Positions 1-64,000 of a stretch of DNA of 64,000 nucleotides are shown one piece after another; position 1 is the first letter of the stretch; each line of letters begins with the position of its first letter. Source of the DNA: Prochloraceae cyanobacterium (lineage in GTDB: Bacteria > Cyanobacteriota > Cyanobacteriia > Cyanobacteriales > JASJDA01). The stretch spans positions 1,820 to 65,819 of the forward strand of contig JASJCW010000006.1 in the NCBI GenBank assembly GCA_030065265.1, written 5' to 3'. The translations under genes were made by a program, and so were the position numbers. The notes under the pieces are model-generated. The model saw nothing but the letters and a program-made list of their open reading frames with translations, did not search any database and had not been told where the DNA came from.

Positions 1-81
1 GCTTATTGTGTTGTTGACAAGCATCTCGTCTAGTTTGCGGTTAGAGACGAGTTCCGATCGTCCCTAACTGCTTTTTAACTT

Positions 82-669
82 TTAACCGTATTTGGAGGCA
101 TCAAAAACATCTAACCAATGAGAACCAAAAGAAAAAGAAACAGAATTGTTAGCAGCTAGAGATTCATCAGTAGAGCGATCGCTCACAAAGGTTATGTCAG
201 AGGTAAATTGTCTGAGGTAGTTAAAAATTGTTGAGTGTCGTTCTAACGATTCGCAAATCAAGCTACTTTCTAGCTGACTGTCAGCACAGAAATAACTTTG
301 AGATTGCTTTATTGCCTCAATCTCTCTACTATACAAAATTATTTCAGATTTGTCTTGCGCTAAAAAACATCCTGAAAAATTGGTAAATGTTTGAAGCAAA
401 AACCCACAGCTATATTTAGCTTGATTTAAAGTAAACTGACTGCTTTTATTTAGTCGAGGGTAATCTACGAGTAGATAAATTTTTATCTGTTTGGAAGGTA
501 TTGATTCAATCAGCCTTACTGCTTTGGTTTTTACTTTGCCATCCTGACTGTGACAATATGCTTTCCCGTTCGGTCTTCGTAGTACTTCTGAATCAATCAA
601 GAAAGTTGTCTTGACAATTGTTTTTTTCTCTTGTCCCCGCAGTTCTTTTACATAAGTTTGTGTTACCAT
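82..669 (-). CDS. hypothetical protein (195 aa)
   Basis: Only long ORF in this stretch. No motif recognised. A hairpin (arms 699..708 and 729..738) lies just upstream. Confidence 0.5.
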   Translation of the reverse strand: MVTQTYVKELRGQEKKTIVKTTFLIDSEVLRRPNGKAYCHSQDGKVKTKAVRLIESIPSKQIKIYLLVDYPRLNKSSQFTLNQAKYSCGFLLQTFTNFSGCFLAQDKSEIILYSREIEAIKQSQSYFCADSQLESSLICESLERHSTIFNYLRQFTSDITFVSDRSTDESLAANNSVSFSFGSHWLDVFDASKYG

Positions 670-941
670 GTCACTTGTTAAATTGCGTAATTAAAAGGTA
701 GAAGCAATCGAATAATTGCCCGTTATCTATTGCTTCTATGCCTTATCTGGTACTGTGTATTGAATAAAAACTCGACTCAATATAGTTTGTATAATGAGCG
801 ATTATTGAGATTATAAATCAAAATTTGATGCAATTCACTAAAAATATTGACACGATTTATTACTGTGCAATTTTTCCGCAATTCTACCGATTTTTCTACG
901 ATATTGTGCTGAGTACATATGTTTCAGTTGCCTTACAAATA

Positions 942-967
942 AATCGGTGTCCCTGGGAACACCGATT
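942..967. repeat. Dispersed 26-bp palindrome, copy 1 of 8 (aatcggtgtccctgggaacaccgatt)
   Basis: Read directly. Consensus AATCGGTGTTCC-TA-GGAACACCGATT. One-base asymmetry in the arms. Separated from the stop of the minus-strand gene 2324..2677 only by the TnpB element. Confidence 0.85.
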
Positions 968-989
968 CAGAAAGGATAATTTAATGCCA

Positions 990-2325
990 TTTTAGCAAGA
1001 TTCGCGAGAATCCTACGATTGTAATCTTTGATTCAATCGTAGATGAATCGCCACCCAGATTTTTTTTTGTGCTATAATTATTTATAGTAAATTAAATTTG
1101 CTCTAAATGCTCAAAGTAGTCAAAGTAAGATTATATCCAAATAGCCAGCAGCAACAAGCCTTAAGCCAGTCTTTTGGTAATACTCGCTGGCTTTGGAATT
1201 ATTGTCTTAATTTGATGAATCAAACTTATATAGATACAGGAAAAGGATTATCGGGATACGAAGTTAAAAAACGAATACCACAACTGAAAAAAGAATACGA
1301 GTGGTTAAAGTTAACTTACTCTCAATGTTTGCAGCAAGTTTGTTTGAACCTTGGTACTGCTTTTAATAACTTCTTTGAACGAAGAGCTAAATATCCTCGT
1401 TTTAAATCAAAGCATGGTAAGCAATCTATACATTATCCTCAAAATGTTAAGCGGATAGAGGATTGTTTAAGGCTGCCAATGATAGGGGACGTAAAAGCAG
1501 TATTTCATCGAGAAATAAAAGGGAAAATAAAGACTGTAACTGTATCTAAGAATAAATCAGATCAATACTATGCTGCTATTTTATTTGAAGATGGAAAAGA
1601 TCAACCAGAAACAAATACTAATGGGAAAGCAATAGGTATAGACCTGGGAATTAATCACTTTGCTATAACTAGTGATGGTAGCAAGTTTGACAACCCTAGA
1701 TGGTTGACTAAACACGAGCATAATTTAAAAATTAAGCAACAAAGATTATCTAGAAGGGAGAAAGGATCTAGTAACAGAAATAAAGCTAGAAAAATTGTAT
1801 CTAAAGTACATAAAAAAATAGCTGATTGTCGCTCTGATTTTCATCACAAGCTATCACGCAGGATAGTAGACGAAAACCAAGTTATTGTAGTTGAAAATCT
1901 AGCAGTTTCAAATATGGTCAAGAACCGCAAACTATCCAAGGCTATAAGTCAAGTTGGCTGGGGACAATTCTGTACTATGCTTAAATATAAAGCAGAACAA
2001 GAGGGGAAAGTATACCAAGAAGTAGATAGGTTCTTTCCTAGCTCAAAAACTTGTAATGTTTGCCTTAACCAAGTGGATAGTTTGCCTCTTGAAATAAGAT
2101 TTTGGAACTGTTCTAACTGCGGTACTAAGCACATAGATCGTGATGTCAACGCCGCCAAAAACATCCGAGATGAAGGACTGCGAATTATTTCCTCTGGGAC
2201 GGGGGATAAAGCCTATCGCCAAACTGTAAGACGAAGTAATAGAGGACGCAAGAAATCTACTACATCGCTTGTTTCTGGGTAGGAAGCTGCTCTTGTAATC
2301 TCTGATTCAAGAGCGGTAGTTCACT
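990..2325 (+). mobile_element. IS200/IS605-superfamily TnpB-only element (no TnpA); boundaries approximate
   Basis: The tnpB ORF is flanked by two hairpins with nearly the same 12-nt loop. Left: ctacgattg-TAATCTTTGATT-caatcgtag (1013..1042). Right: gctcttg-TAATCTCTGATT-caagagc (2289..2314). This is typical of IS200/IS605 subterminal hairpins. Confidence 0.65.
1107..2282 (+). CDS. tnpB: TnpB (IS200/IS605 OrfB-type RNA-guided RuvC nuclease), apparently intact
   Basis: RuvC triad context is present: GIDLGINHFAITSDG (D), VVVENLAVSNM (E), DRDVNAAKNI (D). Zinc ribbon CNVC...CSNCG. Size of 391 aa is typical. Confidence 0.9.
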   Translation: MLKVVKVRLYPNSQQQQALSQSFGNTRWLWNYCLNLMNQTYIDTGKGLSGYEVKKRIPQLKKEYEWLKLTYSQCLQQVCLNLGTAFNNFFERRAKYPRFKSKHGKQSIHYPQNVKRIEDCLRLPMIGDVKAVFHREIKGKIKTVTVSKNKSDQYYAAILFEDGKDQPETNTNGKAIGIDLGINHFAITSDGSKFDNPRWLTKHEHNLKIKQQRLSRREKGSSNRNKARKIVSKVHKKIADCRSDFHHKLSRRIVDENQVIVVENLAVSNMVKNRKLSKAISQVGWGQFCTMLKYKAEQEGKVYQEVDRFFPSSKTCNVCLNQVDSLPLEIRFWNCSNCGTKHIDRDVNAAKNIRDEGLRIISSGTGDKAYRQTVRRSNRGRKKSTTSLVSG

Positions 2326-2677
2326 AAAGTGTCTTGCGTTCAGTATTGACGTATATTTGACGGTTTTGTAAGGCTTTTTCGATCGCTTTGATAATATCGT
2401 GAATTTTTTTGATTCTGCGATCGTCTTTTTCTTGTCCTTGCTCGACTTCATTGCGTAATAACTCTTCTCTGAGATCCATCATTTTAGGGATCTCCTTAAT
2501 TTCCATATTTGCTCTTGTCAGCTTGATGTTTATCTCTTGAAGCTTAAACTCTATACGCTCGCAAGCTTTGCTTATCTTCTTATCTACCTCTTCATCTTTT
2601 TTCGCAGTGTGCCAAACGAAACCCGCTATTATTCCGAAGTTAATTAAAAGCTGTGTTGAGTTGGTATCTATATTCAT
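2324..2677 (-). CDS. hypothetical protein with N-terminal hydrophobic segment and coiled-coil-like tail
   Basis: 117-aa ORF. LINFGIIAGFVW is hydrophobic and the rest is K/E-rich. Its stop codon sits about 10 nt from the TnpB right-end hairpin. Confidence 0.5.
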   Translation of the reverse strand: MNIDTNSTQLLINFGIIAGFVWHTAKKDEEVDKKISKACERIEFKLQEINIKLTRANMEIKEIPKMMDLREELLRNEVEQGQEKDDRRIKKIHDIIKAIEKALQNRQIYVNTERKTL

Positions 2678-2728
2678 GGTATAATATAAAGTTATTTTTT
2701 TTGGGCAACTATTAGATATTAAATTTTA

Positions 2729-2980
2729 TTACTTTGTTTCGTCTTCAGTGTTATCACCGAACCGATTCGAGTTATTTTTTTGTAATTCCCTATCCACAAT
2801 TTCCTCTACTTCTAGCGGGGTTATCTCCTTGTTGAAGTCTACTTCTAGACCGTTAGGAGTGTGAACGGAAAAAGTGGTGGAAGAAAAGACTAGGATCATC
2901 ACAGATACAGTAGTAAGACCGCCTTGTGCTGTATTCCTGAACAACTGGGCATAAGTTTTTAGCTTGCCATTTTTCATCAC
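2729..2980 (-). CDS. hypothetical small membrane protein
   Basis: 83-aa ORF with one hydrophobic stretch (GGLTTVSVMILVFSSTTF). Same strand as the neighbouring gene. Confidence 0.45.
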   Translation of the reverse strand: MMKNGKLKTYAQLFRNTAQGGLTTVSVMILVFSSTTFSVHTPNGLEVDFNKEITPLEVEEIVDRELQKNNSNRFGDNTEDETK

Positions 2981-3089
2981 ACATACCTCTAACTCGTCTC
3001 TCTTAATACCAATTTAGGTTTTTAGACTCCAAAAGCGATCGTAGTATTGTAGTAAAAATCAGACGAGATGTAATTCATCTGCAATACAA

Positions 3090-3398
3090 GTGAAGGGAAG
3101 ACAGCTTAGTATAAGGCTTTCAGACCAAGAGAATGAGTTTTTAGAACTAATGGTCGATCGGTGGGGTTGCTCGCGATCTGACGTTATTAGGATGCTGCTT
3201 AGAAACGAATATGAGTTAATAATTAGAGAAAATTCTAACGGTATAACTCTTTCAGAGAAAGAAGAGAGCTTTTTGGATTTTTTAGGTGATAGGTGGGGCT
3301 GTTCGAGATCTGACGCATTTAAAACTCTTATACGTAGCGAATACGAGTTAATCTTGAGAGAGCCGTCAAGCAACTTAAACGATAATGAAAATTCCTAA
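3090..3398 (+). CDS. tandem ribbon-helix-helix (CopG/Arc-type) DNA-binding protein, two RHH units in one chain
   Basis: Two internal repeats: LSIRLSDQENEFLELMVDRWGCSRSDVIRMLLRNEYELIIRE and ITLSEKEESFLDFLGDRWGCSRSDAFKTLIRSEYELILRE. GTG start. The repeat is also visible at the DNA level. Confidence 0.7.
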   Translation: MKGRQLSIRLSDQENEFLELMVDRWGCSRSDVIRMLLRNEYELIIRENSNGITLSEKEESFLDFLGDRWGCSRSDAFKTLIRSEYELILREPSSNLNDNENS

Positions 3399-3810
3399 AA
3401 AACTGCAGAAAAAGATAAAGGATATATATGCTGATGTCGTGGCAAAGTACGACATGGAGAGCGATCGGGTAATTGAGGATCCTAACGAGTTCGCTAATTT
3501 AGGTTTTGTTGACTGGGACATCGTTTTAACTGGTAGATTGCTAGACTCAAAAATAATAGAGACACAAGGGAGCTTTGCCACCAAATTTAGTTGGGATCCC
3601 GTCTCTCCCGAAAATAACTATCACTATGCCAGTGCTGTTTTTTGGGGGTTTAACGCCTGGGGTGGAACTAAGTTTATCCCTGGTCGCCCCTGGTCGGAGA
3701 GAGCTGCACACAATATAGATTGTGTCAGTTACTTTGCCAAAGAACTTAATAAAGCCGGCTATAATGCAAAGGTAATTCGAGATGACACCAGAACGATCGG
3801 CAAGCCATGA
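3385..3810 (+). CDS. hypothetical protein (141 aa)
   Basis: ORF overlaps the end of the RHH gene by 14 nt, so operon-like. No motif recognised. Confidence 0.55.
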   Translation: MKIPKKLQKKIKDIYADVVAKYDMESDRVIEDPNEFANLGFVDWDIVLTGRLLDSKIIETQGSFATKFSWDPVSPENNYHYASAVFWGFNAWGGTKFIPGRPWSERAAHNIDCVSYFAKELNKAGYNAKVIRDDTRTIGKP

Positions 3811-3950
3811 TAAGAGAAACTTTTGAAATCAGTCTCAGCAGCACTCTAGTAGATCGAGGATCGAAAAAACCTAAAAGTTTTACTTATCGCTATCGTCAAT
3901 ACTATTGCCCTTCTTGCCAAACATTGCCAGAACAAAAGCCAGAAGATTAA
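3807..3950 (+). CDS. small hypothetical protein (47 aa, contains CPSC)
   Basis: Not in the ORF track (<60 aa). Its ATG overlaps the upstream stop as ATGA (3807..3810). Translation: MIRETFEISLSSTLVDRGSKKPKSFTYRYRQYYCPSCQTLPEQKPED. Ends inside the terminator hairpin. Confidence 0.4.
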   Translation: MIRETFEISLSSTLVDRGSKKPKSFTYRYRQYYCPSCQTLPEQKPED

Positions 3951-3963
3951 TTCTTCTGGCTTT
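3938..3963 (+). terminator. intrinsic-terminator-like hairpin
   Basis: gccagaaga-ttaat-tcttctggc followed by TTT. Confidence 0.55.
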
Positions 3964-3985
3964 AAGGTTCCAGTTTTAACTTTTG

Positions 3986-4456
3986 TTAAATCCGTGTTCC
4001 TGGGAACACCGATTCATTTTCACTCAAAGAAACTTTTTTGACCATCCAAGCTGTTTCGCCTCCTATTTTACCTTTCTTGAGAAATACCCAATTGCCTCTA
4101 ACAAAAAGATTGACATTCTTTTTAGTCTTAGGTCGAACTCCGATAATTGCCTTTACTTCTGAGGTAGTGAGCAGCCATCATAATTCGCAGGAGGGTACTG
4201 CAACTATAAAACGAAAGCGATTTAAAACAACGCAGTTGTTGCGCTTAAAGTTTTTAGTTGTAGGGGAATCCTGCGCCAACCCTTTATGCAGCACGCGAAT
4301 GTATGGTAAAATACATAAACTCAACTTAAGACACGAAGACTTAAAAAAGAACAGGTGAAATACCTGATACACAACCGCGTATGCAGTCTGCCAATCATTG
4401 GTGAACAGACAATCGTCAGGGGTATAAATTAGACGCTTTTTTAGGAAGTGAATCAT
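3986..4456 (-). pseudogene. possible disrupted gene: ORF 4178..4456 continues in frame after a TGA (4178..4180) into a protein-like C-terminal remnant
   Basis: Minus-strand frame after the TGA reads WLLTTSEVKAIIGVRPKTKKNVNLFVRGNWVFLKKGKIGGETAWMVKKVSLSENESVFPGTRI*, with no usable start codon. The upstream part overlaps non-coding element A. Confidence 0.25.
3989..4014. repeat. Dispersed 26-bp palindrome, copy 2 of 8 (aatccgtgttcctgggaacaccgatt)
   Basis: Read directly. Overlaps the last codons (..NESVFPGTRI*) of the minus-strand coding remnant 3986..4177. Confidence 0.85.
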
Positions 4457-4634
4457 TTTTCAAGTTGAAAAAAGATAAAAGTAGACTCAATTACTTCGGT
4501 ATGAGAGGGTAGGGTCGCCTTGACAGTGCCTGTGTGCTGCCGTAACTGGCAGGTTCGTAGCTTGTGTTACCGCCGAGATTCTGTTTTTAAGAATCCGTTT
4601 CTATAACGGAGTTTAGGAACGGAGTATGTCAATG
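4300..4634 (+). ncRNA. Element A: unclassified structured-RNA-like element, paralogue of element B
   Basis: Near-identical blocks shared with 10399..10745 in reverse complement. UUCG hairpin (tac-ttcg-gta, 4492..4501). Helix 4537..4552 (ctgcc/ggcag) covaries with B (acacc/ggtgt). Closing helix ttgaca (4520..4525) / tgtcaa (4627..4632). TAAAAT -10-like box at 4307..4312. Confidence 0.4.
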
Positions 4635-4684
4635 ATTCTCCTTAGCTTGCTCTAACCACTGATGCTTTTCTATGGGGGAACTCA

Positions 4685-5119
4685 TTACTTGTTAGCTCCA
4701 AAGTAGTTAGCCTCGATCGCTTCAATAGCTTCAGTACCACTTTCAAAGTAGTAAAATTGTTTCCCTAACTCCCACTTAGTTTGAGCTATCCATATATCCC
4801 CTAAACACCAATACTTTCCGATCTCCTTCCCTAGATGTTTAATTACTTTGCGATTGTCAGCATCTATATCTAATTCTGTGGGAGTGCCGCGCCACTGCAA
4901 GTAATCTCTCTCGATCGTTTCGATCGCTTCTTCTCTTGTAGGGTAATAATCAGTCCTGCTAAACTCGCTACTTACCCAATAGTCTCCGTTATTCCAGCTA
5001 GTAACTTGACCTATCTCTCTCCCAGTAGAACGATCGTATATTTTGCCTACTCTTTTGTTGTTTTGAGTGCTGAAAATTACGTCAAATTGCTGCTGTTTGA
5101 CTGCTGTTCTGAGTGTCAT
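4685..5119 (-). CDS. hypothetical protein with internal duplication
   Basis: 144-aa ORF. Two similar halves, each ending in an ...(E)EAIE(T/A)IE... segment, and the W/Y-rich pattern repeats. Confidence 0.6.
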   Translation of the reverse strand: MTLRTAVKQQQFDVIFSTQNNKRVGKIYDRSTGREIGQVTSWNNGDYWVSSEFSRTDYYPTREEAIETIERDYLQWRGTPTELDIDADNRKVIKHLGKEIGKYWCLGDIWIAQTKWELGKQFYYFESGTEAIEAIEANYFGANK

Positions 5120-5291
5120 AATATGTTTAGAAGTAAATAAATTTTGTGTTTTTCGAGCGGTTCTGATATCTCTGGCGGGAGTTTCAACCGCTCATGTCTT
5201 TTATTGTGGCTCCTAAAAATAACAGTGTCAAGTACTAGTGTGCATTTGTGCATTAATGGTGTATATTGGAAATGTAGAGTAAAGAGCAAGC

Positions 5292-5522
5292 ATGAAGATA
5301 AAGAGAGTTCAAGAAGTTGAAGACACGAGAATAGCGAGAAAAATTCTAGTTGCCAGAAAATTAAGCGATAAGAGTTTGGAGCAGATTTGTAAAGAAGTGG
5401 GGGTATCTCGAACTTACTGGTATTCCATTGAAAAAGACGACTTAACAGGTAGCTTGTCTTATGCCAACTTGAAAAAGATTGAAAGTGTCTTGGATATAGA
5501 GTTAGAAATTTACTTTGATTAA
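5292..5522 (+). CDS. XRE-family helix-turn-helix transcriptional regulator
   Basis: SLEQICKEVGVSRTYWYSIEKDD is a classic Cro/CI-type HTH. 76 aa. Divergent from 4685..5119 across a 172-bp region that contains a hairpin (5155..5193) and a tgtgcat direct repeat. Confidence 0.8.
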   Translation: MKIKRVQEVEDTRIARKILVARKLSDKSLEQICKEVGVSRTYWYSIEKDDLTGSLSYANLKKIESVLDIELEIYFD

Positions 5523-5530
5523 TTAAACCA

Positions 5531-5648
5531 GTTAGAATCGAACCTAAAAAGGTTAGAATCGAACCTAATTGAGTTTGAATCGAACCAAAATGGTTAGAAT
5601 CAAAGTTAGAATCGAATATTGATTAAAGATTCAGAGTTAGAAATAAAA
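5531..5648 (+). repeat. array of about 6 direct repeats, GTTAGAATCGAACC-type (iteron or centromere-like)
   Basis: Copies start at 5531, 5552, 5573 (gtttgaatcgaacc), 5593, 5605 and 5636 (degenerate), immediately after the XRE gene stop. Confidence 0.75.
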
Positions 5649-5791
5649 AAATACCCTAGATGACTAGGGGCTGTGTTGTCTATAAATCTCTGTTAAAGTT
5701 TAAATCACTGCCATAGATAATCATCTATCTTTGACTTTGATGTAAGAGTATTATAAATGATATGAGAATAGTTTAATAGGGAGCGATCGCC

Positions 5792-5938
5792 GTGCCGCTT
5801 AAAAAGGGATATAGTAAGAAGAGTATAAGCGACAATATCAAGAGAGAAAGAAAAGTGGGGAAGTCTACCAAGCAAGCAACAGCGATCGCTTTGTCAGTTG
5901 CCAAAAAAGCTAAGGCTAAAGCGAAAAAGAAAAAGTAG
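5792..5938 (+). CDS. small basic protein (48 aa), GYSKKSISDNI...KQATAIALSVAKKAKA type
   Basis: Not in the ORF track. GTG start 8 nt after GGGAG. Translation: VPLKKGYSKKSISDNIKREKKVGKSTKQATAIALSVAKKAKAKAKKKK. It looks more protein-like than the antisense hydrophobic ORF 5773..5967. Confidence 0.45.
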   Translation: MPLKKGYSKKSISDNIKRERKVGKSTKQATAIALSVAKKAKAKAKKKK

Positions 5939-5941
5939 TTA

Positions 5942-6196
5942 TTACAAATATTTCTTTTCAATAGCATATTCTATTGCTTTTGTAGGTTCTATGTTGTAAT
6001 TGAGTATTGCTTTGATCGCTCTCTCTACGTCAGCACGATCGAATTCTACAGCAGCAATTTCAGCTTTGACTTTTTTATGGATATTAGAGCGATAAGACTT
6101 TTTCAAATGCTCTTTATTGAGTTCTAGATATATATCAATTGCTTGCTTTAACGTAGTTTTGAGTTCTGACGGCATGGGAAAAATAATTTCCATCAA
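5942..6196 (-). CDS. hypothetical protein (84 aa)
   Basis: ORF from the track. No motif recognised. Confidence 0.5.
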   Translation of the reverse strand: MMEIIFPMPSELKTTLKQAIDIYLELNKEHLKKSYRSNIHKKVKAEIAAVEFDRADVERAIKAILNYNIEPTKAIEYAIEKKYL

Positions 6197-6307
6197 TATT
6201 AAAAACTCGATCGTACAATCAATTAATTATACAATTGAGTTTTCCACTATTAGAGTTTTTTCTCCAATAAAGCAAAACCCCCGATCCCAGAAGGATCGGG
6301 GGTTTTA

Positions 6308-6550
6308 TTAGAATTCGTTGTTTATGTAAAACTCAAAAGCTTCTATTGGTGATTTAAAATCGTTATCCTCTTGGTTCATTCGGTGTAAGTATTCTAGAAT
6401 CAGCCAATATCCTGTAGTATCTTCAGCTATCGTTGCTATCCTGTAAGAATCTCTATATAGCGTCCATTGCCTCAAGTCTTTATGCCCTGGGATGTAACCC
6501 TTAACAACTTTAAAGTTTACGCTGTCAATCGTCAGTAATTCAGTTTTCAT
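6308..6550 (-). CDS. hypothetical protein (80 aa)
   Basis: ORF from the track. Preceded by the operator-like region 6561..6698. Confidence 0.55.
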   Translation of the reverse strand: MKTELLTIDSVNFKVVKGYIPGHKDLRQWTLYRDSYRIATIAEDTTGYWLILEYLHRMNQEDNDFKSPIEAFEFYINNEF

Positions 6551-6560
6551 GGTTCACTTT

Positions 6561-6698
6561 GTTTTGTTTGTTATGAATCCAGTATAACAATAATATTATT
6601 GTTATGATATTCGCCAAATAACGCCAACAAATATAAGCAATCTGGCTGAAGGTAGCGCAATAATATTATTGTTATACTTAGGACATAACAAACAAAAC
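6561..6698. promoter_or_regulatory. nested palindromic control region
   Basis: Outer inverted arms gttttgtttgttat (6561..6574) and ataacaaacaaaac (6685..6698). Inside are two copies of caataatattattgttat (6588..6605 and 6658..6675), each containing the palindrome CAATAATATTATTG. Confidence 0.6.
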
Positions 6699-6784
6699 AG
6701 AGAGCCAAAATGAACTCACATCTAGCTAAAAAAATCGCCGATTAAGTATTTAGGTTTTCGATATTCTACGCGCACATTTTCCTT

Positions 6785-7609
6785 TTATTCTTCTCCTTCT
6801 AATAATTCTAGTTTTTTTAAAAAATTTAAGCAGTCTTCCCCACTTTCTGTAACTTTAACGTACTTACTTATATCTACTTTCTCCCGACCTCTCATCTCAC
6901 CAATTGTCTTCCCATCCAATCTTTCAATCAATCGTAACCGTGCCAATTTTCGTAATTCATATATAACCTTATGGGTAACTTTATAATCTTGAGCCATATT
7001 GGCCTTCAAGTATTTAAGATGTTTCTTTTCATAATTGGTAAGCAAAGGATAGAATAATTCTTTCTGCCATTGTACCTGCTTTTGCAATTCGATTTTAACG
7101 AGGTCAAACTGTTTTAATTTGTCTTTTAATTGCGTTTCATATGGCTCTAATTTTTTTAATCCTTGCTTGATATTGTCTAATTGCTCATCAATTTCTTTGT
7201 GTCTCTCATTTATTCTTTTCTCGTTCTCTTCTAATGCATCTTGGAGAAGTTTATCTGCATTTTCTTTTAAATCATTTTTATATGCTTTATTATTTTTTTC
7301 TATTTCTTGTTTTGACTGCCAGTTCATAAAACCAATAAAGAATAAAAATAATGTAGCAATTGCTGTGAATGCACCCAAAGTTAAATTATAATAAAACTCT
7401 AAAAAATTACGGTGAGATTTGAATTCTTCAAGAAGAAATTTAGAGTATTCAAGAATTGTTTTACTCGGCTCTGGCGTTTGAGTTATTAGGTTGACTTGTT
7501 CCTTAGATTGACTAGGTATTAGTTTTTGATCCGATTGATTTGTTGCTATTGGATAAAGATTGGCGAAACAAGAGTAACACAAGACTGCTAAGATTATTCC
7601 TCTGAACAT
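6785..7609 (-). CDS. membrane-anchored coiled-coil protein (hypothetical)
   Basis: 274 aa. Hydrophobic N-terminus (IILAVLCYSCF), a second hydrophobic segment (LGAFTAIATLFLFFIGF), then a long K/E/Q-rich region. Confidence 0.6.
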   Translation of the reverse strand: MFRGIILAVLCYSCFANLYPIATNQSDQKLIPSQSKEQVNLITQTPEPSKTILEYSKFLLEEFKSHRNFLEFYYNLTLGAFTAIATLFLFFIGFMNWQSKQEIEKNNKAYKNDLKENADKLLQDALEENEKRINERHKEIDEQLDNIKQGLKKLEPYETQLKDKLKQFDLVKIELQKQVQWQKELFYPLLTNYEKKHLKYLKANMAQDYKVTHKVIYELRKLARLRLIERLDGKTIGEMRGREKVDISKYVKVTESGEDCLNFLKKLELLEGEE

Positions 7610-7754
7610 ATTCTGAAATACTCACTGCTAAGAGCTTATTTCTTTAAATTTTAGGCTACCAACTTTTGCCGGAAAGCTTATCTCTAAAGAGTTTTAAGCT
7701 TTGGAAATTGAGTCAATTGAGAACTTGATTTTGGCTAGTTTCCGCAAAACAATG

Positions 7755-7782
7755 TTGCAACTGTGTTGATGCTTACTATATA
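7755..7782 (+). promoter_or_regulatory. sigma70-like promoter candidate (TTGCAA-16 nt-TATATA)
   Basis: Read directly upstream of 7881..8291. Lies inside a long-range inverted repeat ggctaccaactt ... aagttggtagcc. Confidence 0.35.
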
Positions 7783-7880
7783 TTTTGATGCAATTACTTG
7801 TCCCGCTTCAAGTTGGTAGCCATCAGCAGCAATCTAAAAAAACAACTACAAGTTAGCTACTTTTAATCAATAGCAGTCCC

Positions 7881-8291
7881 TTGACTGCTTTAAATCAATC
7901 AACAGAGGATAAGAAAATGGTCAAAGCTAAAATAGATAAAAGACTCAAGCTAAAAACAACAGATAAACGCTATAAAAACCTTAGTCCAGAACAGGTTGCA
8001 ATTTTCAAAGCTAACGAGATACCAGCGTCAACAGTCCGCTATAGAATCAAAAAAGGTTGGGATGTAGAGCGAGCTATAACTGAAAAACCTAAGACTAGGA
8101 ACAATAACAACGAAGGTGATCTAGGGATGTACGGAACTAAGAATAAAGGCAAGGATCGTCACTTCAGGATTAACAAGGATCTCGACAGTCAATTAGATGA
8201 GATAGTTGCTAACAGTGGCTCTAATCATTCTGATTTTATCGCGGCGATCGTCACTGAATGGCTAGAAAAAAACAAATCGCTTTCATCATAG
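7881..8291 (+). CDS. DNA-binding protein, N-terminal HTH (..STVRYRIKKGWDVERAI..) and C-terminal RHH-like segment
   Basis: 136-aa ORF with a TTG start. An ATG at 7917 (MVKAKIDK) is an alternative start. The C-terminus RHFRINKDLDSQLDEIVANSGSNHSDFIAAIVTEWL looks CopG-like. Confidence 0.6.
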   Translation: MTALNQSTEDKKMVKAKIDKRLKLKTTDKRYKNLSPEQVAIFKANEIPASTVRYRIKKGWDVERAITEKPKTRNNNNEGDLGMYGTKNKGKDRHFRINKDLDSQLDEIVANSGSNHSDFIAAIVTEWLEKNKSLSS

Positions 8292-8382
8292 AGTTGAGAG
8301 CGATCAACATATAACAAACAAAACAAAGTTAATCAATCGAACTAATCAATCGAACTAACTAAGTTGCCATAATTATAACAAA

Positions 8383-8793
8383 CTAGTTAGGCTGAAACAA
8401 TCCATAAAATTGTTGACCTAACTCGCCTTTAACATATGGATTCTGCGGGTATAGTTTCAAAGTAAACTTCCCTTTTAACCCGTCGATCTCAATTTCCCCT
8501 TCTGACAAATGAGTGATGTCAGAAGGGAATATTTTAGGATCCGTCAATCTTCCCCTAATCTCGATTATTTTCTGGTCTTTACCCTGAGAATAGCGATCGG
8601 TGGGAGATGTCGGCGATTCATTCTCGTGTACGATCGCTCTGAACTCTCTAACATTGCTGCTAGCTCTCCCTATCCTCAATTGTCCAGTAGTTGGATCGGT
8701 GATTATCTGGGAAGTGGTAAAGAATAGAGTAGCATTAGCATTATTCTCTAAAGGTTCAAAAGCTGTTGTTGGCGGTCTGAAGTCAGAATACAT
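8383..8793 (-). CDS. hypothetical protein (136 aa)
   Basis: ORF from the track. Overlaps the next gene by 11 nt (operon). Confidence 0.55.
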   Translation of the reverse strand: MYSDFRPPTTAFEPLENNANATLFFTTSQIITDPTTGQLRIGRASSNVREFRAIVHENESPTSPTDRYSQGKDQKIIEIRGRLTDPKIFPSDITHLSEGEIEIDGLKGKFTLKLYPQNPYVKGELGQQFYGLFQPN

Positions 8794-9103
8794 TGCTAGT
8801 AGGTGTTTTAAAAGCTTCGATCGCGGGCATACCTTTTTTGAGTCTCCTATAAAAAGTTCCCCTGCTTATCTTATAATAGCTACACCACTGACTCACATTC
8901 ATTGTGGCTCTTTCAATCGTGTAGAGCGTCTGCTTGCTAGCTTTTGTTTTCAGTCCAAATATCTTGCGCAGCGACTTCCCCATAGAGTAAAGGCGATCAA
9001 ATTCCTGCTCTGACAAATCATATTGCTTGCACCAATAAGCTTTCCTTCTAGTTTTTCTGTTCAGAGTAATTAACTCGTCACTAGCTATGTAATCTCTTCT
9101 CAT
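8783..9103 (-). CDS. small HTH protein (hypothetical)
   Basis: 106 aa. ISRGTFYRRLKKGMPAIEAF resembles the KGW/KGM HTH segments of 7881..8291 and 10102..10372. Confidence 0.55.
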   Translation of the reverse strand: MRRDYIASDELITLNRKTRRKAYWCKQYDLSEQEFDRLYSMGKSLRKIFGLKTKASKQTLYTIERATMNVSQWCSYYKISRGTFYRRLKKGMPAIEAFKTPTSNVF

Positions 9104-9136
9104 CTCATCTAGTTTAATCTGTGAATCTATGTTGAT

Positions 9137-9239
9137 TAGAACGCCTAAGAACGGCTGAAATCCTACCTCTCACGTCATATTGACGAAAAAGCCGAAACAT
9201 TGTTGAACGCGTTCTATTTTCGTTCTATTCCCGTTCTAC
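9137..9239. promoter_or_regulatory. phased CGTTCT/AGAACG boxes in a divergent intergenic region
   Basis: cgttcta(t/c) at 9210, 9221 and 9232 (11-bp period). Inverted agaacg within tagaacg (9137..9143) and aagaacg (9147..9153) (10-bp period). Confidence 0.55.
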
Positions 9240-9281
9240 TTGATGTTATATTAGAGCTATTTGTTACTTGTGGTAAGTTTA

Positions 9282-9842
9282 ATGAGTCCATATACTAAAG
9301 AAGAGATAGAGAAATTATTTATAGAATCGCCACAAGATCTCACCATATCAGAGATAGCGCGACAGACAGGACGATCTAAAAGTGTCGTGCATTATTGGAT
9401 AAATAAAAATCATTGGAATAAGAAAAGGAAAGAATTTTGGGATGGTACGCAAGCTATGGAGGAGCCTTCTATAGCTCCTGCTGTCAAGAGAGCCAACCAA
9501 AGTTTAAATAAGATTCAAAAAATATTAAATTTAGATGCTGCAGGTTTAGCTTTAGATCATCTCGTAACTTACCAGAAGTTTAGAAAGTTTTCAGAGTTAA
9601 TCTTGAGTCAGATAATCAAGAAAGTCAACGAATCGCCAGATCCGATCGCTGAGATAAAAAATATAAATATAAAAGACATCAATTTACTCAGTCAGATAAG
9701 CGATCGCTCTATTAAAGGCGAGAGTGCATCTATAGCACTTCACTTGCAGATTAATCCGAGTATGGCGATCGCCAGTCTGGAAAATATGGGTTATGTAGTA
9801 ATCGATCCTAACGATTCTATTGAAACTATCCCTACTGAATGA
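9282..9842 (+). CDS. HTH protein, possible small terminase subunit
   Basis: N-terminal HTH LTISEIARQTGRSKSVVHYWINKN. Lies about 1.6 kb upstream of the large terminase, with element B and a minus-strand gene in between. The ATG at 9282 is preferred over the TTG at 9261. Function is inferred from context only. Confidence 0.4.
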   Translation: MSPYTKEEIEKLFIESPQDLTISEIARQTGRSKSVVHYWINKNHWNKKRKEFWDGTQAMEEPSIAPAVKRANQSLNKIQKILNLDAAGLALDHLVTYQKFRKFSELILSQIIKKVNESPDPIAEIKNINIKDINLLSQISDRSIKGESASIALHLQINPSMAIASLENMGYVVIDPNDSIETIPTE

Positions 9843-9867
9843 ATCGGTGTTCCTAGGAACACCGATT
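9842..9867. repeat. Dispersed 26-bp palindrome, copy 3 of 8 (perfect)
   Basis: aatcggtgttcctaggaacaccgatt. Its first base is the last base of the TGA stop of 9282..9842. Confidence 0.9.
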
Positions 9868-10025
9868 GATGTAAGCGATTACTTAAACTGAGTATCGATA
9901 TAGATATTTTATCAAATAATCAAATTATGATATAGTTTAATTGCTTATCTAAATAATTGTCGCTTATTGGTTGGTATTGATTGCATTACTTCTGTTGTCT
10001 CCGAGGTTAGACTTTTTTTATTAAA

Positions 10026-10047
10026 AAGCTAGAGAAAGCTCTAGCTT
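10026..10047. terminator. hairpin aagctagag-aaag-ctctagctt flanked by T/A runs (possibly bidirectional)
   Basis: Read directly. A T-run precedes it and T-rich sequence follows. Confidence 0.4.
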
Positions 10048-10101
10048 ATTCTTTTAAAGGGATGTTTAGTTTTTTGCTTAAATGCTGTAAAACAACTTCT
10101 C

Positions 10102-10372
10102 TTACATAGTCGGATAGCGATAAATACTCTCAGCTGCGATCGCTTGCAGCTTGTTATCCCAGTATTCAGGAATGGTAAATTGTCTGCGGCGATCGTCAGC
10201 CACTGTAGTGGCAAAAGTTCCGTCAGGATTCCTTACAATTGCAGGTTTTCTTTTTAATGGTTGAGAGATAGCTCCCCTCCATATCCCAACCGAGTGAGAG
10301 CCTTTTATTTAAAGCTTTGCGAGTGATTCCGTTATTGAGAGCGATTGCGAGATTTTTTCTCGAAATTTTCAT
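10102..10372 (-). pseudogene. HTH gene broken by a frame change at an A-rich tract (or programmed or sequencing frameshift)
   Basis: Frame 1: MKISRKNLAIALNNGITRKALNKRLSLGWDMEGSYLSTIKKK... stops at 10223. The adjacent frame continues KRKPAIVRNPDGTFATTVADDRRRQFTIPEYWDNKLQAIAAESIYRYPTM* to 10102. The switch is at attaaaaagaaaacc. Confidence 0.3.
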
Positions 10373-10398
10373 CTACTAACAGACAATAACCTCAGACT

Positions 10399-10745
10399 CT
10401 TTGACATCCTCTCTCCGTTAACCCTACGGGTTTAACGGGAGATTCCAAAACTGAAATCTCAAGGCTCGGAGGTAGCAATAAGCTACGAACACACCAATTA
10501 CGGTGTCACACTGGCACTGTCAAGGCAACCCTACTCTCTCATACCGAAGTATTTGAGTATACTTTTTTTTCTATCAACCTATGTTTAATTCACTCCCTGC
10601 TAAGTATCTAATTCAGACCCCTGACTGTCACCCGTTCACCTTTAAGGCGAGTTGCATAAGCGGTTGTGTCTCAGGTATTTCACCTGTACTAATCGCAGAT
10701 CGTCGTGTTTTAGCCGATACAGATATTATACATCGGCTAAACTCT
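10399..10745 (-). ncRNA. Element B: unclassified structured-RNA-like element, paralogue of element A
   Basis: Reverse complement aligns with 4300..4634: same UUCG hairpin, covarying helix (10491..10506), closing helix (ttgaca 10401..10406 / tgtcaa 10518..10523), caggt-gaaat-acctg hairpin, and TATAAT on the minus strand at 10725..10730. Confidence 0.4.
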
Positions 10746-10773
10746 TTATTCTGTAAAGATTTCAGCTTTTTAT

Positions 10774-11433
10774 TTATTGATTTTTTACGCTCGTGGAGTC
10801 CCCTGCGCGAAATACAGATGGCATTATATCTGAGGTTATTGTTTTAGATTCAGAATTGTTGACAATTTTTATCCCTTGAATCAGATCTCGAATAAAGACC
10901 AGATCGGTGGAAATGTAATTTTCAGGTAGCGACTGTTCGATCTCTTCTATCTGCCACTGAGAGCGATCGCAATTTAACAGCAGGTTGCCTGCTATTTTTA
11001 CAGCTAGAGTAAAGTAAGGCTTATAACCGACTGTCCCATTTAATGGCAATTGCTTTGCTTCTATTTTGAGAAAAGAAATTATAGCCTTTTGTAAGTGGGA
11101 GTAAGAACTAATTTTACTGTCATTGGCTAAAAAATACAAAAAATCTTCTAACTCATTTGAAGTCTCTAAATGTTCTGGGATGCTAACTTGTAGATTAGAT
11201 TTGCTTTGAAAGTCCTGTACTCTTTTGATAGTTTCTATGAAATTTTGTATTTCCTCGCCACTTTTTTTAAGACTTTTAGATTCGAGGCAATCTTGAAAGC
11301 TACGCAAACAACAGATTAAAAAGTCAGATTTGTAGCTGACAATCTTGCCTAATTCAGAATCCGCTAATATTCTTTTAAACTCAGTAGGGAACGATTTTAT
11401 TAATCGTTGTATCTTTTTCTCGTCTAGTTTCAT
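10774..11433 (-). CDS. hypothetical protein (219 aa)
   Basis: ORF from the track. Its ATG overlaps the terminase ATG on the other strand (CATGATG, 11431..11437). Confidence 0.55.
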   Translation of the reverse strand: MKLDEKKIQRLIKSFPTEFKRILADSELGKIVSYKSDFLICCLRSFQDCLESKSLKKSGEEIQNFIETIKRVQDFQSKSNLQVSIPEHLETSNELEDFLYFLANDSKISSYSHLQKAIISFLKIEAKQLPLNGTVGYKPYFTLAVKIAGNLLLNCDRSQWQIEEIEQSLPENYISTDLVFIRDLIQGIKIVNNSESKTITSDIMPSVFRAGDSTSVKNQ

Positions 11434-12877
11434 GATGCTAAATAGAATTATTACCCCTAAATATAAAGGTAAAATAAAAGACTGGGGTAAACTGCATTCA
11501 TTTACTCAAACTGTGGATGCTGCGAGTTATCCAGTGTTCGAGCCAAATCCTGGCGGTCAACAGGAAATCTTTGATCGTCTCTCTCTCAGTAGCATTTATG
11601 GCGGTGCTTATCGCTGGTATTGGATCCTCGGTGGCATAAACTCAGGTAAGTCTACTTGTGCTGCTGCTTTTATCTGCAATCAAGCCAGATTAGATCCCAG
11701 TATTAGAATACTCATAACTGCTAACAGCTATCCTCAGCTAATGATGAGTACTTTAGTTGCTCTAGCTGAATTCTGCGAGAAATTTGGCTACAAGCTAGAA
11801 CCATCTCTACCTTCGCCAGAAGACACAGCAGCAAAAATAGCAGCATTAAAGCATTGTAAAATAGAAGGTGCTTATTGTTTCGTCAGATCTGCTGATAGTT
11901 TCACTGGTGCAACTGAAAAAGCCAAACAAGGAGGCCGCGGCATACAAGTAAGAATTGTTTGGTGGGACGAGGGAAGTTACAACGATCGTATGTGCTTTCA
12001 AACTATAGACGGACGTTTAGGACGTGGCGCGGGTAGTGTAAAAGGGATAGGAATAATCAGCAGCAGTATCAATAGGATTAACCCATTTAACTGGACATAC
12101 GATCTATTCGCTAGCGATCGTCGAGATGAATTACAAAAGCAGATATATGGTAGTACGATTATCCCCACCACGGAAAACATACACGCCGATCCCGATTTCG
12201 TACGATCTCAAGAAGCTTCACTTACTCCAGAATTAAGAGCATTAGAACTCGAAGGTAGATTCGTTAGCATTACCACTGGTCGAGTGTTCAATTACTTCAA
12301 ACGCGATCGCCACTTAAAATCGCTATCAGTCAATCTCAATTTATACGTGTGTGTCTCTTTTGATTTCAACCGATCGCCAGCTACCTGCTTGATAGCACAG
12401 AGCAGTGGACGATCGGTTGAAGTGGTAAGAGAGTTTTATTTATTGGAATCGGACACCATGCAACTAGCTGAAGCTGTGGCACAGTATCTAAGGAAATTGG
12501 GAGTTTCTGTATTAGTATATGGCGACAGTACGGGCATTCAAAGAACAGCTAATAGTAAATTTACAAACTGGCAAATAGTCTGGGATACCTTTAGCAGACA
12601 TGGGGTTTATGGCGTTAGAAAATATCCCGATCGCAATGCCAGCGTTTTAGATAGCGTCCACAGCGTCAATAATGCTTTCAATCGAGATGAGATCTTTATC
12701 GATCCTAGCTGTAAGGAACTCATAGCAGATCTGGAATTTTTGACGTGGGATAAAAATGACAAAATAGACAAGCGCGACATCAAGCGATCGCACTTAGGTG
12801 ATTGTTTGAGATATTTGATAGATGGCATACTTCCATATAGAAGAGAAACCATCAAGAGATCTGGTCGTTGGGGCTGA
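11432..12877 (+). CDS. terL: terminase large subunit
   Basis: Walker A ILGGINSGKSTCAA. Walker B RIVWWDEGS. C-terminal nuclease-like acidic motifs (VSFDFN, VYGDSTG, GDCLRY). ATG at 11432 chosen within the track ORF 11345..12877. Confidence 0.9.
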   Translation: MMLNRIITPKYKGKIKDWGKLHSFTQTVDAASYPVFEPNPGGQQEIFDRLSLSSIYGGAYRWYWILGGINSGKSTCAAAFICNQARLDPSIRILITANSYPQLMMSTLVALAEFCEKFGYKLEPSLPSPEDTAAKIAALKHCKIEGAYCFVRSADSFTGATEKAKQGGRGIQVRIVWWDEGSYNDRMCFQTIDGRLGRGAGSVKGIGIISSSINRINPFNWTYDLFASDRRDELQKQIYGSTIIPTTENIHADPDFVRSQEASLTPELRALELEGRFVSITTGRVFNYFKRDRHLKSLSVNLNLYVCVSFDFNRSPATCLIAQSSGRSVEVVREFYLLESDTMQLAEAVAQYLRKLGVSVLVYGDSTGIQRTANSKFTNWQIVWDTFSRHGVYGVRKYPDRNASVLDSVHSVNNAFNRDEIFIDPSCKELIADLEFLTWDKNDKIDKRDIKRSHLGDCLRYLIDGILPYRRETIKRSGRWG

Positions 12878-12888
12878 TTCTCTCAATT

Positions 12889-12954
12889 GCTATAGCAATC
12901 CGATTTAATTCGTAAATGTGATTTCCTGCTCAATTTCACGATCCAGATCGGATT
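12889..12954. repeat. left copy of the duplicated hairpin element flanking the PadR cassette
   Basis: gctatagc-aatccgatttaattcgtaaat...tttcacgatccagatcggatt. Shares both ends with 14273..14386. Confidence 0.7.
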
Positions 12955-12987
12955 ATATTTCAATCTCTTGATTTATTGAAAACTTGC

Positions 12988-13020
12988 AAAAAAAACTCCT
13001 GAATTGTACAATTCAGAAGG
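12988..13020 (-). terminator. rho-independent terminator of the cassette (minus strand)
   Basis: On the minus strand: ccttctgaattg-ta-caattcaggag followed by T8. Confidence 0.7.
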
Positions 13021-13067
13021 TTAGAAACTTATTGCTTTACCAGGCTAGTAGCCTGGCAGTTTGAAGA

Positions 13068-13313
13068 TTACGAACTCGAAAACGGAATCAGCCCTTTTAG
13101 CCAATAAAACAATTTATCAAGCACGGTTTCAAATTTGCCCCAAAATAGCTGTGCTATTTTTATTGAATCAAACAGAATGAGACCTTTTGGGTTTTCCGTG
13201 TCTTCTTGTTGGTTTATCATATCAAATCTATCTTGGTCGCAGTGGTATAACCACGCTTCAGCATCTTCTTTTCCTAACAAAGCATAAGCCATAGGCAAAC
13301 CCAATTCTTTCAT
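13068..13313 (-). CDS. small hypothetical protein (81 aa) downstream of PadR
   Basis: Trimmed from track ORF 13068..13727, whose upstream part overlaps the PadR frame. ATG at 13313 gives MKELGLPMAYALLGKEDAEAWLYHCDQ.... Confidence 0.5.
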   Translation of the reverse strand: MKELGLPMAYALLGKEDAEAWLYHCDQDRFDMINQQEDTENPKGLILFDSIKIAQLFWGKFETVLDKLFYWLKGLIPFSSS

Positions 13314-13326
13314 TATCAAGGTTCTT

Positions 13327-13965
13327 TTATATCTTTTCTGATTCAGCGGATACGTCTGCAAGTAACAACTCAAATTTTGAGTTGATATTGCTTCTGACAT
13401 ATCCCCAGCCTTTTGGGGTAAGCTTGTAGTAACGTCTTCTTGCACCACAATTGCTTTTTTCGTCCCCCCATCTCCCAGAGATGAGTTCTTTGTCTCCAAG
13501 ATTTTTGATGATTGGGTAGATCGAACCCTCAGAGAGTCTTTTTCCTGTCGTCTCCTGGATGATCTGTTGTATTTGTTTGGAGTACAACTCCCGACATCCG
13601 ATTGCGAAGAGAACGGTCTCTTCTCTTTGTGTGACTTTGACTTGAAATTGGGTGAATTTAGATTCTTCATTGTGGGGGTTTGTTTTTTCCCTACTAAATA
13701 CCTCTGAGTCAAAAGATTCTGAGCCAAGAGAATCTGTAAGCTTTTTCAGGTATTTGTACAAATCTTCCACTAGTTCTTTAGCGGGCTCACCTCGTGGAAG
13801 AAGTCTTCTTTTTAAACTATTTGTGTTCATAATTTTCAGCCGTTCATACTCGCGATGTGATTTTGTCTTGTCCAGCCCCTTAGCTAGACAGAAGAGATCT
13901 TTGTGCGATCGTGGGGATCGATGGTGTGGTGATGTGATTTGAGTATTGTCGGAATCGTCGTCCAT
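13327..13965 (-). CDS. PadR-family winged-helix transcriptional regulator (start uncertain: 13965, 13830 or 14070)
   Basis: C-terminal half has LYSKQIQQIIQETTGKRLSEGSIYPIIKNLGDKELISGRWGDEKSNCGARRRYYKLTPKGWGY, the PadR signature pattern. Confidence 0.7.
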   Translation of the reverse strand: MDDDSDNTQITSPHHRSPRSHKDLFCLAKGLDKTKSHREYERLKIMNTNSLKRRLLPRGEPAKELVEDLYKYLKKLTDSLGSESFDSEVFSREKTNPHNEESKFTQFQVKVTQREETVLFAIGCRELYSKQIQQIIQETTGKRLSEGSIYPIIKNLGDKELISGRWGDEKSNCGARRRYYKLTPKGWGYVRSNINSKFELLLADVSAESEKI

Positions 13966-14017
13966 CTCCTGAAGTAGTCCTTGTAAGACGATTACGAAGT
14001 GGGGAGGGCATACAATT

Positions 14018-14200
14018 CTACAGTCCAATTCCATTATCAGCTCCAATTCCATTACCAAGATAGGCAACACTAGGAAAAATCAAAGTCGCGATCGTAACCA
14101 CAGAACCAAGAACTAACCCTCCTAATGAACCTCCATTCGCAGCAGCAGGACTGGTGTCCCTTGTGTTGCTTGTTTTTTGTTTATTTTTACAAAAAATCAT
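14018..14200 (-). CDS. small membrane protein (60 aa)
   Basis: Hydrophobic GGLVLGSVVTIATLIF. First gene after the cassette promoter. Confidence 0.4.
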   Translation of the reverse strand: MIFCKNKQKTSNTRDTSPAAANGGSLGGLVLGSVVTIATLIFPSVAYLGNGIGADNGIGL

Positions 14201-14229
14201 TTTTGGTACTCCGTTATACTTACTGTTTT

Positions 14230-14259
14230 AGTATAACCTTGGATTTCCAAGGTTGTCAA
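14230..14259 (-). promoter_or_regulatory. near-consensus sigma70 promoter with a palindromic operator in the spacer
   Basis: Minus strand reads TTGACA-accttggaaatccaaggt-TATACT, with an 18-nt spacer formed by the palindrome at 14236..14253. Sits about 30 nt upstream of the 14200 start. Confidence 0.65.
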
Positions 14260-14272
14260 GAACAAATATAGT

Positions 14273-14386
14273 AATCTGATTTAATTCGTAAATCCAATCG
14301 TCTGCTTAATCCTGTGCGTCACTACAGGGATTCAGCGAGTCGGATTGCCCCGCTCGATTTCACGACTCAGATCGGATTGCTATAGC
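14273..14386. repeat. right copy of the duplicated hairpin element flanking the PadR cassette
   Basis: aatctgatttaattcgtaaat...(extra ~45 nt)...gctcgatttcacgactcagatcggatt-gctatagc. Confidence 0.7.
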
Positions 14387-14453
14387 TTAGATATTAAACG
14401 AAAGATTGAATGTTGATACAATAAACGAACAGTTTGCAGATGAGAAATATTAA

Positions 14454-15974
14454 GTGGTTAATCTCTCCGAGTTAAACTCTAACTCACTTTTCCTCGCTCC
14501 CACAGGAGATGTAAGCAAAAAGGATCCCGACTACCTAAAAAATTTACCTACCTTAATCTACTTAGAAGATATGTGGACGGGTTTAGAAAATTGGTACAAA
14601 GACGGAATTGTAATTGATGTCCTAAAAGCTGAAAGATATCTACCTAAATTCAAGTATGAAGACGACGGTATCTACAGAAATAGATTGGCTCTGACTAGTT
14701 GGGACGATAAGTTTAAACGTACTATAGAGCAAGATTTAGCTGGCTTGCTCTCAAAAATGGTTGTGTCTAACTTGCCACCTACTTTAGAAGAGAATATAAA
14801 CAATGTAGATTTAAGCGGGAACTCATTAGACGTTGTTCTCAAGACATTAGATGTGTTGTCACTGAGAGACGGATCTGCATTTTGCTTGATCGACTTTCCC
14901 AACGAATCGCCACCACAGAACGAACTTGAAAGGAGGCGATTGCGATCGAGACAGCGACCTTATTTAGTCCCCATACCGAGAAAGCAGATAATAAACTGGA
15001 AGTATTCTAACGCTAGTGGCAATCTAACCATAGAGCAAGTCGTCATCAAGAGGGAGATTAAGAAGTATTTAGATCGTTTCGATCGCCAGTACGTCACTCA
15101 ATATCTAGTCTTAGAACCTGGTACGTTTGAAATTTACGAGAAAACTGATGCTGTCTCAACAGAAGAGTTAATCTTAGTAAACCGCGGTCAAACGAGCTTA
15201 GACTTCGTTCCCATTGTCGGATATTCGTTGCACTCGTCAGATCCTTTCCTGGCTGATTTCCCTTTAAAGTGCATAGCCGATCTGAATCTAGATTTATATC
15301 GCTACGATGCCGATCTAAAGTGGTCTCAACACCTTGCTAATTGCCCTACATTAGTTTATGAAACGATGTCAAAAGTCAAAGACGGAACTCTCCAAGGTAC
15401 GCAGCAAACTAAACAAGATGAAGAGTTAAAGATCGGTGCAGGGCAAATAATTTTTGCTGAATCTAAAGTTTACTGGTTGGAGCTAGAAGGGAAAACTCTA
15501 GAGTCAACTATGAAACTAATGCAGTTGACTAACGAGAATATCGATCGCAAGTCTATTGGATATCTCACAGGTATTCTCGGCAAGCAAAAAACAGCCACGG
15601 AAATCAGTATAAATGCCTCGCAAGCTGAAGCCAACCTAGAAGCTATATCGAAACAAAAGCAATCGGCGATCGAGCAAATATTGAGAGTTTGGCAATCTTA
15701 CACCAACGAAAATGTAGAGCCAGAATTCAGCTTCGATACTAGCTTCTTAACTAAATCACTCCAAAATACAACATTGAGCGATTATCGGGAATCTTGGCTA
15801 GTTGGGTGGCTTTCACATTCACTTTCTCTGAAATTAGCCAGTGATGCTGGTGCATTCCCTAAGCCGCTTAGCGATCGCGAACTTGAAGATGAATTAAGCA
15901 ATAATAGGGTAGAATCTCAATTAACTCCACCGCCAATATTACCGAGCGAGCCAGACGAGAGAGGCAATGTATGA
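14454..15974 (+). CDS. putative portal protein
   Basis: 506-aa ORF and the first structural-size gene after terL (ignoring the inserted cassette). Acidic C-terminus. GTG start. Called from position and size only. Confidence 0.5.
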   Translation: MVNLSELNSNSLFLAPTGDVSKKDPDYLKNLPTLIYLEDMWTGLENWYKDGIVIDVLKAERYLPKFKYEDDGIYRNRLALTSWDDKFKRTIEQDLAGLLSKMVVSNLPPTLEENINNVDLSGNSLDVVLKTLDVLSLRDGSAFCLIDFPNESPPQNELERRRLRSRQRPYLVPIPRKQIINWKYSNASGNLTIEQVVIKREIKKYLDRFDRQYVTQYLVLEPGTFEIYEKTDAVSTEELILVNRGQTSLDFVPIVGYSLHSSDPFLADFPLKCIADLNLDLYRYDADLKWSQHLANCPTLVYETMSKVKDGTLQGTQQTKQDEELKIGAGQIIFAESKVYWLELEGKTLESTMKLMQLTNENIDRKSIGYLTGILGKQKTATEISINASQAEANLEAISKQKQSAIEQILRVWQSYTNENVEPEFSFDTSFLTKSLQNTTLSDYRESWLVGWLSHSLSLKLASDAGAFPKPLSDRELEDELSNNRVESQLTPPPILPSEPDERGNV

Positions 15975-16588
15975 AAATTTTTATCGACACCGAATTTATC
16001 GAAGACGGGAAGACGATCGACCTAATATCTATTGGCATGATTAATGAAGATGGCGAGGAATATTACGCTATCAATTTAGATTGTAAATTTGATCGCGCTA
16101 ATGATTGGGTTAAAGAAAATGTTTTCCCTCCCATTGGCATAAAATTAGAAAAAGAGTTTAATTACATTAAATTCCCTAAAGAAAAAACATTATTAGATTA
16201 TTATAAAAATAAACCAGTAATAGCTAAAGAAGTAGAGCTATTTTTAAGAGGAAATAATGGAGATCGAGATATTGAAATATGGTGCGATTACGGTCATTAT
16301 GACTATGTAGTCATATGCCAGTTATACGGAAAAATGATTAACTTGCCTAATATTTTCCCGTACTACTTTAACGACATTCAAAGTTTAGCCAGGCAATTAT
16401 CTAGAATTAAAAACTATCAAGTATTGCTAAATTCTATTTTACCTGAAGATTTAGAAATTGATGGAAATCATAACGCTCTTTTAGGTGCTAAAAGTTGCAA
16501 GTTAAGATATGAATATTTAGAAACTATGCTTACTAGTATCCAAAATGTTTTGTCTGACGAAAGAATCGATTTACCAAAATTTAGTTAG
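15971..16588 (+). CDS. DEDD 3'-5' exo(ribo)nuclease, Rv2179c-like
   Basis: MKIFIDTEFIEDGKTIDLISIGMINEDGEEYYAI (DxE motif), YGHYDYVVICQLYG, GNHNALLGAKS. The layout matches the Rv2179c-like exoribonuclease family as I remember it. Confidence 0.7.
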   Translation: MKIFIDTEFIEDGKTIDLISIGMINEDGEEYYAINLDCKFDRANDWVKENVFPPIGIKLEKEFNYIKFPKEKTLLDYYKNKPVIAKEVELFLRGNNGDRDIEIWCDYGHYDYVVICQLYGKMINLPNIFPYYFNDIQSLARQLSRIKNYQVLLNSILPEDLEIDGNHNALLGAKSCKLRYEYLETMLTSIQNVLSDERIDLPKFS

Positions 16589-17000
16589 TTGGTTGGGTGC
16601 TGATATTGGAACTTATCAGGAAAATGGCATTAGCAATAATTCCATACCCGCGATCGCCATACTCCCAGATCCTAACTTTGGCTACGACTACCCGCCAGAT
16701 TCTTATCGAGCGATCGGCATTGAAATTGTAGTTAGAGAGACTATGCCCAAACATACCCCTTTACTCAATCAGCAAGCGATCGAGGAAGAAATATGGGAGA
16801 TATATCTAAAAAACTGGGAAGAAACTATAGAAGACGCTAAAGGGGAATTAAAACTCTTGAATATGGGCAAAACTTTAGCTCTCAATCTCACTCGCAACGG
16901 CGTCTTATTTAGTAATTCTGACGTAATCCCAGGCAATGAAGAGCTAAACTTGAGACCGCAAATAAAATTCGTACTAAGACAACCTGGCAGCATTAACTAA
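16545..17000 (+). CDS. hypothetical protein (start uncertain; TTG at 16593 would avoid the overlap)
   Basis: 151-aa track ORF overlapping the previous gene by 44 nt. Confidence 0.5.
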   Translation: MFCLTKESIYQNLVSWLGADIGTYQENGISNNSIPAIAILPDPNFGYDYPPDSYRAIGIEIVVRETMPKHTPLLNQQAIEEEIWEIYLKNWEETIEDAKGELKLLNMGKTLALNLTRNGVLFSNSDVIPGNEELNLRPQIKFVLRQPGSIN

Positions 17001-17040
17001 AGTGTAATACATTTAAGTTAAAGAGATTTAAGTGTATGCT

Positions 17041-17328
17041 ATGCCTTCAAAAAGACCTAATCGAAAAGTATTTACTATCAGAACAGATGAAAAAACCCCA
17101 GAACTTCTTAAACAGCAAGCTTTTCAGAAAGGATATGTTTACGGCAATCAAGGAGCAACAGGAGATTATTTAGACGCGATCGCTTCTGAAAAATACATAG
17201 TGATTGAAAAAGAAATCTGGCAAAGTGTATTGCAGTTGTGTGAAAAAGTGAGTATAATGAAGATGTCGGAAGCAAAAAAGCCTCCGACGAACCTAGATAA
17301 TCAAAAAGGAGGTGAAAGCCTTGGTTAA
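17041..17328 (+). CDS. hypothetical protein
   Basis: Track ORF 17032..17328. The ATG at 17041 (MPSKRPN...) is preferred. Confidence 0.45.
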   Translation: MPSKRPNRKVFTIRTDEKTPELLKQQAFQKGYVYGNQGATGDYLDAIASEKYIVIEKEIWQSVLQLCEKVSIMKMSEAKKPPTNLDNQKGGESLG

Positions 17329-17530
17329 CGGAAAAGGGAACGGACACGGTGACTATAACCCCTCGAAAGAATACGAGTATCTCGATGCTGACGTGTGGAT
17401 CGAGAAAAACTCAGAAACTGGAGAGAAAGGTGTCGCTTACACGGAAGATGTCGAAAAAGACATTAACCAAACTGATTCTGAGGACGATTCAGATTCAGAC
17501 TCCGAAACCAAGCCAAATAACCAAAACTAA
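17312..17530 (+). CDS. small acidic protein (72 aa)
   Basis: GTG start. C-terminus DSEDDSDSDSETK. Preferred over the overlapping basic low-complexity ORF 17349..17537. Confidence 0.4.
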   Translation: MKALVNGKGNGHGDYNPSKEYEYLDADVWIEKNSETGEKGVAYTEDVEKDINQTDSEDDSDSDSETKPNNQN

Positions 17531-17607
17531 CAACTAACTAGATTATAACCCCCTCCCTAGGGGGTTTCTTCTCAATATGATCGAATGCTGAATTAGGAGC
17601 CGAAAAA

Positions 17608-17916
17608 ATGAAAATTGTACATCCTTTGCACTATCAAATTATTGAACGCGAAGGCACTACTTGGTTTTTTAAAGAAGCTGGTAATATTCTTTACAATCAT
17701 TACGATCGACCAGTCGAATTGTCTAATATTGAAGAAAAATTTAATTTGACTAAAAGCAAAATTGTAATAGAGCTTTTTCGTATTAATGGAGGGCGCTCGG
17801 GATTTTATCTGGTAAATATGCGCGATCGTAAATACTACTATTGTGGCAAAGATTGGGATAGTGTAAAAGAAAAGTTTCTGGATCTTGGTATTGGGAGAAG
17901 AGATCCGATTGGCTGA
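17608..17916 (+). CDS. hypothetical protein (102 aa)
   Basis: ORF from the track, preceded by AGGAG (aattaggagccgaaaaaATG). Confidence 0.6.
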   Translation: MKIVHPLHYQIIEREGTTWFFKEAGNILYNHYDRPVELSNIEEKFNLTKSKIVIELFRINGGRSGFYLVNMRDRKYYYCGKDWDSVKEKFLDLGIGRRDPIG

Positions 17917-17920
17917 TTTT

Positions 17921-17946
17921 AATTGGCGGTTATTTAACCGCCAATT
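17921..17946. terminator. bidirectional hairpin between convergent genes
   Basis: aattggcggtt-attt-aaccgccaatt, an 11-bp perfect stem between the ends of 17608..17916 (+) and 17949..19874 (-). Confidence 0.6.
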
Positions 17947-17948
17947 AA

Positions 17949-19874
17949 TTATTTGAAAATATCTTGATAAGATATATTTGCATCTTCATAGACTATTGCT
18001 TGATTAGCTAACATTCTTATTTCCTGAACTTTTCTAAGCAAAACTGTCAATTCAGCAGGACTTGAGATTATATCCGCTAAAGATACAGCGAATTCAGCAC
18101 AATATTTATTGACATCTTCGTGTTTTTTCTGCCTTTCTTTATTTACAGGTGGATGATAAGAAAAAAGGTTTTTTAATTTTTCTTTGTTCACGATCTTTCT
18201 ATCTCTAGTCAATCTTTGCAATAAATTATAGCACTGTTGGACTTCCACTGAAGAAATATTTAAACAGGATTCTATTTCGCGATCGCTGGCATCTTCTAAT
18301 TTTAAAGCTACGAACAGTTCTAAACGATCGACAATTTCTTTTGAGTAAACTTTACTGGCACGATCGAGAAGTAGTTCTATTTCGGTTTGAGCTTGATTTG
18401 AAGTTTCTTCAGTTGGATTATGCTTTGCCCATTCTGGAAGATAAGAAGTATTTTTGACATTTGAATTGTCTATTTTATACTTTCTAAGAAAATGTAATAA
18501 TTTTATATTTACCCAAGATATTTTGCTTAAAGTTCCATTTTCTTTTTTGCCAATTTCAATATAAATATTCAAAGTCTGATAAATATGAGCGTACAGATCG
18601 GATATTTCAATTTTAGTTTTAGGTTCGTAATCTAAAGGCAAGCAAGAATCTTTTAAATATTTTTCCCTAGCCTTTTCTATAAAGAAAATAGCGAATTCTT
18701 GAGAGTAATTATCTACTAAAACTAAATCATTGTTTGTTATGGCAACAAGTCTTCGATAAACTTTATGTTTGATTGCATTGACGATTTTATTAAATATTAA
18801 ACTAGTATTTAATTGATAAACATATTGAATATTTTTTAAAAACTTATCTCGCCAAAATTCTATTAATGCCGATCGCGGCGTTACTTCTTGTTGTTTAGCT
18901 TTTTGTTTTTCTTGCTTTCTAAAAGCGATTAAGGTAATTTCAACTGACAATCTAGCTGCTACTTTTAGACAAGATTGTTTTTTATATCCATCTAATTCTC
19001 TGAGATTGCAGTAAAAATAATGAATTAGTTCTGCTACGATCGCATTAAATTCTTCAACTAAATCTCGCGGACACCAATAAACAGGGTAATCAAATTCAAA
19101 AAAATTCATTCCATTTTTGATAGGGGTATCTCTTTTAGCACATTTACGAATGGCAGTTGAAGATATATTTAAAGCTGTTCCTGCTTTTACTGCGTCTTTA
19201 TAGTATTCTTTGCGATCGAGCCTTACCAAAGGTATAGGTCTACCAACAGTTCGCTGTTTTACTTGATTTAGTTTGTATACTTTACTGGCTATTTCAGGTT
19301 TCAAACATTTGCATAAGTTCTTTTTTTCTATGCCCCAAAATTCTTCTGGATTAGTTAAAGCGAATTGATTTAAAGCTTTTTTAGTTATTAAATAGCGCGT
19401 TATTTTATTTGGTTTAATTTCCTTAAATTTTAACCCTTTTTCTTTCCATCTAAGTATCCTGGTTTTATGCTTTAAACCAAACGTTCTCATGAGATCGTGA
19501 ACGCACCAATTGTCTTTTGAAACTTTAATTTTTTTATTGGTTTTAGAGTATTCAAGTTTAACATAATTGTTTTTAAGCTCTGGAACTGTTTTAACAAGAA
19601 AACGAATTTTATGAATGATCTGAGACGATGTTTTTTGATACCATCCTTTTTTTTTAGCTATATTATTCCACTGTTCGATAATAATAAAAAGTGGTTGAGT
19701 CTGAATTAATTTTGTTAATTTTTGCTCTTCTTCTTTTGACCAAATAGCTCCAGGATTTCTGGTCTTAACAATTAGTTTCGCTCTACATTCAGGAGAGCAA
19801 GATTTTCTTTTTTTATATTTAGGCTGTTGAAATTCTTTGCCGCAAAATTCGCAAATACTTTTCTCTTTAAGCAA
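17949..19874 (-). CDS. large multi-domain DNA-binding protein (Zn-ribbon-like N-terminus, SANT/Myb-like WSKEEEQKL, NUMOD1-like HTH, sigma70 region-4-like HTH)
   Basis: 641 aa. CEFCGKEF...CSPEC. AGTALNISSTAIRKCAKR. LEDASDREIESCLNISSVEVQQCYNLLQRL. Domain calls are from pattern recognition only. Confidence 0.6.
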   Translation of the reverse strand: MLKEKSICEFCGKEFQQPKYKKRKSCSPECRAKLIVKTRNPGAIWSKEEEQKLTKLIQTQPLFIIIEQWNNIAKKKGWYQKTSSQIIHKIRFLVKTVPELKNNYVKLEYSKTNKKIKVSKDNWCVHDLMRTFGLKHKTRILRWKEKGLKFKEIKPNKITRYLITKKALNQFALTNPEEFWGIEKKNLCKCLKPEIASKVYKLNQVKQRTVGRPIPLVRLDRKEYYKDAVKAGTALNISSTAIRKCAKRDTPIKNGMNFFEFDYPVYWCPRDLVEEFNAIVAELIHYFYCNLRELDGYKKQSCLKVAARLSVEITLIAFRKQEKQKAKQQEVTPRSALIEFWRDKFLKNIQYVYQLNTSLIFNKIVNAIKHKVYRRLVAITNNDLVLVDNYSQEFAIFFIEKAREKYLKDSCLPLDYEPKTKIEISDLYAHIYQTLNIYIEIGKKENGTLSKISWVNIKLLHFLRKYKIDNSNVKNTSYLPEWAKHNPTEETSNQAQTEIELLLDRASKVYSKEIVDRLELFVALKLEDASDREIESCLNISSVEVQQCYNLLQRLTRDRKIVNKEKLKNLFSYHPPVNKERQKKHEDVNKYCAEFAVSLADIISSPAELTVLLRKVQEIRMLANQAIVYEDANISYQDIFK

Positions 19875-20367
19875 ATCTCAAGATTTTTTCAATAAACTTA
19901 AATTTAGTTCCCTTCGAGACGATCGTCTCGCTATTAAATGTGATTGTACCACCAGCAGGTAATAAATCGTTAATTATACCCGATCGCTCGCTATACGGCT
20001 GATTTATTGGCTCGTGGATGGGGTTCATATAGTCTCTAACCACTATAGGTTTATAAACTGTTGGATCTTGCTGAGCGATCGCTACCAGTTGAGATAATAC
20101 CTCGTAAATAACAAATCGTCCGTCATTAGTGGTTATTTGGAACCCATAGCGTCTGGGAGTAGTGCGAACGAAAAAATTAGCAGCGCCTTGTATTGGCTGA
20201 TTGGCGTTCCCTTCCCATATCGGAGAGTAACCGCCAAAGTCATTAAAAGGAACTCGCAAAAAATTTTGACCGCTATCAACAGTAAATAAGTCAGCAGTAG
20301 TAGCGTTACTGTAAATAGTTGCCAGATTAGCTGCGATCGGGAATAGAAGATGGTTAAATTTACCCAT
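19867..20367 (-). CDS. hypothetical protein (166 aa)
   Basis: ORF from the track. Overlaps the next gene by 8 nt. Confidence 0.6.
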   Translation of the reverse strand: MGKFNHLLFPIAANLATIYSNATTADLFTVDSGQNFLRVPFNDFGGYSPIWEGNANQPIQGAANFFVRTTPRRYGFQITTNDGRFVIYEVLSQLVAIAQQDPTVYKPIVVRDYMNPIHEPINQPYSERSGIINDLLPAGGTITFNSETIVSKGTKFKFIEKILRFA

Positions 20368-20370
20368 AAT

Positions 20371-20667
20371 TCAATCAGCGCGATCTATTTCCTGATAGAA
20401 GTCAAAAGACCACTGACTCTCAAAGTCGTCTTCTATTGTATACTCTCTTTCGTCTACATCTATATACTTGAAAATTTCCGATTCTACAACAGTTATGTAA
20501 AACATCCTATCTTCTTTAGAATATTCGCGATCGCTCGTCAGTATCTCCCACTTCAAGCATTCGGTAACTTCATAGCAATCGTCGTCGTGCTCGGCGAAAT
20601 AGTCCGATATACTCGGTATGCGATCCGTGTAATAGTTCTCAACTAAGCTGCTGACATAATCCAACAC
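20371..20667 (-). CDS. strongly acidic small protein (98 aa)
   Basis: By my count 15 D and 14 E versus 8 K/R. No recognised motif. Confidence 0.55.
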   Translation of the reverse strand: MLDYVSSLVENYYTDRIPSISDYFAEHDDDCYEVTECLKWEILTSDREYSKEDRMFYITVVESEIFKYIDVDEREYTIEDDFESQWSFDFYQEIDRAD

Positions 20668-20804
20668 TAACTCGTCACTGCAGATATCACCATCTATAAG
20701 ATCGAAATTTTCAAGCTCTCTATCGGAGTCTAAAAACCTTAAAAACTTGATTAAACTGCAATATTTACTTAATTCCTTAGAGTTAAAGCTGAAGTTATTT
20801 GTTG

Positions 20805-21683
20805 TTAAAAAAAAAGTTCCTCTTCATCTTCTAGAACTTCTCTTATCTCAGGTTTTTTATTGGTGTAATTCTCGTAGTTTTCAGTCAAGTCTGACTTTAA
20901 CCATTCTTGATAAGATTGAGATTTAACTACTCTACAATCATGTAGATTCATCTCGACAGCCGCAGTTATTTTGTTAGCGTTATTTTTACGCTGCCAACTA
21001 AATAAAGGGAAAACAAAATTGATTTCTTTGAGAACATTAAAAAAATCTACGCGTTCTCTCAAAACTATTTCTATATATATGTTTTTTCTTTTTAATTCAA
21101 GTTGCCAAGAAGGAAAACAAGCGCGAGTTATATTGACATCGCATTTCAACGTTTCAGCCATTCTCTTAACTAATTTCAAGCAAGCGTTAGCATCTCCTTT
21201 AGCTTTATGATTCCCAGATGGGAGCTTTTTCCAAGTGTAGTTACAGTAATAATCGTGCCACTGTCCGTAATATTCAGCATACTTGAACATTGCACATTCA
21301 AAGTTAAACTTTATTTCTGGCAATTCGTGAAGCCAGCACATATAAGCAAGTTTGTTAACGTCAAAACCAGAATTATAAATTATTACCTTTTTCCCCTCTA
21401 TCGCTCTTTTAATCTCTTCATATACTTCAGGAAAACTAGGAGCATTCTTTAGTTGTTTTTCGTCAATGCCGTGACATTTATAAGCTCCTTCAGAAATAGG
21501 ACAACTAGGCTTGATGTAAGTATCTATTAAGGTAGTTCCCCACTTGTCAATTACAGAAATTTCTATAATCTGATCCGTACTCTCTAACCCTGTTGTTTCA
21601 CTATCCAATATTAAGAAATGTTCATTGTCTATTAAGTTTTTTTGCCCATAAGTGAGCGTTGTATTTATCTCTAAAATAATCAA
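20805..21683 (-). CDS. DnaQ-like DEDDh 3'-5' exonuclease with an extra C-terminal domain
   Basis: ExoI FLILDSETTGL, ExoII IIYNSGFDVNKL, ExoIII HKAKGDANA. Confidence 0.8.
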   Translation of the reverse strand: MIILEINTTLTYGQKNLIDNEHFLILDSETTGLESTDQIIEISVIDKWGTTLIDTYIKPSCPISEGAYKCHGIDEKQLKNAPSFPEVYEEIKRAIEGKKVIIYNSGFDVNKLAYMCWLHELPEIKFNFECAMFKYAEYYGQWHDYYCNYTWKKLPSGNHKAKGDANACLKLVKRMAETLKCDVNITRACFPSWQLELKRKNIYIEIVLRERVDFFNVLKEINFVFPLFSWQRKNNANKITAAVEMNLHDCRVVKSQSYQEWLKSDLTENYENYTNKKPEIREVLEDEEELFF

Positions 21684-21734
21684 AAATCATGGGTCAACCT
21701 AAATTAATGTATTTTATATTAGTATAGTACTTTA

Positions 21735-21980
21735 TTGTTAGCTTGTATGAGTAAAATAATAATAATAAATCGTTCTAAAAGACTCTCATTAGAAGGTAGG
21801 ATATTGGAATGTTTATTCAAAAATCCTTCTGGACTGACAGCTAAGCAGATTGCGAATTTTCTCAACCGTCCTGTATCTTCAATAAATATATGTTTAAAAA
21901 ACTTAATATCTTACAAGCAAGTAAGCAGAAAAAGGAATGATTTAAATGAATCAGTGTTCCTAGGGACACCGATTAAATAG
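21735..21980 (+). CDS. winged-helix (MarR/ArsR-like) small DNA-binding protein
   Basis: LTAKQIANFLNRPVSSINICLKNLISYKQV. The last codons (NESVFLGTPIK*) are encoded by palindrome copy 4. Confidence 0.5.
   Translation: MLACMSKIIIINRSKRLSLEGRILECLFKNPSGLTAKQIANFLNRPVSSINICLKNLISYKQVSRKRNDLNESVFLGTPIK
21949..21974. repeat. Dispersed 26-bp palindrome, copy 4 of 8 (aatcagtgttcctagggacaccgatt)
   Basis: Lies where the convergent genes 21735..21980 (+) and 21973..22434 (-) end. Confidence 0.85.
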
Positions 21981-22434
21981 CTCTGGCATAGAGATCTAAA
22001 AAATGTTCTGGACAAGACACTGTCTTATTAGAAACGCGATCGTAAGGTATCTTGTCAATTACGAGGTAATCGGCAATTTTGACATTGTAGTTTTTAGTGA
22101 TAAAAGCTGAGGTAATGCCTAACCTCCTATAAGCAATCTCGAACAATAAATAGATAGTACAAATCTGAACTGATTTGAGATCTAGATCGCCAGAACCTAA
22201 AAGAATAGAACAGCAGACGAAAAGACCGTCAGAATTGTAGAATTTTTTTTTTTCTATTTTAAAATGCATTGCAAAAAGCCTAGATTCATAAAAATCGTCA
22301 TTTGAATCAATGGCATATCCTCGATCTAGAGTTAACCCAACCCAATTACAGAGATGATTTTTTAAATCTTCAATAGTGCGATCGTAGCGAAAAAATAATG
22401 ACAGTGGCGGTTCGATAAAATTGTGTCTAGTCAT
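21973..22434 (-). CDS. hypothetical protein (153 aa)
   Basis: ORF from the track. 4-nt overlap with the upstream 62-aa ORF. Confidence 0.55.
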   Translation of the reverse strand: MTRHNFIEPPLSLFFRYDRTIEDLKNHLCNWVGLTLDRGYAIDSNDDFYESRLFAMHFKIEKKKFYNSDGLFVCCSILLGSGDLDLKSVQICTIYLLFEIAYRRLGITSAFITKNYNVKIADYLVIDKIPYDRVSNKTVSCPEHFLDLYARAI

Positions 22435-22619
22435 TTCCGTGCTTTACGTTGTTTTAATTTGTTTCTAATATTTTTCTGTGATTTAGTTATTACAATTTCA
22501 GAATTAAGTAAAGCTTCTAATTCTGGAATCTCAACCGATCTAATACTTTCTATATCTTCGTCTGTAATTCTGGCTGCTGATTCTATTAAAGATTGAGACA
22601 GAGAGTTATTGCTTATCAT
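22431..22619 (-). CDS. hypothetical small protein (62 aa)
   Basis: ORF from the track. Basic C-terminus. Confidence 0.45.
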   Translation of the reverse strand: MISNNSLSQSLIESAARITDEDIESIRSVEIPELEALLNSEIVITKSQKNIRNKLKQRKARK

Positions 22620-22663
22620 GTTAAGATTCTATTGATTAGACGAGATGTATTAATTATTGTACT

Positions 22664-23185
22664 ATGGCATTTTTCACAGATGTCTTTTCGGTTCCGACGC
22701 TAACAGAACTTAAAGCGATTGCCTCTACTGGCAGACGAGATCGTATGAATGTTTTAGTCGCTGAGCCAGCAACGGGTTATATTGGAGCAACTTACAGTTA
22801 CAGACAAAATGCTACTCTAACGGAACTATTGCCCATAATTGCCGTCCCAAATGACACTCAAGGTGCTTGGGTATCGAACAATCCTATATATGCTGATACT
22901 GCTATCCCTTCAGCAGCACCGCCATTAATAGGGATTATTTGGGTGGCTACACTTACCAGTCCCGATCGCGTGGTCACTTTTCGTTCTGTGGGAACTAGTG
23001 CTGATACTGATTGGATTCCAGTTAACAACAATGCGGTTGTAGATAGCGCGACACCTTCTCACAGTGCTGATTTTATCGGGCAAATTTTCTATGACAATAG
23101 CGCTGATGAATTTCATCTGGCAACTGATACTTTCGGAACTTGGCAATTAATAGGGAGCAGTACTGGCGGTGGTACAGGATATTAA
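22664..23185 (+). CDS. hypothetical protein (173 aa), possibly structural
   Basis: ORF from the track. Gly-rich C-terminus GSSTGGGTGY. Confidence 0.55.
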   Translation: MAFFTDVFSVPTLTELKAIASTGRRDRMNVLVAEPATGYIGATYSYRQNATLTELLPIIAVPNDTQGAWVSNNPIYADTAIPSAAPPLIGIIWVATLTSPDRVVTFRSVGTSADTDWIPVNNNAVVDSATPSHSADFIGQIFYDNSADEFHLATDTFGTWQLIGSSTGGGTGY

Positions 23186-24506
23186 AATTAGTGTAATCAC
23201 GACTTTTTATAATGCGGAAGCTTACCTGAGACAAGCAATTGAAAGCGTTTTCAATCAAGAATATACTAATTGGGAATTGGTTTTGTGGGACGACGGATCG
23301 ACTGATGGGAGCGAAGCGATCGCCAGAGAGTTTCTCAGTCAATATCCTGAAAAAATATATTTAGCCAAAGACAATACAAACAAAGGGAGAGGGAACGCTC
23401 TATACGAAGCGATCGAAGTCTCGACAGGTGAAGTTTTTTGCATTCTCGATGCTGACGATCGCTTAGGTACAAAAGCTTTAAGCTTGGTTAATAACGTGTT
23501 TATTAATAATCCTCCTAACGTCGGATGGTTGTATACCAATTATACTGAGTGCGATAAGGACGGCAATCAACTAAGGCTCGGTACTAAGAATAATATTATC
23601 TACAGCAGATTAAACGAACTTCATACAATGTGCTGTTTTCATCTGAGAGCTATTAGGCGATCGTTTTACGAGGAGACTCCTAAAGTCAATCGCACTCTTA
23701 CAGCAGCAGTTGACCACGATCTAAACCTCAAACTTTCGGAGCAAGGGAAGCCAATACACATTAAAAAAGCTGTTTACAAGTATCGGTTACACAGCAATCG
23801 TATCTCCGTAGAGAAGAAAAAAGAACAGGGAGAAACTTTTGTCGCTTGCTCTGAAGCAGCAATAAAGCGTAGAGGTTGGGAAGGTAGATATTATCTCTCT
23901 CACACTGAAGATTACAGCAGTATTCAGCTATGCGAGAAAAAGTATCTTAGGGAACCTTTGCCACAAAAAGTATTCTGTGTTGGTTTAGGTCGGACGGGAA
24001 CGCGATCGCTTACTAGAGCTATTCAGATGCTAGGCTACAACACAGTTAAGAATCCTCGCGATTTAAACGTACTTCAATATTTTGATGCTGCTTCAGACGT
24101 GCTGATAGCTGCTAGCTACCAGCAATTAGATGAGACTTATCCTAATAGTAAATTTATACTGACAGTTAGAGATATTCCCAGTTGGTTAGATTCGTGGGAG
24201 CAGCACAACACGCGATCGCTCTCTAGATTTAATAATGAGCTTCCACAATGGGTTAAAGATTTCAGGATTATGTTATACAGTCAATGGGAGTTCGATCGCA
24301 CTGTATGGCAAGCTAAATACAATCAGCATTATAACTCTGCAAGAAATTATTTCTCGGGTAACTCTAACTTTATTGTTTTTAATATTTTCGAGGACGATCG
24401 TTGGCAAAAGTTAACACAATTCTTAGCTTTAAATAGTGATTTGCCACTATCTGTAACCGAAACAAACAAAGTAACTAGTAACAAGTTTCCTGCGATTAAA
24501 AATTAA
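23169..24506 (+). CDS. bifunctional family-2 glycosyltransferase / sulfotransferase fusion
   Basis: N-terminus ISVITTFYNAEAYLRQAIESVFNQEYTNWELVLWDDGSTDGS ... ILDADD (GT2). C-terminus FCVGLGRTGTRSLTRAIQMLGY ... KFILTVRDIPSWLDSW (PAPS-binding-loop sulfotransferase pattern). Confidence 0.8.
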   Translation: MVQDIKISVITTFYNAEAYLRQAIESVFNQEYTNWELVLWDDGSTDGSEAIAREFLSQYPEKIYLAKDNTNKGRGNALYEAIEVSTGEVFCILDADDRLGTKALSLVNNVFINNPPNVGWLYTNYTECDKDGNQLRLGTKNNIIYSRLNELHTMCCFHLRAIRRSFYEETPKVNRTLTAAVDHDLNLKLSEQGKPIHIKKAVYKYRLHSNRISVEKKKEQGETFVACSEAAIKRRGWEGRYYLSHTEDYSSIQLCEKKYLREPLPQKVFCVGLGRTGTRSLTRAIQMLGYNTVKNPRDLNVLQYFDAASDVLIAASYQQLDETYPNSKFILTVRDIPSWLDSWEQHNTRSLSRFNNELPQWVKDFRIMLYSQWEFDRTVWQAKYNQHYNSARNYFSGNSNFIVFNIFEDDRWQKLTQFLALNSDLPLSVTETNKVTSNKFPAIKN

Positions 24507-25981
24507 AGCTTACTAGCATCGATATAAAAACTGAAATACATTCTAAAGCCTACCTTCGGGGGATAATCAGGATCTCTCTCGTCAAAAGGTAGCTGAGCAT
24601 CTTCTAAAAAATCCGTATCTTGTACAGTATTGGCTGAGTTGGAAGCCCTGCGATCGTAAATTGGATCTAGCTCTTCGTCAATATCTGTTATGGGTTTTAA
24701 GGTTATTGGGATAGATTTAAATTCTGTAGGTTCTAAATCGCCAGGTTCCCCAATTACTCTAAGTATCTTGAGCGTTCCCTGAAAAGCTTTTTTCTCTATA
24801 AATATCGATTGATATATAGTCCCCAAAGTCTTTAAGCCATTTTCAGAATATAAAGGGTTTGGGATATTTCCGATCGACGAATTCTTTTTAAAGTTTAAAA
24901 TATTATCTTGGTTTCTCCCTACTTCCCCACTACGAGGGGAATCTACAACCTCACCAGCTACTAAAAAATAAGCTTCGTTCATCGACTTTAAAAACCCTTT
25001 AAAACTTATATCCTTTCCACTTTGTAATCTCTCTAGATAGGTGTCGCTTGTAAAGGTTCCGTCATAAGCACTTATAGGGTTTTCATACAATAATTCTACT
25101 AAGGGTTTATTCCAATCCTTACTTTGATTTGGGTCTTGCTCGTCAGTAATTTTATCTGGATAATTAACTGTAATAGTTTGAAAGTTATCACTATCTCCCC
25201 ACTTAAAAATATATCTAGTTAAAGTATTGTAAGAAGTAATGTGTATGAAAGGATCGGGGTCTTGTTGAGTCGGATCCTGTTCAAAGAAAGTACTGGGCAA
25301 CCCTTGCTGTAACCTAGTATAAAAAATATTAACTCTAATCTCTTCAGAAGTAGTTGCTAAAAGTACATTGCTACTAAAAGTATTATCTATTACACCAAGA
25401 TCTACAATAAATGTCAATGCTTCTGACTGAGCTATAGTGAGCAATTCAGTAGTTTTATTAGTGACAGAATTGTATAGATAATAGGTAGCATTGCCCAGCA
25501 CGTTCCCAAATTGCGTAACTGTTCCGACATTACAAAAAGGACGCGGATCGGCATCCCCATTGATAGCATTAGGAAGAGTTCGCCAAGTAGGTTGAGTGAT
25601 GCAAACGCGACTGCCTTGGATGCCTGGGGCTTCCCCAGCAACACTTTGTCTGTCATTCCCGAGAATGCCGTCGATCGCCTCTTCAGTGTTTTTAAGAACT
25701 ACAAATAATAAAGCGTATCTCGGTTTTGGAGGAGAAATGGGATTAATTCTACTTTTAAAAAACTGCGTCGTCTCTTCTTGTATGACTTGCGATCGTTCTC
25801 CCAGTGCGTAATATTTGCCGCTATTATCCTTAAATACAATTACCTCAGTAGAGGTAATATCCGTGAGAGCCTCGCACTTAAAAGTACCTATATCTGTTTG
25901 TACGCTTACCGTCTCTCCTTGGTCGGCAAAGTTTTGAGCAGTTCCCGCGATCGGGTTTTGTAGCTTGCTAAAATCAAACAT
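24503..25981 (-). CDS. hypothetical structural protein (492 aa), last gene of the minus-strand tail-tip operon
   Basis: Long ORF with a 1-nt overlap to the upstream gene. Function inferred from context only. Confidence 0.6.
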   Translation of the reverse strand: MFDFSKLQNPIAGTAQNFADQGETVSVQTDIGTFKCEALTDITSTEVIVFKDNSGKYYALGERSQVIQEETTQFFKSRINPISPPKPRYALLFVVLKNTEEAIDGILGNDRQSVAGEAPGIQGSRVCITQPTWRTLPNAINGDADPRPFCNVGTVTQFGNVLGNATYYLYNSVTNKTTELLTIAQSEALTFIVDLGVIDNTFSSNVLLATTSEEIRVNIFYTRLQQGLPSTFFEQDPTQQDPDPFIHITSYNTLTRYIFKWGDSDNFQTITVNYPDKITDEQDPNQSKDWNKPLVELLYENPISAYDGTFTSDTYLERLQSGKDISFKGFLKSMNEAYFLVAGEVVDSPRSGEVGRNQDNILNFKKNSSIGNIPNPLYSENGLKTLGTIYQSIFIEKKAFQGTLKILRVIGEPGDLEPTEFKSIPITLKPITDIDEELDPIYDRRASNSANTVQDTDFLEDAQLPFDERDPDYPPKVGFRMYFSFYIDASKL

Positions 25982-26169
25982 TAGAAAAATTGCCCGATCG
26001 TGCTGTCTTCCACTGAAGCATTAGAAATGGCTATTTCTAATTTTTTCCCTGCTTTCTCAATTTTAATAACTGAACCTTCAATCTCAGCATCTTGCTTGTA
26101 GACTTCTATATTTGTCTCAAGCTTTTTTATGGCTTTCCTTATGCGTTCGATTGCTTCTGAATTTTCCAT
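25981..26169 (-). CDS. hypothetical small protein (62 aa)
   Basis: ORF from the track, within the operon. Confidence 0.45.
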   Translation of the reverse strand: MENSEAIERIRKAIKKLETNIEVYKQDAEIEGSVIKIEKAGKKLEIAISNASVEDSTIGQFF

Positions 26170-26260
26170 TTCTTTCTATTTATAGGTTTATATTTGTAAG
26201 TCTTAGCGCTCCCATCTTTTGTTACTTCTATTAGTTCTAGCTCCAATTTTTCTATATTAT

Positions 26261-26623
26261 TCATGCTACCAAAGTTTTTCTATATACAAAAAAATCTATT
26301 ACTCTTATTTCAGCTTGATTCAATGGTTTAGGGAATATACAAATATTATCTTTAAAATCTAGCTCTTTACCGCCCCTGACTCCTATTGCTTCTGTTTTAG
26401 AGCGATCGAGAGTTTCTCTCATTGTATTCCAGTCTTCTATTAAATGTTTTAATCCTGCTGGATTCATTCCTATATAATCTGCTACTTCTTCAATGGGACG
26501 CTGAAAGGATAGCATCACAAAAGCAAAACAAAGCTTACTTGCTTTTGTATCATTTAACTCATTTAAATGACCTTGTAAAGCTGCAAAATATTTAAATGGT
26601 AAGTTGTGTAAATAATACATCAT
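26261..26623 (-). CDS. hypothetical protein (120 aa)
   Basis: ORF from the track. 4-nt overlap with the upstream gene. Confidence 0.5.
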   Translation of the reverse strand: MMYYLHNLPFKYFAALQGHLNELNDTKASKLCFAFVMLSFQRPIEEVADYIGMNPAGLKHLIEDWNTMRETLDRSKTEAIGVRGGKELDFKDNICIFPKPLNQAEIRVIDFFVYRKTLVA

Positions 26624-27237
26624 TGTGGAGGGATTGCCATATTTAAATAAATTGGGATAGCTTCTCTAGCACTTCTCCCAGCAGTTTCTAAGATTTGGTC
26701 TAGCCAAATTTCGCTAGACGAACTAACTATACTGATAATTTCTCTAGAGCCAACATCAATATAACTCGATACTGCTGTTTGATTGACTTCAAAAAAAACT
26801 GTTATTTCAGATTCTAAGTTTTCTAATATTCCAAGAGGTATTAAGTTTCTATAGATTAAATTATATCTCCTCCTTTTAATCTCTTCATATTTTTCTTGTT
26901 CCGTGGGATAAAATTTAACTGTGGTCACTCCTGGCTCTAACTCTCCGTCATCATAAGTCCAGCAACTTTTCGTTTCTCTTTTTTCTACTAAACCTCGGAT
27001 ATCCCTGGTAAAAACATGATCTATCCTTAGTAATAAATTTTCATAACCATTAGTTTCTTGATTGTAAGATTCATAGTATTCGCTTTGTGTCCTTTCGCCA
27101 AAAAGTATTGTAGTCTTTTTAACTGGTCTGATGGTTAAATCTCGCTTTAAACTTAGCCCTCTAGGTCTTTCTAAAATCTTCTCTGGCAAGATTGAATAAT
27201 TTACAAAATCATATACTCTAAAAACTCTATCTTCCAT
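26620..27237 (-). CDS. hypothetical protein (205 aa)
   Basis: ORF from the track. Its start overlaps the upstream stop (TAATG). Confidence 0.55.
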   Translation of the reverse strand: MEDRVFRVYDFVNYSILPEKILERPRGLSLKRDLTIRPVKKTTILFGERTQSEYYESYNQETNGYENLLLRIDHVFTRDIRGLVEKRETKSCWTYDDGELEPGVTTVKFYPTEQEKYEEIKRRRYNLIYRNLIPLGILENLESEITVFFEVNQTAVSSYIDVGSREIISIVSSSSEIWLDQILETAGRSAREAIPIYLNMAIPPQ

Positions 27238-28208
27238 TAGAACACCCTCAATGCTGTTATGTAATTATTCCAACTGTAATCAGGTAAGATTATTGGGAAT
27301 AATTCTTCTCCATTCAGTTTAAATCGATTGTCAATATCCCCTGATAATATCAGATTACTTTCATTATTCCAGTTAGTATCATCTATGGAATCTAGTTTAT
27401 ATAAATACCAAGTAGAGCCTACTACAACGTCATCAGTAAACTTAACTTTTAACCACCCATCACTATCTAATTGTCTGTTATAATCTTGCCTGTTTCTATC
27501 CCCATACAATCCTTTAAATAAGTGATTATTCTCAAAATATAAGACTACCTCAGCTTGATAGAATTGACTGCTATTATTTAATTTTCTAGGATTCTTGCCC
27601 ACTCCTATCATGAACTTTTTATTATAATTATTAAAGATTATTTCAATACTTTTTCTGTCTCCTCTAGTAAATTTGAATTTTTCAAAAGCTGCTGAACTTT
27701 TCCAAGGTTTAGCATTTTTAAACCACATTCCAGGGCGACCGCTAGCAACATCATTAGTAATTGAAATAACATCTTTGCTTAAGACTAAATCGCTACCAAC
27801 AATAAAGCTTTCATTGCTACCTTTCCTCAAGTCGATCCAGGGCGCGCTTTGAATTACGATCGCTTCACTTAAAACAGTTTCTTGTCCGTTGTTTAAGATG
27901 AGGTCGAAAATTCCATTATTAGATTGAGAAGTGGCATTGATAAGAACTTTATTATCGTTAATAAAAGTAAGATTATGTATGTCTAGCCCTTCGCAAGATA
28001 AAGTCATCTGTGAAGTAAAGAAGCTTCCTTCTATTTCTACAATTAGATTTTGATTTGACTGGAAAAAAGCTTGAGTTAGAGAAGGAATATTAGGGTAGGT
28101 TACGATAGCAGATACAATGGGGGCTGGGACTGGTATCTGCGTAACGTCCTCAATTATATCTGTTATTTCACTTACTGATGAGGATATGTTTATAGGCATA
28201 ATAATCAA
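27237..28208 (-). CDS. hypothetical structural protein (323 aa)
   Basis: ORF from the track. Beta-rich composition. Assigned by context (tail-tip operon). Confidence 0.6.
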   Translation of the reverse strand: MIIMPINISSSVSEITDIIEDVTQIPVPAPIVSAIVTYPNIPSLTQAFFQSNQNLIVEIEGSFFTSQMTLSCEGLDIHNLTFINDNKVLINATSQSNNGIFDLILNNGQETVLSEAIVIQSAPWIDLRKGSNESFIVGSDLVLSKDVISITNDVASGRPGMWFKNAKPWKSSAAFEKFKFTRGDRKSIEIIFNNYNKKFMIGVGKNPRKLNNSSQFYQAEVVLYFENNHLFKGLYGDRNRQDYNRQLDSDGWLKVKFTDDVVVGSTWYLYKLDSIDDTNWNNESNLILSGDIDNRFKLNGEELFPIILPDYSWNNYITALRVF

Positions 28209-28338
28209 GTAAACCTAAAAGCAACAATAAAGTTATCAGGGCTGATATCGGAACTAGGAAGTACAACTGGGAATGGGGATTATCTCTGAAAAAAAAGGGG
28301 CGGGAAGTCCAGTTGCAGGTATAGAAATAGCCATATTA

Positions 28339-30693
28339 TTAATTTTTTGAAACGACAACTAAACGATCGCTTAAGTCCTTAGCGTCTTGAGAATCGTCAG
28401 GGATTTTATATTTCTTAATATCTACTGGAACATTTAACAATCTTCCCATTTTTACTTTAAAGTCAGTGTAATACATTCTCAAAATCCCTTCAACTGGTAA
28501 GATTATTTGAGTTTCAGAAATTTCTAGAATTACCCATACTTTGCCATCCCAGCTAACCAGATCGCCTTCGTTGAATTCAATTCGTCTGAGTATAGAGAGT
28601 TCTACCACTTCAGCACTTTTAGTATTTTCAATCGATATTTTAGTTTGTGCTGCGATTCTAGCTGTTTCAGCATTATCAACGCCAGGAAAAGACTCGCTAT
28701 TTTGCTGTACTGGTAAGCTTTGCAAGCTGCTGAGATTGCTAAAATTGCTCAAACTAAAATCCTTTACAGTCCCAGGATTAATAGTGGCTGAAGTTGGTAA
28801 AAAAGAAGCTGTGGGAGTTTCTAAGTAATATTTCATATCCCCTGACTCTTCTAGGTCGTCAGGAGGGGTTAAGCCACTGGATACAGTTACTATTCCTACT
28901 ATCCCTGGCGGGTATTTAAGGCGAGTGTGGATAGGCGGTCTACCTTTCTTTGTAATAGATTTACCCGCAGCAGTAGAATACTTGCCTCGCTCTCCTGATG
29001 CTGCTTGCTGATACTCGATCGTCTTGTAACGTTCTGGTTTTTTTAATTGTCTGTTCCTAGGATCTGGAGCAACAATAACTGTTCTATTGTAAGAGGTCAA
29101 GCTTTCTCTGGTGGTTACTTCTGGCTTGCGATCGTCATCGGTGCTGCTTGGATCTGGTTTTGAGATGACAGAGAGATTTTTCCTGGATACGAGACTGGTA
29201 AATTTTGGCTCTACAAAATCAGTTTCCCCCACGTCAGGGATCCTGGTATCTTGATAAAATTCTCTAAAATTGCTGAGAGTGTAGTTAGTGTCGTCTTGTA
29301 TGGGGAAATCCACATTGTAATCATACAAGCTTTGCTCGGCTACTAAAGAAGCGATCGTCTCGTCAGCGAGATCGGGATCTGCTGTCGGATCGTCTTGCAG
29401 TTGTCTTATTTGCTTATCTAAATCGATTGTTTCTAAAGTATTAGATTCTTGTCTGACTCTTCCTTTTTTCGTCCCAGTTTTGAGAGTTCTAATCAAATAC
29501 CCGTCGCTGTCAAATATATGCGTAGTGGTAGTGTCTTCTACTTTTTGCCAGAACCCCAAAGCACTACTAGTAACGCCGTCTTTAAATCGAGTCCCTACTA
29601 CTTCCCCGTCTTCAATAATCACTTCATAGGTATCTTTACTATTAAATACCCATCCGTAAACTCGCTCTATTCTCTCAGTTTCAATCCCATTGCGTTCTGT
29701 TATTCTGCGATACTTTTTAACTACGCCGCCATTATCAAAAGTGCTGGAAGGATCCCTTAAAGCTGCTGTAGTAGCTTCAAAATCTCCATCAGTAGGAGGT
29801 GTTTGAATATCTTCTAAAGTATCCTCAGCAGTGGTATTTTCAAACTCTTCTCTAATAATTTCATCTAAACTCGCGCCGTTCCCTTCCGATCGGTATTTGT
29901 CTATATTGCCTCTATCCAGATTAAATATAGTATTCCTGTACTCTTTAACTAAGCATACAGTTCCGTCAGTTATGGGAGTTCCTTTACCTGGTGTTGAGAG
30001 AGAATATTTCTCGCTCACTATTTCAGCTTCAGCCAGAGTGTGAATAGTAGTTTTCCCCCACTGCTTTGTAAGTATGAAATCGGGATCCGAATAGTAAACA
30101 AAATGATTGTATATATAAGCTCTCCCCTCTAGCTCTTGCCTAAATTCCACGATCTCTCCTGTTGAAGTCTCTTTAGGTATATCTATTTTTATATCGACAC
30201 CGCGATAGCTGACATTAGACTTATTAGCTAATACGTTTATACTTACTTCTGTGGCTGATTGCCCTAAGTCTCCGAGTTTGATCGGAGTATCAGCAAGGGA
30301 TCTCGAAGGCTGAGATCTGGATGCATGAATGCCAGTTAAACTTAGAATGATTTCTATTAAGTTGCCTGGGTTACTGAGTAGAGAATATCTCTCTATTTGA
30401 ATATTACTGACAAAAAATTTCATTCCCCACAAAAAGATTTCAGCATCTTTAAAAGTATTTCTGATTTCTACTTCCCGATCTCTTGAAGCTGTAAACTGAA
30501 AAGATGCTGTAGGATGTCCCTGAAAAGTTCTAGTTATCCTAACAGTGCCATATACATTATTTGCTTTGAGTATTTGCGGATATGGTGGAGGGATATAAAA
30601 TACTATTATTGGCTGTTTATTTCGTTCTGAATCTATTGAAATCCCGCTATTTAAAGCAATCTTTGGTACATAAGTTATAGTCGCTGAAAGCAT
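28339..30693 (-). CDS. large tail-tip or baseplate-type structural protein (784 aa), function inferred from context
   Basis: Long uninterrupted ORF and first gene of the minus-strand operon. Its ATG abuts the ATG of 30694..33174 (CATATG). Confidence 0.65.
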   Translation of the reverse strand: MLSATITYVPKIALNSGISIDSERNKQPIIVFYIPPPYPQILKANNVYGTVRITRTFQGHPTASFQFTASRDREVEIRNTFKDAEIFLWGMKFFVSNIQIERYSLLSNPGNLIEIILSLTGIHASRSQPSRSLADTPIKLGDLGQSATEVSINVLANKSNVSYRGVDIKIDIPKETSTGEIVEFRQELEGRAYIYNHFVYYSDPDFILTKQWGKTTIHTLAEAEIVSEKYSLSTPGKGTPITDGTVCLVKEYRNTIFNLDRGNIDKYRSEGNGASLDEIIREEFENTTAEDTLEDIQTPPTDGDFEATTAALRDPSSTFDNGGVVKKYRRITERNGIETERIERVYGWVFNSKDTYEVIIEDGEVVGTRFKDGVTSSALGFWQKVEDTTTTHIFDSDGYLIRTLKTGTKKGRVRQESNTLETIDLDKQIRQLQDDPTADPDLADETIASLVAEQSLYDYNVDFPIQDDTNYTLSNFREFYQDTRIPDVGETDFVEPKFTSLVSRKNLSVISKPDPSSTDDDRKPEVTTRESLTSYNRTVIVAPDPRNRQLKKPERYKTIEYQQAASGERGKYSTAAGKSITKKGRPPIHTRLKYPPGIVGIVTVSSGLTPPDDLEESGDMKYYLETPTASFLPTSATINPGTVKDFSLSNFSNLSSLQSLPVQQNSESFPGVDNAETARIAAQTKISIENTKSAEVVELSILRRIEFNEGDLVSWDGKVWVILEISETQIILPVEGILRMYYTDFKVKMGRLLNVPVDIKKYKIPDDSQDAKDLSDRLVVVSKN

Positions 30694-33174
30694 ATGCCGA
30701 GCCAGTATTTATCTTTAAGAGAATCTTATTCAGATGTCGATTTTTCCCTTTCTACCTTAGCTGGTGGAAATACTACCAGTAGTATTTCTTTAAATTTCTA
30801 CATTTTGGGAAAAAATAGAGCAGGGTTTAACAGAGTCAGTAATCCTATTCCTTTTATCGTCAACGCTGGAAATAAGCTAACAGTAACTCTAAGTGTTGGC
30901 TTGAGAAATACTGGCGAAGATTTACATCAATTGGTTTTAGCTGCTGAGGATACAGGTAATTCCGTTGACGCTGTGATTTTAGCTGTATGGAATGCCAAAG
31001 AAGCAGATCAAGTGACCGATCGCTCTCTCCCAGCAACGATCGAGCTAACAGACGACGAACACTTTTTACTCAATGCTGCTGTAAATAATACGGCTGAATT
31101 CCCTAACTTCCCCATAAATGGCATGGTGAGGGAAGTTATTGAGGATAGCACTCTCTATCAATATAATGACGAGTTATCGGAATGGAATCCGATCGCTACT
31201 AACTCAGCTTACGTGAGCAGTACAACCGATCTAGGAGGCTGCGATCGTTCGCTCTCTTTAGTTGAGGATCCTTTAATCCCTCCAGATACATCAGCTAACC
31301 AATTTAGCACTCCTATTAAAATCGCTTTTTTCAATGGCTACCTAGAAGATAGCGGAGTGGCATTACAAGCAGGGGAACAATTCGGGCTATTATTTTTCGT
31401 CAATGGACAGCAGACAATTAACGGCATAGAATACGCTAATTTATTAGCGGGCTTTGTCAGAATTACTTTATTAGGCTACGTAAGACGAGCCACGGGAGAA
31501 CTCGATACTAACATTAATGGTTCTGGCACTCCTTTGACTTGGTTTCCAAATAAAGGATTAATCGAGCTACCTGCTGACTTGCCGCGAGGATACGGAGCAG
31601 CATGGGAAATCAGTTTAAACCTAGATAGCGATCGCCTCGCTGGGTTAGTTCCTTCTGGCAGTATCGTCAGCTTCAATCTTTACAATCAAGGTTTAATAGG
31701 TTCTCCTACTGATATCGGGCGAGTAACTGGAGACGTGGTATTTAATGAAGGCGATCGCCTTAGAATCGTCCCCAATAAAAGACTGGGTGGAGTTGGTGTA
31801 GTTGGGGGAAGTTCCCAGGCATATTATTTAACTCCCACGCTACAAGAAGCTAATTTATTTGGCTTATTACTTGATTCAGCCGATCAGCAAATAGCTATAT
31901 CTGGATTATTGGGAGGTCGGGTATCTGTTCGAGCTTCTGGCACTACTTTACAACCTACTGAAGCACTAAGAGCTGTCGTATCCACAGAACCAGGAATAAG
32001 TAAAGCCAGTGACTTTACTCCAGGGGTAACTTTAACAGCTAATCAGAGATTGAGGGTAGATATAACTCTACCAGTAGACGGAGAATTACAAGGAACTGTC
32101 AGAAATGACTATCCTGATGTAATTGCAGGAACGCCTAATGTTGTTTTTAACGTACCTTCTCTAATCCCTTACATCAGCTTCAATGGTTCAATTTACCAAA
32201 TGCCGCCAGTGACGATCGCTGCTGCTGCTAGCATAAGTTTCACTATAAATTCTCTTTCCAGTGGCACTATAATTTCTAACACTTCCACGCCTACAAACGA
32301 TTTTGGGTTATTTGGTTACAGTACGATATCTGCTGCGGCTGAAGAAAGCGGATCTTTAGCTGCGGGAGACTACCAAGTTGCGATCGCTTGGTTTTATCCT
32401 TCCCCCAACTTTGCCTTAACTAAAATATCTCACTCAACGCAGTTAGGATGTATCCCAGAATTTAATCAAACACTAGCTGAACTTTTACAAACTGCGCGAT
32501 CGTTCGCTATAGATGCTAATAGTACTGCTGAACTTGAATCTATAACTGCTGAAGTTCTGGCAACAAATCCCGTGGTAATTCTCAATCGCTCCGAAACTGA
32601 AAAGGAATTATATGCTTATTTCCCTAACTTTAGTGGCACGATCGACGGAGAAAGCGCGATCGCTCTCAGTAATGGGAGCGGTGCTATGGTTAGAATCAGC
32701 AGTGCTAGCACTACTCCCACAGAACCAACTACAGCTTTTAATCCAGATACTATCTTAGTAGGACCGTCAGGGGAAATATTAGTATCGCCCGAAGGATTCG
32801 TCTTAACTTCAGAACTCCCCTCCACGCCACCAACTACGAGCGTTTTAATCGATACCGTGCCACTTACTAACTTGCTATTTAGCGAAAGCGGTCAATTATT
32901 GTTCTCTCTTGACGGGTCCATACTATTAGAATCTGAAAACTCAATTACTCAAACAGACGAAACTAGCTCCGCGATCGTCGAACTAAATCAATTATTAATA
33001 TCCCCTTCTGGTGACTTGCTCTTATCTCCTCAAGGCATTCCCTTAGTATCCAGTGAAGTTAGCAGCAGCGATCCTTTAGTTCTGAGGAAATCAGACTTAG
33101 ACAGAATCTTGATTTCACCTAGCGGCGATTTCCTTTTAACCAATGATGGAGAGTTTTTGTTGACTAATGAGTGA
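30694..33174 (+). CDS. tail-fibre-like protein (826 aa) with four C-terminal ~22-aa repeats
   Basis: S/T/G/N-rich and beta-rich sequence. Repeats: ILVGPSGEILVSPEGFVLTSE, LLFSESGQLLFSLDGSILLESE, LLISPSGDLLLSPQGIPLVSSE, ILISPSGDFLLTNDGEFLLTNE. Confidence 0.6.
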   Translation: MPSQYLSLRESYSDVDFSLSTLAGGNTTSSISLNFYILGKNRAGFNRVSNPIPFIVNAGNKLTVTLSVGLRNTGEDLHQLVLAAEDTGNSVDAVILAVWNAKEADQVTDRSLPATIELTDDEHFLLNAAVNNTAEFPNFPINGMVREVIEDSTLYQYNDELSEWNPIATNSAYVSSTTDLGGCDRSLSLVEDPLIPPDTSANQFSTPIKIAFFNGYLEDSGVALQAGEQFGLLFFVNGQQTINGIEYANLLAGFVRITLLGYVRRATGELDTNINGSGTPLTWFPNKGLIELPADLPRGYGAAWEISLNLDSDRLAGLVPSGSIVSFNLYNQGLIGSPTDIGRVTGDVVFNEGDRLRIVPNKRLGGVGVVGGSSQAYYLTPTLQEANLFGLLLDSADQQIAISGLLGGRVSVRASGTTLQPTEALRAVVSTEPGISKASDFTPGVTLTANQRLRVDITLPVDGELQGTVRNDYPDVIAGTPNVVFNVPSLIPYISFNGSIYQMPPVTIAAAASISFTINSLSSGTIISNTSTPTNDFGLFGYSTISAAAEESGSLAAGDYQVAIAWFYPSPNFALTKISHSTQLGCIPEFNQTLAELLQTARSFAIDANSTAELESITAEVLATNPVVILNRSETEKELYAYFPNFSGTIDGESAIALSNGSGAMVRISSASTTPTEPTTAFNPDTILVGPSGEILVSPEGFVLTSELPSTPPTTSVLIDTVPLTNLLFSESGQLLFSLDGSILLESENSITQTDETSSAIVELNQLLISPSGDLLLSPQGIPLVSSEVSSSDPLVLRKSDLDRILISPSGDFLLTNDGEFLLTNE

Positions 33175-33199
33175 ATCGGTGTTCCGAGGAACACCGATT
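33174..33199. repeat. Dispersed 26-bp palindrome, copy 5 of 8 (aatcggtgttccgaggaacaccgatt)
   Basis: Starts on the last base of the fibre gene's TGA. The convergent gene 33202..33531 ends 3 nt after it. Confidence 0.9.
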
Positions 33200-33201
33200 T
33201 A

Positions 33202-33531
33202 TTAGATAAGCAATCTGAGGATTATTTTTGCGCGGTTGAAATCTAATTTATATTCCCCTGGTTGCAAGTTATCAGGGGATCTGCTAGGTTGATAAACTTT
33301 TCCAGCAATTTTAATATTCAATACACTACTGGCATCGCTAGGTAAGTCTAACTCTATCTCGTCACTGGTAATAGTTCCCAGAAGTGTTGAAGTTTTCAGT
33401 ATTGGCAGTGCTGAATTAAACAGATTGAACTTACCTAAACTCGCTCCGTCTCTCACGTTTTCTGATACTGCTATAACTGCTGACGATAAATGAGAATATT
33501 TCCCTAACTCGTCAGAAATAAATCTTAACAT
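33202..33531 (-). CDS. hypothetical protein (109 aa; trimmed)
   Basis: Track ORF 33202..33660 would overlap the tail-tube start. The internal ATG at 33531 (MLRFISDELGK...) removes the overlap. Confidence 0.4.
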   Translation of the reverse strand: MLRFISDELGKYSHLSSAVIAVSENVRDGASLGKFNLFNSALPILKTSTLLGTITSDEIELDLPSDASSVLNIKIAGKVYQPSRSPDNLQPGEYKLDFNRAKIILRLLI

Positions 33532-33598
33532 TATATTTGTTCGGTCAATCTTGTATATGCCATAAATTAGATTGTAGACGAGGTGCAACTTAAATACT

Positions 33599-34306
33599 AT
33601 GGGCAGATTTATTAATGGAACTACTGTCGATATTTCTATAGCTCCTTTGGTGCTTTGCAAGCGATACGTTCCGACAGATCAGACAATCGCTGTAGCTGCT
33701 GCTACTGCTAACGATCCGACAATTACAGCTACCGCGCCACTAACAGCAGATTTGGCTAAATTTTCCACTTTAACTGTGGACATATCAGGAGTTACGAGAT
33801 ATATCTACGTTGATGCTGACGTGTTGGCAGGGGGTACGAACATCCCAGTCAAAGGAATGAATTTTGACTTACCTGCAGGGAATGTCGAGTTTATAGCCAA
33901 ACAACCGATCGCCAATACCACAGAAGCTAGTTTCGAGCTAACAGCGAATGCTCAAGAATTTTACTTTTTGAACAATCAAGCCAGTAGCTTTAAAGACGAA
34001 ACAACTGTTACTGGGGAATGGTCTGTACCCATTACTACCAACTTGCAGTTAGAGACTCCAGCACAGAATATATTAGGCAATGCTTCAGTAGACTTAATCT
34101 TGAACGATCGCGAGTGTTATATGTGGTTAGAATATATCACTTCAGCTTGCGTTAGTAGTTTGGGATTCACTGGCAAGACTACTAGAGAAGGGGTAATTTG
34201 TGTAATGGAGTATTCGGAATCAGCACCAGGGGATAATATTGTAACCATCTCAGCTACACTATCGGGACGCGGCGCTGTAACCACTAGCAATTTCTACGAC
34301 AATTAA
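33599..34306 (+). CDS. putative major tail (tube) protein
   Basis: 235 aa, immediately upstream of the G/GT chaperone pair and the tape measure (conserved siphovirus gene order). Beta-rich and T/A-rich. Confidence 0.6.
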   Translation: MGRFINGTTVDISIAPLVLCKRYVPTDQTIAVAAATANDPTITATAPLTADLAKFSTLTVDISGVTRYIYVDADVLAGGTNIPVKGMNFDLPAGNVEFIAKQPIANTTEASFELTANAQEFYFLNNQASSFKDETTVTGEWSVPITTNLQLETPAQNILGNASVDLILNDRECYMWLEYITSACVSSLGFTGKTTREGVICVMEYSESAPGDNIVTISATLSGRGAVTTSNFYDN

Positions 34307-34307
34307 T

Positions 34308-35042
34308 ATGGAAAACTTTAAATTACCTTTCCTTGCTGAATATCAGCCAGATATTAAAGCACAAAAAAAAGTAAACGTGGGTAGAGATAAAACTACTGGC
34401 GTTTTATCGATTGCCAAACACTACGATCTGACTGGTCTCGAATATGACTGGTTAGATGAAGAGCGACAGCGAGAAGGCATTAAAAATAACAACGTTCTTT
34501 TAGCTGAATTTGTAGATGGAGTTTCTAAAAAATACAATATCGAACTAACTGAAGTTTGGAAGTCAGTAACAAGGATTGAGAGAGCAGCGATCGCTGCTAC
34601 TGACAGTGACGAAAATGACTGGATTGAGATTCTACAAAATGAGTTAGCTTGTCCGCTACAAGATTATATCGAATACAGCGAGCAATTAAAAACTTATGCC
34701 AGACGTGACAAATATCTCAAAGCAACACTGGTATTAAAGTTCAGGGTAAACAGCGAAACTACTTTAGAAACTGTCAAGAATCCCGATCTAGTGCCAGTGG
34801 GTTTAGTTGATTGTTTGGCGCAGTTTTGTGACGAAGAAATGGCTAAACTGGAATCCTCGGATCAGAATGTGCCAGAACCAATCACGGACAAGCAAATAAA
34901 AAACTCGTCAAGCTCGGAACAGTCGCCGAGCGAAGAAATAAAACCGACTGGGCGCAAATCTACTGGCAAATCCAAAGATACTGGGGAGATAGAGACGAAC
35001 GGTTTAACTGGAAAAACTTTGGCTTCCAGCCACTCTGGTTAA
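34308..35042 (+). CDS. tail assembly chaperone (G-like, zero-frame product)
   Basis: Lies between the tail tube and tape measure genes. Contains the slippery heptamer A_AAA_AAC in frame. Acidic, as is typical of G proteins. Confidence 0.7.
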   Translation: MENFKLPFLAEYQPDIKAQKKVNVGRDKTTGVLSIAKHYDLTGLEYDWLDEERQREGIKNNNVLLAEFVDGVSKKYNIELTEVWKSVTRIERAAIAATDSDENDWIEILQNELACPLQDYIEYSEQLKTYARRDKYLKATLVLKFRVNSETTLETVKNPDLVPVGLVDCLAQFCDEEMAKLESSDQNVPEPITDKQIKNSSSSEQSPSEEIKPTGRKSTGKSKDTGEIETNGLTGKTLASSHSG

Positions 35043-35581
35043 TCTTACAAGCTCTAGAATATGGAGAGAAATTTTATAGAAAAGAAAAGGTAGACTCAGA
35101 ACTCCCGATCGCCGCGCTTACTCGTCAACTGGTAGCCATACACGATACTAAAAATCGCAAGTACAAGCTATCAGATTTCTGCTTGTTTGCTGAAGAAACT
35201 AAAAAAACTGCTGATATACCTGCAGCAGTAGCTAATACTTTCCTTTCTCTCACTGCTCAAAGTAAAGTCCCCAACTGGTGTTTATTCTCTGGTCTCGATC
35301 CTCAGAAAATAAAAGCTAGCTCGGATTTAGAATCAGGCTACACCATTCCAAGAGCTTGGACGAACAGGGAGGAAAAAGTCTTCTTTGTCTCTCCTTTCTT
35401 TTTAAATCAAGAGCTAATAGTTCCTCTGTGCTTTTTCGGTCGCAATTTCAATCGATCGCAAGTAATAACTCTGAACGACGTGGATAGCGGTAAAGGATAC
35501 AGAGTACACCTAAAAGATCTTCAGAATTTTTGCGGTTATGCAGATAAAGAAGTATTTAACTTAGTTGGTATTGTAGTATGA
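34308..35581 (+). CDS. tail assembly chaperone GT-like fusion made by a -1 frameshift at 34898..34904 (about 424 aa)
   Basis: By my codon-by-codon reading the -1 frame is open from 34847 to the stop at 35579..35581. Track ORF 35183..35581 is the tail end of this frame and has only a TTG start. Confidence 0.65.
34898..34904 (+). other. programmed -1 ribosomal frameshift slippery site A_AAA_AAC
   Basis: Zero-frame codons are ATA AAA AAC (I K N), so X_XXY_YYZ is satisfied exactly. Confidence 0.65.
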
Positions 35582-38500
35582 GCGAAGTCTCTATAAAGTT
35601 ATCGGTAGGAATAGACGAGCAAGAGTATCTCAGAGAGATAAGTAAAATACAGAGATCGCCTGTAGATTTACAAGCTAGCTTAAATCCCACTGGCTTAAAA
35701 AGTGACTTTGAGAAATTCTCTCGTACCAACAAAATAGACTTACAGCCAGCTTTAGATACTCGCTCTCTTGGTAATTCCCTAGCCAGAGCAGCAAGACAAA
35801 CTCAATTAAATCTAAATTTTACTCTAGACAAAAAAGCTACTGAAGAAGCTATCAAACAATTCGCTAAACAGAAACAAACTATTATTAGCAGTGCTGGAGA
35901 AGTAAAGGATAATTCCAATAAAGATTTAGCCAATACTCTTAATAGTTTTACCAAGGATTTTAGCAGAAGCTTACAAGAGTTTAACAAGGAGTTAGCTCGA
36001 CAACAAAAAAGAAATAAAACTGGATTATTTGGCAATGTATTTAAGGCTTTGTTAGGAGGAGCTTTAAGTCAAGTAGGAGGCTTTTTAGCACAGTCTTTTA
36101 TAGATCGAGCCAGAGCGCAAGCTTTCAACCTTGCCAGGATTTTAAGTGGCAAAGGTGCCATTGAGGAGTTTAAGGGAACTGACGCACAAGCTAAAACATT
36201 ACAACTTAGATATTTAGAAAGAATTGCTAGAAATACCAACAAATTAAGCTTTGGCGGTTTAGAAAATGAAGTTAATAGAGCTAAGAATAATACTAAAAGT
36301 ATTATAGACATACTAAAAAGTATCGATCGCAAAACTGAAAAGCCAGAAGGTTCTATATCTAAGCTGCTAAAAATTCCCTTTGCCAAATTAGAGCAAATAT
36401 CAGTGGGATTCTTTGAAAGGATAGGAGGGTTAAAAGCTGAAACAGTGTTCCCAGCTTTCGACCGAGGCTTTAAAGAAGTTCTGGGAATTAAAGATGAAGA
36501 CATACAAAAAGAAGCTTTTACTAAAGGAGCTATATTCGCAGCACTGCTTAAAGAAAGTGGCACGCAGTTAGATAAATTCAAACAGAAATTATTAGCTAAT
36601 GTTGAAGCGCTAAAAATAGCTGCTGTAGAGAGAGCCAAAGAAGTTAAGAAGCGCGGGGGCAAAGCAGCAAAGGATCCTTTAGCTGAAGTAGGGCAAGCGC
36701 TAGAATTCCTAGATCGTGCAGTTCCTAAAGAAATAGCTGTACCTATTAAATTTATCGTTCCTTCTAAGACTCTACGAGCCATATTAGAAGAAAAAGGAGT
36801 GCTAGTAAAAGGTAGGGAAGAAATTACAATACCTCTCAGGTTCGACGTAAAAGGAAAGCTAGAGACTGTAGTCAAGACTTTAGATGAAAAGATACCAGAA
36901 AAATTAAACATCCCAGTTACTCTTCTCCCTACCAATATCAAAGAAACTTTAGGGCAAGTATTTAAAATTCAAGACGAACAAATAACAATACCTTTAAGAT
37001 TTGATATACCTTCACCTCAAGATATATCTAAAAAAATTCAATCCCTCTATGGCAAGCAAGCAGGGATTAAAATCAGTATCCCTATCTTCCCAGATATAGA
37101 CTTAAGGGCAGAAGAAGCTAGGCTGATTACCGAGCCATTGAACGAACTTAAAAAGAACATTCAAGAAGTAATAAGAACGCAACAAATCAAGATACCTCTA
37201 ACATTTTTAGCTAACTTTATTACCCCTGAAAATGAAGGTCAAGATATTGCTGATTATGCTAAGGGATTGAGAGGGAAAATAAATCAAATACTATTAAACA
37301 ATTTTGACAAAGAGATAATCGTACATTTAGACAAAATAATACAGCCTTTTTTAGACCCAAGTAGTTTTGTTTCTCAAGTAAAAGAATCAGTAAAAGTCTT
37401 GCCTTCAAAAGTCAAGGAAGCTTTAAAAAATCTACCAGATATAGACATAGAAATCCCCTTGTCAATACCTCAGCTACAGATACCTAGTTTTGGTATGTCG
37501 TCTCTTTCTGGGAACAAAATAGAAGCTTATGCGCTTTCAGTTATTGACGCTGTAAATTTAAAATTACTGCAAGTATCAGCAGCAACTAAAGAAGGGATAA
37601 AGTTTAAAATACCTGTCCCAAAAATAGATTTAGATGCTCTATCGATGAGTTTAAAAATGCTCAAGTTAGAGTTAGAATCAGAGTTAATTGCTAGACTGCA
37701 AAAGTTAGATCGACCTATAGACATTAAAATTCCTAAGATTACTTTTAAGATTCCCGATCGCATCGAAGATCCAAAAATCATAATGAAATACAACATTGTG
37801 ATGCAACAGATATTAGCGGGAATCAGGGAAGAAACCGATTCTATAAATGAAGCTTTAGCGAAAATTTCTTTCGGGGCAATTCAAATACCTAGGTTTAGTT
37901 TGCCTCCACTAACCAGAACGGGAGCCAATAAGTTTTTAGATTCGTTGCGAGAAATAAAGGCGACTATTAACGAGGATATTGATAGTTTTAATGTTGCACT
38001 TAACGAGTACCTAAATAGTTTTAAAAATGGCTCTAAAAGTTTTATTCTCCAACTTAGTTCAGTTGTTGGCAATATACCTAATGCTATACAATCTAGCATA
38101 CAAGATTTTAGCTTAGAGAAAGTTACTGCTGAACTAAAAACTAAAGTAAGTAAGTTTGTAAAAGATGTTAAAGAGTTAGACGATCGCAAGATAGCTGTAA
38201 ATTTAGAGATTTGGAAATTCAACGTAGTCAACAACATCACGGACGCTTACAGAGATTTAGAGAGCAAGATCAAATCTATTCCACCTCTAACAATTCCTTT
38301 ACCTAACATTGTTTTGCCAGATCTAGGGATTATATACCCCACATCAGTAGACGAGAAAATATATATAGGATTCGTCAACAGGTTTAACAAGACTTATCAA
38401 AACTTGAGAGAAAAGCTACAAAATATCAAATTAGGGGATCTTAATATCCCTATTAAACCAGGTAGTATATTACTAAGTATAAAAGCTTTTGAAATCACAG

Positions 38501-41500
38501 AGGATGTAGTCTCCCTTCAAAAGAACTTTGACCGAGCGATCGGTTTAATTAATAATCAATTTGAAGTTGGCAAGAATAGAATAGAAAAAACTTACACTGA
38601 TTTAGTTATTTCCCTCGAAGCTTTTAGCGGCAAGGATCTTAAGTTAAATCTTCCTAATATCCAGATACCAGATCTAGGCATAGATATTAATACAGCTAGC
38701 GCCGATGAGAAAGTATTCAAACAGATAGTAGATGCTATAAATCAAAGCTATTTAAAAGTTAAAACAGCACTCGAATCGAAATCGGTTAAACTGCCAGAAT
38801 TCAAACTACCATTAACAATCAATGCCCCTAAAATACAATTGCCTAACAGCTACGATATTATTTTTGGCACTCAAGACTTAATAGATTACTCGAAAAAAAT
38901 TTATAATGAATTTAGAGGGAAGTTACAAGAGTTAGCTAACGACCCGTCTTTATCAGTAGAAATAAAAATACCTAAGCTCAAGTTAAAGTTACCTGAAATA
39001 GTATACAAAGATATTGATAAGTTACCAGGATTATTAAGAGTATCTCTCAAGACTTTAAAACTTGTAGAGACATTACAAGATGTCTTAGACAGAGAGGCTG
39101 ACAAAACTATAACTATAAAATTCCCTAATATAGAATTACCAGAAGCCGAGCAAATACCAGAAGTATTTAAGCAAAAAATAAAAGGAATAAAGCAAGGAGT
39201 TTTAGAGCTTCCAGCAAAAATAAATCTACAATTACAAGAAAGTCAAAAAGACTTACAAGTTTTATTAGAAACTTCAAAAGCTATTTTTGGCAATATGGCT
39301 AATAGTTACGCTGTTCTTTTTGGAGCTAAAATAAGCGAAACTAAAAATAAATTTTATGATTTTATAGATAACATTCCTAAAAGAATAGAAATAGATTTAA
39401 CTTTTGACTTGCCAGACCCCAACCAATGGTTGGAGCAAGCCAATAAAACTATAGAAGAGATAGTTAAAAACCTGAGAAAAGCTCAAGGAGAGTTCAAGTA
39501 TAGAGACTTGCAGCAAGCTGTAAAAGCTTACAAACAGCAAGGCTTGACAGATATTGACTTGAGATCGAGCGCTGCTAAACTGCAGGCTGAATACGATCGG
39601 ATCAAGCAAATTCAAGTCAGTGAATTTAAAGAGATGGTTGGGAATGCTGGGAAAACAGCAGAACTCTTATCGCGATCGTTCCTATTCGATCTGATTTTTT
39701 CCGATATTAGTGCAGCATGGCATAAAACCAACAATTCCCTAACAGGGGACATGAAAGATCTCTCCCATCTCTCCGAAAAGATCGGTGATGACGTGCTGCA
39801 CGATTTGGCTGAAGGTTCCCCAGGACTGACAGCAGACATAAGAGCAGCATGGGCTAAAACTACTGCTTTTATAGGGAAAAAGCTACACGAAGTCAAGCAA
39901 GCAGCAGTAAGCGCAGGGAGCAAAATAAAAGAGAGTTTGACAGCGCCACCCACACAAGAGAGTTATACATCTTCTCAAGGTAAATATGATAGCTCTAGAG
40001 CGCAAGCAGCTATCAGAGGAGTGCGATCTAGTGCAGCAGAAAACGTACAAAATCTAAAGCAGCGTTTCAGCAATACTGCCAATAGAGCAGATATAGGGGC
40101 TAGGAATGTAGCAGGTAGATTTTTTGACGAGGGAGATGTTAATCGCGAAGCTGACAAGATAAAAGATAGTATCTCTGACTTTGCCTCACAAGTTCGAGAT
40201 ACGATCGCTAATGGAACTGAAGCAGCTAGAACCGCAGCGAGGAAAAATCTATTTAAATCAACTGACGACGTTAATAAGACTTTAAATAAGCTGAGAAACT
40301 ATAAAAAGGATTTTGACAAGGTTTACTCAAGTCTGTTCGAGCAAGTTAGACGAGCCGCGCCAAATGTCGATCTCAGTTCGTTAGAGCAAAGCTTAACTAA
40401 GATCTCTCAAGCTGAATCGAAAGTAAGCAGCTTATTGGAAAACTTCGACGTACCGCTAGATCTGGAAGGAAATATTGACAGTGACAAATTACTGAGAGAT
40501 CTGGCCAAAGTAGAGAAAGCGCTAAACGAGTATAGAAAGGACATTAAGGAACTCAACAAAGAAACTACCCTCTTGTCTCCTAAAATGCTAAACGCTCTTC
40601 CAGAAGATGTGAAAGCAGCAATTAAGAGAGCTGCTAGTGCTGCTAGTGCTGAATTGGATAATTTGAGCGAACGCGGTCAAAGAGCCATTAGGGATATATT
40701 CGATTTGCCGCCAGAACTAACAAGCCAATTACCAGAAAAGCTTAGAAGCCAATTAGAGAATTTAATCCAGCGCGGTGGTGGTCAAAGGTACTCTCAAGCT
40801 GAAGAAGAAATGAGAGGTGTTACTCAGCAAGCTAATAGATTAGCTCAAGCATTAGGACAAGTAAGAAAAGTAGGAGGGAAAGCTCTATTCTTATTACTTG
40901 GCTTCGTTGCTATTAAATCAGCTTTCTCAAGTCTATTCGGCCAGATAGGGCAAATAGTACAGTCAGCAGTTTTAGATTTGCAGAATAATTTTAACAATGC
41001 CATTGAAGTAAGAGCATTTAAAAACCTCTTCAAGCAATTCGAGCGATCGGCTAATGACAGCTTTGACTCAGTAATAGAAAAAGCTAACAGATTAGGGCAA
41101 GACTTAAAGACTTTAGCTAACACTCAATTATCATTTCAATTATCACTTCAAGGGACAGCAGTAGAGGATCAGTCAAGTCAAATCACGGAAAGCTTAACAG
41201 CAGGTTTAAGCGCTTTCGGACTGTCTAAGGACAAGTTTCAGCAAGCGATGACAGCTTTACAGCAGATAGCAGGAAAGTCAGTTGTTAGCATGGAGGAGTT
41301 GAGGCAACAATTAGGAGAAGCCCTACCAGCAGCAACAGCCATAGGTGCTAGATCTATGGGATTGACTCAACAGGAATTCAATCAATTAGTAGCATCAGGA
41401 AATTTATTAGCTGAAGACTTTTTACCGAAGTTTTCTAAACAGTTAAAACTAGAAACTATGGGCATTTTTATTAAAAATGCTAACAGTGCTTCTAACAGTT

Positions 41501-44500
41501 TTAATAGATTGAAAAACGAAGCTTATCTTACTAGTGCTGCTATGGGCGAATTTAACCTCGCTATAGGAAAACCAGTATTTGGAGTACTGGTAAACGGACT
41601 GAAAGCAATTAGAGAAAATATGCAGGTAATTAGCTTGCTAATTGCTGGAGGGTTAGTTGTTTATTTAAGAGTGCTAATAAAAACAGCACTTGCAGCAGCA
41701 GTAGCCACAGGGAGAGCTATGGGGACAATCGAGTCCAGTACTAAAACTGCTACTGCTGCTGTGAGAATTTTAGGAGGTGTCCTAAAATCTATAGCAATAC
41801 AATTTGGGATAGTTTTAGTCGCTGCACTAGCTATTAAAGCTGCGGCGAACATTTGGGACGTGTGGACGGGTGGAGGCAACGAATTTATCAAATCAGTCAG
41901 GGAAGCTAGGGAAGTCAGCAAAAATTTGAGGACTGACTTACAAGGTGCTTTCGATCGCCTCAATGATATTAGGGAAGCTGAAGGATTAAAGCCAATTGAA
42001 GTAAACATAATAGTCAAGCGAAAAGTAGAAGACGAAAAAGAGCCAGTTAGGGAAATTCCGATCGCTACTGATAAATTCAGCCAAGGGATGGATTATGTAT
42101 TGAATGCTGCTATCTCAGCTTTTGACCCTCGAACTTATATAAGCAGAATGAAATTAGAAAACCCTTATAAAGAATACAATTTAATAGCCAGAAAAGAAGT
42201 AGAAAATACTCTCAAAGAAGCCGGTAAATTTGTCAAAGAACAGAATGAAGATCTGAGCTTATTGATGAATCCTTATCAGGATAAAGGCAAGCAACAGCAA
42301 GCTTTAAAAGATGCTCTCAGATTGAAAGATGAAATATCTAGAATCAAAGTAGAAATAGGTTTAGAGAAACTCAAGCCAGAATTAGACACTGAAAGCTTAA
42401 ACAATCTAAAAGCTGCCTTACAAGAGGCTAATAAAAAATATTTAGCAGCACAAGAGACACTATTGCCTCAAGGTGGAACTCAAGCGATCGCCAGGCTGAG
42501 AAAACAAGCTAAAGCCAGAAGGCGAGAGTTAGTGGAGAAAGGACAAAAACAAGGTTTTGAAGGGGTAGAACCATATATAAAACAGATTGACGATTATATA
42601 GCTCGTCTCGATGCTGCTGAACCTCAAATAAGAGAAATACAAGAAGCATTTAAACAAGGGATTTATAATTTTGCTAATGCCTTTGCCGTTGTCGATCGCG
42701 AGTTAGGAGCTAAGCGATACGATATCAACATTGAAGATGCTAAAACTAGAATCAGTATCCTACAACAAGAAGTTAAAAACTTGCTCGCTCCCGAAGAGGT
42801 TAAACTGAAAATATCTCGCGCTGACTTGAGAAAATATGAAGCTGAAATTAAAACTTATCAAGAAGAAATAGCTAGAAAGCAAGAAACGATCGCTAAGAAT
42901 ATTACTCCCAGTTTCAGAAGTCAACTTGAAAAAGCAGCAGGGAAAAAATTAGAACTCTTTACAAGTGCTGACGTTGAAGGGATATCAAAAAGCTTTGCTG
43001 CTAATAATATAGCTCTAAATAACTCCCAAAAAGCTGTATTGCAAGCTCTCAAGGATATATCTGAAGCCAGAGCCAAAGAAAATCAAACTGAAATAAATAG
43101 ACTTAAATCTCTCAAAGAAACTATATCGGCAGCATACAAGCAATTAAAAGATACAGTGGCTAAATCGAAAGAAGCTAGCGGCAGAATTCTAGCTAAAAGG
43201 AGATTGGAGATAGTAACAGCTAGAGAGACAGGAGATATATCTCAAACTGGCTTTGACAAGCTACTTAAAAACTTAGATATAGCTAGAACTAAAGAGAAAA
43301 TAAAACTCAAATATCAAGAATTAGCAGCAGAGAAAGAAGCCCTTGAAAAGAGTTTTATTAATCAAAGACAATATGCAAAAAGAGAAACCAAAATATACGA
43401 CGATCTAGCTGAATTAAAAAACAGTTTATTAGATAAAGAAAAAGCTAAGCAAGAGAGATTGATAGACTTAAAACAGCAAGCTTTAAAACTAATAGATTTA
43501 GAGATAAAGAAAAATCAAAACTTGCTTTACAGTTACGATCGCCTTTCCAATAATGTATTAACTCTATATACCAATTTAAACAATGCTAGAAAAGAGTTAG
43601 CCACAGCTAGTGGAACTTTAGACCAGACTCAATTTAAAGGCGAAATAGACAGGATAAATAAAGCTATAGAACTCAGAAAAACTTTAGCTAATAAAGATGC
43701 TTCAGTCAAAGATAGAAGCCAAGCTAGGTATCAACTGAAGCAATTAAATATATATGGAAATATCAATCAACTAGAAAAGAAAAAGGCAACTATACAAGAT
43801 AAATCAGATATAGCAAGACTTACAGCACTCAAAGAACAGCAAGCACTCTCCTTAAAATTATTGCAGATTGAGCGACTCAGAGCAATTACTGTAGCCAGAC
43901 GAGCGATCGAGCAAGCCAAAATAGAAAAGCTTCAATCAGCGAAAAACTTTCTCACAGCACAAGGGGAATTACAAAAAGCTTTACTCGATGGGGACAAGAC
44001 TAAAATCAGGATAGCTAAATTAGGTTTAGAGATAGCACAGCAAGAGATAGCTATAGGGCAGCAGAAGATTAAAGACGCTAAAAACGCTCTAGCTACTGAG
44101 AGAGAAATAAGCAGAATCAAATTACAAGCCAATAAAAAACAGCGCCAGAATGAATTACTACAAGCAACCAATGAAATCAGACTGAATAACCCCGATCTGC
44201 TGAGGAAAAAACAGCAGAAAAAAGACTACTCGATATTTATCGACTTCGGCGATCGCCAGGTATTTAGAGAGAAAAAATACGAGAGACCAGATCCGAAAGA
44301 CTTTGTAAAAGGTCTCTCTGATATCGAGATTAATCCTAAGTTTACCCGCGATCGAGAGTTAGAAAACTTCAAGCCAATAGTAGATATTGGCAATGAAAAA
44401 CTAAATAGAGAATATACTCCTTATCTAAAGCCGAGATTACCAGAACCTAGTTTAGTTGCAGATCGCGATCTAATCTCGTCAGAAGCGCTAGGCAATCGTC

Positions 44501-44949
44501 GTCTGGGGACTCTCCCGCAGCTTACAGATCGCGATCTGGATTTAAAACGAGACTTTAGCAAGTTAGCGCCAGGAGTAACACCATTTCCAGAAACACTTCA
44601 CTCTCAAACAACATCTATCGATAAAATCCCACAATTACTACAACAGATAGATCGAAATACTCAATCTCAACAACTGAACGAGCGAGCAAATCAGCAGCTT
44701 AACGATCGCGTCAGCCCTGTAGATACAGAACAATTAGAGCAAAAAACAGTATATGCAAAAAATATACTAGATACTAATACAGCTATACTAGGTAAAGTTG
44801 GTGAGATGCTGAATACTATTAAATCGAAGCCATTAGGACAAATTGAGATAAACAACACTGTCCCTGATAGCAGCCAAAATTTAGCTGACGATTTAACTAG
44901 AAAAACTATAGAAGGAATTGTAAATATAATCGAACGTGCAGCAGGTTAA
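35578..44949 (+). CDS. tail tape measure protein (3123 aa)
   Basis: Giant ORF after the chaperones with an ATGA overlap. The tape-measure core pattern QQAMTALQQIAGKSVVSMEELRQQLGEALPAATAIGARSMGLTQQEFNQLVASGNLLAEDFLPKF is followed by hydrophobic segments. Long coiled-coil-like regions throughout. Confidence 0.9.
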   Translation: MSEVSIKLSVGIDEQEYLREISKIQRSPVDLQASLNPTGLKSDFEKFSRTNKIDLQPALDTRSLGNSLARAARQTQLNLNFTLDKKATEEAIKQFAKQKQTIISSAGEVKDNSNKDLANTLNSFTKDFSRSLQEFNKELARQQKRNKTGLFGNVFKALLGGALSQVGGFLAQSFIDRARAQAFNLARILSGKGAIEEFKGTDAQAKTLQLRYLERIARNTNKLSFGGLENEVNRAKNNTKSIIDILKSIDRKTEKPEGSISKLLKIPFAKLEQISVGFFERIGGLKAETVFPAFDRGFKEVLGIKDEDIQKEAFTKGAIFAALLKESGTQLDKFKQKLLANVEALKIAAVERAKEVKKRGGKAAKDPLAEVGQALEFLDRAVPKEIAVPIKFIVPSKTLRAILEEKGVLVKGREEITIPLRFDVKGKLETVVKTLDEKIPEKLNIPVTLLPTNIKETLGQVFKIQDEQITIPLRFDIPSPQDISKKIQSLYGKQAGIKISIPIFPDIDLRAEEARLITEPLNELKKNIQEVIRTQQIKIPLTFLANFITPENEGQDIADYAKGLRGKINQILLNNFDKEIIVHLDKIIQPFLDPSSFVSQVKESVKVLPSKVKEALKNLPDIDIEIPLSIPQLQIPSFGMSSLSGNKIEAYALSVIDAVNLKLLQVSAATKEGIKFKIPVPKIDLDALSMSLKMLKLELESELIARLQKLDRPIDIKIPKITFKIPDRIEDPKIIMKYNIVMQQILAGIREETDSINEALAKISFGAIQIPRFSLPPLTRTGANKFLDSLREIKATINEDIDSFNVALNEYLNSFKNGSKSFILQLSSVVGNIPNAIQSSIQDFSLEKVTAELKTKVSKFVKDVKELDDRKIAVNLEIWKFNVVNNITDAYRDLESKIKSIPPLTIPLPNIVLPDLGIIYPTSVDEKIYIGFVNRFNKTYQNLREKLQNIKLGDLNIPIKPGSILLSIKAFEITEDVVSLQKNFDRAIGLINNQFEVGKNRIEKTYTDLVISLEAFSGKDLKLNLPNIQIPDLGIDINTASADEKVFKQIVDAINQSYLKVKTALESKSVKLPEFKLPLTINAPKIQLPNSYDIIFGTQDLIDYSKKIYNEFRGKLQELANDPSLSVEIKIPKLKLKLPEIVYKDIDKLPGLLRVSLKTLKLVETLQDVLDREADKTITIKFPNIELPEAEQIPEVFKQKIKGIKQGVLELPAKINLQLQESQKDLQVLLETSKAIFGNMANSYAVLFGAKISETKNKFYDFIDNIPKRIEIDLTFDLPDPNQWLEQANKTIEEIVKNLRKAQGEFKYRDLQQAVKAYKQQGLTDIDLRSSAAKLQAEYDRIKQIQVSEFKEMVGNAGKTAELLSRSFLFDLIFSDISAAWHKTNNSLTGDMKDLSHLSEKIGDDVLHDLAEGSPGLTADIRAAWAKTTAFIGKKLHEVKQAAVSAGSKIKESLTAPPTQESYTSSQGKYDSSRAQAAIRGVRSSAAENVQNLKQRFSNTANRADIGARNVAGRFFDEGDVNREADKIKDSISDFASQVRDTIANGTEAARTAARKNLFKSTDDVNKTLNKLRNYKKDFDKVYSSLFEQVRRAAPNVDLSSLEQSLTKISQAESKVSSLLENFDVPLDLEGNIDSDKLLRDLAKVEKALNEYRKDIKELNKETTLLSPKMLNALPEDVKAAIKRAASAASAELDNLSERGQRAIRDIFDLPPELTSQLPEKLRSQLENLIQRGGGQRYSQAEEEMRGVTQQANRLAQALGQVRKVGGKALFLLLGFVAIKSAFSSLFGQIGQIVQSAVLDLQNNFNNAIEVRAFKNLFKQFERSANDSFDSVIEKANRLGQDLKTLANTQLSFQLSLQGTAVEDQSSQITESLTAGLSAFGLSKDKFQQAMTALQQIAGKSVVSMEELRQQLGEALPAATAIGARSMGLTQQEFNQLVASGNLLAEDFLPKFSKQLKLETMGIFIKNANSASNSFNRLKNEAYLTSAAMGEFNLAIGKPVFGVLVNGLKAIRENMQVISLLIAGGLVVYLRVLIKTALAAAVATGRAMGTIESSTKTATAAVRILGGVLKSIAIQFGIVLVAALAIKAAANIWDVWTGGGNEFIKSVREAREVSKNLRTDLQGAFDRLNDIREAEGLKPIEVNIIVKRKVEDEKEPVREIPIATDKFSQGMDYVLNAAISAFDPRTYISRMKLENPYKEYNLIARKEVENTLKEAGKFVKEQNEDLSLLMNPYQDKGKQQQALKDALRLKDEISRIKVEIGLEKLKPELDTESLNNLKAALQEANKKYLAAQETLLPQGGTQAIARLRKQAKARRRELVEKGQKQGFEGVEPYIKQIDDYIARLDAAEPQIREIQEAFKQGIYNFANAFAVVDRELGAKRYDINIEDAKTRISILQQEVKNLLAPEEVKLKISRADLRKYEAEIKTYQEEIARKQETIAKNITPSFRSQLEKAAGKKLELFTSADVEGISKSFAANNIALNNSQKAVLQALKDISEARAKENQTEINRLKSLKETISAAYKQLKDTVAKSKEASGRILAKRRLEIVTARETGDISQTGFDKLLKNLDIARTKEKIKLKYQELAAEKEALEKSFINQRQYAKRETKIYDDLAELKNSLLDKEKAKQERLIDLKQQALKLIDLEIKKNQNLLYSYDRLSNNVLTLYTNLNNARKELATASGTLDQTQFKGEIDRINKAIELRKTLANKDASVKDRSQARYQLKQLNIYGNINQLEKKKATIQDKSDIARLTALKEQQALSLKLLQIERLRAITVARRAIEQAKIEKLQSAKNFLTAQGELQKALLDGDKTKIRIAKLGLEIAQQEIAIGQQKIKDAKNALATEREISRIKLQANKKQRQNELLQATNEIRLNNPDLLRKKQQKKDYSIFIDFGDRQVFREKKYERPDPKDFVKGLSDIEINPKFTRDRELENFKPIVDIGNEKLNREYTPYLKPRLPEPSLVADRDLISSEALGNRRLGTLPQLTDRDLDLKRDFSKLAPGVTPFPETLHSQTTSIDKIPQLLQQIDRNTQSQQLNERANQQLNDRVSPVDTEQLEQKTVYAKNILDTNTAILGKVGEMLNTIKSKPLGQIEINNTVPDSSQNLADDLTRKTIEGIVNIIERAAG

Positions 44950-45155
44950 TCTTTGCTGTAATCTTCCCAATTATCAATATATTGATTGATTGCCTCTCTA
45001 GCTATTGCAGCTAGCGTCCTATCCGTCAGATTTGACAATTTCACCATCTTTGCCATTCTGTCGCGACTTATTCTCACTGAGATTAGCTTTTTATCTAGCA
45101 CTTCCCCAGTTATCTTAAACGTTCCGTTGCTTTCTCTTTGTCTATCTTTACTCAC
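44946..45155 (-). CDS. ribbon-helix-helix (CopG-like) small regulator
   Basis: KLISVRISRDRMAKMVKLSNLTDRTLAAIAREAINQYI (beta strand, helix, helix pattern). 69 aa. Confidence 0.55.
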   Translation of the reverse strand: MSKDRQRESNGTFKITGEVLDKKLISVRISRDRMAKMVKLSNLTDRTLAAIAREAINQYIDNWEDYSKD

Positions 45156-45184
45156 TTGCTCGCCATGATGTCAGCCTACTTTAC

Positions 45185-45213
45185 TTGATTATAGCTTTTT
45201 AAACTGCTATAAT
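45185..45213 (+). promoter_or_regulatory. sigma70-type promoter TTGATT-17 nt-TATAAT with an inverted repeat (tatagc/gctata) overlapping the -10 region
   Basis: Read directly. About 60 nt upstream of 45274. A hairpin gtggctga-tgtttg-tcagccac (45221..45242) follows. Confidence 0.55.
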
Positions 45214-45273
45214 TAACAAAGTGGCTGATGTTTGTCAGCCACGGGAAAACATTAACTTTTAGATTCAAAATAC

Positions 45274-45531
45274 ATGTCTGAATTATATCTCGCTTTAGAG
45301 CAGCAATCCCGCGCGGCTGCAGATCGCGAATTGACTGAAGAGTATCTAAGCTCAGTTGAATATCAAGCTCGACAGGACGCGCAATTAGGGGAACCCAACA
45401 AAGAGTTATTCTTAGATCCTGAATATTGGCAATATTACTGTGAAGGTCTCAAGCACAAGTATTGCAGGGAATTCGAGAAATATCCTCAAATTAAAGCTTA
45501 CACTGTTGAAGACGAAGACTTGCTCTTTTAA
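45274..45531 (+). CDS. hypothetical protein (85 aa)
   Basis: ORF from the track. Confidence 0.5.
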   Translation: MSELYLALEQQSRAAADRELTEEYLSSVEYQARQDAQLGEPNKELFLDPEYWQYYCEGLKHKYCREFEKYPQIKAYTVEDEDLLF

Positions 45532-45534
45532 TTG

Positions 45535-45560
45535 AATCGGTGTTCCTAGGAACACCGTTT
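45535..45560. repeat. Dispersed 26-bp palindrome, copy 6 of 8 (aatcggtgttcctaggaacaccgttt)
   Basis: 3 nt after the stop of 45274..45531. One arm mismatch at the outer end. Confidence 0.85.
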
Positions 45561-45592
45561 AAAAATGCCAACTTAAATTCGCGATAGATATT

Positions 45593-45630
45593 TCTACCAA
45601 TACAATTATTATATTGGTAGATTTTTTTTT
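45593..45630 (+). terminator. rho-independent terminator
   Basis: tctaccaata-caattatta-tattggtaga followed by T9. Confidence 0.75.
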
Positions 45631-45652
45631 GCCGTGACGATCGATGTTCTTA

Positions 45653-45735
45653 TTTATAATTAGGGAACCCTTCTATAGTATTTAAGTTATTGTTTAGCAG
45701 GATAAGTTATCGGGAAAGGGTTCCCTAATTATAAA
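45653..45735. promoter_or_regulatory. 20-bp perfect inverted repeat pair bracketing 43 bp, just upstream of the head-morphogenesis gene
   Basis: tttataattagggaaccctt (45653..45672) and aagggttccctaattataaa (45716..45735). The intervening sequence contains taagttat twice. Confidence 0.55.
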
Positions 45736-45747
45736 TAAAAGATTTGT

Positions 45748-46350
45748 ATGACATACAGATACAACACGCTAACAGGGGAATATACAGACGATCGAGGCAA
45801 TAAAGTCAGCACTCAAAGGATAAGTGCAATAATCGAATCTGAAAGAAGATTTTTAGAGCGAAAAATAAAAAGCCAGACCGAGCAACTGATAAAAAACGAT
45901 GCTACAGTTTTTGAATGGGAACGAAGCATACAGGCTCAATTAAAACAATCTCACCTCAAATTAGCTGCTTTAGGTGCTGGAGGTAAAAACGGAATTACAC
46001 CGAGGCATAGAGGACAATTAGGAGCAGCACTGAGACAAGAATACAATCTCTTATTCGACTTTAGAAAAGATATACAAGCAGGAAAATTGAGCGAGAAACA
46101 AATTCTCAATAGAGCTAGATTCTATTCGCGATCGGTCTCTCAATCTTATTATCGCTCGCAGCAATTATCCCGCGCTATGGGCGGGGCAACTCTAGCTAAA
46201 AGGGAGTTGGACCCGACAGCAAAGCACTGCCCTGAATGCCCAAAATATGTCACGAATGGTTTCGTACCGATCGAGCAAGTTGTACCCACAGGAACTAGAT
46301 GCAGTTGCCGAGGTAACTGTAAATGTAGAGTTATTTATCGACTAGCTTGA
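45748..46350 (+). CDS. head morphogenesis protein (Mu F / SPP1 gp7-like minor capsid protein)
   Basis: C-terminal signature AKHCPECPKYVTNGFVPIEQVVPTGTRCSCRGNCKCRVIY, and RARFYSRSVSQSYYRSQ. Confidence 0.7.
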   Translation: MTYRYNTLTGEYTDDRGNKVSTQRISAIIESERRFLERKIKSQTEQLIKNDATVFEWERSIQAQLKQSHLKLAALGAGGKNGITPRHRGQLGAALRQEYNLLFDFRKDIQAGKLSEKQILNRARFYSRSVSQSYYRSQQLSRAMGGATLAKRELDPTAKHCPECPKYVTNGFVPIEQVVPTGTRCSCRGNCKCRVIYRLA

Positions 46351-46388
46351 TGTTAAAATCTAAGCGTTGAATAAATAAATTTAATATC

Positions 46389-46847
46389 ATGCCTATCCTA
46401 TTTGACTTAAGTGACTATCAACGAATCCAGCAATATTTAGAATTACCTCCACAGTCTTTATATAGGCTAGGTAATGGGCAATACTCAAATTATCAACTAT
46501 ACAATTGCAGAAATGCGATTGACTTGAAATATTATGGGGAACAGCTAGAGAACTTAGATGTCAGCTTGAGAATAGAAGACGACTTCGATCGCTCCTACGT
46601 TCAAAAAGTGAAAAATATTTTAGCTGAGATAGATGTACTAGATCCTGATATAAAAACATCTCAATTAAATATAGCTTCAACTTTTGAAGAATTGGAAGTA
46701 AAAGAGGAATATCGGTGGCAACGTCCCGACAATAAAACTGCGTGGGATGGAGCGCTAGTAGCAAGGGAAGATTTGATAAAAAAATTATCAAATGCTCTGG
46801 GAATCAATAGAAGAGTTTATAATGGTTGTCTAGCGAGAAGTTTTTAA
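46389..46847 (+). CDS. hypothetical protein (152 aa)
   Basis: ORF from the track, in the head-gene block. Confidence 0.55.
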   Translation: MPILFDLSDYQRIQQYLELPPQSLYRLGNGQYSNYQLYNCRNAIDLKYYGEQLENLDVSLRIEDDFDRSYVQKVKNILAEIDVLDPDIKTSQLNIASTFEELEVKEEYRWQRPDNKTAWDGALVAREDLIKKLSNALGINRRVYNGCLARSF

Positions 46848-46859
46848 TCCGTAGAATCT

Positions 46860-47870
46860 ATGGCTATGGCTCAACAAGATAATGCACCAGAAAGTACTAG
46901 TGCAGCAAAAATAGACTTAACTACCATTACTCCACAGCAGCTTGAAGCTTTGACTAAAAACATGGCTGATAACAAAAGTTCAAGCCCTACACAAAAAGAA
47001 GAGAAACAAGCTCAACAAGTTCAGAACCCTGAAACTGTATTAGATCTCTACACATCCTATAAAAACGAAAATACTAGCTTAAAAAGCAAAATCAAAGAAT
47101 TAGAGCAACAAATACAATCAACAAATAACAATGGCAATAATGGCAATAATTTAGACTTAGAAAAATTAACTAACTTGCTAACTCAAGACCAAAGCCAACA
47201 AAGGGAAACACTAGAACAGCAAATACAGCAATTACAGAAACAAAAGACTAGCTTAAAACTTGAAGATCACGCCAGAAAACAGGAATGGGACAAAATAACT
47301 GAAATCCACTTAAACCAACAGAAAGAAGATTATAACAAGCAAATAGAGTCTTTAAGCTCTCAATTAGAGCAATTTAAACAGCAAAATCAATCTCTTAACA
47401 CTCAACTTTCTAGTAGCTTAGAGGAAATCGATCGCAACAATAGAAAGCAAGCAGCACTCAGTAAGTTTATTGCCGAAGGTGGGGATCCTTCCCACTTCGA
47501 GTATCTTTGGCGCGTGGATCTAGAACCTTACACTAAATTCGACGAGAAAGGGCAATTAAAGCTTTTTAACCCTGTAACTAAAACTTTTGTAACTGACGAA
47601 TCAGGTAAAAATTATTTAGGCGTCGAAAATAAAATACAGGAATTCAAACAAGGCTCTCAAGCGCTCTTTTTCTCGCCAATATATAGAAGTTCTGGGATAG
47701 GAACTAACAATCAAGGCTTTAATACTCAAAGCACGGATTTTACTAACTTTAAAGTTAGTAAGCGAATCTGGACTGATACAAATTATTTCAATCAAGTAAA
47801 GCAACAGATAAAAATGGATCCTCTAGAAGCAATACAAAAAGGCTTGATTCAAGTTGACACTCAAAGCTAA
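46860..47870 (+). CDS. putative scaffolding protein
   Basis: 336 aa, Q/N/E/K-rich and coiled-coil-like. Directly precedes the major capsid gene. Confidence 0.55.
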   Translation: MAMAQQDNAPESTSAAKIDLTTITPQQLEALTKNMADNKSSSPTQKEEKQAQQVQNPETVLDLYTSYKNENTSLKSKIKELEQQIQSTNNNGNNGNNLDLEKLTNLLTQDQSQQRETLEQQIQQLQKQKTSLKLEDHARKQEWDKITEIHLNQQKEDYNKQIESLSSQLEQFKQQNQSLNTQLSSSLEEIDRNNRKQAALSKFIAEGGDPSHFEYLWRVDLEPYTKFDEKGQLKLFNPVTKTFVTDESGKNYLGVENKIQEFKQGSQALFFSPIYRSSGIGTNNQGFNTQSTDFTNFKVSKRIWTDTNYFNQVKQQIKMDPLEAIQKGLIQVDTQS

Positions 47871-47891
47871 TTGTAATAGCATGATTTTATT

Positions 47892-48073
47892 GGGGGCGCA
47901 ATGCCGACCATCCGCAAGGTAAAGAAGAACCAACAGGATCCTAAATTGCCTGGCTCCAGCAGCAAAATAGATTTAGGTGGGGGCGCAATGCCGACCATAA
48001 GAAGACCCAACAGATTCTGAGATCGTCTGGCTCCAGCAGCAAAAAAGACTCAGTGGGGGCGCAATGCCGACCA
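47892..48073 (+). repeat. three tandem units, each headed by the box GGGGGCGCAATGCCGACCA
   Basis: Boxes at 47892..47910, 47979..47997 and 48055..48073. Units 1 and 2 also share ctggctccagcagcaaaa, held in the loop of hairpins with different stems (cctaaat/atttagg versus ctgag-a-tc/gactcag). Confidence 0.75.
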
Positions 48074-48197
48074 GAAGAAGATATATCAGGGCATAGAGTC
48101 CCGCGGTGCAAGATCGAAATACTCGTCACAGAGCAACTTAGACCAACAAAAGTCGTGCTCATATTTTCGTATCTCTTCACTAGATTAAACAATCATC

Positions 48198-49376
48198 ATG
48201 GTAGTCAACGTAATACAGGACATTGTACCCAGTATTAGAGCTACTGGCGCTGCTGTACTGAGAGCTTATAATCTCTTCCCTAATTTGATAAATAGTAGTT
48301 ATTCTGTGGATGCCAGACAGCCAGGATCTGCGGTTGAAGTTTCTATACCTCCGACAATAACGACTAGAAAAGTAGTTCCAGGCAATATCCACCCAGCAAG
48401 CACGCCTTTTACTGTTGGCTCGGTTCCGATAGTATTAGACTTTTTTGAAGAATCTGAATTCGGGTTGCCTGAAGACGAACTCGGAAAAATACAGAATAGA
48501 GAGGTATCCTCGTTTACTCAATCAGCAGCAGTATCGATCGTTCAGGCTGCAAATACTTATACCATCAATAAGATGTATAAGCGATCGTACAATGTTATTG
48601 GGGATGTAGCTACAACGCCTTTTGAAAACGGTACTACTTCTTACGCGAATAGAGCCAGAAGAGTATTAGATGAGAATCTAGCTCCGAATAACGATCGCTA
48701 TCTGGTGCTAGATCTATTTGCTGACGAGAAAGCGTCGAGTTTAGATTTATTCCTGAGAGTCAATGAATCTGGGACTGACCTAACTTTAAGAACTGGTGAA
48801 ATAGGAACTAAGCTTGGATTTAGTTGGTGGCGGACTCAATTAATGCCCCGTCACGAATCAGCTCCAGGACTTGACGGTGCTTATCAAATTGATTCTACTA
48901 CCCACGCGATTGACGACACTCAAGTGACTATTTCTCAAGTGGGAGGCGCGCCTAACGTTGATTTTGTTGAAGGTGACATATTTACTGTCGCTGGGGATGC
49001 CCAAACATACGTGGTAACTAAAACTGAAGTAGGTGTAAATAGCGGCGATCTTACTTTGCAATACTTGCCAAAAGCTAAAACTGCTTTCGCTGACGACGCG
49101 ATTATAAGTGTAATTCCTACTCACACTGTTAGTTTAGCTTTCCACAGAAACAGCACTGGTTTTGCTAATAGATTGTTATTTGTTGATGAATTTCAACATC
49201 AAATGCCTGGAAAGATCATCGAGCCAGTTAGAGATCCTGAAAGTGGATTGACCATGACTTACCTTGCTAGCCCGCAGTACTACCAAACAAGCCACGCTTA
49301 CAGTATCCTTTGCGGAGCAGCTGTGATCCGCCCAGAGCATATAGTTAGAATAATAGGCAATCCCAACCCTGCTTAG
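48198..49376 (+). CDS. major capsid protein (P22 coat-like, HK97 fold with insertion domain)
   Basis: 392 aa, after the scaffold gene. The N-terminal pattern (..LRAYNLFPNLINSSYSVDARQPGSAVEVSIPP..) resembles P22-coat-family proteins as I recall them. No search was run. Confidence 0.65.
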   Translation: MVVNVIQDIVPSIRATGAAVLRAYNLFPNLINSSYSVDARQPGSAVEVSIPPTITTRKVVPGNIHPASTPFTVGSVPIVLDFFEESEFGLPEDELGKIQNREVSSFTQSAAVSIVQAANTYTINKMYKRSYNVIGDVATTPFENGTTSYANRARRVLDENLAPNNDRYLVLDLFADEKASSLDLFLRVNESGTDLTLRTGEIGTKLGFSWWRTQLMPRHESAPGLDGAYQIDSTTHAIDDTQVTISQVGGAPNVDFVEGDIFTVAGDAQTYVVTKTEVGVNSGDLTLQYLPKAKTAFADDAIISVIPTHTVSLAFHRNSTGFANRLLFVDEFQHQMPGKIIEPVRDPESGLTMTYLASPQYYQTSHAYSILCGAAVIRPEHIVRIIGNPNPA

Positions 49377-49380
49377 AATT

Positions 49381-49611
49381 ATGAAAAAATACAAGCTTGA
49401 TACAGTTGTTTGTTATCCTGCTGAGGATCGAGATCTGCCAGAAGACGAGAAAACGAGATGTGTAATTAATAAGGAGCAGTACGAACAAGAAAAAGAAAAT
49501 TGGATAAGAATAGAAATCCCAGAAGAAGAGAAACAGACAAAAACTAGGAGACGATCGTCTAGAAAAGAAACTAAAACTCAAGACAAAGAAACGAAAGAAA
49601 CGCAATCATGA
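49381..49611 (+). CDS. small charged protein (76 aa)
   Basis: ORF from the track. K/E/R-rich. Confidence 0.45.
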   Translation: MKKYKLDTVVCYPAEDRDLPEDEKTRCVINKEQYEQEKENWIRIEIPEEEKQTKTRRRSSRKETKTQDKETKETQS

Positions 49612-49961
49612 CGACTTTCCAAGAAGTATTGCTAAACAGATTAGACACAGTAAATCAATCAGTAATTGATGTTTCGGCTGCGATCGGAAGTGGTGGAGGT
49701 GGGACTCAAACAATAAATGCGAGTATCAACCTCCTCTTTTTCTCTGGTCAAATTAATGTAACTGTACCTCCATCTATTTCAGCTTCAATTGTTGTGACTA
49801 GAGGAAACGGCACTTTAACAGCACCTTTCAACCTTCCTTTAGTTAGAAATTTCAATCTAGATTTACCATTTAGATCGTTTAATTATTTATATCCACAAAT
49901 TGAATTTACTTTAAATACTGGCAACAGTGAAGCTTATGTTTTTTACGAGTTAACTCCTTGA
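49608..49961 (+). CDS. hypothetical protein (117 aa)
   Basis: ORF from the track. 4-nt overlap with the upstream gene. Confidence 0.5.
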   Translation: MTTFQEVLLNRLDTVNQSVIDVSAAIGSGGGGTQTINASINLLFFSGQINVTVPPSISASIVVTRGNGTLTAPFNLPLVRNFNLDLPFRSFNYLYPQIEFTLNTGNSEAYVFYELTP

Positions 49962-49970
49962 TAGTTAGGG

Positions 49971-50441
49971 ATGCTTTATCAGCCACAAAAAGGGTATTTA
50001 ATTGATGACGGGGAACCAATATATTTAGCTACAACTGGGAAAAAGTTATTTAAATTATCATCTTGGTGGCAATATCAAGATAGTTTAGGTAATAATTGGG
50101 TAGTTCCTAAGTCTTTTATTTCCGATCTAGCTAGCGTACCATCAATTATATTTTGGTGGCAATTTGGCAACTATAATGTAGCTGCGGTGGCTCACGATTG
50201 GATCTATATTTTCGGTTATTTAATATTAGTTGAAAATGGGGAACTTAAAAAAATAGACTATACAAAAAAAGAAGCCGATCGTATATTTGCCGATATCAAC
50301 TTCACTTTAGGCGTTAGTCCGATCGTCAATACTGCAATGTATCTAGCAGTTAGAATTTTCGGGCGTGGCATATGGACTGCTAAGGATAAGCCAGAATATG
50401 GCAAGACGATCGAGCAACTACAGTTAGAATTTTTAAGCTAA
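49971..50441 (+). CDS. DUF1353-like protein
   Basis: WVVPKSFISDLASVPSIIFWW...YNVAAVAHDWIY...EADRIF matches my memory of the DUF1353 pattern (VP.GF.TD.aS.P ... HDwlY ... aD). Confidence 0.55.
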   Translation: MLYQPQKGYLIDDGEPIYLATTGKKLFKLSSWWQYQDSLGNNWVVPKSFISDLASVPSIIFWWQFGNYNVAAVAHDWIYIFGYLILVENGELKKIDYTKKEADRIFADINFTLGVSPIVNTAMYLAVRIFGRGIWTAKDKPEYGKTIEQLQLEFLS

Positions 50442-51269
50442 TATCCTGTAACCGCCTTGCCAACGTTTCTTGAACTCTTCCCGCTTAATTCTGCTGTAAG
50501 CTCCATTAGTGTTGGTGTAGTTACTAGAGAGAGTGCCATAAGGATCGTGAGCGATAAAGTTACCCATTTTACGAGCTATTAAAAGTATTACATGACCGCC
50601 TCTAGGTCTGTTGATAGTTCCTCTATGTAATATATTCGCTACCACTGGGAATCCAACATCTAGTAAATCTTCCACGAATTCTAGATCTATATCGGTCATC
50701 CATTTTGTTTTGAACCCCCATTCCTTGATTGCTGACGATTGAACGCCATGATATATCGTGTCCCCATCCTCAAACACTTCCCTTATATATTCGTCATCGC
50801 TTTTAAGTTGAGTTCTACCTGTTACCCTTAAAAGCCAGTCCAGGTACATCGCATTTGACGAACTATTGCAAGTTCTGTGAGCGTCCCTATAGTTGTCTCT
50901 CTGGCTGAAATAGCGAGTAGGAGTTTTGAGATCTAATGCCAAACCATCTTTTAAATACTTTTTAAGGCGTTCGATCTGCCTCCCTACTGCTGGATTGTCA
51001 AAAGTAGGTATCTCAGTATTGGCGATCGGATCGTCAGTTTCTATTAATCCCCAATGTGGCGCGAAAACATAACCAGAATCAAAAGGGCAATTTTCAATCT
51101 TCTCTTCTAAAGTAATCTTGTAATGGCTTTTGTCTAAATCGCCTAACTCTGTAAGTTCTAATATTTTATCTCTTCTTACTGCGAATTTTTCATCTTCTGT
51201 TAACTGTGTACTGTCAGCTAATTTCGCTTTAAAGTAAGTATGGCAGGTTGATTGTATAGCAGATGACAT
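50433..51269 (-). CDS. C39-like cysteine peptidase domain protein (possible cell-wall hydrolase or endolysin)
   Basis: FSQRDNYRDAHRTCNSSSNAMYL (Cys nucleophile context). GFPVVANILHRG...GGHVILLIA...IAHDPYG (His/Asp context). Confidence 0.45.
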   Translation of the reverse strand: MSSAIQSTCHTYFKAKLADSTQLTEDEKFAVRRDKILELTELGDLDKSHYKITLEEKIENCPFDSGYVFAPHWGLIETDDPIANTEIPTFDNPAVGRQIERLKKYLKDGLALDLKTPTRYFSQRDNYRDAHRTCNSSSNAMYLDWLLRVTGRTQLKSDDEYIREVFEDGDTIYHGVQSSAIKEWGFKTKWMTDIDLEFVEDLLDVGFPVVANILHRGTINRPRGGHVILLIARKMGNFIAHDPYGTLSSNYTNTNGAYSRIKREEFKKRWQGGYRILA

Positions 51270-51469
51270 ATTATTAAACTCGTCTAGTTCATTATTATTT
51301 TACATCAACCGCATAAATACTTAATTTAATTCAACAAATAAAAGCAAATAAGCGATCGTACTGTTTAAATAGTGCAATTGCTCTTGCTATAACTGATTTA
51401 TTACTTGAACTCCTAATAGGTTTTTTATTTATTCGTTTTTGTTATTTTTGGCTTAAATCGCAATGAGAC

Positions 51470-51781
51470 CTAACTCATTCCTTTATAAATAGGGGATGAG
51501 TTTTTCTGTTTTGATTCTATCTGTTCGATCGTGTTGCAATATTCGATAACTGGCTTGAAATACTCTCTTACAATAGCTTTGTCTTTATCGCCAGCGACAG
51601 CTATATAATTCTCTCTCTCTCCGTCCTCATCTGTAGTTTCTTTAGTAAGATAAATTATATAGCGAGTATTCCCGCGTTTTATAGAATCCTCTGTATTGCC
51701 AAAATCCACATAGAGTATTTCCTTAACATTTAATAACATCTGTAGTTCAACTAAATAGATCCAATCTTCAATGTTTTTCAT
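51470..51781 (-). CDS. hypothetical protein (103 aa)
   Basis: ORF from the track. Its N-terminus (EDWIYL) parallels the neighbour 51822..52085 (NNWFYL). Confidence 0.5.
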   Translation of the reverse strand: MKNIEDWIYLVELQMLLNVKEILYVDFGNTEDSIKRGNTRYIIYLTKETTDEDGERENYIAVAGDKDKAIVREYFKPVIEYCNTIEQIESKQKNSSPIYKGMS

Positions 51782-51821
51782 GTTTTTAAATGCTCCTTAT
51801 AGGAGCATTGATTCTTAAAAT

Positions 51822-52085
51822 TTATGCTGCTGTAGTTTCAAGATATTGTAATTGAGTTTCTCTCAATCCATAAATTAAAGATTCTAGTTTCTCTTCATCT
51901 TCAATTGAAATTATCTCTAACTCCTTGCCGTTTTTCATTGAGATTACATATATAGGTCTCAAAATTTCTTCTTTTTTAGATTTAGACTTACATTTTAATT
52001 GCTTAATGTAAAAGTGACTTATACAATCTGTATTCAGAGTAATTCCCGAATCTTCGAGATAGAACCAATTATTTTGTTTGCTCAT
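51822..52085 (-). CDS. hypothetical protein (87 aa)
   Basis: ORF from the track. Possible paralogue of 51470..51781. Confidence 0.5.
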   Translation of the reverse strand: MSKQNNWFYLEDSGITLNTDCISHFYIKQLKCKSKSKKEEILRPIYVISMKNGKELEIISIEDEEKLESLIYGLRETQLQYLETTAA

Positions 52086-52136
52086 TACTTTATCTCGTCT
52101 AGTGTAATAACTGTGGGGAATATCCCCACAGTTATA

Positions 52137-53696
52137 TTAGGCTACCTTATTACTTTCCTCAACCTTCTTTAACTTTTTGCAAAGGCGATCGATTTGTTCT
52201 TTCTCTCCTGGTGGCAAGTCGTTATAAACCCATTTCATCGTTTCTACACAAGAGTTAGGATCCTTTTTCAAAGCTTCTAACTCTTGTTTAGAATTACAAT
52301 CGAGCATGGCCCACCTGTAAAATATGCCCATCTCTTCAGTAGAGCGATCGTATCTGGTAAAGTCTTTATGCAGCCAGAAGCAATATTTTTCTGGCAGATC
52401 GCAAAACTTAAAATTAGTTGCTCTCCTTTGGAATACTTCCCCAGTATCTAAGTTTCGGCAGTTGATAAACCCTTGCTGTATCCTATCCTCTAATATTTGA
52501 TAATACTTTAAGCCATCATCTCTCAAGCTTTCAGAAGAGACAACCGCATACATCAAATTATCTAACCCTACTTCCAATACGCTTTTACCAAAGCAATCTT
52601 GAAATCTTATTAACTCTTTTTCCCTGGCTTCACTATTCCTGGGAGTGTCTAAAATTTCTGCTGTATCCTCATCTGTTTTCTCAGATTGAGCGTGCAGCAT
52701 TTTATCTAACTGCACTTCGAGGACATTTTTGCCAAAAGAATTAGCTATAAATTTTAATTCTTTTCCCTCGTCAGTAGGATCGGGATCTGGTACAGTTGTT
52801 TCAATCTCGCACCAACGATCGCAACATTGCCCGTGCCAGAATTCTTGAGGCGTTTTCTCAACTTTAGAGGTAAATTGAGAAGGGAGATCGGAACTAAAGT
52901 TAAACTGAGTCAGCCATCCTATCAAATCGTCGTCTAAACCTTTAATCTTAAGTTCGTACTTAAAATTAGTTCTTTGAGCTTTTCTCAAGACGATCGCAAT
53001 ATTCTCTAACTCTAAATTCAGCAACTTACTCTCTAACCACTTCAGACGTGCTTTGTTATTTGCACCAACATATGTGGCTTGATTTACACCTCTCCTGACG
53101 TTGAAATAGTTATAAACAGCACTGTTGCTTGTCGGCTGCCAAGTGTAGAAATCGTTTGACTTGTTTTCTTTCTCAGGACGATCGATTAGTGTTTCTTCAA
53201 CTTTATACCCACCCAAACGCGCTATATCTTCTTCAAACCTAGCTACCTGTTCAGCAGTTCTGGTAATTGGCTTTTGAGTTTTAACTGCTTCCATCCTGCT
53301 TTTAAACTCTTCTTCAGTCTCTTGCTTGTAAACTGGTCTTTGTAAAATTTCATTACGAGGAAAATTTTTATTTTTAGTGAAGGAACCTTCATTAGCAGTT
53401 AAGTTATTGACGCCAGTAGATAAGTTATCGTTAAAGGTTCCTTCACTAAAAATAATATTTGCGTTGCCAGTGCCAAATAAAGCTAAACCTTTTAAACCTT
53501 CTCTCAAGTACTCGATCGCTTTCCCGTCCCCTGCTATCTTCTCTACTGTTGCCCGTACTTTCTCGATCGTGCTATCTAATAATCTCTGTTTCTGCTGTAT
53601 CTGCTTTTTGGCTGCTTTCGCGATCGCTATCTCGTTAGCTAAGCTGTCGATTGTTTCTTCTAGTTGATTTAGTTCGGCTGTAAATGCTATATTCAT
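52137..53696 (-). CDS. hypothetical protein (519 aa) with an internal duplicated segment
   Basis: FIANSFGKNVLEVQLDKMLHA and FQDCFGKSVLEVGLDNLMYA are repeated. N-terminal coiled coil. Confidence 0.6.
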   Translation of the reverse strand: MNIAFTAELNQLEETIDSLANEIAIAKAAKKQIQQKQRLLDSTIEKVRATVEKIAGDGKAIEYLREGLKGLALFGTGNANIIFSEGTFNDNLSTGVNNLTANEGSFTKNKNFPRNEILQRPVYKQETEEEFKSRMEAVKTQKPITRTAEQVARFEEDIARLGGYKVEETLIDRPEKENKSNDFYTWQPTSNSAVYNYFNVRRGVNQATYVGANNKARLKWLESKLLNLELENIAIVLRKAQRTNFKYELKIKGLDDDLIGWLTQFNFSSDLPSQFTSKVEKTPQEFWHGQCCDRWCEIETTVPDPDPTDEGKELKFIANSFGKNVLEVQLDKMLHAQSEKTDEDTAEILDTPRNSEAREKELIRFQDCFGKSVLEVGLDNLMYAVVSSESLRDDGLKYYQILEDRIQQGFINCRNLDTGEVFQRRATNFKFCDLPEKYCFWLHKDFTRYDRSTEEMGIFYRWAMLDCNSKQELEALKKDPNSCVETMKWVYNDLPPGEKEQIDRLCKKLKKVEESNKVA

Positions 53697-53750
53697 TGGT
53701 AATTCTTTTATACGTCAGAGAGGCTGCAACCTCTTCTTTTATTTATTCTA

Positions 53751-53769
53751 TTACATTGGGAGAATGTAA
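53751..53769. promoter_or_regulatory. operator-like palindrome TTACATT-N5-AATGTAA (copy 1)
   Basis: ttacattgggagaatgtaa, 56 nt upstream of 53825. Confidence 0.5.
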
Positions 53770-53824
53770 GTCAAGTGTCAGAATATATAATTAAGTAAAA
53801 GACAATTGATTATTTGTAAAATTC

Positions 53825-54046
53825 ATGCCGCTATCGTCACAACAAAGATGGAACCGCGAAAACCGAGAGAAGCTCAAAGAAGCTAGTAAAAAATTCCGAT
53901 CCAATAATAAGCAGTTTGCTTTTACGCTCAATGTAAAAGACGACAAAGATCTTATAGAATGGCTTGAAGACAGAGTAGTAAAGAAAAACAAGTCACTGCA
54001 AGACATACTCCACAACATAGTCGAAAACGCTTACCTTAAAGACTAA
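53825..54046 (+). CDS. small regulator-like protein (73 aa)
   Basis: ORF from the track. Basic N-terminus and helical C-terminus. Flanked by both TTACATT-N5-AATGTAA palindromes. Confidence 0.5.
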   Translation: MPLSSQQRWNRENREKLKEASKKFRSNNKQFAFTLNVKDDKDLIEWLEDRVVKKNKSLQDILHNIVENAYLKD

Positions 54047-54061
54047 TTTTTTTTGTCTCAT

Positions 54062-54080
54062 TTACATTACAATAATGTAA
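54062..54080. promoter_or_regulatory. operator-like palindrome TTACATT-N5-AATGTAA (copy 2)
   Basis: ttacattacaataatgtaa, ending 1 nt before the ATG of 54082..54897. Confidence 0.5.
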
Positions 54081-54081
54081 G

Positions 54082-54897
54082 ATGAAAATAGAAAAGAGGA
54101 TTTTAAACTCAATGGAAAATAAATTCAAACTAGCAGTATTGGCAAATATGGCAACTGACAGGGAGCAGCCAGAAGCTTATATATCGCTCACTTTAGATCC
54201 TAGGGGTAGCGTATTGACGATATGTTTCAACAAGATTATCTCGGAGGAGAAGATCGCGTCAATGCTAGATCTCAAGTTCGAGTATTCCGAAGCTGCTTTA
54301 CCTTCTAAGAGAGTGATTAACGAAAATAATCTAGTTTGTGTAGCTGACGGGTTTTTACCTCCGAAAGCTGGATGGATATTTGTATCGAAGGATTTTAGCG
54401 AGATTGAAAGCAGGTATAACTTTTTGCGACATACTTTTGAGGTTGGGTTTGCCAACGGATTCACAGATTTAGATTCAGCTTTGGAACACTTCAAAAATAA
54501 GCAATTTAGATTCAGCCTTAAACTTGCTGACGATATTTTTGAATGGGGCAAGCTAGCTTTTAAGAATGCTGAGATCCTGAAAAAATCTAAGTGTCGTTTG
54601 AGGATATACCGCAATAAGAGACAAGTTACAGTTATCGTATCTGAAGTTCCAGACAATGAGGGGCGATCGATAACTAATGGCGTTGAGTCGATAATTACCC
54701 ACGGCTGCAAAAAATACGATATAGACTTCGATCGTGTCATCTGGCTCGAACACTATCCAGAAGAGATTACCAGTAGCAACGAAAAAATAGATGAATGTTT
54801 TTCACGAGTACACTTGCAGAGCAATAAAAATCCTTACTGGGAAAACTACTCCAAAGAACAAGCAGAGAGATTAATCGGAATGTCTCTAAATGACTAA
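54082..54897 (+). CDS. hypothetical protein (271 aa)
   Basis: ORF from the track. The antisense ORFs inside it are judged spurious. Confidence 0.6.
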   Translation: MKIEKRILNSMENKFKLAVLANMATDREQPEAYISLTLDPRGSVLTICFNKIISEEKIASMLDLKFEYSEAALPSKRVINENNLVCVADGFLPPKAGWIFVSKDFSEIESRYNFLRHTFEVGFANGFTDLDSALEHFKNKQFRFSLKLADDIFEWGKLAFKNAEILKKSKCRLRIYRNKRQVTVIVSEVPDNEGRSITNGVESIITHGCKKYDIDFDRVIWLEHYPEEITSSNEKIDECFSRVHLQSNKNPYWENYSKEQAERLIGMSLND

Positions 54898-54903
54898 TAA
54901 GGA

Positions 54904-54929
54904 AATCGGTGTTCCTAGGAACACCGATT
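54904..54929. repeat. Dispersed 26-bp palindrome, copy 7 of 8 (perfect)
   Basis: aatcggtgttcctaggaacaccgatt, 6 nt after the stop of 54082..54897. Confidence 0.9.
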
Positions 54930-54967
54930 GCTAGTAAGATTGAGTCAACTAGACGAGCGAAAGAATT

Positions 54968-56158
54968 ATGAAAACCTCAAAAGGATCGTTTTACACGATC
55001 TCTCAACTCCCTGGTGCTGTATCAGGTGGAGTAGAAATAGGCGATCGAGTACAAGCTATCTCTGATGCAATCGAGGTAGGGGATACCAGTAAAGTTAAAC
55101 TAAAATTTCTCGATCGCTCCGGCGAGATAACTTTAGACGATTATTGCCTGCAGCCGCTAACCAGAAAAGAAGCCAACGAGATTGACGCGTTAGAGCAAGT
55201 AGCAGGGAATATCCCTATAATCTACCGAGATCCTCGCAAGCTAAAAACTCATCCTCTAAACGACAGGATATATGGAGCAGACGAGCCGATCGCCGATCTC
55301 TTGGAGAAAGTGAAAGAGACGGGAGAGATCCACCCAATAATCGTAAATCAAAACAATGAGATCGTAAGTGGCAATAGGAGGCAAAAAGTAGCGATCGAGC
55401 TTAGCTGGAAATTAGTTCCAGTAATAGTACAAAAGTTCGCTGACGATTTTGAAGAAAAAGAAGCTTTGCTATCTTACAATGCATCGAGAGATAAAACTGT
55501 TGAGCAAATAACTAACGAGACAAACGAATGGATAGAGATAATTAAGCACAAGAGAGAGAAGGAGCCGCAAAAAAAAGGACAAAGAAGAGAGAGAGTTAGA
55601 GACTTAGCTTGCCAAAAAAGCAATCAGAAGCCTAGCAGCTACCACAGAAGTAACTCAGTTTTGAAACGAATAGAGGAGCTTAAAAAAGAAGGGGAAATAG
55701 AACAAGCTGAGAAGTGGAAAACAAAGCTAAATAATAATCCTACAGCTGCTTACAAAGAGTACCAGGAAATCAAAAAGCAAGCTACTCAATTCAGCCATCC
55801 TATAGGTGAAATATGCCAAATATCAGCAGGTTCTAACTCGGAGCTAAAAGCATATCAAGGGTTGTGGGGTGTAGTAGTAAGTAAAAACGATATCCTAGGC
55901 GATTTTATGATCTACGATACCGTACTTAAAAACGTCAATTCTTTTTACTTAAAAAGCTTGAATTTTAACGAGCTAGATCGCAAAAAAGCTAAGAAAATCA
56001 TGGAGCGTTTATATGCGATCGGAAGCCAAGATAAAGATGCCATAACTACAGATATGCTTCAAGGTATATCTAGGCGACCTAATCCTGAATTGACAGTTAA
56101 AGAACACAAACTGTTAGTAACTTTAGAAACTACTCTTAATGAATTCAAATCAGCTTAA
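54968..56158 (+). CDS. ParB-like nuclease (ParB/Srx) domain protein
   Basis: LKTHPLNDRIYG...IHPIIVNQNNEIVSGNRRQKVAIEL is the ParB N-terminal domain pattern. Confidence 0.7.
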   Translation: MKTSKGSFYTISQLPGAVSGGVEIGDRVQAISDAIEVGDTSKVKLKFLDRSGEITLDDYCLQPLTRKEANEIDALEQVAGNIPIIYRDPRKLKTHPLNDRIYGADEPIADLLEKVKETGEIHPIIVNQNNEIVSGNRRQKVAIELSWKLVPVIVQKFADDFEEKEALLSYNASRDKTVEQITNETNEWIEIIKHKREKEPQKKGQRRERVRDLACQKSNQKPSSYHRSNSVLKRIEELKKEGEIEQAEKWKTKLNNNPTAAYKEYQEIKKQATQFSHPIGEICQISAGSNSELKAYQGLWGVVVSKNDILGDFMIYDTVLKNVNSFYLKSLNFNELDRKKAKKIMERLYAIGSQDKDAITTDMLQGISRRPNPELTVKEHKLLVTLETTLNEFKSA

Positions 56159-56172
56159 ACCAAAGAGGCGAG

Positions 56173-56652
56173 ATGACTAACACGGTAATTAATGGCAACA
56201 ATAACAATCAATCAATCGAAAAAAATTCACAGCCATCAGAACCAGGCGAATGGACGCTAGCACAGATACAAACAGCTTTAAAAAGGAAATTGCCAGATTC
56301 TTTACTAAAGGAACTACCTGGTAAATTTAAAGCCAAATATATCGCTTGGCATACTGCTGTTGAAATTCTTGACAAATATTGTATTGGGTGGCAATGGGAA
56401 ATTAAAAGCGTTACTTACACTACAGATAGAATAATTTTAGTAGGGAAATTGTCAATCCCTACAAAACACGGATTAGTTATTAGGGAGGCAACAGGATCGG
56501 AACTCCTTAAAAAAACATCTCAAGACTACAATACAGGGGAAATAAAAGAAGAGGAAATACCTTATGGGGATCCTGCAAGTAATGCTGAATCAATGGCTTT
56601 TAGAAGAGCAGCATCAAAGTACGGGTTGGCGCTTTATTTATATAAGAAATAG
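56173..56652 (+). CDS. Rad52/Sak-type single-strand annealing protein
   Basis: KYIAWHTAVEILDKYCIGWQWEI ... YGDPASNAESMAFRRAASKYGLALYLY (Rad52-family C-terminal signature as I recall it). Confidence 0.6.
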   Translation: MTNTVINGNNNNQSIEKNSQPSEPGEWTLAQIQTALKRKLPDSLLKELPGKFKAKYIAWHTAVEILDKYCIGWQWEIKSVTYTTDRIILVGKLSIPTKHGLVIREATGSELLKKTSQDYNTGEIKEEEIPYGDPASNAESMAFRRAASKYGLALYLYKK

Positions 56653-56687
56653 TGCTATAATTTAAAGTTATTATAGCATTAAATGTA

Positions 56688-56719
56688 AACTGCTTTTGCT
56701 CTGAGAAGCAGTTTTTTTT
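56688..56719 (+). terminator. rho-independent terminator
   Basis: aactgctt-ttgctctgag-aagcagtt followed by a T-run. Confidence 0.7.
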
Positions 56720-56736
56720 AAGAGATCCATCACAGG

Positions 56737-56775
56737 AAAACAATCCTCGGTGTCTAAGCGAGGATTGTTTTTATT
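56737..56775. terminator. second strong hairpin (aaaacaatcctcg / cgaggattgtttt)
   Basis: 13-bp stem followed by a T-run on the plus strand. In tandem with the previous terminator. Confidence 0.5.
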
Positions 56776-56973
56776 TAAGCTGTTATCAACTAATCTTAGT
56801 AATAAAAAGCAAGCAAAAAATGTCACTAGCAATCAAACAAAAGATTATGTTTTGATTACCCAATAACACAACTTAAGTGTCCTCCTATATAAAATTTACA
56901 TCTCGTCCAGAATGTTTCGCTTTCTGTAGAGCTATCTAAATTATAATCAGTTTGTCAGCTAGGAAACATTAAG

Positions 56974-58686
56974 TTACTGACAGATAAAAGCTTGCTTCTT
57001 AGCACGAGTAAGAGCAGTGTATAAAATCTTTTGTCTGTCAGAGCATCTGTTTAAATCTGGCAAATCTAGAAAGGTAAAATCTATCGAGCTACCTTGCGCC
57101 TTATGCGTAGTTAGAGCGTAAGCAAAAGGCATATTATCAAAGTATTTAGAAAGCTGTTGGAACAGATTCCATTGTTTTTCATCTTTGTACTTTTTAAGGA
57201 TTTTACCTCTTTTTATTTCTGACTGTGGCGTGAGTATTTGCAAATCTACAGTTGCTCCATCGTCAGCTTTAACTCTCACTTGATAATATTCTAATTCCCC
57301 TTCTTTAATACTGCCTTCAACATAAGTCTTTAGAGTTGGCTCGCACAAAACCGTACACTCTTCAGAATTATTTATTATAATGCAATCTTCAGATACCTTG
57401 CCTATGCCTATTTTGGCAAATACAGGAGTTCTAGCAATCAAGCGATCGCCAATACAATAAGGATCGCAATTGTTCCCCCACAGTTGCAGCCTGACAAATC
57501 TATTTAGCTCGTCAGCTACTTTATTTCTGAATACTATAAATCTTACATCTTGCTTGGATTTAAAAAACTCCCCTGCGCGAGTCATCCATTTAATTCTAGG
57601 CAAGCTGACAATAGTCTTATCTTCAGTAGTGACGAAAGGATAACCTCTTTTATTCCACTTCTCATCACTTCTAATTTCTTCAGCTACCTTGGCTATTTCC
57701 CCGTCATAACGAACTATTTCTAAAAGTTCTAAAGTCTTGTCAATATCGTCACTCAGATCTACTGCCGGCTCTTGTTCCCCCACTGGCGGGAGCTGCATAG
57801 AATCGCCCACGATAACTAATTTTAGATCGCTGCATTCAGCTTCGCCGATCAACTCTTGATAATTCTTAGAATTAATCATAGAGTATTCGTCAATTACAGC
57901 AACGTCAAAACTCTCCAAATCTATTTTATTGTGAGCTTTCCCAGATATAAACTCTTCTTTCCCTGTTTTTTTATTTAATACTGGCTGCTGTCCTAATAAC
58001 TGTGCTACTGTATGAGTTCTTATATCTTCTAATCCAGCTTCATCAGCAATTGAAACTAGATTCTTTAAAGCTTTGTTGGTAGGGGAAGCAGCTACAAATT
58101 TAACTCGATTCACTCTCAACCATCTTAAATATTCAACTATTAAAAATGTTTTCCCTGTTCCTGCATAGCCGCATAATTTTAGATACTTTTGTTCTGTATT
58201 ATAAGTGAATTTTTTCAAAGCTATCATAGCTTTCTCTTGAGACTTTTTAAGTTTCTTACTGCTTATTTGTGCAATTTCAATTTGTTCAATACTACTTACA
58301 TCCTCTTCATAGTATTCAATCTCTTGCTGTTCAGGAGGTTCCTCCTCTAAAGTCATGTTTTCGTAAAAATCATTCTCTCTCTTTTGTGCTGCAAGTAAAC
58401 TACTTTCTTGTAAAATTGAATAGCCGATCGCTTCGTGGGATAGCAAGCTTAAGATAGTCTTACATACTCCCACAAAATCTTCTGAAAATAGATTTTCATT
58501 ATCCTTAAAAGCATAAAGAAATCCATAATATTTCTCTATTTTTTTTAATAATTCTATATCTAAAAAAACTGGCGATATTTTGCCAGAGTCTAGAGCAGTT
58601 GCCAAATTTTGCAACAATTCAGCATATTCAGTTTTTACTCTAATGCTAGAGATTTTTTTTTGATAAGCTCGTCTAGTTTGTGTCAT
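56974..58686 (-). CDS. SF1 RecD/Dda-like DNA helicase
   Basis: Walker A GYAGTGKTF, Walker B AVIDEYSMI, VGDSMQLPPV, TTHKAQGSS, LYTALTRAKK. Confidence 0.85.
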   Translation of the reverse strand: MTQTRRAYQKKISSIRVKTEYAELLQNLATALDSGKISPVFLDIELLKKIEKYYGFLYAFKDNENLFSEDFVGVCKTILSLLSHEAIGYSILQESSLLAAQKRENDFYENMTLEEEPPEQQEIEYYEEDVSSIEQIEIAQISSKKLKKSQEKAMIALKKFTYNTEQKYLKLCGYAGTGKTFLIVEYLRWLRVNRVKFVAASPTNKALKNLVSIADEAGLEDIRTHTVAQLLGQQPVLNKKTGKEEFISGKAHNKIDLESFDVAVIDEYSMINSKNYQELIGEAECSDLKLVIVGDSMQLPPVGEQEPAVDLSDDIDKTLELLEIVRYDGEIAKVAEEIRSDEKWNKRGYPFVTTEDKTIVSLPRIKWMTRAGEFFKSKQDVRFIVFRNKVADELNRFVRLQLWGNNCDPYCIGDRLIARTPVFAKIGIGKVSEDCIIINNSEECTVLCEPTLKTYVEGSIKEGELEYYQVRVKADDGATVDLQILTPQSEIKRGKILKKYKDEKQWNLFQQLSKYFDNMPFAYALTTHKAQGSSIDFTFLDLPDLNRCSDRQKILYTALTRAKKQAFICQ

Positions 58687-58774
58687 AATAATAATGCGAT
58701 TGTGTTTTGCATTCGTAAGATAGGTGATGCGACTTCGATTTAATCGAAGTCGTATAACAATATTATACTTCTAT

Positions 58775-59308
58775 TCAATTTAAATCGTATTCATTGAAAG
58801 GAATATAAGGGGTAAAAGATTGAAAAAGTTTATCTTGCTTTGAAGGTAAATATAAATCGAATAATCCGCAAGATGTATGAATTTTGCAGCCTTTTAAATC
58901 GCATTTAGAATTAGCAGCTTGCTTGAAGCTTAACCCTAAAATATATTGACTGTCAGAGTTATACTTTTCTAAAAAATTTTGACAGCTAAAAAGTTCAATC
59001 ATATTGGGGATAGCTGCTGTTGTTAAATAAGACATTTTCTTATTAAAAATTTCCCCAGTCTCAAATTTTTCATATTTTTTAGATGGGTCTAAAAGATTAC
59101 AGCCAAATTGAGTAATATCAAAAGTCAGAATTCCTTTGCCATATTCGGAATAACAACATCTTGCAGCTTTAGAAACAATCTCGCTGATAGGATTTCTAAA
59201 AGTCAATCCTTTAAAAAATACCCTGAAAATATAATCTATATCTTCATGGCTTTTATAAGCCGGTTGCACAGTTCCAAACGGTTCGAGCATTTTTGCACCT
59301 TTATTCAA
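58775..59308 (-). CDS. hypothetical protein (177 aa), Cys-rich
   Basis: ORF from the track. Preceded by the perfect palindrome at 59311..59332. Confidence 0.55.
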   Translation of the reverse strand: MNKGAKMLEPFGTVQPAYKSHEDIDYIFRVFFKGLTFRNPISEIVSKAARCCYSEYGKGILTFDITQFGCNLLDPSKKYEKFETGEIFNKKMSYLTTAAIPNMIELFSCQNFLEKYNSDSQYILGLSFKQAANSKCDLKGCKIHTSCGLFDLYLPSKQDKLFQSFTPYIPFNEYDLN

Positions 59309-59310
59309 TT

Positions 59311-59332
59311 AAATAGATTATATAATCTATTT
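59311..59332. promoter_or_regulatory. 22-bp perfect palindrome aaatagattatataatctattt
   Basis: Read directly. Starts 3 nt upstream of the 59308 start codon and contains TATAAT/ATTATA at its centre. Confidence 0.5.
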
Positions 59333-59508
59333 AGTCTGGATAATATTTGGTATATTTGACGAGGTTTTGAAGTGTTTCTCCTCGTCAGTTTCGTTATAAT
59401 AAAAAGCGATCGTATTTTGTTGTTAATTGCGATCGCTTCAAAAGGAGTAATCAAGTTGTTAAATTCATCATAGAATAAAAAAACAATTGATTATATTAAG
59501 AAATGTAC

Positions 59509-59534
59509 AATCGGTGTTCCCAGGAACTCCGATT
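59509..59534. repeat. Dispersed 26-bp palindrome, copy 8 of 8 (aatcggtgttcccaggaactccgatt)
   Basis: 6 nt after the stop of the minus-strand methyltransferase gene. One arm mismatch. Confidence 0.85.
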
Positions 59535-59540
59535 GAATAA

Positions 59541-60605
59541 TCAAAAAAGATCGTTCCTAGCTCCCACAACTATTACTCTTTCCCTGGACTGTGGAACCCC
59601 GTAATACTTAGAATTCAGCAATTGTCCTTTTACTTTGTATCCGCAGCTTCTGAGGTCGCTGACAGCAGATAGATAAAATGGTTTCATGTGACCTTTGACT
59701 ATCCCGCTAACATTTTCCATGACAAAGCATTTAGGTTGAAATCCCTGAACCAGCCTAACGAATTCCTTAAACAGAGTATTCCTAGAATCTGTGGCTCTCC
59801 GCTTGCCAACAGTAGAAAATCCTTGACATGGGGGACTACCTTGTAAGCAATCTAATTCCTTTGGCTTTAATCCAGTCAAGTTAAGAGCTTCTTCTACTGA
59901 CAGCTTTGCTATATCTCCATGAAAAACAGGAACGTTAGGAAAATTCATTTTAAAAGTAGCTATAGCGTTATCATCCCATTCAACTGCTAAAAGTTCTTTG
60001 AACCCTGCTAAGTGGAACCCTAAAGAAGATCCTCCACACCCAGCAAAAAGACTAACTACTGTGGGGGAGTCCACTTTTTTCAAGAAAGAAGATTGCTTTA
60101 AATTGAGAGCGATCGCTCTTGCTAGCAGTGGAGGAACTGAATTGCCCATCCTAGCCAACCTATCCTCAAAACTTCCCACAAATATAAAATCGTCTGGAAA
60201 TGAACATAGTCTTTGTATTTCCTCTATCGATAGATAGCGCTTGCCACTAGGATGGATTAATCCTGCTCTAGCGATCCATTGTTTAGTAACAGTGGGAGCA
60301 ACTTTTTTCCAGTAGAGAGGCATAAACCCTATAAACCCACCTGTCTTGCCAGTGTGCTTCAACAAAGCTTCTCTCATGTAGCGACAGCGATAATTTTTAT
60401 GGGGATTAATTTTGTAATATTCTTGGCAAGCTTTTTGCAAGTTTTCAGATAAATATTTAAATTCAAATACAGACTTTTCAGGTAAGTCTTTAAAAGCTTC
60501 TTTAATAGTAATGGGCTTGCTTTGCGGCTTAGGGTGAAAAAACCATTCACCATCGATATCCGCATTGAGGACATTTGTGATTAGGAGTCTTGAGTTTTTC
60601 TTCAT
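59541..60605 (-). CDS. DNA cytosine-5 methyltransferase with circularly permuted motif order (IX-X before I-VIII)
   Basis: Order in the ORF: RYLSIEEIQRLCSFPDDF (IX), GNSVPP (X, aa 154-159), FAGCGG (I, aa 187-192), PPCQGFS (IV), ENV (VI), QSRER (VIII, aa 339-343), then stop. Confidence 0.8.
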   Translation of the reverse strand: MKKNSRLLITNVLNADIDGEWFFHPKPQSKPITIKEAFKDLPEKSVFEFKYLSENLQKACQEYYKINPHKNYRCRYMREALLKHTGKTGGFIGFMPLYWKKVAPTVTKQWIARAGLIHPSGKRYLSIEEIQRLCSFPDDFIFVGSFEDRLARMGNSVPPLLARAIALNLKQSSFLKKVDSPTVVSLFAGCGGSSLGFHLAGFKELLAVEWDDNAIATFKMNFPNVPVFHGDIAKLSVEEALNLTGLKPKELDCLQGSPPCQGFSTVGKRRATDSRNTLFKEFVRLVQGFQPKCFVMENVSGIVKGHMKPFYLSAVSDLRSCGYKVKGQLLNSKYYGVPQSRERVIVVGARNDLF

Positions 60606-61158
60606 CTATATCTTGATTGTCTTCAGGAATTTCAATTTCTTTAAAAGTTTCTAACAATTCATCTAAGTTATCTTCAACTGCTATAGGGAGGGAACTTTCA
60701 GATTGCAGTAAATCTAGCTGCTGTTGTAAATTCTCAGCATCGAACATCGAAATAATTTCCTCTAAGCTTACCTCGCTACCCCACAGCACCGACCAATTAT
60801 GTTCGATACTGAATGCGACTGCTTCAGCTTCACTGGTAGAATTCACGCCGAATACCACTGGCACTAACCAATCTTCTTTTAATCCCCTAGGCAAATTGAG
60901 ATTTTGCGATCGCATTTCAATCAAACTTTCTAACCTACCATTCCCAGCTACAATTCCACCTTTCCCGTCGTTCAAATTAGGGTCGAACACCAAAGGATCC
61001 CTAAATCCATATCTGCGTATGGATTCAATTAGTTTAGCTACATCGTGTTTTTTAGAATTGTTATCTAGAAAGTGTTTTTCTAAGTTGTCTAAGGAGACGT
61101 AATGAACGGCGATCGCGTCCCCTGTCTTTTTTGCCAATTGATTTAAATCAGTATCCAC
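60547..61158 (-). CDS. ParB-like nuclease domain protein with C-terminal CPQCG half zinc ribbon
   Basis: FRDPLVFDPNLNDGKGGIVAGNGRLESLIEM. Overlaps the methyltransferase ORF by 59 nt in another frame. Confidence 0.6.
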   Translation of the reverse strand: MDTDLNQLAKKTGDAIAVHYVSLDNLEKHFLDNNSKKHDVAKLIESIRRYGFRDPLVFDPNLNDGKGGIVAGNGRLESLIEMRSQNLNLPRGLKEDWLVPVVFGVNSTSEAEAVAFSIEHNWSVLWGSEVSLEEIISMFDAENLQQQLDLLQSESSLPIAVEDNLDELLETFKEIEIPEDNQDIDEEKLKTPNHKCPQCGYRW

Positions 61159-61250
61159 AAGCTATGTTAGAATTCAGCCAACCAATTAATGTTAAAAAGC
61201 GATCGCGTTAGCACTCCGAAATAATAAACGCGATTTTTTTTTGATTGTCG

Positions 61251-61270
61251 ATACAATAATATTGTTGTAT
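61251..61270. promoter_or_regulatory. operator-like palindrome atacaataatattgttgtat, related to those at 6588..6605 and 6658..6675
   Basis: Shares ACAATAATATT-TTGT with the 6.6-kb sites. About 95 nt upstream of the 61158 start. Confidence 0.5.
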
Positions 61271-61333
61271 GACTTCAGAAAGCTCATTTTTCAATGCTGA
61301 CTGTTGCTCCACAAATTTAGTCAGTATTTTTTT

Positions 61334-63139
61334 TCAAAACGGCAAGTCGAGCCCCACCACGTCACCAAATTTATTTTTAATTAACTCGTATCCTTCTTTT
61401 TCAGCAGTAGCGATCGCATTAGGTCTCAGAATATCATCCTGTAATTCTCTTTTAAGGCGATCGAGTTTCTCATTCAATAATTGCGAGCGAGATTTTTTAG
61501 GTTCTGTTTTTAACCCCTTACCAAAGTTGCTCCGAAACTTAGCTAATTTCTCTTTTAAAGCTTGCATCTGTTCTGTAGTAGCTGGATTGTCGTCTTTCTC
61601 AGGTTTCCAGGGCTTATAAGCTTCAGCGTTGTTTACAGCTCCATATTCATCTGTAGGCAATGATGCTATGCTTTTATTATTATCATTGATAGTTGCCCGA
61701 TCGCTCTTAATCTCCTCTTGAGCAATCGGTTTTTTAGTTTCTACAAGAATTCGGTTTTGTTGAACTTCTGATAATGGAGCAACAGAATTAGTATTTTGTT
61801 GCAATCCTTTATCCTCATAGGACATCTCTGGGGGCAATGGTTTGGCAACAGCCCGAACATTATTTTTAAGTTCTTTCTCTTCTTCAATGCCAACTGTGCA
61901 GCCGTGGGAGAGCCTTAAATCGGCATTCTCATACTTAGCCAAATAAGTCTCGCTATATTGCTCCCATCGAATAACTAGCTTACTCAAATCGTTCTTGTAG
62001 TAAGCCAATACGTTCGCTTTGGCTTCGTATTTATCCTTACAATCAAATCGCTCCATCCACCAACTGACAGACCACTTGACAAACTCAGGATCTAATTTTC
62101 CTGGCTCCGTACACCAAACGCCGTCGGGAATCCAGTTCAAAGCTTCTTGCAACCTGTCCATATTCGTTTGTTTCGGATTCGCCGCGCGATGTTTCAATTT
62201 TCTTTCAAACGTACTACACGCGGAGTAAACTTCCCTTTGGGATAAATTCGGATTTGCCACGATAGCGGTGGTAGTTTCTTTATCCGAAGTCGATACGGTT
62301 TCGGTTTGTTGGTCTATTGTTTCAGCTTCAACTAATTGGCTTGTTTGCTCTTGTTTAAATTCCTCAACCTTTGTATTTGTCTCCTCGTTATCTAGCCAAA
62401 AATCTTCCAAATTTTCTTGCTCGCTCTTAGAGTATGAAAAGTCTGGATTAGTCTGTATAGTCTGAGGCGTTCCGCGATCCGTTGGGAGTGCGGGTTTCGG
62501 CGATTGCTCGCGACATTGGTGTCGTGAGTCCGACATTGGTGTCGTGGTGGCGATATTGGTGTCGTGAGACGGGGAAATTTCCCCTAACCCTTGCTGTGTA
62601 TTGACTTCAGCCACTTTTTTATCTATTTTAGGGGATTTTTTCCCTTTTTCCTTTGGTCGATTAGGGAAAATTTCCCCTTCGCCTTGCCCTGCTTTGGTTT
62701 CGGGGTTTGAGGGATTAGGGGATTTTTCCCCTTTCTCTTGCTGTGCCTTGGTTTTAGAGTCTCTTTTGTATTTAAGTCTGTCAGATTCTTGTTTTGCCTT
62801 ATAAGCAGTTAGGTTATGCCCCTGCCATTTAGTAACCCTGTGATCGTACAGTCCGAGTTGTTTTAGTCTGCGCATAGCTCGAACTACCGAGTCTGTATCT
62901 GCACCTATAGCAATAGCTATTTCTGTTGGTGGGGGGATATCTTTGTATATAATGTCGTCCCCTGTTTGAGTGCGATCGCCAAATCGATCGACAATCATCA
63001 AGTAGATCCAAGTACGGCAAAGTATGCCAGAAGCTTTGTCGGCTAGTAAAGCGGCGGCATCTTTACAGCTTGCCATAAAGTAGCCTTCTAGAAAATCATT
63101 CACTTTTATTTCTGGGTAGTTTATTCTTTTAGTCTTCAT
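61334..63139 (-). CDS. replication-initiator-like protein (N-terminal winged-helix-like domain, low-complexity linker carrying iterons)
   Basis: 601 aa. N-terminus ...PPPTEIAIAIGADTDSVVRAMRRLKQLGLY. Position in the replication block and the embedded repeats (62511..62731) suggest a lambda-O-like arrangement. This is an inference. Confidence 0.45.
   Translation of the reverse strand: MKTKRINYPEIKVNDFLEGYFMASCKDAAALLADKASGILCRTWIYLMIVDRFGDRTQTGDDIIYKDIPPPTEIAIAIGADTDSVVRAMRRLKQLGLYDHRVTKWQGHNLTAYKAKQESDRLKYKRDSKTKAQQEKGEKSPNPSNPETKAGQGEGEIFPNRPKEKGKKSPKIDKKVAEVNTQQGLGEISPSHDTNIATTTPMSDSRHQCREQSPKPALPTDRGTPQTIQTNPDFSYSKSEQENLEDFWLDNEETNTKVEEFKQEQTSQLVEAETIDQQTETVSTSDKETTTAIVANPNLSQREVYSACSTFERKLKHRAANPKQTNMDRLQEALNWIPDGVWCTEPGKLDPEFVKWSVSWWMERFDCKDKYEAKANVLAYYKNDLSKLVIRWEQYSETYLAKYENADLRLSHGCTVGIEEEKELKNNVRAVAKPLPPEMSYEDKGLQQNTNSVAPLSEVQQNRILVETKKPIAQEEIKSDRATINDNNKSIASLPTDEYGAVNNAEAYKPWKPEKDDNPATTEQMQALKEKLAKFRSNFGKGLKTEPKKSRSQLLNEKLDRLKRELQDDILRPNAIATAEKEGYELIKNKFGDVVGLDLPF
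62511..62570. repeat. three tandem 20-bp iterons, each with an internal palindrome CGACA-TTGG-TGTCG
   Basis: cgacattggtgtcgtgagtc / cgacattggtgtcgtggtgg / cgatattggtgtcgtgagac, read directly inside the initiator-like ORF. Confidence 0.8.
62571..62731. repeat. four GGGGA(W)nTCCCC boxes adjacent to the iterons
   Basis: ggggaaatttcccc (62571..62584), ggggattttttccc (62631..62644), gggaaaatttcccc (62664..62677), ggggatttttcccc (62718..62731). Confidence 0.75.
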
Positions 63140-64000
63140 CGTATTTCGCAGCAGGAGACCCCCGACTCTGTCGGCGGGAGGAATGCTGCGCCTCCAAGTA
63201 AAAGTTTGCAGATTAATCCGGTAGCGCGTTGCAATAAATGCACTTTGCTACGCGAAAACTGGGCTATGCGTTTCCAGTTAATATCGGATACGGATACTTG
63301 TGTTTTGGTATCTCCAGATACCCAACCGTGATATTGAATACCTTTTTTTTCGGCTTTGACATAATCGCCTTTTCGGAACCCATGACGAGTAACAGTTCCA
63401 CCATATTTTCTTCTTACGCCACCTGGGGCAAAAACCATTAAGTGAAGTTGTCTTCTCGATATAGGTGGACGACGAATTATGGTAAATGGTGCAGACGTAA
63501 TATTTACCTGACCTTGCCAGCAATGACCTCGACCTGAAGAATTTTCAAAGGGGAGATAATCTCTAAATTGACTAGCAGCCAAGACCACGCCATCAACTGC
63601 ATGAGTAGCAGGGACAGCATCTGCTTTTGAGTATTTTTGTTTTTCTAAGCCCAGATGTTTTCTCAGATTAGAGGTTTGCCAACCAAGTTTTGTCACTACT
63701 GGTGCTAATTTTTCTAGCTGTTCGATTGCCCATTTTTGACCAACCATAACAGCAGAAAACCCAATACCTGAACGGGCTTGTTTCCGCCTCGAAGTTAGAT
63801 CGACATCCGCTTTGACGTACTCGTACACAATCGAACTAAGGGGATAAACTTTGCCTAGTTCGGATATGACCCGAATTTCTAACTGACGGTTGGCACGTAT
63901 ACTGGGAGCGACTTTTTTTTGTCTGCGATTATCAAATCGCTTTTGACGATGGGCGCGAGCTTCAAAAGGTAGTTGACGGTTAATTCTTCTGCCTCTCCGA
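63136..64000 (-). CDS. isrB: IsrB-like OMEGA nuclease (IscB family lacking HNH), 5' end beyond the window
   Basis: My translation upstream of the track ORF gives RRGRRINRQLPFEARAHRQKRFDNRRQKKVAPSIRANRQLEIRV (Arg-rich bridge helix). Then YEYVKADVDL (RuvC-II E) and no HNH (no CxxC/H-N-H). Then ATHAVDGVVLAA (RuvC-III). C-terminus is RRQLH...GGVRRKYGG...GFRKGDYV...G.VSG. Confidence 0.75.
   Translation of the reverse strand, partial: RRGRRINRQLPFEARAHRQKRFDNRRQKKVAPSIRANRQLEIRVISELGKVYPLSSIVYEYVKADVDLTSRRKQARSGIGFSAVMVGQKWAIEQLEKLAPVVTKLGWQTSNLRKHLGLEKQKYSKADAVPATHAVDGVVLAASQFRDYLPFENSSGRGHCWQGQVNITSAPFTIIRRPPISRRQLHLMVFAPGGVRRKYGGTVTRHGFRKGDYVKAEKKGIQYHGWVSGDTKTQVSVSDINWKRIAQFSRSKVHLLQRATGLICKLLLGGAAFLPPTESGVSCCEIR
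63148..63189. other. imperfect hairpin at the 3' end of the IsrB element (candidate right-end structure)
   Basis: Outer arms gcagca...tgctgc with inner ccgac-tct-gtcgg. Ends about 10 nt from the ATG (63139) of the initiator-like gene. Confidence 0.45.

Follow-up and report, generated by a model that had tools for sequence, protein, structure and literature searches.

A lineage-specific 26-bp palindrome recurs at gene ends in a siphovirus-like cyanophage contig

We analysed a 64-kb window, the whole stretch of DNA under study, from a siphovirus-like cyanophage contig that is binned with a Prochloraceae MAG. The consensus AATCGGTGTTCC-TA-GGAACACCGATT has eight matches with 0-2 mismatches in the window, and none in 100 shuffles of it (Table 1). 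A first-pass annotation of the same DNA had listed a 26-bp palindrome at these eight positions, with constant arms and a variable central dinucleotide, and both descriptions were confirmed. The layout is 12-2-12, with a dyad that is perfect up to its centre, and no isolated half-sites were found in a scan of the window. The surrounding genes include predicted HTH, RHH and wHTH candidates, and no tRNAs were found in the window.

Table 1. Copies of the palindrome and the adjacent insertion sequence, in window coordinates (hairpin dG computed, kcal/mol).
Feature	Position	Strand	Sequence	Gene context	Hairpin dG
Copy 1	942..967	- (sense)	AATCGGTGTCCCTGGGAACACCGATT; TG prefix on - strand	downstream of gene 2324..2677 (-), TnpB insertion sequence in between	-18.6 (- strand)
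Copy 2	3989..4014	.	AATCCGTGTTCCTGGGAACACCGATT	38 nt past stop of 3807..3950 (+) and 25 nt past canonical terminator 3935-3963; then ~670 nt without a convincing gene	-9.3 (weakest)
Copy 3	9842..9867	+	perfect	begins on the A of the TGA that ends HTH/TerS-like gene 9261..9842	-18.6
Copy 4	21949..21974	.	AATCAGTGTTCCTAGGGACACCGATT	convergent junction; within last codons of wHTH gene 21735..21980 (+), 2-nt overlap with TAA of 21973..22434 (-)	
Copy 5	33174..33199	+	centre GA	begins on the A of the TGA that ends 30694..33174 (+); stop of convergent gene 33202..33660 (-) 2 nt beyond	-21.3 (+ strand), -17.6 (- strand)
Copy 6	45535..45560	+	AATCGGTGTTCCTAGGAACACCGTTT	3 nt past TAA of 45274..45531 (+); 187 nt to next + gene	-14.6
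Copy 7	54904..54929	+	perfect	6 nt past stop of 54082..54897 (+); 38 nt to start of ParB_N gene 54968..56158	
Copy 8	59509..59534	-	AATCGGTGTTCCCAGGAACTCCGATT	6 nt past stop of C5 DNA methylase gene 59541..60605 (-); ~200 nt to next - gene	
IS200/IS605-family element, TnpB only	991..2325	+		Pfam OrfB_IS605, TNB and HTH domains	

In six of the eight copies the distance to the stop of a well-supported gene is between -2 and +6 nt. Under random placement in non-coding DNA, 5.9% of positions are that close, giving a probability of ~1e-6 for at least six of eight, and gene calls made independently on identical or related contigs agree. The earlier statement that all copies fall 0-7 nt from a stop codon therefore stands for these six, but not for copy 2, while copy 1 depends on the model of its neighbourhood. 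Gene coordinates bear out two further claims, that copies 3 and 5 begin on the last base of a TGA, which is in frame in both cases, and that copies 4 and 5 sit between convergent genes. Convergent junctions hold four copies and divergent junctions none; among the tandem copies, three of four are followed by a spacer of 187-272 nt. Seven of the eight are extragenic or overlap a stop codon only, and one occupies the last codons of a small gene. The peptide NESVF(P/L)GT(R/P)I had been read from copies 2 and 4 as C-terminal residues, but the minus-strand reading of copy 2, NESVFPGTRI, lies outside every ORF of at least 20 aa. The C-terminal peptide common to the two copies is identical DNA in an identical frame, and nothing more.

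The repeated unit also has a polarity. Read in the direction of the upstream gene, it is extended by T-G at -2/-1. Of the 16 flanks in the window, 6 have TG (P ~1e-4), and with the copies from the related contig L097 included, 7 of 10 copies have it. On this gene-proximal side T stands at -2 in nine of the ten and G at -1 in seven. In copies 1, 2 and 5 the G at -1 could form a G.U pair with the 3' flank, and on that strand only.

At copy 1 the palindrome is separated from the gene 2324..2677 by a TnpB element, whose ends we set at ~991/996 to 2324/2325 by alignment to cyanobacterial copies. The element is outside the repeat family, and it divides copy 1 from the gene end that copy 1 probably capped. 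Removing it restores a stop 0 to ~26 nt from the palindrome, with a TGA overlap like that of copies 3 and 5 in one model. The suggestion that copy 1 becomes stop-adjacent once the element is removed thus holds under one model of the insertion ends, but not otherwise.

Transcribed in the sense direction, the copies are predicted to fold into stems of 11-15 bp, with computed dG between -9.3 and -21.3 kcal/mol and z-scores between -1.7 and -7.6. A stable, GC-containing hairpin 0-6 nt past stops, such as canonical terminators have at the 3' end of a transcription unit, is thus predicted, but not the U-tract (about five or more U in 8 nt) directly after the stem. The earlier remark that no copy is followed by a U-tract applies to most copies, but not to copy 1, followed in the sense direction by UUUAUUUGU, or to copy 2 on the plus strand (CAUUUUC). 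A simple terminator scan in the sense orientation flagged no copy save for a partial match at copy 2, and a lenient scan gave terminator-like matches at copy 2 (plus strand, partial stem) and, on the antisense strand, at copy 7. Since most copies have no U-tract, efficient intrinsic termination is not predicted; copy 7, just 38 nt before the next gene, additionally argues against full termination there. Arm substitutions among the copies leave uncompensated G.G, U.U, A.A and A.C oppositions, and a covariation test was not significant, its observed score being reached in 58 of 500 shuffles. A search of Rfam gave no match at the gathering threshold, and no recurrent promoter motif followed the copies in promoter-like scan matches or unaligned downstream flanks. 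A role as hairpin promoters of an N4-like virion RNA polymerase was considered and dropped, because the 3123-aa ORF is a tape-measure protein and not a polymerase.

The position immediately after a stop codon is occupied by other hairpins as well. Long palindromes are in excess (36 in the window, 12.1 in shuffles), and 23 of the 36 are intergenic. Some ten unique hairpins (dG of -10 or lower) are found 0-22 nt past other stops, including stem-plus-T-run terminators at 6274-6306, 3935-3963 and 10023-10050. The same post-stop habit is found in the related contigs L082, L083 and L085. At the convergent junction of the wHTH gene and a 153-aa gene, three phages have a hairpin of three unrelated sequences: L083 and L082 carry different palindromes at the junction orthologous to copy 4, and the wHTH ORF terminates in or just past the hairpin in all three.

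We investigated the distribution of the palindrome beyond this phage. The first-pass annotation had proposed scanning host and related genomes for the motif; this was carried out in part, by exact matching, and the 26-mer with an NN centre was not found in 185,579 species-representative genomes, in IMG/VR or in JGI metagenomes. The 20-nt core likewise had no exact match in IMG/VR, and no match with up to six mismatches was found in 0.6 Mb of cyanobacterial loci. Given the absence of exact copies from reference, viral and metagenome collections, a generic host repeat was rejected. Among known phages, megablast with the first 12 kb of the window gave no match, and the only matches among 50,697 phage records were to TerL, at less than 26% identity.

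Within the lineage, two contigs (L001 and L084) match the window at 100% identity, and two close relatives, L088 and L097, carry the palindrome at all four orthologous sites that could be read. Among these close relatives a hypervariable central 4 nt stands between frozen 11-bp arms, and the arm sequence, beyond its pairing, is shared by the copies and kept in relatives at 73-89% identity. L088 has an identical copy at the site of copy 3 and again at that of copy 4, both variant bases included. L097 has altered the central 4 nt of both its copies: at the copy 7 site, in the same place, CTAG has become TGTG, with 22 of 22 arm positions identical amid 73% identity (0.73^22 ~0.001), and at the copy 8 site CCAG has become TTGA, changing pair 12:15 from C:G to T:A. 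The palindrome is absent from relatives at ~72% TerL identity, one of which carries a different palindrome twice, once at an orthologous gene junction. We set aside the palindromes AGAACAATTGTTCT of two distant relatives (L085 and L087) as instances of this phenomenon, because they resemble GAAC-N4-GTTC LexA-type boxes upstream of genes.

Near-identical copies in unrelated flanks, confined to one narrow lineage and absent at 72% TerL identity, could indicate a selfish miniature palindromic element with little function of its own, either REP/RAYT-like or a minimal MITE. Such an element would copy itself to permissive gene ends, possibly via a host Y1/HUH or other transposase. This would agree with the strand polarity and conserved 5' TG, and with the stop codons that the unit contains (TGA at its 5' edge, and one in a second frame when the centre is CTAG), as in-element stops would let an insertion into the last codons of a gene be tolerated. 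IS200/IS605-family TnpB elements moreover lie 23-32 nt from copy 1 and, in L097, from the copy 6 position, where a different TnpB element is inserted ~26-32 nt downstream. However, there is no target-site duplication and no consistent flank, and no TnpA, RAYT or other transposase in the window. Exact copies are lacking in the reference genome, metagenome and viral collections, the four sites read in L088 and L097 show no presence/absence polymorphism, and the arms appear to be under purifying selection. As to a MITE in particular, no flank duplication was found and the element consists of two abutting arms with no internal segment. We consider a selfish origin of this kind improbable.

The 12-2-12 layout with its variable central dinucleotide is also exactly that of a serine recombinase or invertase crossover site; the hix and gix sites are 26 bp long, with 12-bp inverted half-sites around a 2-bp core. 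No recombinase, invertase, integrase or resolvase domain is encoded in the 64 kb, however, and none of the copies stands at the kind of divergent junction that inversion between copies would create. Gene order between copies is unchanged in L088 and L097 where readable, and this collinearity further leaves a crossover site very hard to credit. A role as a module-boundary recombination site, raised by the first-pass annotation, finds one supporting case in the homology between the window and L097, which begins precisely at the left edge of copy 7, but the remaining breakpoints lie off the copies.

The dyad symmetry to the centre and the frozen arms fit a dimeric DNA-binding protein equally well, and eight identical stems are more than a purely structural role would require. 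The duplex palindrome may thus be an operator or roadblock bound at all eight places by a phage-encoded dimeric protein, for which the ParB-family (54968..56158), wHTH (21735..21980), RHH (3090..3398) and HTH_3 (5292..5522) genes are candidates. It would block or regulate transcription at unit boundaries, in the manner of stoperators or KorB, or serve as dispersed centromere or condensation sites. The absence of isolated half-sites and the conservation of arm sequence beyond pairing are both consistent with this, as is a palindrome family in L083, where the blocks ACCTTA..GATCAATTGATC..TAAGGT are kept across non-complementary 2-nt spacers. The ParB_N gene begins just beyond a perfect copy, its N-domain matches Spo0J and Noc, and in three phages there is a palindrome overlapping the wHTH gene; we take the core TGTTCC..GGAACA to bear a loose resemblance to ParB/Noc sites. 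A precedent exists in the Cluster O mycobacteriophages, with 34 copies of a 17-bp dyad repeat (PMC4351075).

Protein binding had been among the roles first suggested, and the frozen arms, the ParB-family gene near copy 7 and the wHTH gene ending in copy 4 are in keeping with it, but no positive evidence for it was found. An operator leaves the tight stop-codon placement and the gene-proximal TG polarity unexplained, and unique hairpins occupy this niche at other places in the window. The window yielded no ParA or Walker-type partner, no HTH was detected after the ParB_N domain, and canonical parS (TGTTNCACGTGAAACA) is not enriched, with one match at three mismatches in the window against 1.9 expected. 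A ParB-family gene does adjoin a site, but site and protein do not co-vary: in L097 the arms stay the same although identity of the protein is only 65%. This is weak evidence. A single-sequence structure model of the protein had a mean pLDDT of 39.6, with just two homologues for alignment. In copy 8 of L097, the symmetric replacement of C:G by T:A at pair 12:15 favours base-pairing over protein recognition. On this balance we regard an operator as a serious but unlikely explanation. A link to the methylase through CCTAGG was rejected, as the window has 10 such sites against ~8 expected.

We tentatively favour, at a little short of even chances, a lineage-specific REP-like gene-end hairpin that acts at the RNA level, terminating transcripts or protecting their 3' ends in a host without Rho, and that spreads by recombination. 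Of the roles proposed earlier, that of terminator or 3'-end stabiliser is the best supported, through position (convergent junctions, spacers and the shared post-stop niche) and dG, while nothing tested pointed to a factor requirement for termination. Transcription of the upstream gene would produce an 11-bp stem, AAUCGGUGUUC / GAACACCGAUU, with a free 4-nt loop, starting 0-6 nt past the stop. This hairpin may end or attenuate transcription, shield the mRNA 3' end from 3'-5' exonucleases, or both, and at convergent junctions it could act in both directions. The near-identity of the copies would come from spread and homogenisation by inter-copy recombination, rather than from independent evolution, and their common 26-bp identity would make them natural joints for gene-module exchange.

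A more elaborate version, which we think doubtful, makes the palindrome the cis element of a phage-encoded, sequence-specific system for ending transcription units, as well as a joint for module swaps. The ParB-family or wHTH protein would read the 11-bp arms, either on DNA as a roadblock or in the nascent hairpin, which would allow termination at the eight unit boundaries to be switched in the course of infection. Any protein that reads the site would define a new regulatory circuit.

Rho is absent from cyanobacteria, and canonical terminators account for only a minority of their transcript ends (PMC12642595). One compact 26-nt element capping eight units is a ready test case for such ends, and a possible portable terminator or insulator part for cyanobacterial engineering. 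It is also a clear example of a phage-private REP-like repeat, with its stem kept and its loop free across strains, and the breakpoint exactly at copy 7 bears on the joining of phage mosaics.

Several known systems share some of these features. The dispersed sites of ParB-family proteins (KorB operators of RK2, Noc-binding sites and N15 centromere repeats) are palindromic, 13-16 bp long and scattered over a replicon. The present palindrome likewise has a ParB-family gene beside one copy and a TTCC..GGAA core, but differs in its 26-bp length, in the absence of ParA and of a detected HTH, and in a stop-codon association that such sites do not explain. The PeSL cassettes of T4-type phages are repeated sequences with stem-loops, located at gene boundaries, where they provide the homology for joining shuffled modules, and the breakpoint at copy 7 recalls them; PeSLs, however, are longer and include a promoter, whereas no conserved promoter accompanies these copies.

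Among mycobacteriophages, the Cluster A stoperators are also present in many copies genome-wide, and are credited with ending transcription inside or between units (PMC9283540). They are asymmetric 13-14 bp sites of a monomeric immunity repressor, in contrast to the 26-bp palindrome, in which the sole asymmetry is the TG flank. The Cluster O repeat (TGTTCGGNNNCCGAACA, 34 copies in Corndog; PMC4351075) offers phage-specific dyads with invariant arms and a variable centre, distributed genome-wide. Its sites, however, are shorter (7-3-7), far more numerous, and mostly between ORFs, near 5' ends or intragenic, with no stop-codon association.

Intrinsic terminators, the bidirectional ones between convergent genes among them, resemble the copies in having a stable stem-loop right after the stop at unit ends, with the stem flanked by AAU/AUU and U-rich sequence following in some cases; they differ in that most copies have no proper U-tract, and one exact stem shared by eight terminators is not a trait of this class. 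From bacterial REPs the palindrome is set apart by its eight copies in a phage, as opposed to hundreds in a host chromosome, by a perfect 26-bp dyad in place of an imperfect GC-rich one, and by a T-G head instead of the GTAG tetranucleotide, with no RAYT or Y1_Tnp domain in the window. It nevertheless shares with them the form of an extragenic 3' repeat: short hairpin palindromes of lineage-specific sequence, repeated at unrelated intergenic sites, mostly just 3' of genes or at convergent junctions. REPs stabilise the upstream mRNA, and those less than 15 nt from the stop affect translation of the upstream gene (PMC12306157).

We scanned the window for AATCGGTGTTCCTAGGAACACCGATT, allowing up to 3 mismatches, and recovered exactly the eight palindrome copies listed in the first-pass annotation, each with 0-2 mismatches, against none in 100 shuffled sequences. 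No lone 12-nt arms were found in the window, and the flanks of the copies are unrelated, except for the preceding bases T-G. Gene ends were taken from a self-trained codon score, cross-checked with independent gene calls on identical or related contigs. By these calls, the earlier placement of the copies 0-7 nt from a stop codon holds for copies 3-8, but not for copy 2, and for copy 1 it depends on the model of a nearby insertion. The TGA codons previously noted at copies 3 and 5 are in frame, and the location of copies 4 and 5 at convergent genes was confirmed. Because only 5.9% of the permissible non-coding positions are this near a stop, the probability of at least six of eight copies being so placed is ~1e-6. 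Convergent junctions hold four copies. The other four are in tandem; three of these precede spacers of 187-272 nt, and copy 7 a spacer of only 38 nt.

Features of the window and positions of the palindrome copies and other gene-end hairpins
Feature	Position (nt)	Strand	Remark
Terminase large subunit	11345..12877
Portal	14454..15974
P22-type coat protein / major capsid gene	48198..49376
Tape-measure protein	35578-44949	+	3123 aa; PHROG tape-measure hits
ParB_N, C5-methylase and SF1-helicase genes			also encoded in the window
Copy 1	942		parted from its gene by a TnpB insertion sequence
Copy 2	3989		nearest stop 38 nt before
Copy 3	9842		first base is the A of an in-frame TGA
Copy 4	21949		2-nt overlap with the TAA of 21973..22434 (-); inside the final codons of a small wHTH gene, opposite strand
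Copy 5	33174		first base is the A of an in-frame TGA; convergent gene 33202..33660 has its stop 2 nt away
Copy 6	45535		3 nt past a stop
Copy 7	54904		6 nt past a stop
Copy 8	59509		6 nt past a stop
Classic stem-plus-T-run terminators	6274-6306, 3935-3963, 10023-10050
Long near-perfect palindromes without T-runs	17919-17948, 52107-52135, 58727-58755

Copy 2 is the exception to stop adjacency, and a canonical terminator (3935-3963) intervenes between it and the nearest stop. Its supposed coding of a C-terminal NESVFPGTRI was not upheld, the minus-strand frame not being an ORF of at least 20 aa. Just past this terminator begin ~720 nt (3964-4684), including copy 2, without an ORF of convincing coding score and without a match in Rfam, which may be either a degraded gene or a locus for non-coding RNA.

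For copy 1, alignment with other cyanobacterial copies of the TnpB element places its ends at ~991/996 and ~2324/2325, and the restored stop of gene 2324..2677 falls 0 to ~26 nt from the palindrome, varying with the exact ends. A plausible reconstruction, with TTTAG as target motif and ...GTTCACT as element end, would yield a TGA that overlaps the palindrome, the arrangement seen at copies 3 and 5; the earlier proposal that copy 1 becomes stop-adjacent once the element is removed thus stands under this end model, and others give up to ~26 nt. TnpB-only elements of IS200/IS605 type occupy differing places in the window (991-2325) and in two closely related phage contigs, L097 (1-1165) and L088 (6911-8290). 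In two cases a copy of the 26-bp palindrome is 23-32 nt away: copy 1 in the window and, in L097, the copy-6 position. The L097 element sits immediately downstream of that position and also adjoins a second palindrome (45593-45621). These two elements are unrelated in DNA sequence, and TnpB elements may prefer insertion near hairpins. At the left end of the window element (1040-1052), GATGAATCG, which is kept in other copies of the element, corresponds to the (A)TGAATCG at the head of six palindrome copies; this likeness is probably due to chance, since it extends no further.

The palindrome copies are predicted to fold as RNA into an 11-bp stem with a 4-nt loop (dG -9.3 to -21.3 kcal/mol). They are not the only gene-end hairpins present. 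Palindromes with arms of at least 10 nt number 36 in the window, 23 of them intergenic, compared to a mean of 12.1 in dinucleotide shuffles, and about 10 unique hairpins (dG -10 or below) are found 0-22 nt past other stop codons. Post-stop hairpins were likewise seen in related phages. As unique hairpins occupy the same niche, the eight-copy family is a single, reused representative of a broader class of hairpins at gene ends. The copies are also polar: read in the sense of the gene before, they are preceded by TG well above chance, TG being present on 6 of 16 window flanks (P ~1e-4). With the copies of L097 included, T is found at -2 in 9/10 and G at -1 in 7/10; in copies 1, 2 and 5 this G can pair, as G.U, with the base that opens the 3' flank, on that strand only.

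Relatives were identified by a terminase search and fall into three tiers. The first tier, of the same lineage as the window, consists of L088 and L097. In L088 (TerL 95% identical), copies 3 and 4 have sequence-identical orthologues, and both variant bases of copy 4 are shared. The mosaic relative L097 (structural genes ~89% DNA identity, ParB-like protein 65%) retains copies 7 and 8. All 22 arm positions of its copy 7 are unchanged amid 1.9 kb at 73% identity (0.73^22 ~0.001), and the centre has changed from CTAG to TGTG; in copy 8 the centre has changed from CCAG to TTGA, pair 12:15 passing from C:G to T:A. With identical arms and altered centres, the stem is thus frozen and the four predicted loop bases are free. 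A perfect dyad with frozen arms would also be accounted for by a duplex operator or roadblock bound by a phage protein, and candidates are encoded nearby: the ParB-family gene that starts 38 nt past copy 7, the wHTH gene whose end lies in copy 4, and genes for RHH and HTH_3 proteins. We consider this possible but rather unlikely: it leaves the stop-codon association and polarity unexplained, the ParB-like protein has diverged by 35% with the arms unchanged, and neither ParA, a canonical parS nor a ParB-type HTH was detected.

In the second tier (L082 and L083, TerL ~72%; L090, similarly distant at 66-78% DNA identity), the 26-bp motif was not found in the sequence portions examined. L083 instead has two copies of its own palindrome, ACCTTAnnGATCAATTGATCnnTAAGGT, one after the terminase stop and one at the convergent junction orthologous to that of copy 4, and the hairpin of L082 at this same junction is a third one, unique in sequence. 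In the window, L083 and L082 alike, the end of the small wHTH ORF falls inside the hairpin or just past it; thus, hairpin position is conserved, and the sequence changes from lineage to lineage and is homogenised inside each one. The AGAACAATTGTTCT palindromes of the distant, third-tier phages L085 and L087 were set aside, as they resemble LexA-type boxes. These GAAC-N4-GTTC palindromes lie upstream of genes (L085 3811-3832 and 12676-12694; L087 3054-3073 and 6137-6174), and their likeness to LexA/Cheo-type SOS boxes suggests SOS control in these phages.

Searched with its centre left free, the 26-mer gave no exact match in IMG/VR, in 185,579 species (one genome each) or in JGI metagenomes, nor did the 20-nt core in IMG/VR; the absence from the species' genomes speaks against the generic host repeat considered earlier. 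The palindrome is real, non-random, under selection and private to one cyanophage lineage. A selfish palindromic element would suit this restriction to one lineage, the TG at the 5' side and the stop codons that the palindrome carries, but we found no duplication in the flanks, no transposase in the window, no exact copies in those genomes and no presence/absence polymorphism at the four orthologous sites read in L088 and L097, and regard this as improbable.

Our tentative preference is for an RNA-level gene-end hairpin that ends or attenuates transcription and/or shields mRNA 3' ends, and is spread by recombination, because of the positional equivalence with ordinary terminators, the polarity, the stem and loop conservation and the three-sequence junction. 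Such a hairpin would act in both directions and in a phylum without Rho; in cyanobacteria, Rho is absent and transcript ends are mostly unexplained (PMC12642595). Against this, the U-tract is missing from most copies, identical stems are not needed for a structural role alone, arm substitutions are uncompensated and covariation is not significant.

Recombination would copy the hairpin among gene ends, and would thereby also turn it into a module joint. The left edge of copy 7 is exactly where similarity between the window and L097 starts. Left of it the genes are unrelated (a 109-aa gene in L097 whose TAA overlaps the palindrome, a 271-aa gene in the window ending 6 nt before it), and to its right the spacer and ParB-like gene are homologous. 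Around copy 8, a 254-bp island of similarity has replaced modules on both sides, and one breakpoint is 41 nt from the copy; in L088 similarity continues straight across copies 3 and 4. The breakpoint at copy 7 is thus one clean case, not a rule. A hix-like recombinase site shares only the 12-2-12 layout and, with no recombinase found in the window, is scarcely credible. In L097, a 184-aa Phage_integrase-domain ORF (12180-12734, minus strand) occupies the place taken in the window by the SF1 helicase module; no integrase was found in the window's 64 kb. Two copies of a MITE-like element (12889-12958 and 14266-14385), with ~29-nt terminal inverted repeats (TATAGCAATCCGATTTAATTCGTAAAT...), flank a 1.3-kb minus-strand cassette inserted between the terminase and portal genes. 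The same junction is 52 nt long in L083, with that phage's own palindrome, and contains a TnpB element in L088, and it has the appearance of a hot spot for insertion.

The window is a tailed-phage genome, with no close relative among 50,697 phage records; its tape measure implies an unusually long tail for a siphovirus-like cyanophage. Proteins identical to those of the window are recorded on a 66,353-bp contig in a MAG assigned to a Prochloraceae cyanobacterium, TnpB from the resident insertion sequence shares 91% identity with a TnpB in a different Prochloraceae MAG, and HIP1 (GCGATCGC) occurs 34 times against ~0.3 expected from base composition; therefore, the host is almost certainly a cyanobacterium. 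HIP1 is also abundant in L082 and L085, and L083 has none and 50 CGATCG sites; we read HIP1 richness in phages as a host-like oligonucleotide signature. The C5 cytosine methylase (59541-60605, minus strand) appears circularly permuted, with a C-terminal-type region at residues ~94-170 and catalytic motifs at 176-353, and a second, separate ParB_N-like gene (60547..61158) lies just upstream.

We additionally identified other repeats in the window. Three tandem 20-nt repeats (TG.TCGCGACATTGGTGTCGTGAG, 62505-62568) are followed by three 38-nt repeats containing GGGGAAATTTCCCC (62571-62755), all within a 601-aa minus-strand gene (61334..63139); they are iteron-like, and a replication origin may be located there. 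Directly past the Cro/CI-type HTH_3 gene (5292..5522), three tandem 21-nt repeats (TAAACCAGTTAGAATCGAACC, 5524-5590) resemble an operator array. Tandem repeats of ~77-87 nt (GTGGGGGCGCAATGCCGACCA..., 47890-48081), including a 39-aa ORF, lie just upstream of the major capsid gene, and L097 has a related, rearranged version.

Among known systems, the palindrome recalls the PeSL cassettes of T4-type phages, and also stoperators. Viewed as part of a phage genome, it resembles the 17-bp dyad repeat found in Cluster O mycobacteriophages, the function of which is still unknown (PMC4351075). It would work most like bidirectional terminators and REP elements, which are repeated gene-end hairpins that affect the upstream gene when within 15 nt of its stop (PMC12306157). 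The palindrome belongs to none of these families; for each family that we tested, it lacks a defining feature. Repeated gene-end palindromes are a known kind of element, and the palindrome is a variant of that kind.

What the first reader, a model, noticed from the sequence alone, without database searches (positions are those of the whole stretch)
4300..10745. Two paralogous ~330-bp structured-RNA-like elements in inverted orientation bracket a 5.8-kb regulatory segment
Element A (4300..4634, plus strand) and element B (10399..10745, minus strand) align over their whole length, but indels break every reading frame. The track ORFs 4178..4456 and 10581..10847 share only their first ~20 residues. 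Conservation is therefore at the nucleotide or structure level. Shared helices include a UAC-UUCG-GUA hairpin and CAGGU-GAAAU-ACCUG. One helix covaries fully (A: CUGCC/GGCAG; B: ACACC/GGUGU). One helix is expanded in B (UCCCGUUAAACCC-GUA-GGGUUAACGGA versus UCCGUU-UCUAU-AACGGA in A). A long-range closing helix UUGACA/UGUCAA is conserved in both. A G-U pair in A (GUAG/UUAC) is compatible only with the A(+)/B(-) strand. Both carry a -10-like box at the same 5' position (TAAAAT in A, TATAAT in B). The two RNAs would be transcribed towards each other across genes 4685..10372. I cannot assign them to any RNA family from memory. Because an IsrB gene is present in this window, orphan omega-RNA (HEARO-like) scaffolds are one specific hypothesis. 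Other possibilities are a novel phage sRNA pair, cis-leaders, or ends of a composite or invertible element.
Basis: partly seen in the sequence, partly recalled or inferred. Interest (0 to 1): 0.8.

Follow-up and report, generated by a model that had tools for sequence, protein, structure and literature searches.

The report
Structured-RNA cassette inserted twice in cyanophage
Two diverged copies of a roughly 440-bp non-coding cassette, also found in cyanobacterial chromosomes, sit in this phage genome; each carries its own promoter and a roughly 310-nt highly structured RNA that matches no catalogued RNA family, and the cassette is built like a gene-less IS200/IS605 transposon carrying a guide-RNA-like cargo.

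Summary
A (+) and B (-) are homologous, non-coding, and fold into a shared structure. With nine distinct copies (A, B and seven cyanobacterial loci), 48 proposed pairs are 94% paired against 34-41% when the partners are slid, and 16 pairs show compensatory changes. G·U outnumbers A·C 43 to 3, which fixes the RNA strand as A(+)/B(-). No Rfam 15 family matches.

The interpretation needs revising in four ways:
- A and B are not HEARO/omega RNAs. The phage's IsrB has its own HEARO RNA just outside the window.
- A and B are not sister copies (1.8% bootstrap). Related phages lack them but share the genes lying between them, so the 5.8-kb "bracket" is incidental.
- Host copies lie in unrelated housekeeping contexts.
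- The conserved unit is larger than reported: 458 bp (4175-4632) and 421 bp (10821-10401). It has sharp ends (CCATC... to ...ATGTCAA), a hairpin near each end, no terminal inverted repeats and no target duplication.

This layout resembles a gene-less IS200/IS605 element (PATE) whose RNA ends at the right boundary, as a TnpB-type guide RNA does. That last step is inferred. No partner nuclease, transposase or multicopy spread was found.

The parts
4175..4632 (+). Cassette A, whole conserved unit (458 bp): CCATC...left hairpin...promoter...structured RNA...right hairpins...ATGTCAA
   Evidence: The left limit comes from the alignment of left flanks of five type-X copies; the right limit is the end of conservation after TCAA.
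4186..4276 (+). A, left subterminal long hairpin module (type X; CAACTATAAAACGAAAGCG...CGCTTAAAGTTTTTAGTTG)
   Evidence: The MFE fold of the left module is -34.9 kcal/mol. The stem covaries with L008 (CGGGTA/TACCCG) and L020 (CGACCA/TGGTCG).
4304..4312 (+). A, extended -10-like box TGgTAAAAT (predicted promoter of the RNA)
   Evidence: A -10 box sits at the same aligned position in all copies (TATAAT, TAAAAT or TATGAT). No -35 was found by the consensus scan. Expression was not measured.
4320..4632 (+). A, predicted ~310-nt structured RNA (helices H0-H8 plus pseudoknot H10). H1 4352-4366; UUCG hairpin about 4486-4506; UUGACA 4520-4525 pairs with UGUCAA 4627-4632; H5 4536-4551
   Evidence: Consensus folds, helix table, formal pair count. 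The 5' end is inferred from the -10 box and the 3' end from the end of conservation.
4578..4632 (+). A, right-end hairpins closed by AUUC/GAGU, then AUGUCAA (element ends in TCAA)
10401..10821 (-). Cassette B, whole conserved unit (421 bp). Its left end overlaps the last 15 codons and the stop codon of ORF 10774-11433
   Evidence: Alignment of left flanks of type-Y copies, and the end of conservation after TCAA.
10760..10821 (-). B, left module, degenerate: GGGGACTCC is present but the hairpin is largely deleted compared with L014, L017 and L009
   Evidence: fold only -9.7 kcal/mol.
10725..10732 (-). B, -10 box TATAAT preceded by TG
10401..10717 (-). B, predicted ~315-nt structured RNA, with the same helices as A
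10401..10464 (-). B, right-end hairpins (GAGAUU/AAUCUC; CCGUUAAACCC/GGGUUAACGG) closed by CCUU/GAGG, then AUGUCAA
   Evidence: The profile of this type of right end matches the left ends of L017 (E=0.003) and L014 (E=0.02).

Best explanation
A and B are two separately acquired copies of a short non-coding cassette (420-520 bp) that also occurs in the chromosomes of several cyanobacteria.

SHOWN:
- The cassette has sharp conserved ends (CCATC on the left, ATGTCAA on the right).
- It has a long hairpin about 20 nt inside the left end.
- It has a conserved -10 promoter box.
- It has a ~310-nt RNA-like region with at least nine helices and one pseudoknot, maintained by compensatory changes.
- The last helix of that region (UUGACA/UGUCAA) ends exactly at the right boundary, just after one or two hairpins.
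- It matches no Rfam family and encodes no protein.

INFERRED:
- The cassette is a gene-less derivative of an IS200/IS605-type transposon (a PATE). A Y1 transposase encoded elsewhere would move it as single-stranded DNA.
- The RNA is the element's guide-RNA scaffold of the TnpB type. It would be transcribed from the internal promoter, run through the right end into flanking DNA to pick up a guide, and be used in trans by a TnpB-family nuclease. That nuclease would re-cut empty sites so that the element is retained.
- In this phage both copies have one degraded end, so they are probably immobile now, while the RNA part is intact.
For: RNA structure:
- 94.0% of 432 cells are paired, against 34-41% in the slid controls.
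- 16 pairs have both-side changes, against 3-9 when slid and 10.2+-1.6 in shuffles (0/500 shuffles reach the observed value).
- The covariation score is 0.346, against 0.174 in shuffles.
- Cell counts are 342 Watson-Crick, 43 G·U and 3 A·C.

Non-coding.

Host copies sit in unrelated contexts:
- psbP|acylphosphatase, S1|HAD-metK and ATP-grasp|phosphoesterase
- ndk|purK
- sulfotransferase|TPR, leuS and Cu-oxidase|argF

The elements are accessory in the phage lineage. A and B are sisters in 1.8% of bootstraps.

Cassette ends:
- Sharp boundaries, no TIR, no TSD, and hairpins at both ends on the same strand.
- The right end is TCAA in 8 of 9 copies.
- The left flank reads TTAC, ATAC, TATC, TTTC, TTCC and similar.
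- For comparison, IS608 uses TTAC 19 nt 5' of the left hairpin and TCAA 10 nt 3' of the right hairpin (PMC3201880).

No intrinsic terminator lies between the RNA and the flank. The same genome carries a TnpB gene and an IsrB gene. One host copy is truncated against an IscB/IsrB fragment.
Against: - No nuclease or Y1 transposase gene adjoins any copy.
- The RNA has no similarity to the 3' end of the resident tnpB.
- No protein among 5.8 billion ends with the peptide encoded by the RNA's 5' part, so no autonomous relative was seen.
- The 21-nt core matched only once per MAG, whereas PATEs are usually multicopy.
- Left-right hairpin similarity is significant in only one locus by pairwise alignment (L014, z=4.5; eight others at background). 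It is modest by profile (E=0.003 and 0.02 for type Y; 0.24 for type X).
- The left-flank motif is loose.
- Expression, RNA ends and mobility were not observed.
- At ~310 nt and with its own promoter, the RNA is atypical for TnpB guide RNAs.
Confidence: 0.45

Rival explanations
1. It is a free-standing, trans-acting host RNA gene, such as a ribonucleoprotein scaffold or a ribozyme of unknown function. The phage has captured it twice as independent 'moron' transcription units, in order to supplement, replace or decoy the host RNA during infection. The upstream hairpin would be an insulator or terminator belonging to the gene. The cassette would not itself be mobile.
For: - It has its own conserved -10 box.
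- It has a very strongly conserved single-stranded core and a complex fold.
- There is one core match per MAG.
- The neighbours are housekeeping genes.
- The RNA part stays intact in A and B even though one cassette end has decayed in each.
- Cyanobacterial synteny is generally poor, so varied neighbours are expected for any gene (own knowledge).
Against: - It does not explain the sharp left boundary about 130-190 nt upstream of the promoter, or the conserved long hairpin there.
- It does not explain the exact coincidence of the RNA's end with the unit's end in TCAA.
- It does not explain two independent insertions into one phage.
- It does not explain the patchy distribution or the truncated copy.
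Confidence: 0.33
2. It is a cis-acting 5' leader, such as a riboswitch-like element or a processive antiterminator, that controls whatever gene lies downstream. The mutually exclusive pairings of UUGACA with either GUCAGGG or the 3' UGUCAA would form the switch.
For: - In 6 of 8 host loci the next gene is co-oriented, often within 100 nt, with no terminator between them.
- In L007 the conserved AUG lies at the start of the HAD gene.
- Two alternative helices compete for the same strand.
Against: - The downstream genes are unrelated to each other: acylphosphatase, HAD, purK, leuS and a sulfotransferase.
- A and L021 face a convergent gene, and L008 has no gene for about 600 nt.
- The 'GAGG' before the AUG is one arm of a covarying helix and not a ribosome-binding site.
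- The alternative helix H9 shows no covariation and has a break in L014.
Confidence: 0.08
3. This is the first reader's specific hypothesis: A and B are orphan IscB/IsrB omega (HEARO-like) RNA scaffolds.
For: An IsrB gene is in the same genome, and standalone omega RNAs are known (PMC10055086).
Against: - There is no RF02033 match at E<=10 for A or B, nor for the host copies.
- The same model finds the real omega RNAs at L001:19302-19492 and L017:1157-1474 (92 bits).
- The internal promoter and strand rule out a 5' guide taken from the left flank.
- There is no sequence similarity to the IsrB upstream region.
Confidence: 0.03
4. It is a DNA-level feature: inverted repeats that allow inversion of the 5.8-kb segment, or the ends of a composite transposon.
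For: The two copies are in inverted orientation about 5.8 kb apart. Invertible regions flanked by 500-700-bp inverted repeats exist in Anabaena phages (bioRxiv 10.64898/2026.02.14.705889).
Against: - A and B are 74-77% identical and their longest identical run is 17 bp.
- The strand-asymmetric G·U excess and the promoter point to an RNA.
- The inner genes are ordinary backbone genes shared with phages that lack the repeats.
- No recombinase appears among the inner ORFs.
- An independent assembly is collinear with the window.
- Host genomes hold single copies.
Confidence: 0.03

Closest known systems
PATEs: gene-less IS200/IS605-family elements that carry an omega RNA used in trans (Meers et al. 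2023, PMC10055086; IS608 end rules, PMC3201880)
   Same: - Short non-coding unit with sharp ends, no terminal inverted repeats and no target duplication.
- A hairpin near each end on one strand.
- The right end is TCAA, a few nt after the hairpin, and the left flank is TTAC-like.
- A structured RNA runs to the right boundary.
- It is found in a genome that also holds TnpB and IsrB elements.
   Different: - No transposase or nuclease partner was identified.
- It is apparently single-copy per genome.
- Similarity between the left and right hairpins is weak.
- The RNA is long (~310 nt), has its own promoter, and is unrelated to the resident TnpB's 3' region.
TnpB right-end guide RNA (reRNA/omega RNA; Karvelis et al. 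2021, PMC8612924)
   Same: - The topology matches: the scaffold ends at the transposon's right end and transcription would continue into flanking DNA.
- The terminal segment pairs back into the scaffold next to the would-be guide.
   Different: - Canonical reRNAs overlap the 3' end of tnpB, and there is no ORF here.
- No sequence or protein link to any TnpB was found.
HEARO / IscB-IsrB omega RNA (Rfam RF02033)
   Same: It is a large structured RNA of the same transposon superfamily, and genuine examples are present in this genome and in L017.
   Different: - There is no covariance-model match.
- It sits at the opposite end of the element and has the opposite guide polarity.
- It is not next to an IscB/IsrB gene.
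Large orphan structured RNAs shared by bacteria and their phages (GOLLD, ROOL)
   Same: It is a complex, conserved fold of unknown biochemical function, encoded as an independent unit in both phage and bacterial DNA.
   Different: - There is no Rfam match to these families.
- It is about half their size.
- It is cyanobacterial.
- It is embedded in a bounded cassette.
Invertible segments of cyanophages A-1(L), N-1 and Elbi ('genomic isomerism', bioRxiv 10.64898/2026.02.14.705889)
   Same: There are inverted repeats of a few hundred bp in a cyanophage, with a TnpB gene nearby.
   Different: - In those phages about 30 kb lies between 500-700-bp repeats, and both isomers were observed.
- Here the copies are about 75% identical, share at most 17 identical bases in a row, and gave no BLAST match in the deposited phage collection.

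Membership tests
HEARO / IscB-IsrB omega RNA (RF02033) | Match to the family covariance model | tested here: not met
   There is no hit at E<=10 for A or B, and none for host copies. The model does detect the true omega RNAs.
HEARO / IscB-IsrB omega RNA (RF02033) | Lies directly upstream of, and co-oriented with, an IscB/IsrB gene, with the guide at the 5' end outside the left end | tested here: not met
   No such gene lies next to A, B or the full-length host copies. In L017 the IscB fragment is convergent with a truncated copy. The promoter is internal to the cassette.
IS200/IS605 non-autonomous element (PATE) | Sharp ends without terminal inverted repeats or target-site duplication | tested here: met
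   Flank alignments show homology starting at CCATC and ending at TCAA. The ends are not complementary and the flanks are not duplicated.
IS200/IS605 non-autonomous element (PATE) | Subterminal hairpins at both ends on the same strand, similar to each other | tested here: inconclusive
   Strong hairpins are present at both ends. Left-right similarity is significant only in L014 (z=4.5) and by profile in L017 and L014 (E=0.003 and 0.02). It is weak for type X (E=0.24).
IS200/IS605 non-autonomous element (PATE) | Conserved target motif in the left flank (TAM) and cleavage motif at the right end (TEM) | tested here: inconclusive
   The right end is TCAA in 8 of 9 copies (TTAA in L009; L006 is ambiguous). 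The left flank is only loosely conserved (WWNC; C at position -1 in 8 of 9).
IS200/IS605 non-autonomous element (PATE) | Several copies per genome, and a Y1 transposase available in trans | tested here: not met
   There is one exact core match per MAG. That scan undercounts, because the core varies in L014, L020 and L021. The phage has two copies. No Y1 transposase was seen in the loci held, and whole host genomes could not be searched.
TnpB right-end guide RNA | The scaffold ends at the right end and the transcript continues into the flank as a guide | not testable with these tools
   The data are consistent: conservation stops at TCAA and there is no terminator. No transcript data are available.
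TnpB right-end guide RNA | Overlaps or adjoins a tnpB gene, or has autonomous relatives that do | tested here: not met
   There is no ORF, no similarity to the resident tnpB 3' region, and no protein ending in the encoded peptide.
Any catalogued RNA family (6S, RNase P, tmRNA, group I/II introns, GOLLD, ROOL, riboswitches) | Match to an Rfam 15 covariance model, or a tRNA/tmRNA prediction | tested here: not met
   Searches returned only chance-level hits.
Phage invertible segment | Near-identical inverted repeats and a recombinase; both orientations present | tested here: not met
   Identity is 74-77% and the longest identical run is 17 bp. No recombinase domain appears in the inner ORFs. An independent assembly is collinear. 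Read-level inversion was not testable.
cis-regulatory leader / riboswitch | Consistent association with one downstream gene family | tested here: not met
   The downstream genes differ in every locus, and in three copies no co-oriented gene follows.

The most novel reading that the evidence does not exclude
The ~310-nt RNA is the scaffold of a previously unrecognised guide-RNA class that travels without its nuclease. It would be an RNA-only mobile cassette kept at low copy in cyanobacteria and captured twice by a phage. Its partner would be an uncharacterised TnpB-family or other RNA-guided protein. Alternatively, it has been domesticated into a host or phage function such as RNA-guided regulation or targeting of competitor DNA.
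Probability: 0.15. Interest if true: 0.8.

Novelty: new variant of a known kind. Interest (0 to 1): 0.62.

Why it matters
If the reading is right, this is a clean natural example of a guide-RNA-type scaffold spreading as a stand-alone cassette between cyanobacterial chromosomes and a phage. The phage genome would then carry four members of the same transposon superfamily: a TnpB element, an IsrB element and two RNA-only cassettes. That makes phages visible as vehicles for such elements. It also supplies a new, well-supported RNA fold (16 covarying pairs from only nine sequences) whose protein partner could be sought, with possible value for compact genome-editing systems.

Even if the transposon reading fails, this remains a new ~310-nt structured RNA family of cyanobacteria that a phage has acquired twice. 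Capture of host RNA genes other than tRNAs or tmRNA is, to my knowledge, uncommon.

Tried and rejected
1. Rfam at gathering and permissive thresholds on the window, on A, on B and on five host loci gave nothing.
2. tRNA/tmRNA prediction found none.
3. The 6S RNA lead, prompted by purK next to the element in L010, was dropped. There is no 6S hit anywhere in L010 and the fold is not rod-like.
4. BLASTN of A, B and a host copy against deposited phages and plasmids found no match.
5. Five exact or gapped patterns in IMG/VR gave no hit, and TerL has no relative in IMG/VR.
6. The protein-coding reading was rejected.
7. The conserved 'GAGG-AUG' as a ribosome-binding site plus start codon was rejected. 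GAGG is one arm of a covarying helix, and the AUG opens a gene only in L007.
8. A within-phage duplication of A and B was rejected.
9. A composite or invertible element was rejected.
10. Strong left-right hairpin homology, which I first judged by eye, held up in only one locus when tested against shuffles. I therefore lowered confidence in the transposon reading.
11. A search for an autonomous relative through the sense-frame peptide found no candidates.
12. An attempt to fetch a second assembly of the phage through a 99% TerL variant failed because it is not on record.
13. The palindrome near A and beyond B (3989-4018, 9838-9867) turned out to be a genome-wide intergenic motif unrelated to the element.

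Full report

Yes. The repeat finder reports three collinear inverted blocks between 4348-4563 and 10480-10690 at 74-92% complementarity. MAFFT aligns A(+) with B(-) over about 300 nt with several indels. Two conserved cores each occur exactly twice in the window and never in 100 shuffles.

The window is 64,000 bases of a circular genome of about 66.2 kb. An independent metagenome scaffold (L001) joins window position 1 to position 64000 through 2,215 bases that the window lacks. Low-stringency BLASTN and a profile HMM find no third copy in the whole circle.

The sense strand carries 6-12 stops in every frame in every copy. The partly open antisense frame is interrupted by stops in two host copies and by a frameshift in A. 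Conservation is therefore not at the protein level.

**2. Genomic setting**

The genome is phage-like. It has a large terminase at 11435-12877 (PHROG 2, 1e-29), a small-terminase-like HTH protein at 9261-9842, a portal-type DUF4055 protein downstream, and many small ORFs of unknown function.

It also carries a TnpB gene (1107-2282; OrfB_IS605 and Cas12f1-like_TNB domains). It carries an IsrB-type gene as well (RRXRR domain), whose start lies just beyond position 64000.

**3. The HEARO / orphan omega RNA hypothesis**

Rfam 15 finds nothing in the window at gathering score. It finds nothing for A at E<=10 and only chance-level hits for B.

The region directly upstream of the IsrB gene does match HEARO over the full model (L001:19302-19492, 46.9 bits, E=1.9e-7). 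So IsrB has its own omega RNA, and A and B are unrelated to it in both sequence and model. This specific hypothesis is rejected.

**4. Homologues elsewhere**

No match was found in IMG/VR, in deposited phages or in plasmids.

A 21-nt core pattern found three cyanobacterial MAGs: Waterburya, Limnoraphis and a Xenococcaceae member. A three-block pattern found two contigs from the same metagenome project as the phage. In all of these the whole element is present.

Gene callers sometimes call a spurious ORF on the antisense strand of the element. I therefore searched the protein database with those pseudo-peptides and recovered 11 further clusters. Four of them gave DNA: three new full-length copies (L014, L020, L021) and one truncated copy (L017-L019). 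In these copies the 'invariant' core differs at several positions. The exact-pattern scans therefore undercount the family.

The neighbours are ordinary chromosomal genes and are different every time:
- psbP | acylphosphatase
- S1 protein | HAD hydrolase and metK
- ATP-grasp | phosphoesterase
- ndk | purK
- sulfotransferase | TPR protein
- leuS
- Cu-oxidase | argF and nblA

. Rfam has no family for the host copies either.

**5. Structure**

I used nine distinct full-length copies. The hypervariable 3' hairpins were excised so that the conserved arms aligned (alignment A6). I then tested a structure of 48 pairs in 11 helices:
- 94.0% of cells are paired, against 34-41% when the 3' partners are slid by 1-3 columns.
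- 16 pairs have changes on both sides, against 3-9 when slid and 10.2+-1.6 in shuffles (0/500 reach the observed value).
- The covariation score is 0.346, against 0.174 in shuffles (0/500) and 0.04-0.09 when slid.

The best helix (CUGCC/GGCAG, ACACC/GGUGU, UCAAC/GUUGG, UUGCU/AGCAA, ACCCC/GGGGU, CUGCG/CGCAG) covaries at all five pairs.

A hand table of the helix arms gives 342 Watson-Crick, 43 G·U, 3 A·C and 6 other cells.

Additional structural features:
- A helix closes the variable 3' hairpins (AUUC/GAGU in some copies, CCUC/GAGG in others).
- A long-range helix UUGACA/UGUCAA tolerates only G·U changes.
- A candidate pseudoknot GAAC/GUUC is compensated as AAAC/GUUU in Limnoraphis.
- An alternative pairing, GUCAGGG/CCUUGAC, competes with the long-range helix. 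It shows no covariation and has one break.

A -10 box (TATAAT, TAAAAT or TATGAT, usually preceded by TG) sits at the same aligned position in all copies. The consensus scan finds no -35 hexamer and no intrinsic terminator after the element.

**6. Relation of A to B, and to the 5.8-kb segment**

Three related phage contigs (TerL 56-74% identical) lack the element in the regions held. They nevertheless encode homologues of genes that lie between A and B: 7881-8291, 8383-8793, 9261-9842 and, more weakly, 5942-6196. The segment is ordinary phage backbone.

In a neighbour-joining analysis of 254 gap-free columns, A and B are sisters in 1.8% of 500 bootstraps. A is closest to the Xenococcaceae copy (79.9%), and B to L009 and L006 (about 83%). 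The tree is otherwise poorly resolved.

The longest identical run between A and B is 17 bp. An independent assembly is collinear with the window.

The bracket is therefore incidental. The two copies arrived separately, and inversion by homologous recombination is unlikely. Invertible regions of about 30 kb flanked by 500-700-bp repeats do exist in Anabaena phages (bioRxiv 10.64898/2026.02.14.705889). Those are a different case.

**7. The conserved unit is larger than the RNA**

Aligning the flanks shows that homology starts sharply at (C)CATC, about 130-190 nt upstream of the first RNA hairpin. It ends at ...GAGKATGTCAA. In window coordinates the units are 4175-4632 (458 bp) and 10821-10401 (421 bp).

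Between the left boundary and the promoter lies a long hairpin module. It comes in two types, which go with the two types of 3' hairpin. Its stem sequences differ between loci while pairing is kept.

The ends are not inverted repeats, and the flanks show no duplication. The four bases before CATC read CAGC, ATGC, ATAC, TTCC, TTAC, AAAC, GATT, TATC and TTTC. The unit ends in TCAA in eight of nine copies.

This is the layout of IS200/IS605 elements. IS608 inserts 3' of TTAC, which lies 19 nt 5' of the left hairpin and outside the element. It is cleaved after TCAA, which lies 10 nt 3' of the right hairpin and inside the element. Transposition involves no gain or loss of DNA (PMC3201880).

An RNA that starts at an internal promoter and whose last helix ends at the right boundary has the topology of a TnpB-type right-end guide RNA, not of an IscB-type one.

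**8. Limits of that reading**

I tested the left-right hairpin similarity that I had first judged by eye. Pairwise local alignment is above shuffles in only one of nine loci (L014, z=4.5). A profile of type-ii right ends matches the left ends of L017 and L014 at E=0.003 and 0.02, with no shuffle scoring as well. The type-i profile gives only E=0.24.

Further weaknesses:
- No nuclease or transposase adjoins any copy.
- The resident tnpB 3' region is unrelated.
- No database protein ends with the peptide encoded by the one open sense frame.
- Each MAG gave a single core match.

In A the right hairpin has diverged, and in B the left hairpin is largely deleted. Both are therefore probably immobile now, yet their RNA helices are intact.

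I put the transposon-borne guide-RNA reading at about 0.45. A free-standing trans-acting RNA gene captured twice by the phage gets about 0.33. A cis-acting leader gets about 0.08, and the remaining readings are lower.

**9. What is shown and what is inferred**

Shown:
- This is a new structured RNA family with strong covariation.
- It has a fixed strand and a conserved -10 box.
- It sits in a bounded cassette with hairpins near both ends.
- It occurs in unrelated cyanobacterial loci.
- It is present in this phage as two non-sister copies.
- It is not HEARO and not any other Rfam family.

Inferred:
- Transcription and the RNA ends.
- Mobility through a Y1 transposase.
- Use by a TnpB-family protein.
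- Any benefit to the phage.

**10. Verdict**

Its framing as a pair bracketing a regulatory segment, and as HEARO-like, is wrong. It is best described as a new variant within the world of IS200/IS605-associated RNAs, with a substantial chance of being an unrelated new RNA class.

Noticed in passing
window 945-964, 3992-4011, 9845-9864, 21952-21971, 33177-33196, 45538-45557, 54907-54926, 59512-59531: A palindrome CGGTGTTCC-NN-GGAACACCG occurs 8 times (0 expected), always between genes and several times between convergent gene ends. These are probably the phage's bidirectional terminators or a common operator. Two copies lie near A and beyond B, which explains repeat I5.
   Followed up: partly
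L001:19302-19492 and 19556-20689 (= just beyond window position 64000, minus strand; the gene continues to window 63136): The IsrB-type gene (RRXRR domain) has its own HEARO/omega RNA directly upstream (46.9 bits, below Rfam's gathering score of 83, E=1.9e-7). Both lie partly in the 2.2 kb of the circular genome that the window does not include.
   Followed up: yes
window 1107-2282 (+), with 2283-2325: This is a TnpB gene (OrfB_IS605 and Cas12f1-like_TNB domains), preceded by a TGCTATAAT extended -10 box at about 1070. It is followed by a hairpin GCTCTTG...CAAGAGC and GGTAGTTCAC, the likely end of its own guide RNA. The ends of this element were not defined.
   Followed up: partly
L017:1157-1883 (same in L018, L019): In a Xenococcaceae MAG, a full HEARO RNA (92.4 bits) and the first 64 codons of an IscB/IsrB gene run head-on into a copy of the element truncated after its 5' half. 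This is a rearranged locus joining two different transposon-type RNAs.
   Followed up: partly
window 5524-5616: Three to four tandem 21-nt repeats (TAAACCAGTTAGAATCGAACC and variants) lie immediately after the Cro/cI-like HTH_3 gene 5292-5522. They may be operator sites or iterons of a replication origin.
   Followed up: no
window 6557-6601 and 6658-6702: A 45-nt inverted repeat (87% complementary) with a 56-nt spacer lies in the gap between ORFs 6308-6550 and 6785-7609.
   Followed up: no
window 10774-10821: The left end of cassette B supplies the last 15 codons and the stop codon of ORF 10774-11433. The insertion therefore rewrote the C-terminus of that protein.
   Followed up: partly
L009:~190-260 versus L010:~3390-3440: Two near-identical host copies from the same metagenome project share the element and the downstream purK gene. 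They diverge completely upstream of a breakpoint inside the left hairpin, so a rearrangement has occurred at that hairpin.
   Followed up: no
window 10223-10372 (-), 7881-8291 (+), 8783-9103 (-): A 49-aa ORF just after B carries an 'RLSLGWDxE' motif. The motif recurs in two inner ORFs that match PHROGs annotated as the DNA-binding part of HNH endonucleases, or as PVL ORF-50-like. This looks like a small paralogous family of DNA-binding modules.
   Followed up: no
window 35578-44949 (+): A single ORF of 3,123 codons takes up about 14% of the genome. It was not annotated here.
   Followed up: no

Follow-up and report, generated by a model that had tools for sequence, protein, structure and literature searches.

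Miniature IS630-family elements bracket a PadR-regulator cassette in the terL-portal interval of a phage-like contig from a cyanobacterial MAG

Insertion sequences (IS) of the IS630/Tc1/mariner type, such as ISY100 of Synechocystis, are characterized by inverted termini, a transposase that combines helix-turn-helix (HTH) and DDE_3 domains, TA flanks, and small non-coding derivatives (MITEs). For ISY100, as few as 30 bp per end suffice in cis for transposition, insertion takes place into TA, and IS630-family elements duplicate this dinucleotide (PMC2170065); further, an IS630-associated composite transposon that inserts at the TA in CTAG has been described (Tenzen and Ohtsubo 1991). In composite transposons in general, a pair of elements brackets a self-contained cargo, and the unit has intact outer ends and short target duplications. 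Examples of the composite type include, in Acinetobacter and Enterobacter, resistance-gene units flanked by MITEs. Phage morons, that is, accessory inserts, lie between genes that are adjacent in relatives, have a promoter and a terminator of their own as well as the opposite orientation, and, in their classic form, lack transposon ends. Short PadR autorepressors of the LmrR type consist of a winged helix with the GRWGD..RRRYY motif followed by a short C-terminal helix, and have a palindrome in their own promoter. Finally, elements of the IS200/IS605 type (TnpA/TnpB) have subterminal hairpins at their ends and lack inverted termini.

The locus that we compare with these systems belongs to a phage-like contig from a cyanobacterial metagenome-assembled genome (MAG) labelled Prochloraceae, of which one stretch of 64,000 nucleotides (64 kb; hereafter, the window, meaning the whole stretch of DNA that was analyzed) was available. 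Its terL and portal genes are separated by an interval of ~1.5 kb with genes on the opposite strand (Table 1). The locus is similar to the IS630 systems in its inverted termini, which it shares with a full-length element whose transposase has N-terminal HTH domains and a DDE_3 domain, in the TA at both flanks, in its small non-coding derivatives, and in the cyanobacterial relatives of the transposase; however, the parent IS is 1.42 kb long, its known copies have the transposase divided between two frames, and the copies in the window are part of a phage genome and show divergence in the left arm. It also resembles a composite transposon in that an element pair with intact outer ends and putative short target duplications brackets a self-contained cargo, although here a PadR regulator operon takes the place of a resistance gene, a junction between phage structural genes is the recipient, and the mobility of the unit is putative. 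The moron-like traits, i.e., adjacency of terL and portal in relatives, own predicted promoter and terminator, and opposite orientation, are combined with borders that are MITEs, in contrast to classic morons. The regulator is similar to the LmrR type in its winged helix with the conserved GRWGD..RRRYY motif, short C-terminal helix and promoter palindrome, but it carries a 70-115-aa N-terminal extension before the winged helix, and the operon has no efflux or detoxification gene, an orphan 81-aa protein being the constant partner instead. An IS200/IS605-type (TnpB) element fills the same slot in the relative L097; nevertheless, IS200/IS605 ends were rejected for the flanks in the window, given that the latter have true inverted termini, match an IS630-type IS, and show no sequence similarity to the ends of the L097 element.

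Table 1. Features of the terL-portal region in the window (coordinates are positions in the 64-kb stretch).
Feature	Position	Strand	Basis or remark
terL, large terminase subunit	11432..12877	+	Pfam Terminase_6N; stop codon 12875-12877 is the left boundary of the slot
TA abutting left outer terminus, putative target-site duplication	12891..12892	.	partner 14383-14384; read from sequence
Left MITE, ~63 nt	12893..12955	+	outer terminus TAGCAATCCGAT perfect; repeats, alignment with IS end
Intrinsic terminator of the cassette	12988..13019	-	10-bp stem, 4-nt loop, T8
81-aa ORF, conserved partner of the PadR gene	13068..13313	-	ORF list
PadR-family winged-helix regulator	13327..13965 or 13327..13830	-	PF03551
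60-aa ORF, one hydrophobic stretch, optional cassette part	14018..14200	-	ORF list
Sigma-70-type promoter TTGACA-18-TATACT	14230..14259	-	consensus scan
Spacer palindrome, putative PadR operator	14236-14253		fills promoter spacer; ACCTTGGA-TT-TCCAAGGT
Right MITE, ~114 nt	14269..14382	+	outer terminus perfect; inner TAGTAATCTGAT with two transitions
TA abutting right outer terminus, putative target-site duplication	14383..14384	.	partner 12891-12892; read from sequence
Portal gene	14454..15974	+	DUF4055

That the cassette represents an accessory insert is supported by related contigs, because their terL-portal junctions are either uninterrupted or filled differently. Sixty-five TerL homologues were retrieved, and the terL start that gives 480/481 aa agrees with the database entries P0066/P0067. 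In L099, whose flanks (terL plus portal) share 81-82% DNA identity with the window, the gap between the two genes is 171 nt long and holds neither the cassette nor the hairpin element; in L095 (TerL 72% identical), the junction is reduced to 51 nt. A TnpB IS together with a 91-aa ORF fills the slot in L097/L098, and an unrelated 330-aa ORF does so in L094. Similarity between the window and its relatives picks up again at ~14395-14404, upstream of the portal start, and nothing resembling the flanking element was found in the uninterrupted terL-portal junctions of the relatives. When the 4.6-kb region was compared with GenBank phages by blastn, no match was returned, and peptide scans of IMG/VR with TerL and PadR recovered no relatives there. 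A previous, sequence-only reading of this region had proposed an accessory insert, to be compared with relatives that have an uninterrupted junction and to be abandoned if all related phages carried the same genes at this position. The comparison bears the proposal out, with terL adjoining portal in L099 and L095 and other DNA in L097 and L094, and every feature named in that reading (ORFs, promoter, terminator and bracketing pair) is present, with coordinates that agree within a few bases.

Both flanking "hairpins" are non-coding MITEs that derive from a cyanobacterial IS of the IS630 family. Full-length elements of 1.42 kb are present in L103 (597-2014) and L107 (2676-4094), both with perfect inverted ends (TATAGCAATCCGATCTGAGTCGTGAAATC) and flanked by TA (or TATA) at both ends, and the outer 31 nt of the right MITE and the outer 16 nt of the left MITE match the IS end of L103 with 100% identity. 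The transposase of this parent IS spans two frames, orfA with HTH_33/HTH_23 and orfB with DDE_3, and the NCBIfam model transpos_IS630 matches the two halves with 85.3 + 74.4 bits, over profile positions 2-182 and 186-294; taken singly, neither half reaches the whole-protein cut-off of 100. All named relatives listed for the transposase are IS630-family transposases from cyanobacteria, and P0086 represents an intact, 342-aa type of this family. Termini of the family were found 17 times in metagenome contigs, at different sites and with flanks that diverge right after GCTATA, and three contigs have one interior in common but different flanks, which indicates mobility. Many members of the family also bear subterminal tandem repeats of ~24 nt. 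The window itself encodes no IS630 transposase, and neither the IS end nor the operator described below was present in a scan of the viral collection (IMG/VR). The left arm common to both MITEs (GATTTAATTCGTAAAT) differs from the IS end at 6 of 24 positions; therefore, recognition by the transposase is at most putative. Searching the left arm against species-representative genomes returned 14 single matches in unrelated taxa, consistent with chance, and no dispersed family with that arm. The 93 loci in viral contigs that match a 16-mer of the arm were similarly dismissed as chance, with none extending to the full arm or having the right arm nearby.

Within the window, the two MITEs are in direct orientation, carry no ORF, and sit at most ~35 nt from the cassette promoter and terminator; exactly two copies of the element occur in the 64 kb vs. 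~0 expected. The inner terminus of the left MITE is decayed, reading ..ATCGGATT-A without GCT. This MITE folds via its inverted ends (-8.8 kcal/mol, z = -2.4), and the outermost 28 nt of the element pair form an inverted repeat that includes the octamer GCTATAGC. The octamer is found three times in the window vs. ~1 expected, so that the octamer alone is not significant while its position is. It is made up of flank GC, a putative TA duplication and element tip TAGC, with the mirror image on the other side. The sequence-only reading had noted the octamer outside both copies, as if one intergenic hairpin had been duplicated; tip, TA and flank GC account for it instead. TA (or TATA) borders both copies. 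A duplication of 2 nt looks the same as one of 4 nt here, since the sequence at the ends is TA-TA; in addition, either side of each MITE offers a TA that could be its own flank, and a 2-nt TA flank is weak evidence in AT-rich DNA. The putative empty site would read ..CAATTGC-TA-GCTTAG.., with a CTAG core (in its precise form, TCTCAATTGCTAGCTTAGATATT).

Membership of the regulator in the PadR family is established (PF03551, 46.9 bits vs. a gathering cut-off of 27), and its best PDB matches are PadR-family proteins such as LmrR. A Pex-like identity (Pex being a clock-related cyanobacterial PadR) was rejected, as the Pex match is weak (E = 0.0023) and far behind those of generic PadR proteins. 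The gene has two candidate starts, the ATG at 13965 (212 aa, NCBI annotation) and a conserved ATG at 13830 (167 aa, MNTNSL...), and alignment with P0080 and P0081 puts the conserved start at M46. Homologues of the 81-aa protein occur only directly downstream of PadR homologues, namely in L100 (90 aa, 67% identical) and L101 (86 aa, 39% identical). The protein is predicted to be all-helical and has no match in Pfam, PHROGs, PADLOC or NCBIfam; an exhaustive HMMER search returned nothing but the L101 homologue and a single repeat protein judged spurious, and its AlphaFold2 single-sequence model (pLDDT 59) was too poor for a fold search. The 60-aa ORF has no family match in the same four resources either. 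The sequence-only reading had raised host takeover, exclusion or defence as possible roles; across the cassette proteins as a set, PADLOC gave no match and PHROGs only uninformative PadR-type matches.

The cassette promoter is the best match in a 5-kb scan (11/12 positions). Matches of that quality number three in the whole window vs. a mean of 4.3 in shuffles, and therefore the promoter match alone is not beyond chance. The palindrome in its spacer consists of two perfect 8-nt arms on either side of two central bases that are not self-complementary (8+2+8). There is one exact copy of the palindrome in the window, and the sole other match carries three mismatches. The stretch ACCTTGGAWWTCCAAGGT is a putative operator for PadR. 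Our working model is that PadR may repress its own operon through this predicted palindromic operator. That is, host RNA polymerase would read the near-consensus cassette promoter, a PadR dimer, bound to the 8+2+8 palindrome that separates the -35 from the -10 box, would shut down its own operon, and the 81-aa partner would be an effector or, alternatively, a modulator of PadR.

L100 represents a second allele of the cassette, in which the flanks, MITEs, terminator and operator are 98-100% identical to those of the window vs. just 64-85% for the cassette interior. In this allele, the segment that corresponds to 13850-14235 is replaced by unrelated DNA and the 60-aa ORF is absent; conservation extends to the -35 box and to the palindrome, in which only the central TT is changed to AA, but not to the -10 box (TACTCT). 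In terL and the cassette, the window and L100 form a mosaic whose breakpoints lie at the terminator and the palindrome edge. Given that the L100 interior is diverged or replaced, the cassette has been in the phage population long enough for diverged, recombining alleles to exist. Hence, the view that it was recently acquired is supported only in part. In L101, a PadR-partner pair is found without MITEs and in an unrelated context.

We favor, at about an even chance of being correct, the hypothesis that the MITE-flanked accessory unit of 1,490 nt moved as a composite transposon and that its PadR operon is autorepressed. The unit (12893-14382) consists of a predicted antisense promoter-to-terminator operon between two direct IS630-type MITEs; under this hypothesis, a host IS630-type transposase would act in trans on the two intact outer termini. 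The MITE-cargo-MITE unit would then jump as a composite transposon into the TA within GC-TA-GC, and insertion into TA would yield the TA/TA flanks and both octamers. Subsequently, the conserved ends (MITE plus terminator, MITE plus operator) may act as homology arms for allele exchange between related phages. Composite co-mobilization appears most likely because decay has affected the inner termini, whereas those on the outside are perfect; a cargo bracketed by a pair of elements with perfect outer termini is a feature of composite transposons. Further support comes from the TA on both outer flanks, from the 30-bp ends and TA insertion of ISY100, from the IS630-associated composite transposon on record, and from the conserved ends seen in L100. 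The only two copies in 64 kb are both at the cassette, an arrangement that two independent random insertions would rarely give. However, the metagenome contigs and the viral collection yielded no further site with the 1.49-kb unit. None of the uninterrupted junctions is similar enough to serve as an exact empty site; the closest, that of L099, is ~82% identical and is without the ~30 nt on either side of the putative target.

Alternatively, it is conceivable, if on balance unlikely, that the cassette was captured by Campbell-type recombination, that is, a circular or linear donor DNA with the cassette next to a MITE copy recombined with an ancestral solo MITE at the junction and left two direct copies. 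Such a capture would give the same outer TA flanks, and it is consistent with direct copies that have a private left-arm variant in common and with recombination being active at this locus (the terL/cassette mosaic between the window and L100). However, a solo MITE at the junction is seen in none of L094, L095, L097 and L099, and the decay of the inner, but not the outer, termini is left unexplained. We note that this type of capture is the nearest valid version of the "duplicated hairpin" idea of the sequence-only reading. As originally worded, i.e., a native terL-portal hairpin that was duplicated on insertion, the idea is not supported, given that uninterrupted junctions lack the element and that the element is an IS630 derivative present at many other sites.

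It is also rather improbable that ordinary illegitimate recombination first brought in the cassette and that two MITEs landed later, independently of each other, in the only tolerant non-coding DNA to its left and right. Each copy can indeed be read with TA on both sides, the slot accepts varied foreign DNA (the TnpB IS in L097 and the 330-aa ORF in L094), and a tnpB gene at 1107-2282 represents a further host mobile element in the window. Nonetheless, there are just two copies in 64 kb, both abutting the same cassette and both with the derived left arm, and intact outer plus decayed inner ends are not arranged by chance; in addition, the MITE-free PadR pair of L101 lies in an unrelated context and provides no MITE-free precursor for the junction. 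Lastly, native phage regulatory hairpins (insulator, terminator or RNA-processing site) duplicated to shield the antisense cassette would fit the fold of the two elements (z about -2.3 to -2.4 on the + strand) and their placement exactly at the cassette borders, but this origin is very improbable and effectively refuted, since 31/31 bases match the end of a transposase-encoding IS, uninterrupted junctions lack the elements, neither copy has a T-run, and the phage's own recurrent intergenic hairpin in the window is a different sequence, CGGTGTTCCNAGGAACACCG.

Two further identities of the flanking elements were considered and rejected. For a structured RNA, the Rfam matches were noise (20 bits vs. 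a gathering threshold of 160, and 19 vs. 120). For integron attC sites, the ends (AATCCGAT / ATCGGATT) are without the R''/R' core sites (RYYYAAC / GTTRRRY) that terminate the imperfect palindrome of an attC site, and the cassette has its own predicted promoter.

It would be a far-reaching and, at present, doubtful extension of the favored composite-transposon model that pairs of host IS630-type MITEs are a general shuttle for self-regulated cassettes between the chromosomes of cyanobacteria and their phages, and that PadR and the 81-aa protein form a new two-gene module of the toxin-antitoxin or exclusion type that the phage would use for superinfection exclusion or host control; if true, the operon would encode a small effector that an autorepressing PadR keeps in check. 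The acquisition of morons is usually ascribed to untraceable illegitimate recombination. Here, the moron borders are recognizable transposon ends, the autonomous parent of which is found in the same metagenome contig series, and such borders point to a concrete acquisition route, namely trans-mobilization of a MITE-flanked unit into TA. In sister phages, one and the same structural-gene junction repeatedly takes up mobile DNA of different kinds, namely an IS630-MITE unit, a TnpB IS and an orphan ORF. The mobile elements in common, together with HIP1 enrichment, tie the phage to a cyanobacterial host.

The cassette is an insert between terL and the portal gene, judging from the comparison with related contigs. 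ORF calls in the window place three minus-strand ORFs in the terL-portal gap, and DNA similarity to the related contigs breaks off at 12873 and restarts at 14395-14404. At this junction, L099 (flanks sharing 81-82% DNA identity with the window) is empty, with a terL-portal gap of 171 nt that has neither the hairpin element nor GCTATAGC; L095 (TerL 72% identical) is also empty, with a junction of 51 nt; L097/L098 (flanks 86-88% identical) carry a minus-strand IS605-type tnpB and a 91-aa ORF; and L094 (TerL 73% identical) carries a forward-strand orphan 330-aa ORF. Since the junctions of relatives are either empty or differently filled, the terL-portal junction is a slot in which foreign DNA is tolerated and repeatedly taken up. 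The sequence-only reading had called the cassette an accessory module, or moron, and this description is supported, with all of these relatives (L099, L095, L097/L098 and L094) differing from the window in gene content here.

In L097 (GCA_029980065.1, JARPND010000110.1, 6145-7997), the tnpB of the slot encodes 459 aa on the minus strand and touches the terL stop codon, and the 3' end of the orphan 91-aa ORF is homologous to window DNA upstream of the portal gene. The window has an IS605-type TnpB of its own (1107-2282, plus strand; 391 aa with OrfB_IS605, Cas12f1-like TNB and HTH_OrfB_IS605 domains), which shares only 29% identity with the TnpB in the L097 slot. The position directly after the portal gene is a second variable slot adjoining the first: the window encodes an Rv2179c-like 3'-5' exoribonuclease there (15971-16588, plus strand), a gene that is present in L096, L097 and L098; L099 and L095 lack it at this position, and L094 has a 410-aa ORF in its place.

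Features of the terL-portal region, its identity to the second cassette allele (L100), and the complete insertion sequences on two other contigs
Feature	Sequence	Position	Strand	Remarks
terL ORF	window	end 12877		Pfam Terminase_6N
Left element (MITE)	window	12893-12955		63 nt
Terminator (putative)	window	13019..12988	-	10-bp stem and T8, from scan
81-aa ORF	window	13068-13313	-	
PadR-family ORF	window		-	PF03551, 46.9 bits vs. cut-off 27
60-aa ORF	window	14018-14200	-	one hydrophobic stretch
Promoter (putative)	window	14259..14230	-	TTGACA-18-TATACT, 11/12 matches
Right element (MITE)	window	14269-14382		114 nt
Portal ORF	window	14454-15974		DUF4055
terL 3' end, left element, terminator	window vs. 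L100	12600-13050		98-100% identity
81-aa ORF and most of PadR gene	window vs. L100	13050-13700		64-85% identity
60-aa ORF and upstream DNA	window vs. L100	13850-14235		unrelated DNA in L100, without 60-aa ORF
Operator (putative), -35 box, right element	window vs. L100	14236-14376		98.6% identity
Complete IS	L103	597-2014		~1.42 kb; perfect inverted ends TATAGCAATCCGATCTGAGTCGTGAAATC
Complete IS	L107	2676-4094		~1.42 kb; perfect inverted ends TATAGCAATCCGATCTGAGTCGTGAAATC
Transposase orfA	L103/L107			231 aa; HTH_33 and HTH_23 domains
Transposase orfB	L103/L107			142 aa; DDE_3 domain

The two-copy flanking element noticed earlier is real: each of its arms occurs exactly twice in 64 kb (vs. about zero expected), the two copies are in direct orientation, and their outermost 28 nt are inverted repeats of each other, GCTATAGC included. 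A right-arm scan of metagenome contigs returned 19 loci, 17 of them true matches, in which the conserved sequence always ends in ...GATTTCACGACTCAGATCGGATTGCTATA and the flanks diverge beyond it; three metagenome contigs have an identical element interior within different flanks. Such divergence right past a shared end is the behavior of a mobile-element terminus. The transposase of the complete IS on L103 and L107 is split over two overlapping frames, orfA and orfB, which span positions 2-182 and 186-294 of NCBIfam transpos_IS630. Its close relatives include an intact single-ORF form of 342 aa (P0086), and all named relatives listed are cyanobacterial "IS630 family transposase" proteins (Halomicronema, Synechococcus, Nostoc, Microcoleus, Komarekiella). 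In an alignment of the flanking copies with the IS end (A1), the right copy matches it over its outer 31 nt and the left copy over its outer 16 nt, both at 100% identity. Both "hairpins" are therefore MITEs of an IS630-family element, and not a native terL-portal hairpin duplicated on insertion, as had been proposed. Their foldback structure comes simply from base pairing between the inverted ends (z of roughly -2.3 to -2.4, plus strand). The two MITEs have different numbers of internal subterminal repeat units and have in common a derived left arm (GATTTAATTCGTAAAT in place of GATCTGAGTCGTGAAAT), and so are sister copies. No IS630-type transposase is encoded in the 64-kb window.

Some members of this IS/MITE family, on the metagenome contigs L105 and L108 (JAAUYD010015312.1 and JAAUYD010200867.1), have long tandem arrays of a ~24-nt unit, CGATCGCCNGTTCAATTCNN, just inside the element terminus; this unit contains the HIP1-like GATCGC, and degenerate copies of it are found in the right MITE of the window. 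In Rfam, the right MITE (14267-14384, minus strand) matches the plant microRNA precursor family MIR5048 at noise level only (20 bits vs. a gathering score of 160), probably just because MITE-like sequences share a generic foldback.

Elements of the IS630/Tc1/mariner type use TA as their target and duplicate it (PMC2170065). At the left border, the flank ..ATTGC is followed by TA and the element (TAGCAATCC...), and at the right border the element (...GGATTGCTA) is followed by TA and the flank GCTTAG. Each GCTATAGC octamer thus consists of flank GC, a putative TA duplication and the element tip, a description that replaces its earlier assignment to a duplicated native hairpin. The pre-insertion site would have been CAATTGC-TA-GCTTAG, with a CTAG core. 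Tenzen and Ohtsubo (1991) report that a composite transposon associated with IS630 prefers CTAG as its target; we give this core no weight because the IS insertions in L103 and L107 are not in CTAG. The element ends read TA-TA, compatible with a 2-nt or a 4-nt duplication.

By exact-sequence look-up, the cassette-region proteins are MDJ0723722-25, encoded on a 66,353-nt contig of a MAG that bears the label Prochloraceae cyanobacterium. The regulator is a genuine member of the PadR family, of the short type: its top solved-structure matches are PadR-family proteins such as LmrR, with Pex matching only weakly. The protein has an unusual N-terminal extension; its open frame extends upstream to 13965 (the start in the NCBI annotation), and the conserved start is most likely the ATG at 13830 (MNTNSL..., common to the homologues P0080 and P0081). 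The 81-aa ORF lies closely downstream of the PadR gene in all three known contexts; no further homologue of its product was found among 1.8 billion representative proteins, and its single-sequence model is helical and, at pLDDT 59, unreliable. A PADLOC search of the cassette proteins gave no match, and a PHROGs search gave PadR-type matches only, which are uninformative; these results speak neither for nor against a role in exclusion or defence.

The near-consensus promoter, palindromic spacer and hairpin plus T8 terminator reported earlier were all recovered in our sequence scans. The promoter is the top site in a 5-kb consensus scan; matches of at least 11/12 number three in the whole window vs. 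a mean of 4.3 in shuffled sequence, so it is position and palindrome that carry the promoter call, and not the quality of the match. The spacer, ACCTTGGA-TT-TCCAAGGT, consists of two 8-nt arms in perfect inverted repeat, separated by two central bases that lack self-complementarity, and has a single exact copy in the window. This palindrome, placed between the -35 box and the -10 box, is kept in L100 with only the central TT changed to AA; L100 does not keep the -10 box. Read on the plus strand, the terminator has no T-run, and hence late transcripts from terL could run antisense through the cassette to the portal gene. The function that we largely infer is, as a working model, that the PadR dimer would repress its own operon (negative autoregulation) and the 81-aa protein would act as an effector or modulator.

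The second allele, L100, comes from the sample whose contig L096 begins inside the right MITE, and its comparison with the window (Table) fits an exchange unit with conserved ends. The cassette had been called recently acquired, of which "recent" is only partly supported because diverged cassette alleles exist. Inside terL (11800-12500), a block of 86-95% identity to L100 lies between blocks of 97-100%; such a mosaic between two cassette alleles indicates frequent recombination among co-occurring relatives.

The contig as a whole looks like a phage genome, encoding a small-terminase-like HTH protein, TerL, a portal protein, a single ORF of 3,123 aa (35578-44949, plus strand) and a helicase; no tRNA genes were found in the whole window. 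HIP1 (GCGATCGC) occurs 34 times in the window vs. 0.4 expected, and GATCGC 93 times vs. 7.5 expected; HIP1 enrichment is a cyanobacterial hallmark, in agreement with the label of the MAG. TerL also has more distant relatives, in assemblies of Moorena, Symploca and Microcoleus. The other 17 element loci have no genes in common with the phage, similarly low G+C and, in most cases, HIP1 sites, in keeping with a host-genome origin.

A 20-nt perfect palindrome, CGGTGTTCC(T/G)AGGAACACCG, recurs at 9845-9864, 33177-33196, 45538-45557 and 54907-54926 (diverged copy at 59512-59531), with ..TGAAT/TTGAAT preceding the three copies whose flanks were read, just past an ORF end. Unrelated to the MITEs, it resembles an intergenic hairpin that belongs to the phage itself and may serve as a terminator, processing or regulator site. 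A 641-aa ORF (17949-19874, minus strand) has, at its C-terminus (residues 572-627), a weak, sub-threshold match (E = 6.5e-4, 20.3 bits vs. a cut-off of 27) to the hairpin domain of Acb2/Tad1, which is a sponge fold used in anti-defence, and a fused glycosyltransferase-2/sulfotransferase ORF (23169-24506, plus strand) is conserved in L095 and L097.

As for the origin of the unit, composite transposition, with cassette and MITEs co-mobilised as one MITE-cargo-MITE unit, has in our view close to an even chance of being correct. In its favor, the sole two MITE copies in 64 kb both adjoin one self-contained cassette, there is TA on each outer flank, and both outer termini are perfect while both inner termini are decayed (GCT lost at the right end of the left copy, two transitions at the left end of the right copy). 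In experiments with ISY100, of the IS630 family, ~30 bp per end were sufficient in cis (PMC2170065). Against co-mobilisation, another contig (L101) has a 54%-identical PadR and its partner in unrelated surroundings that lack MITEs, and the left arm shared by the two MITEs differs from the IS end at 6/24 positions; further, no second site with a MITE-cargo-MITE unit was found, nor an exact empty site among the relatives compared. Of the rivals, a Campbell-type capture by homologous recombination, at a site that once had a solo MITE, seems unlikely, and two independent MITE insertions beside a pre-existing moron a little more doubtful still. A native regulatory hairpin is highly improbable, given the match of both elements to an IS630-family terminus. 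With composite transposition the reading we favor, the cassette represents a new example of two known types, the phage moron and the MITE-flanked composite unit, and its MITE borders point to a mechanism of moron acquisition and tie the phage to the mobilome of a cyanobacterial host.
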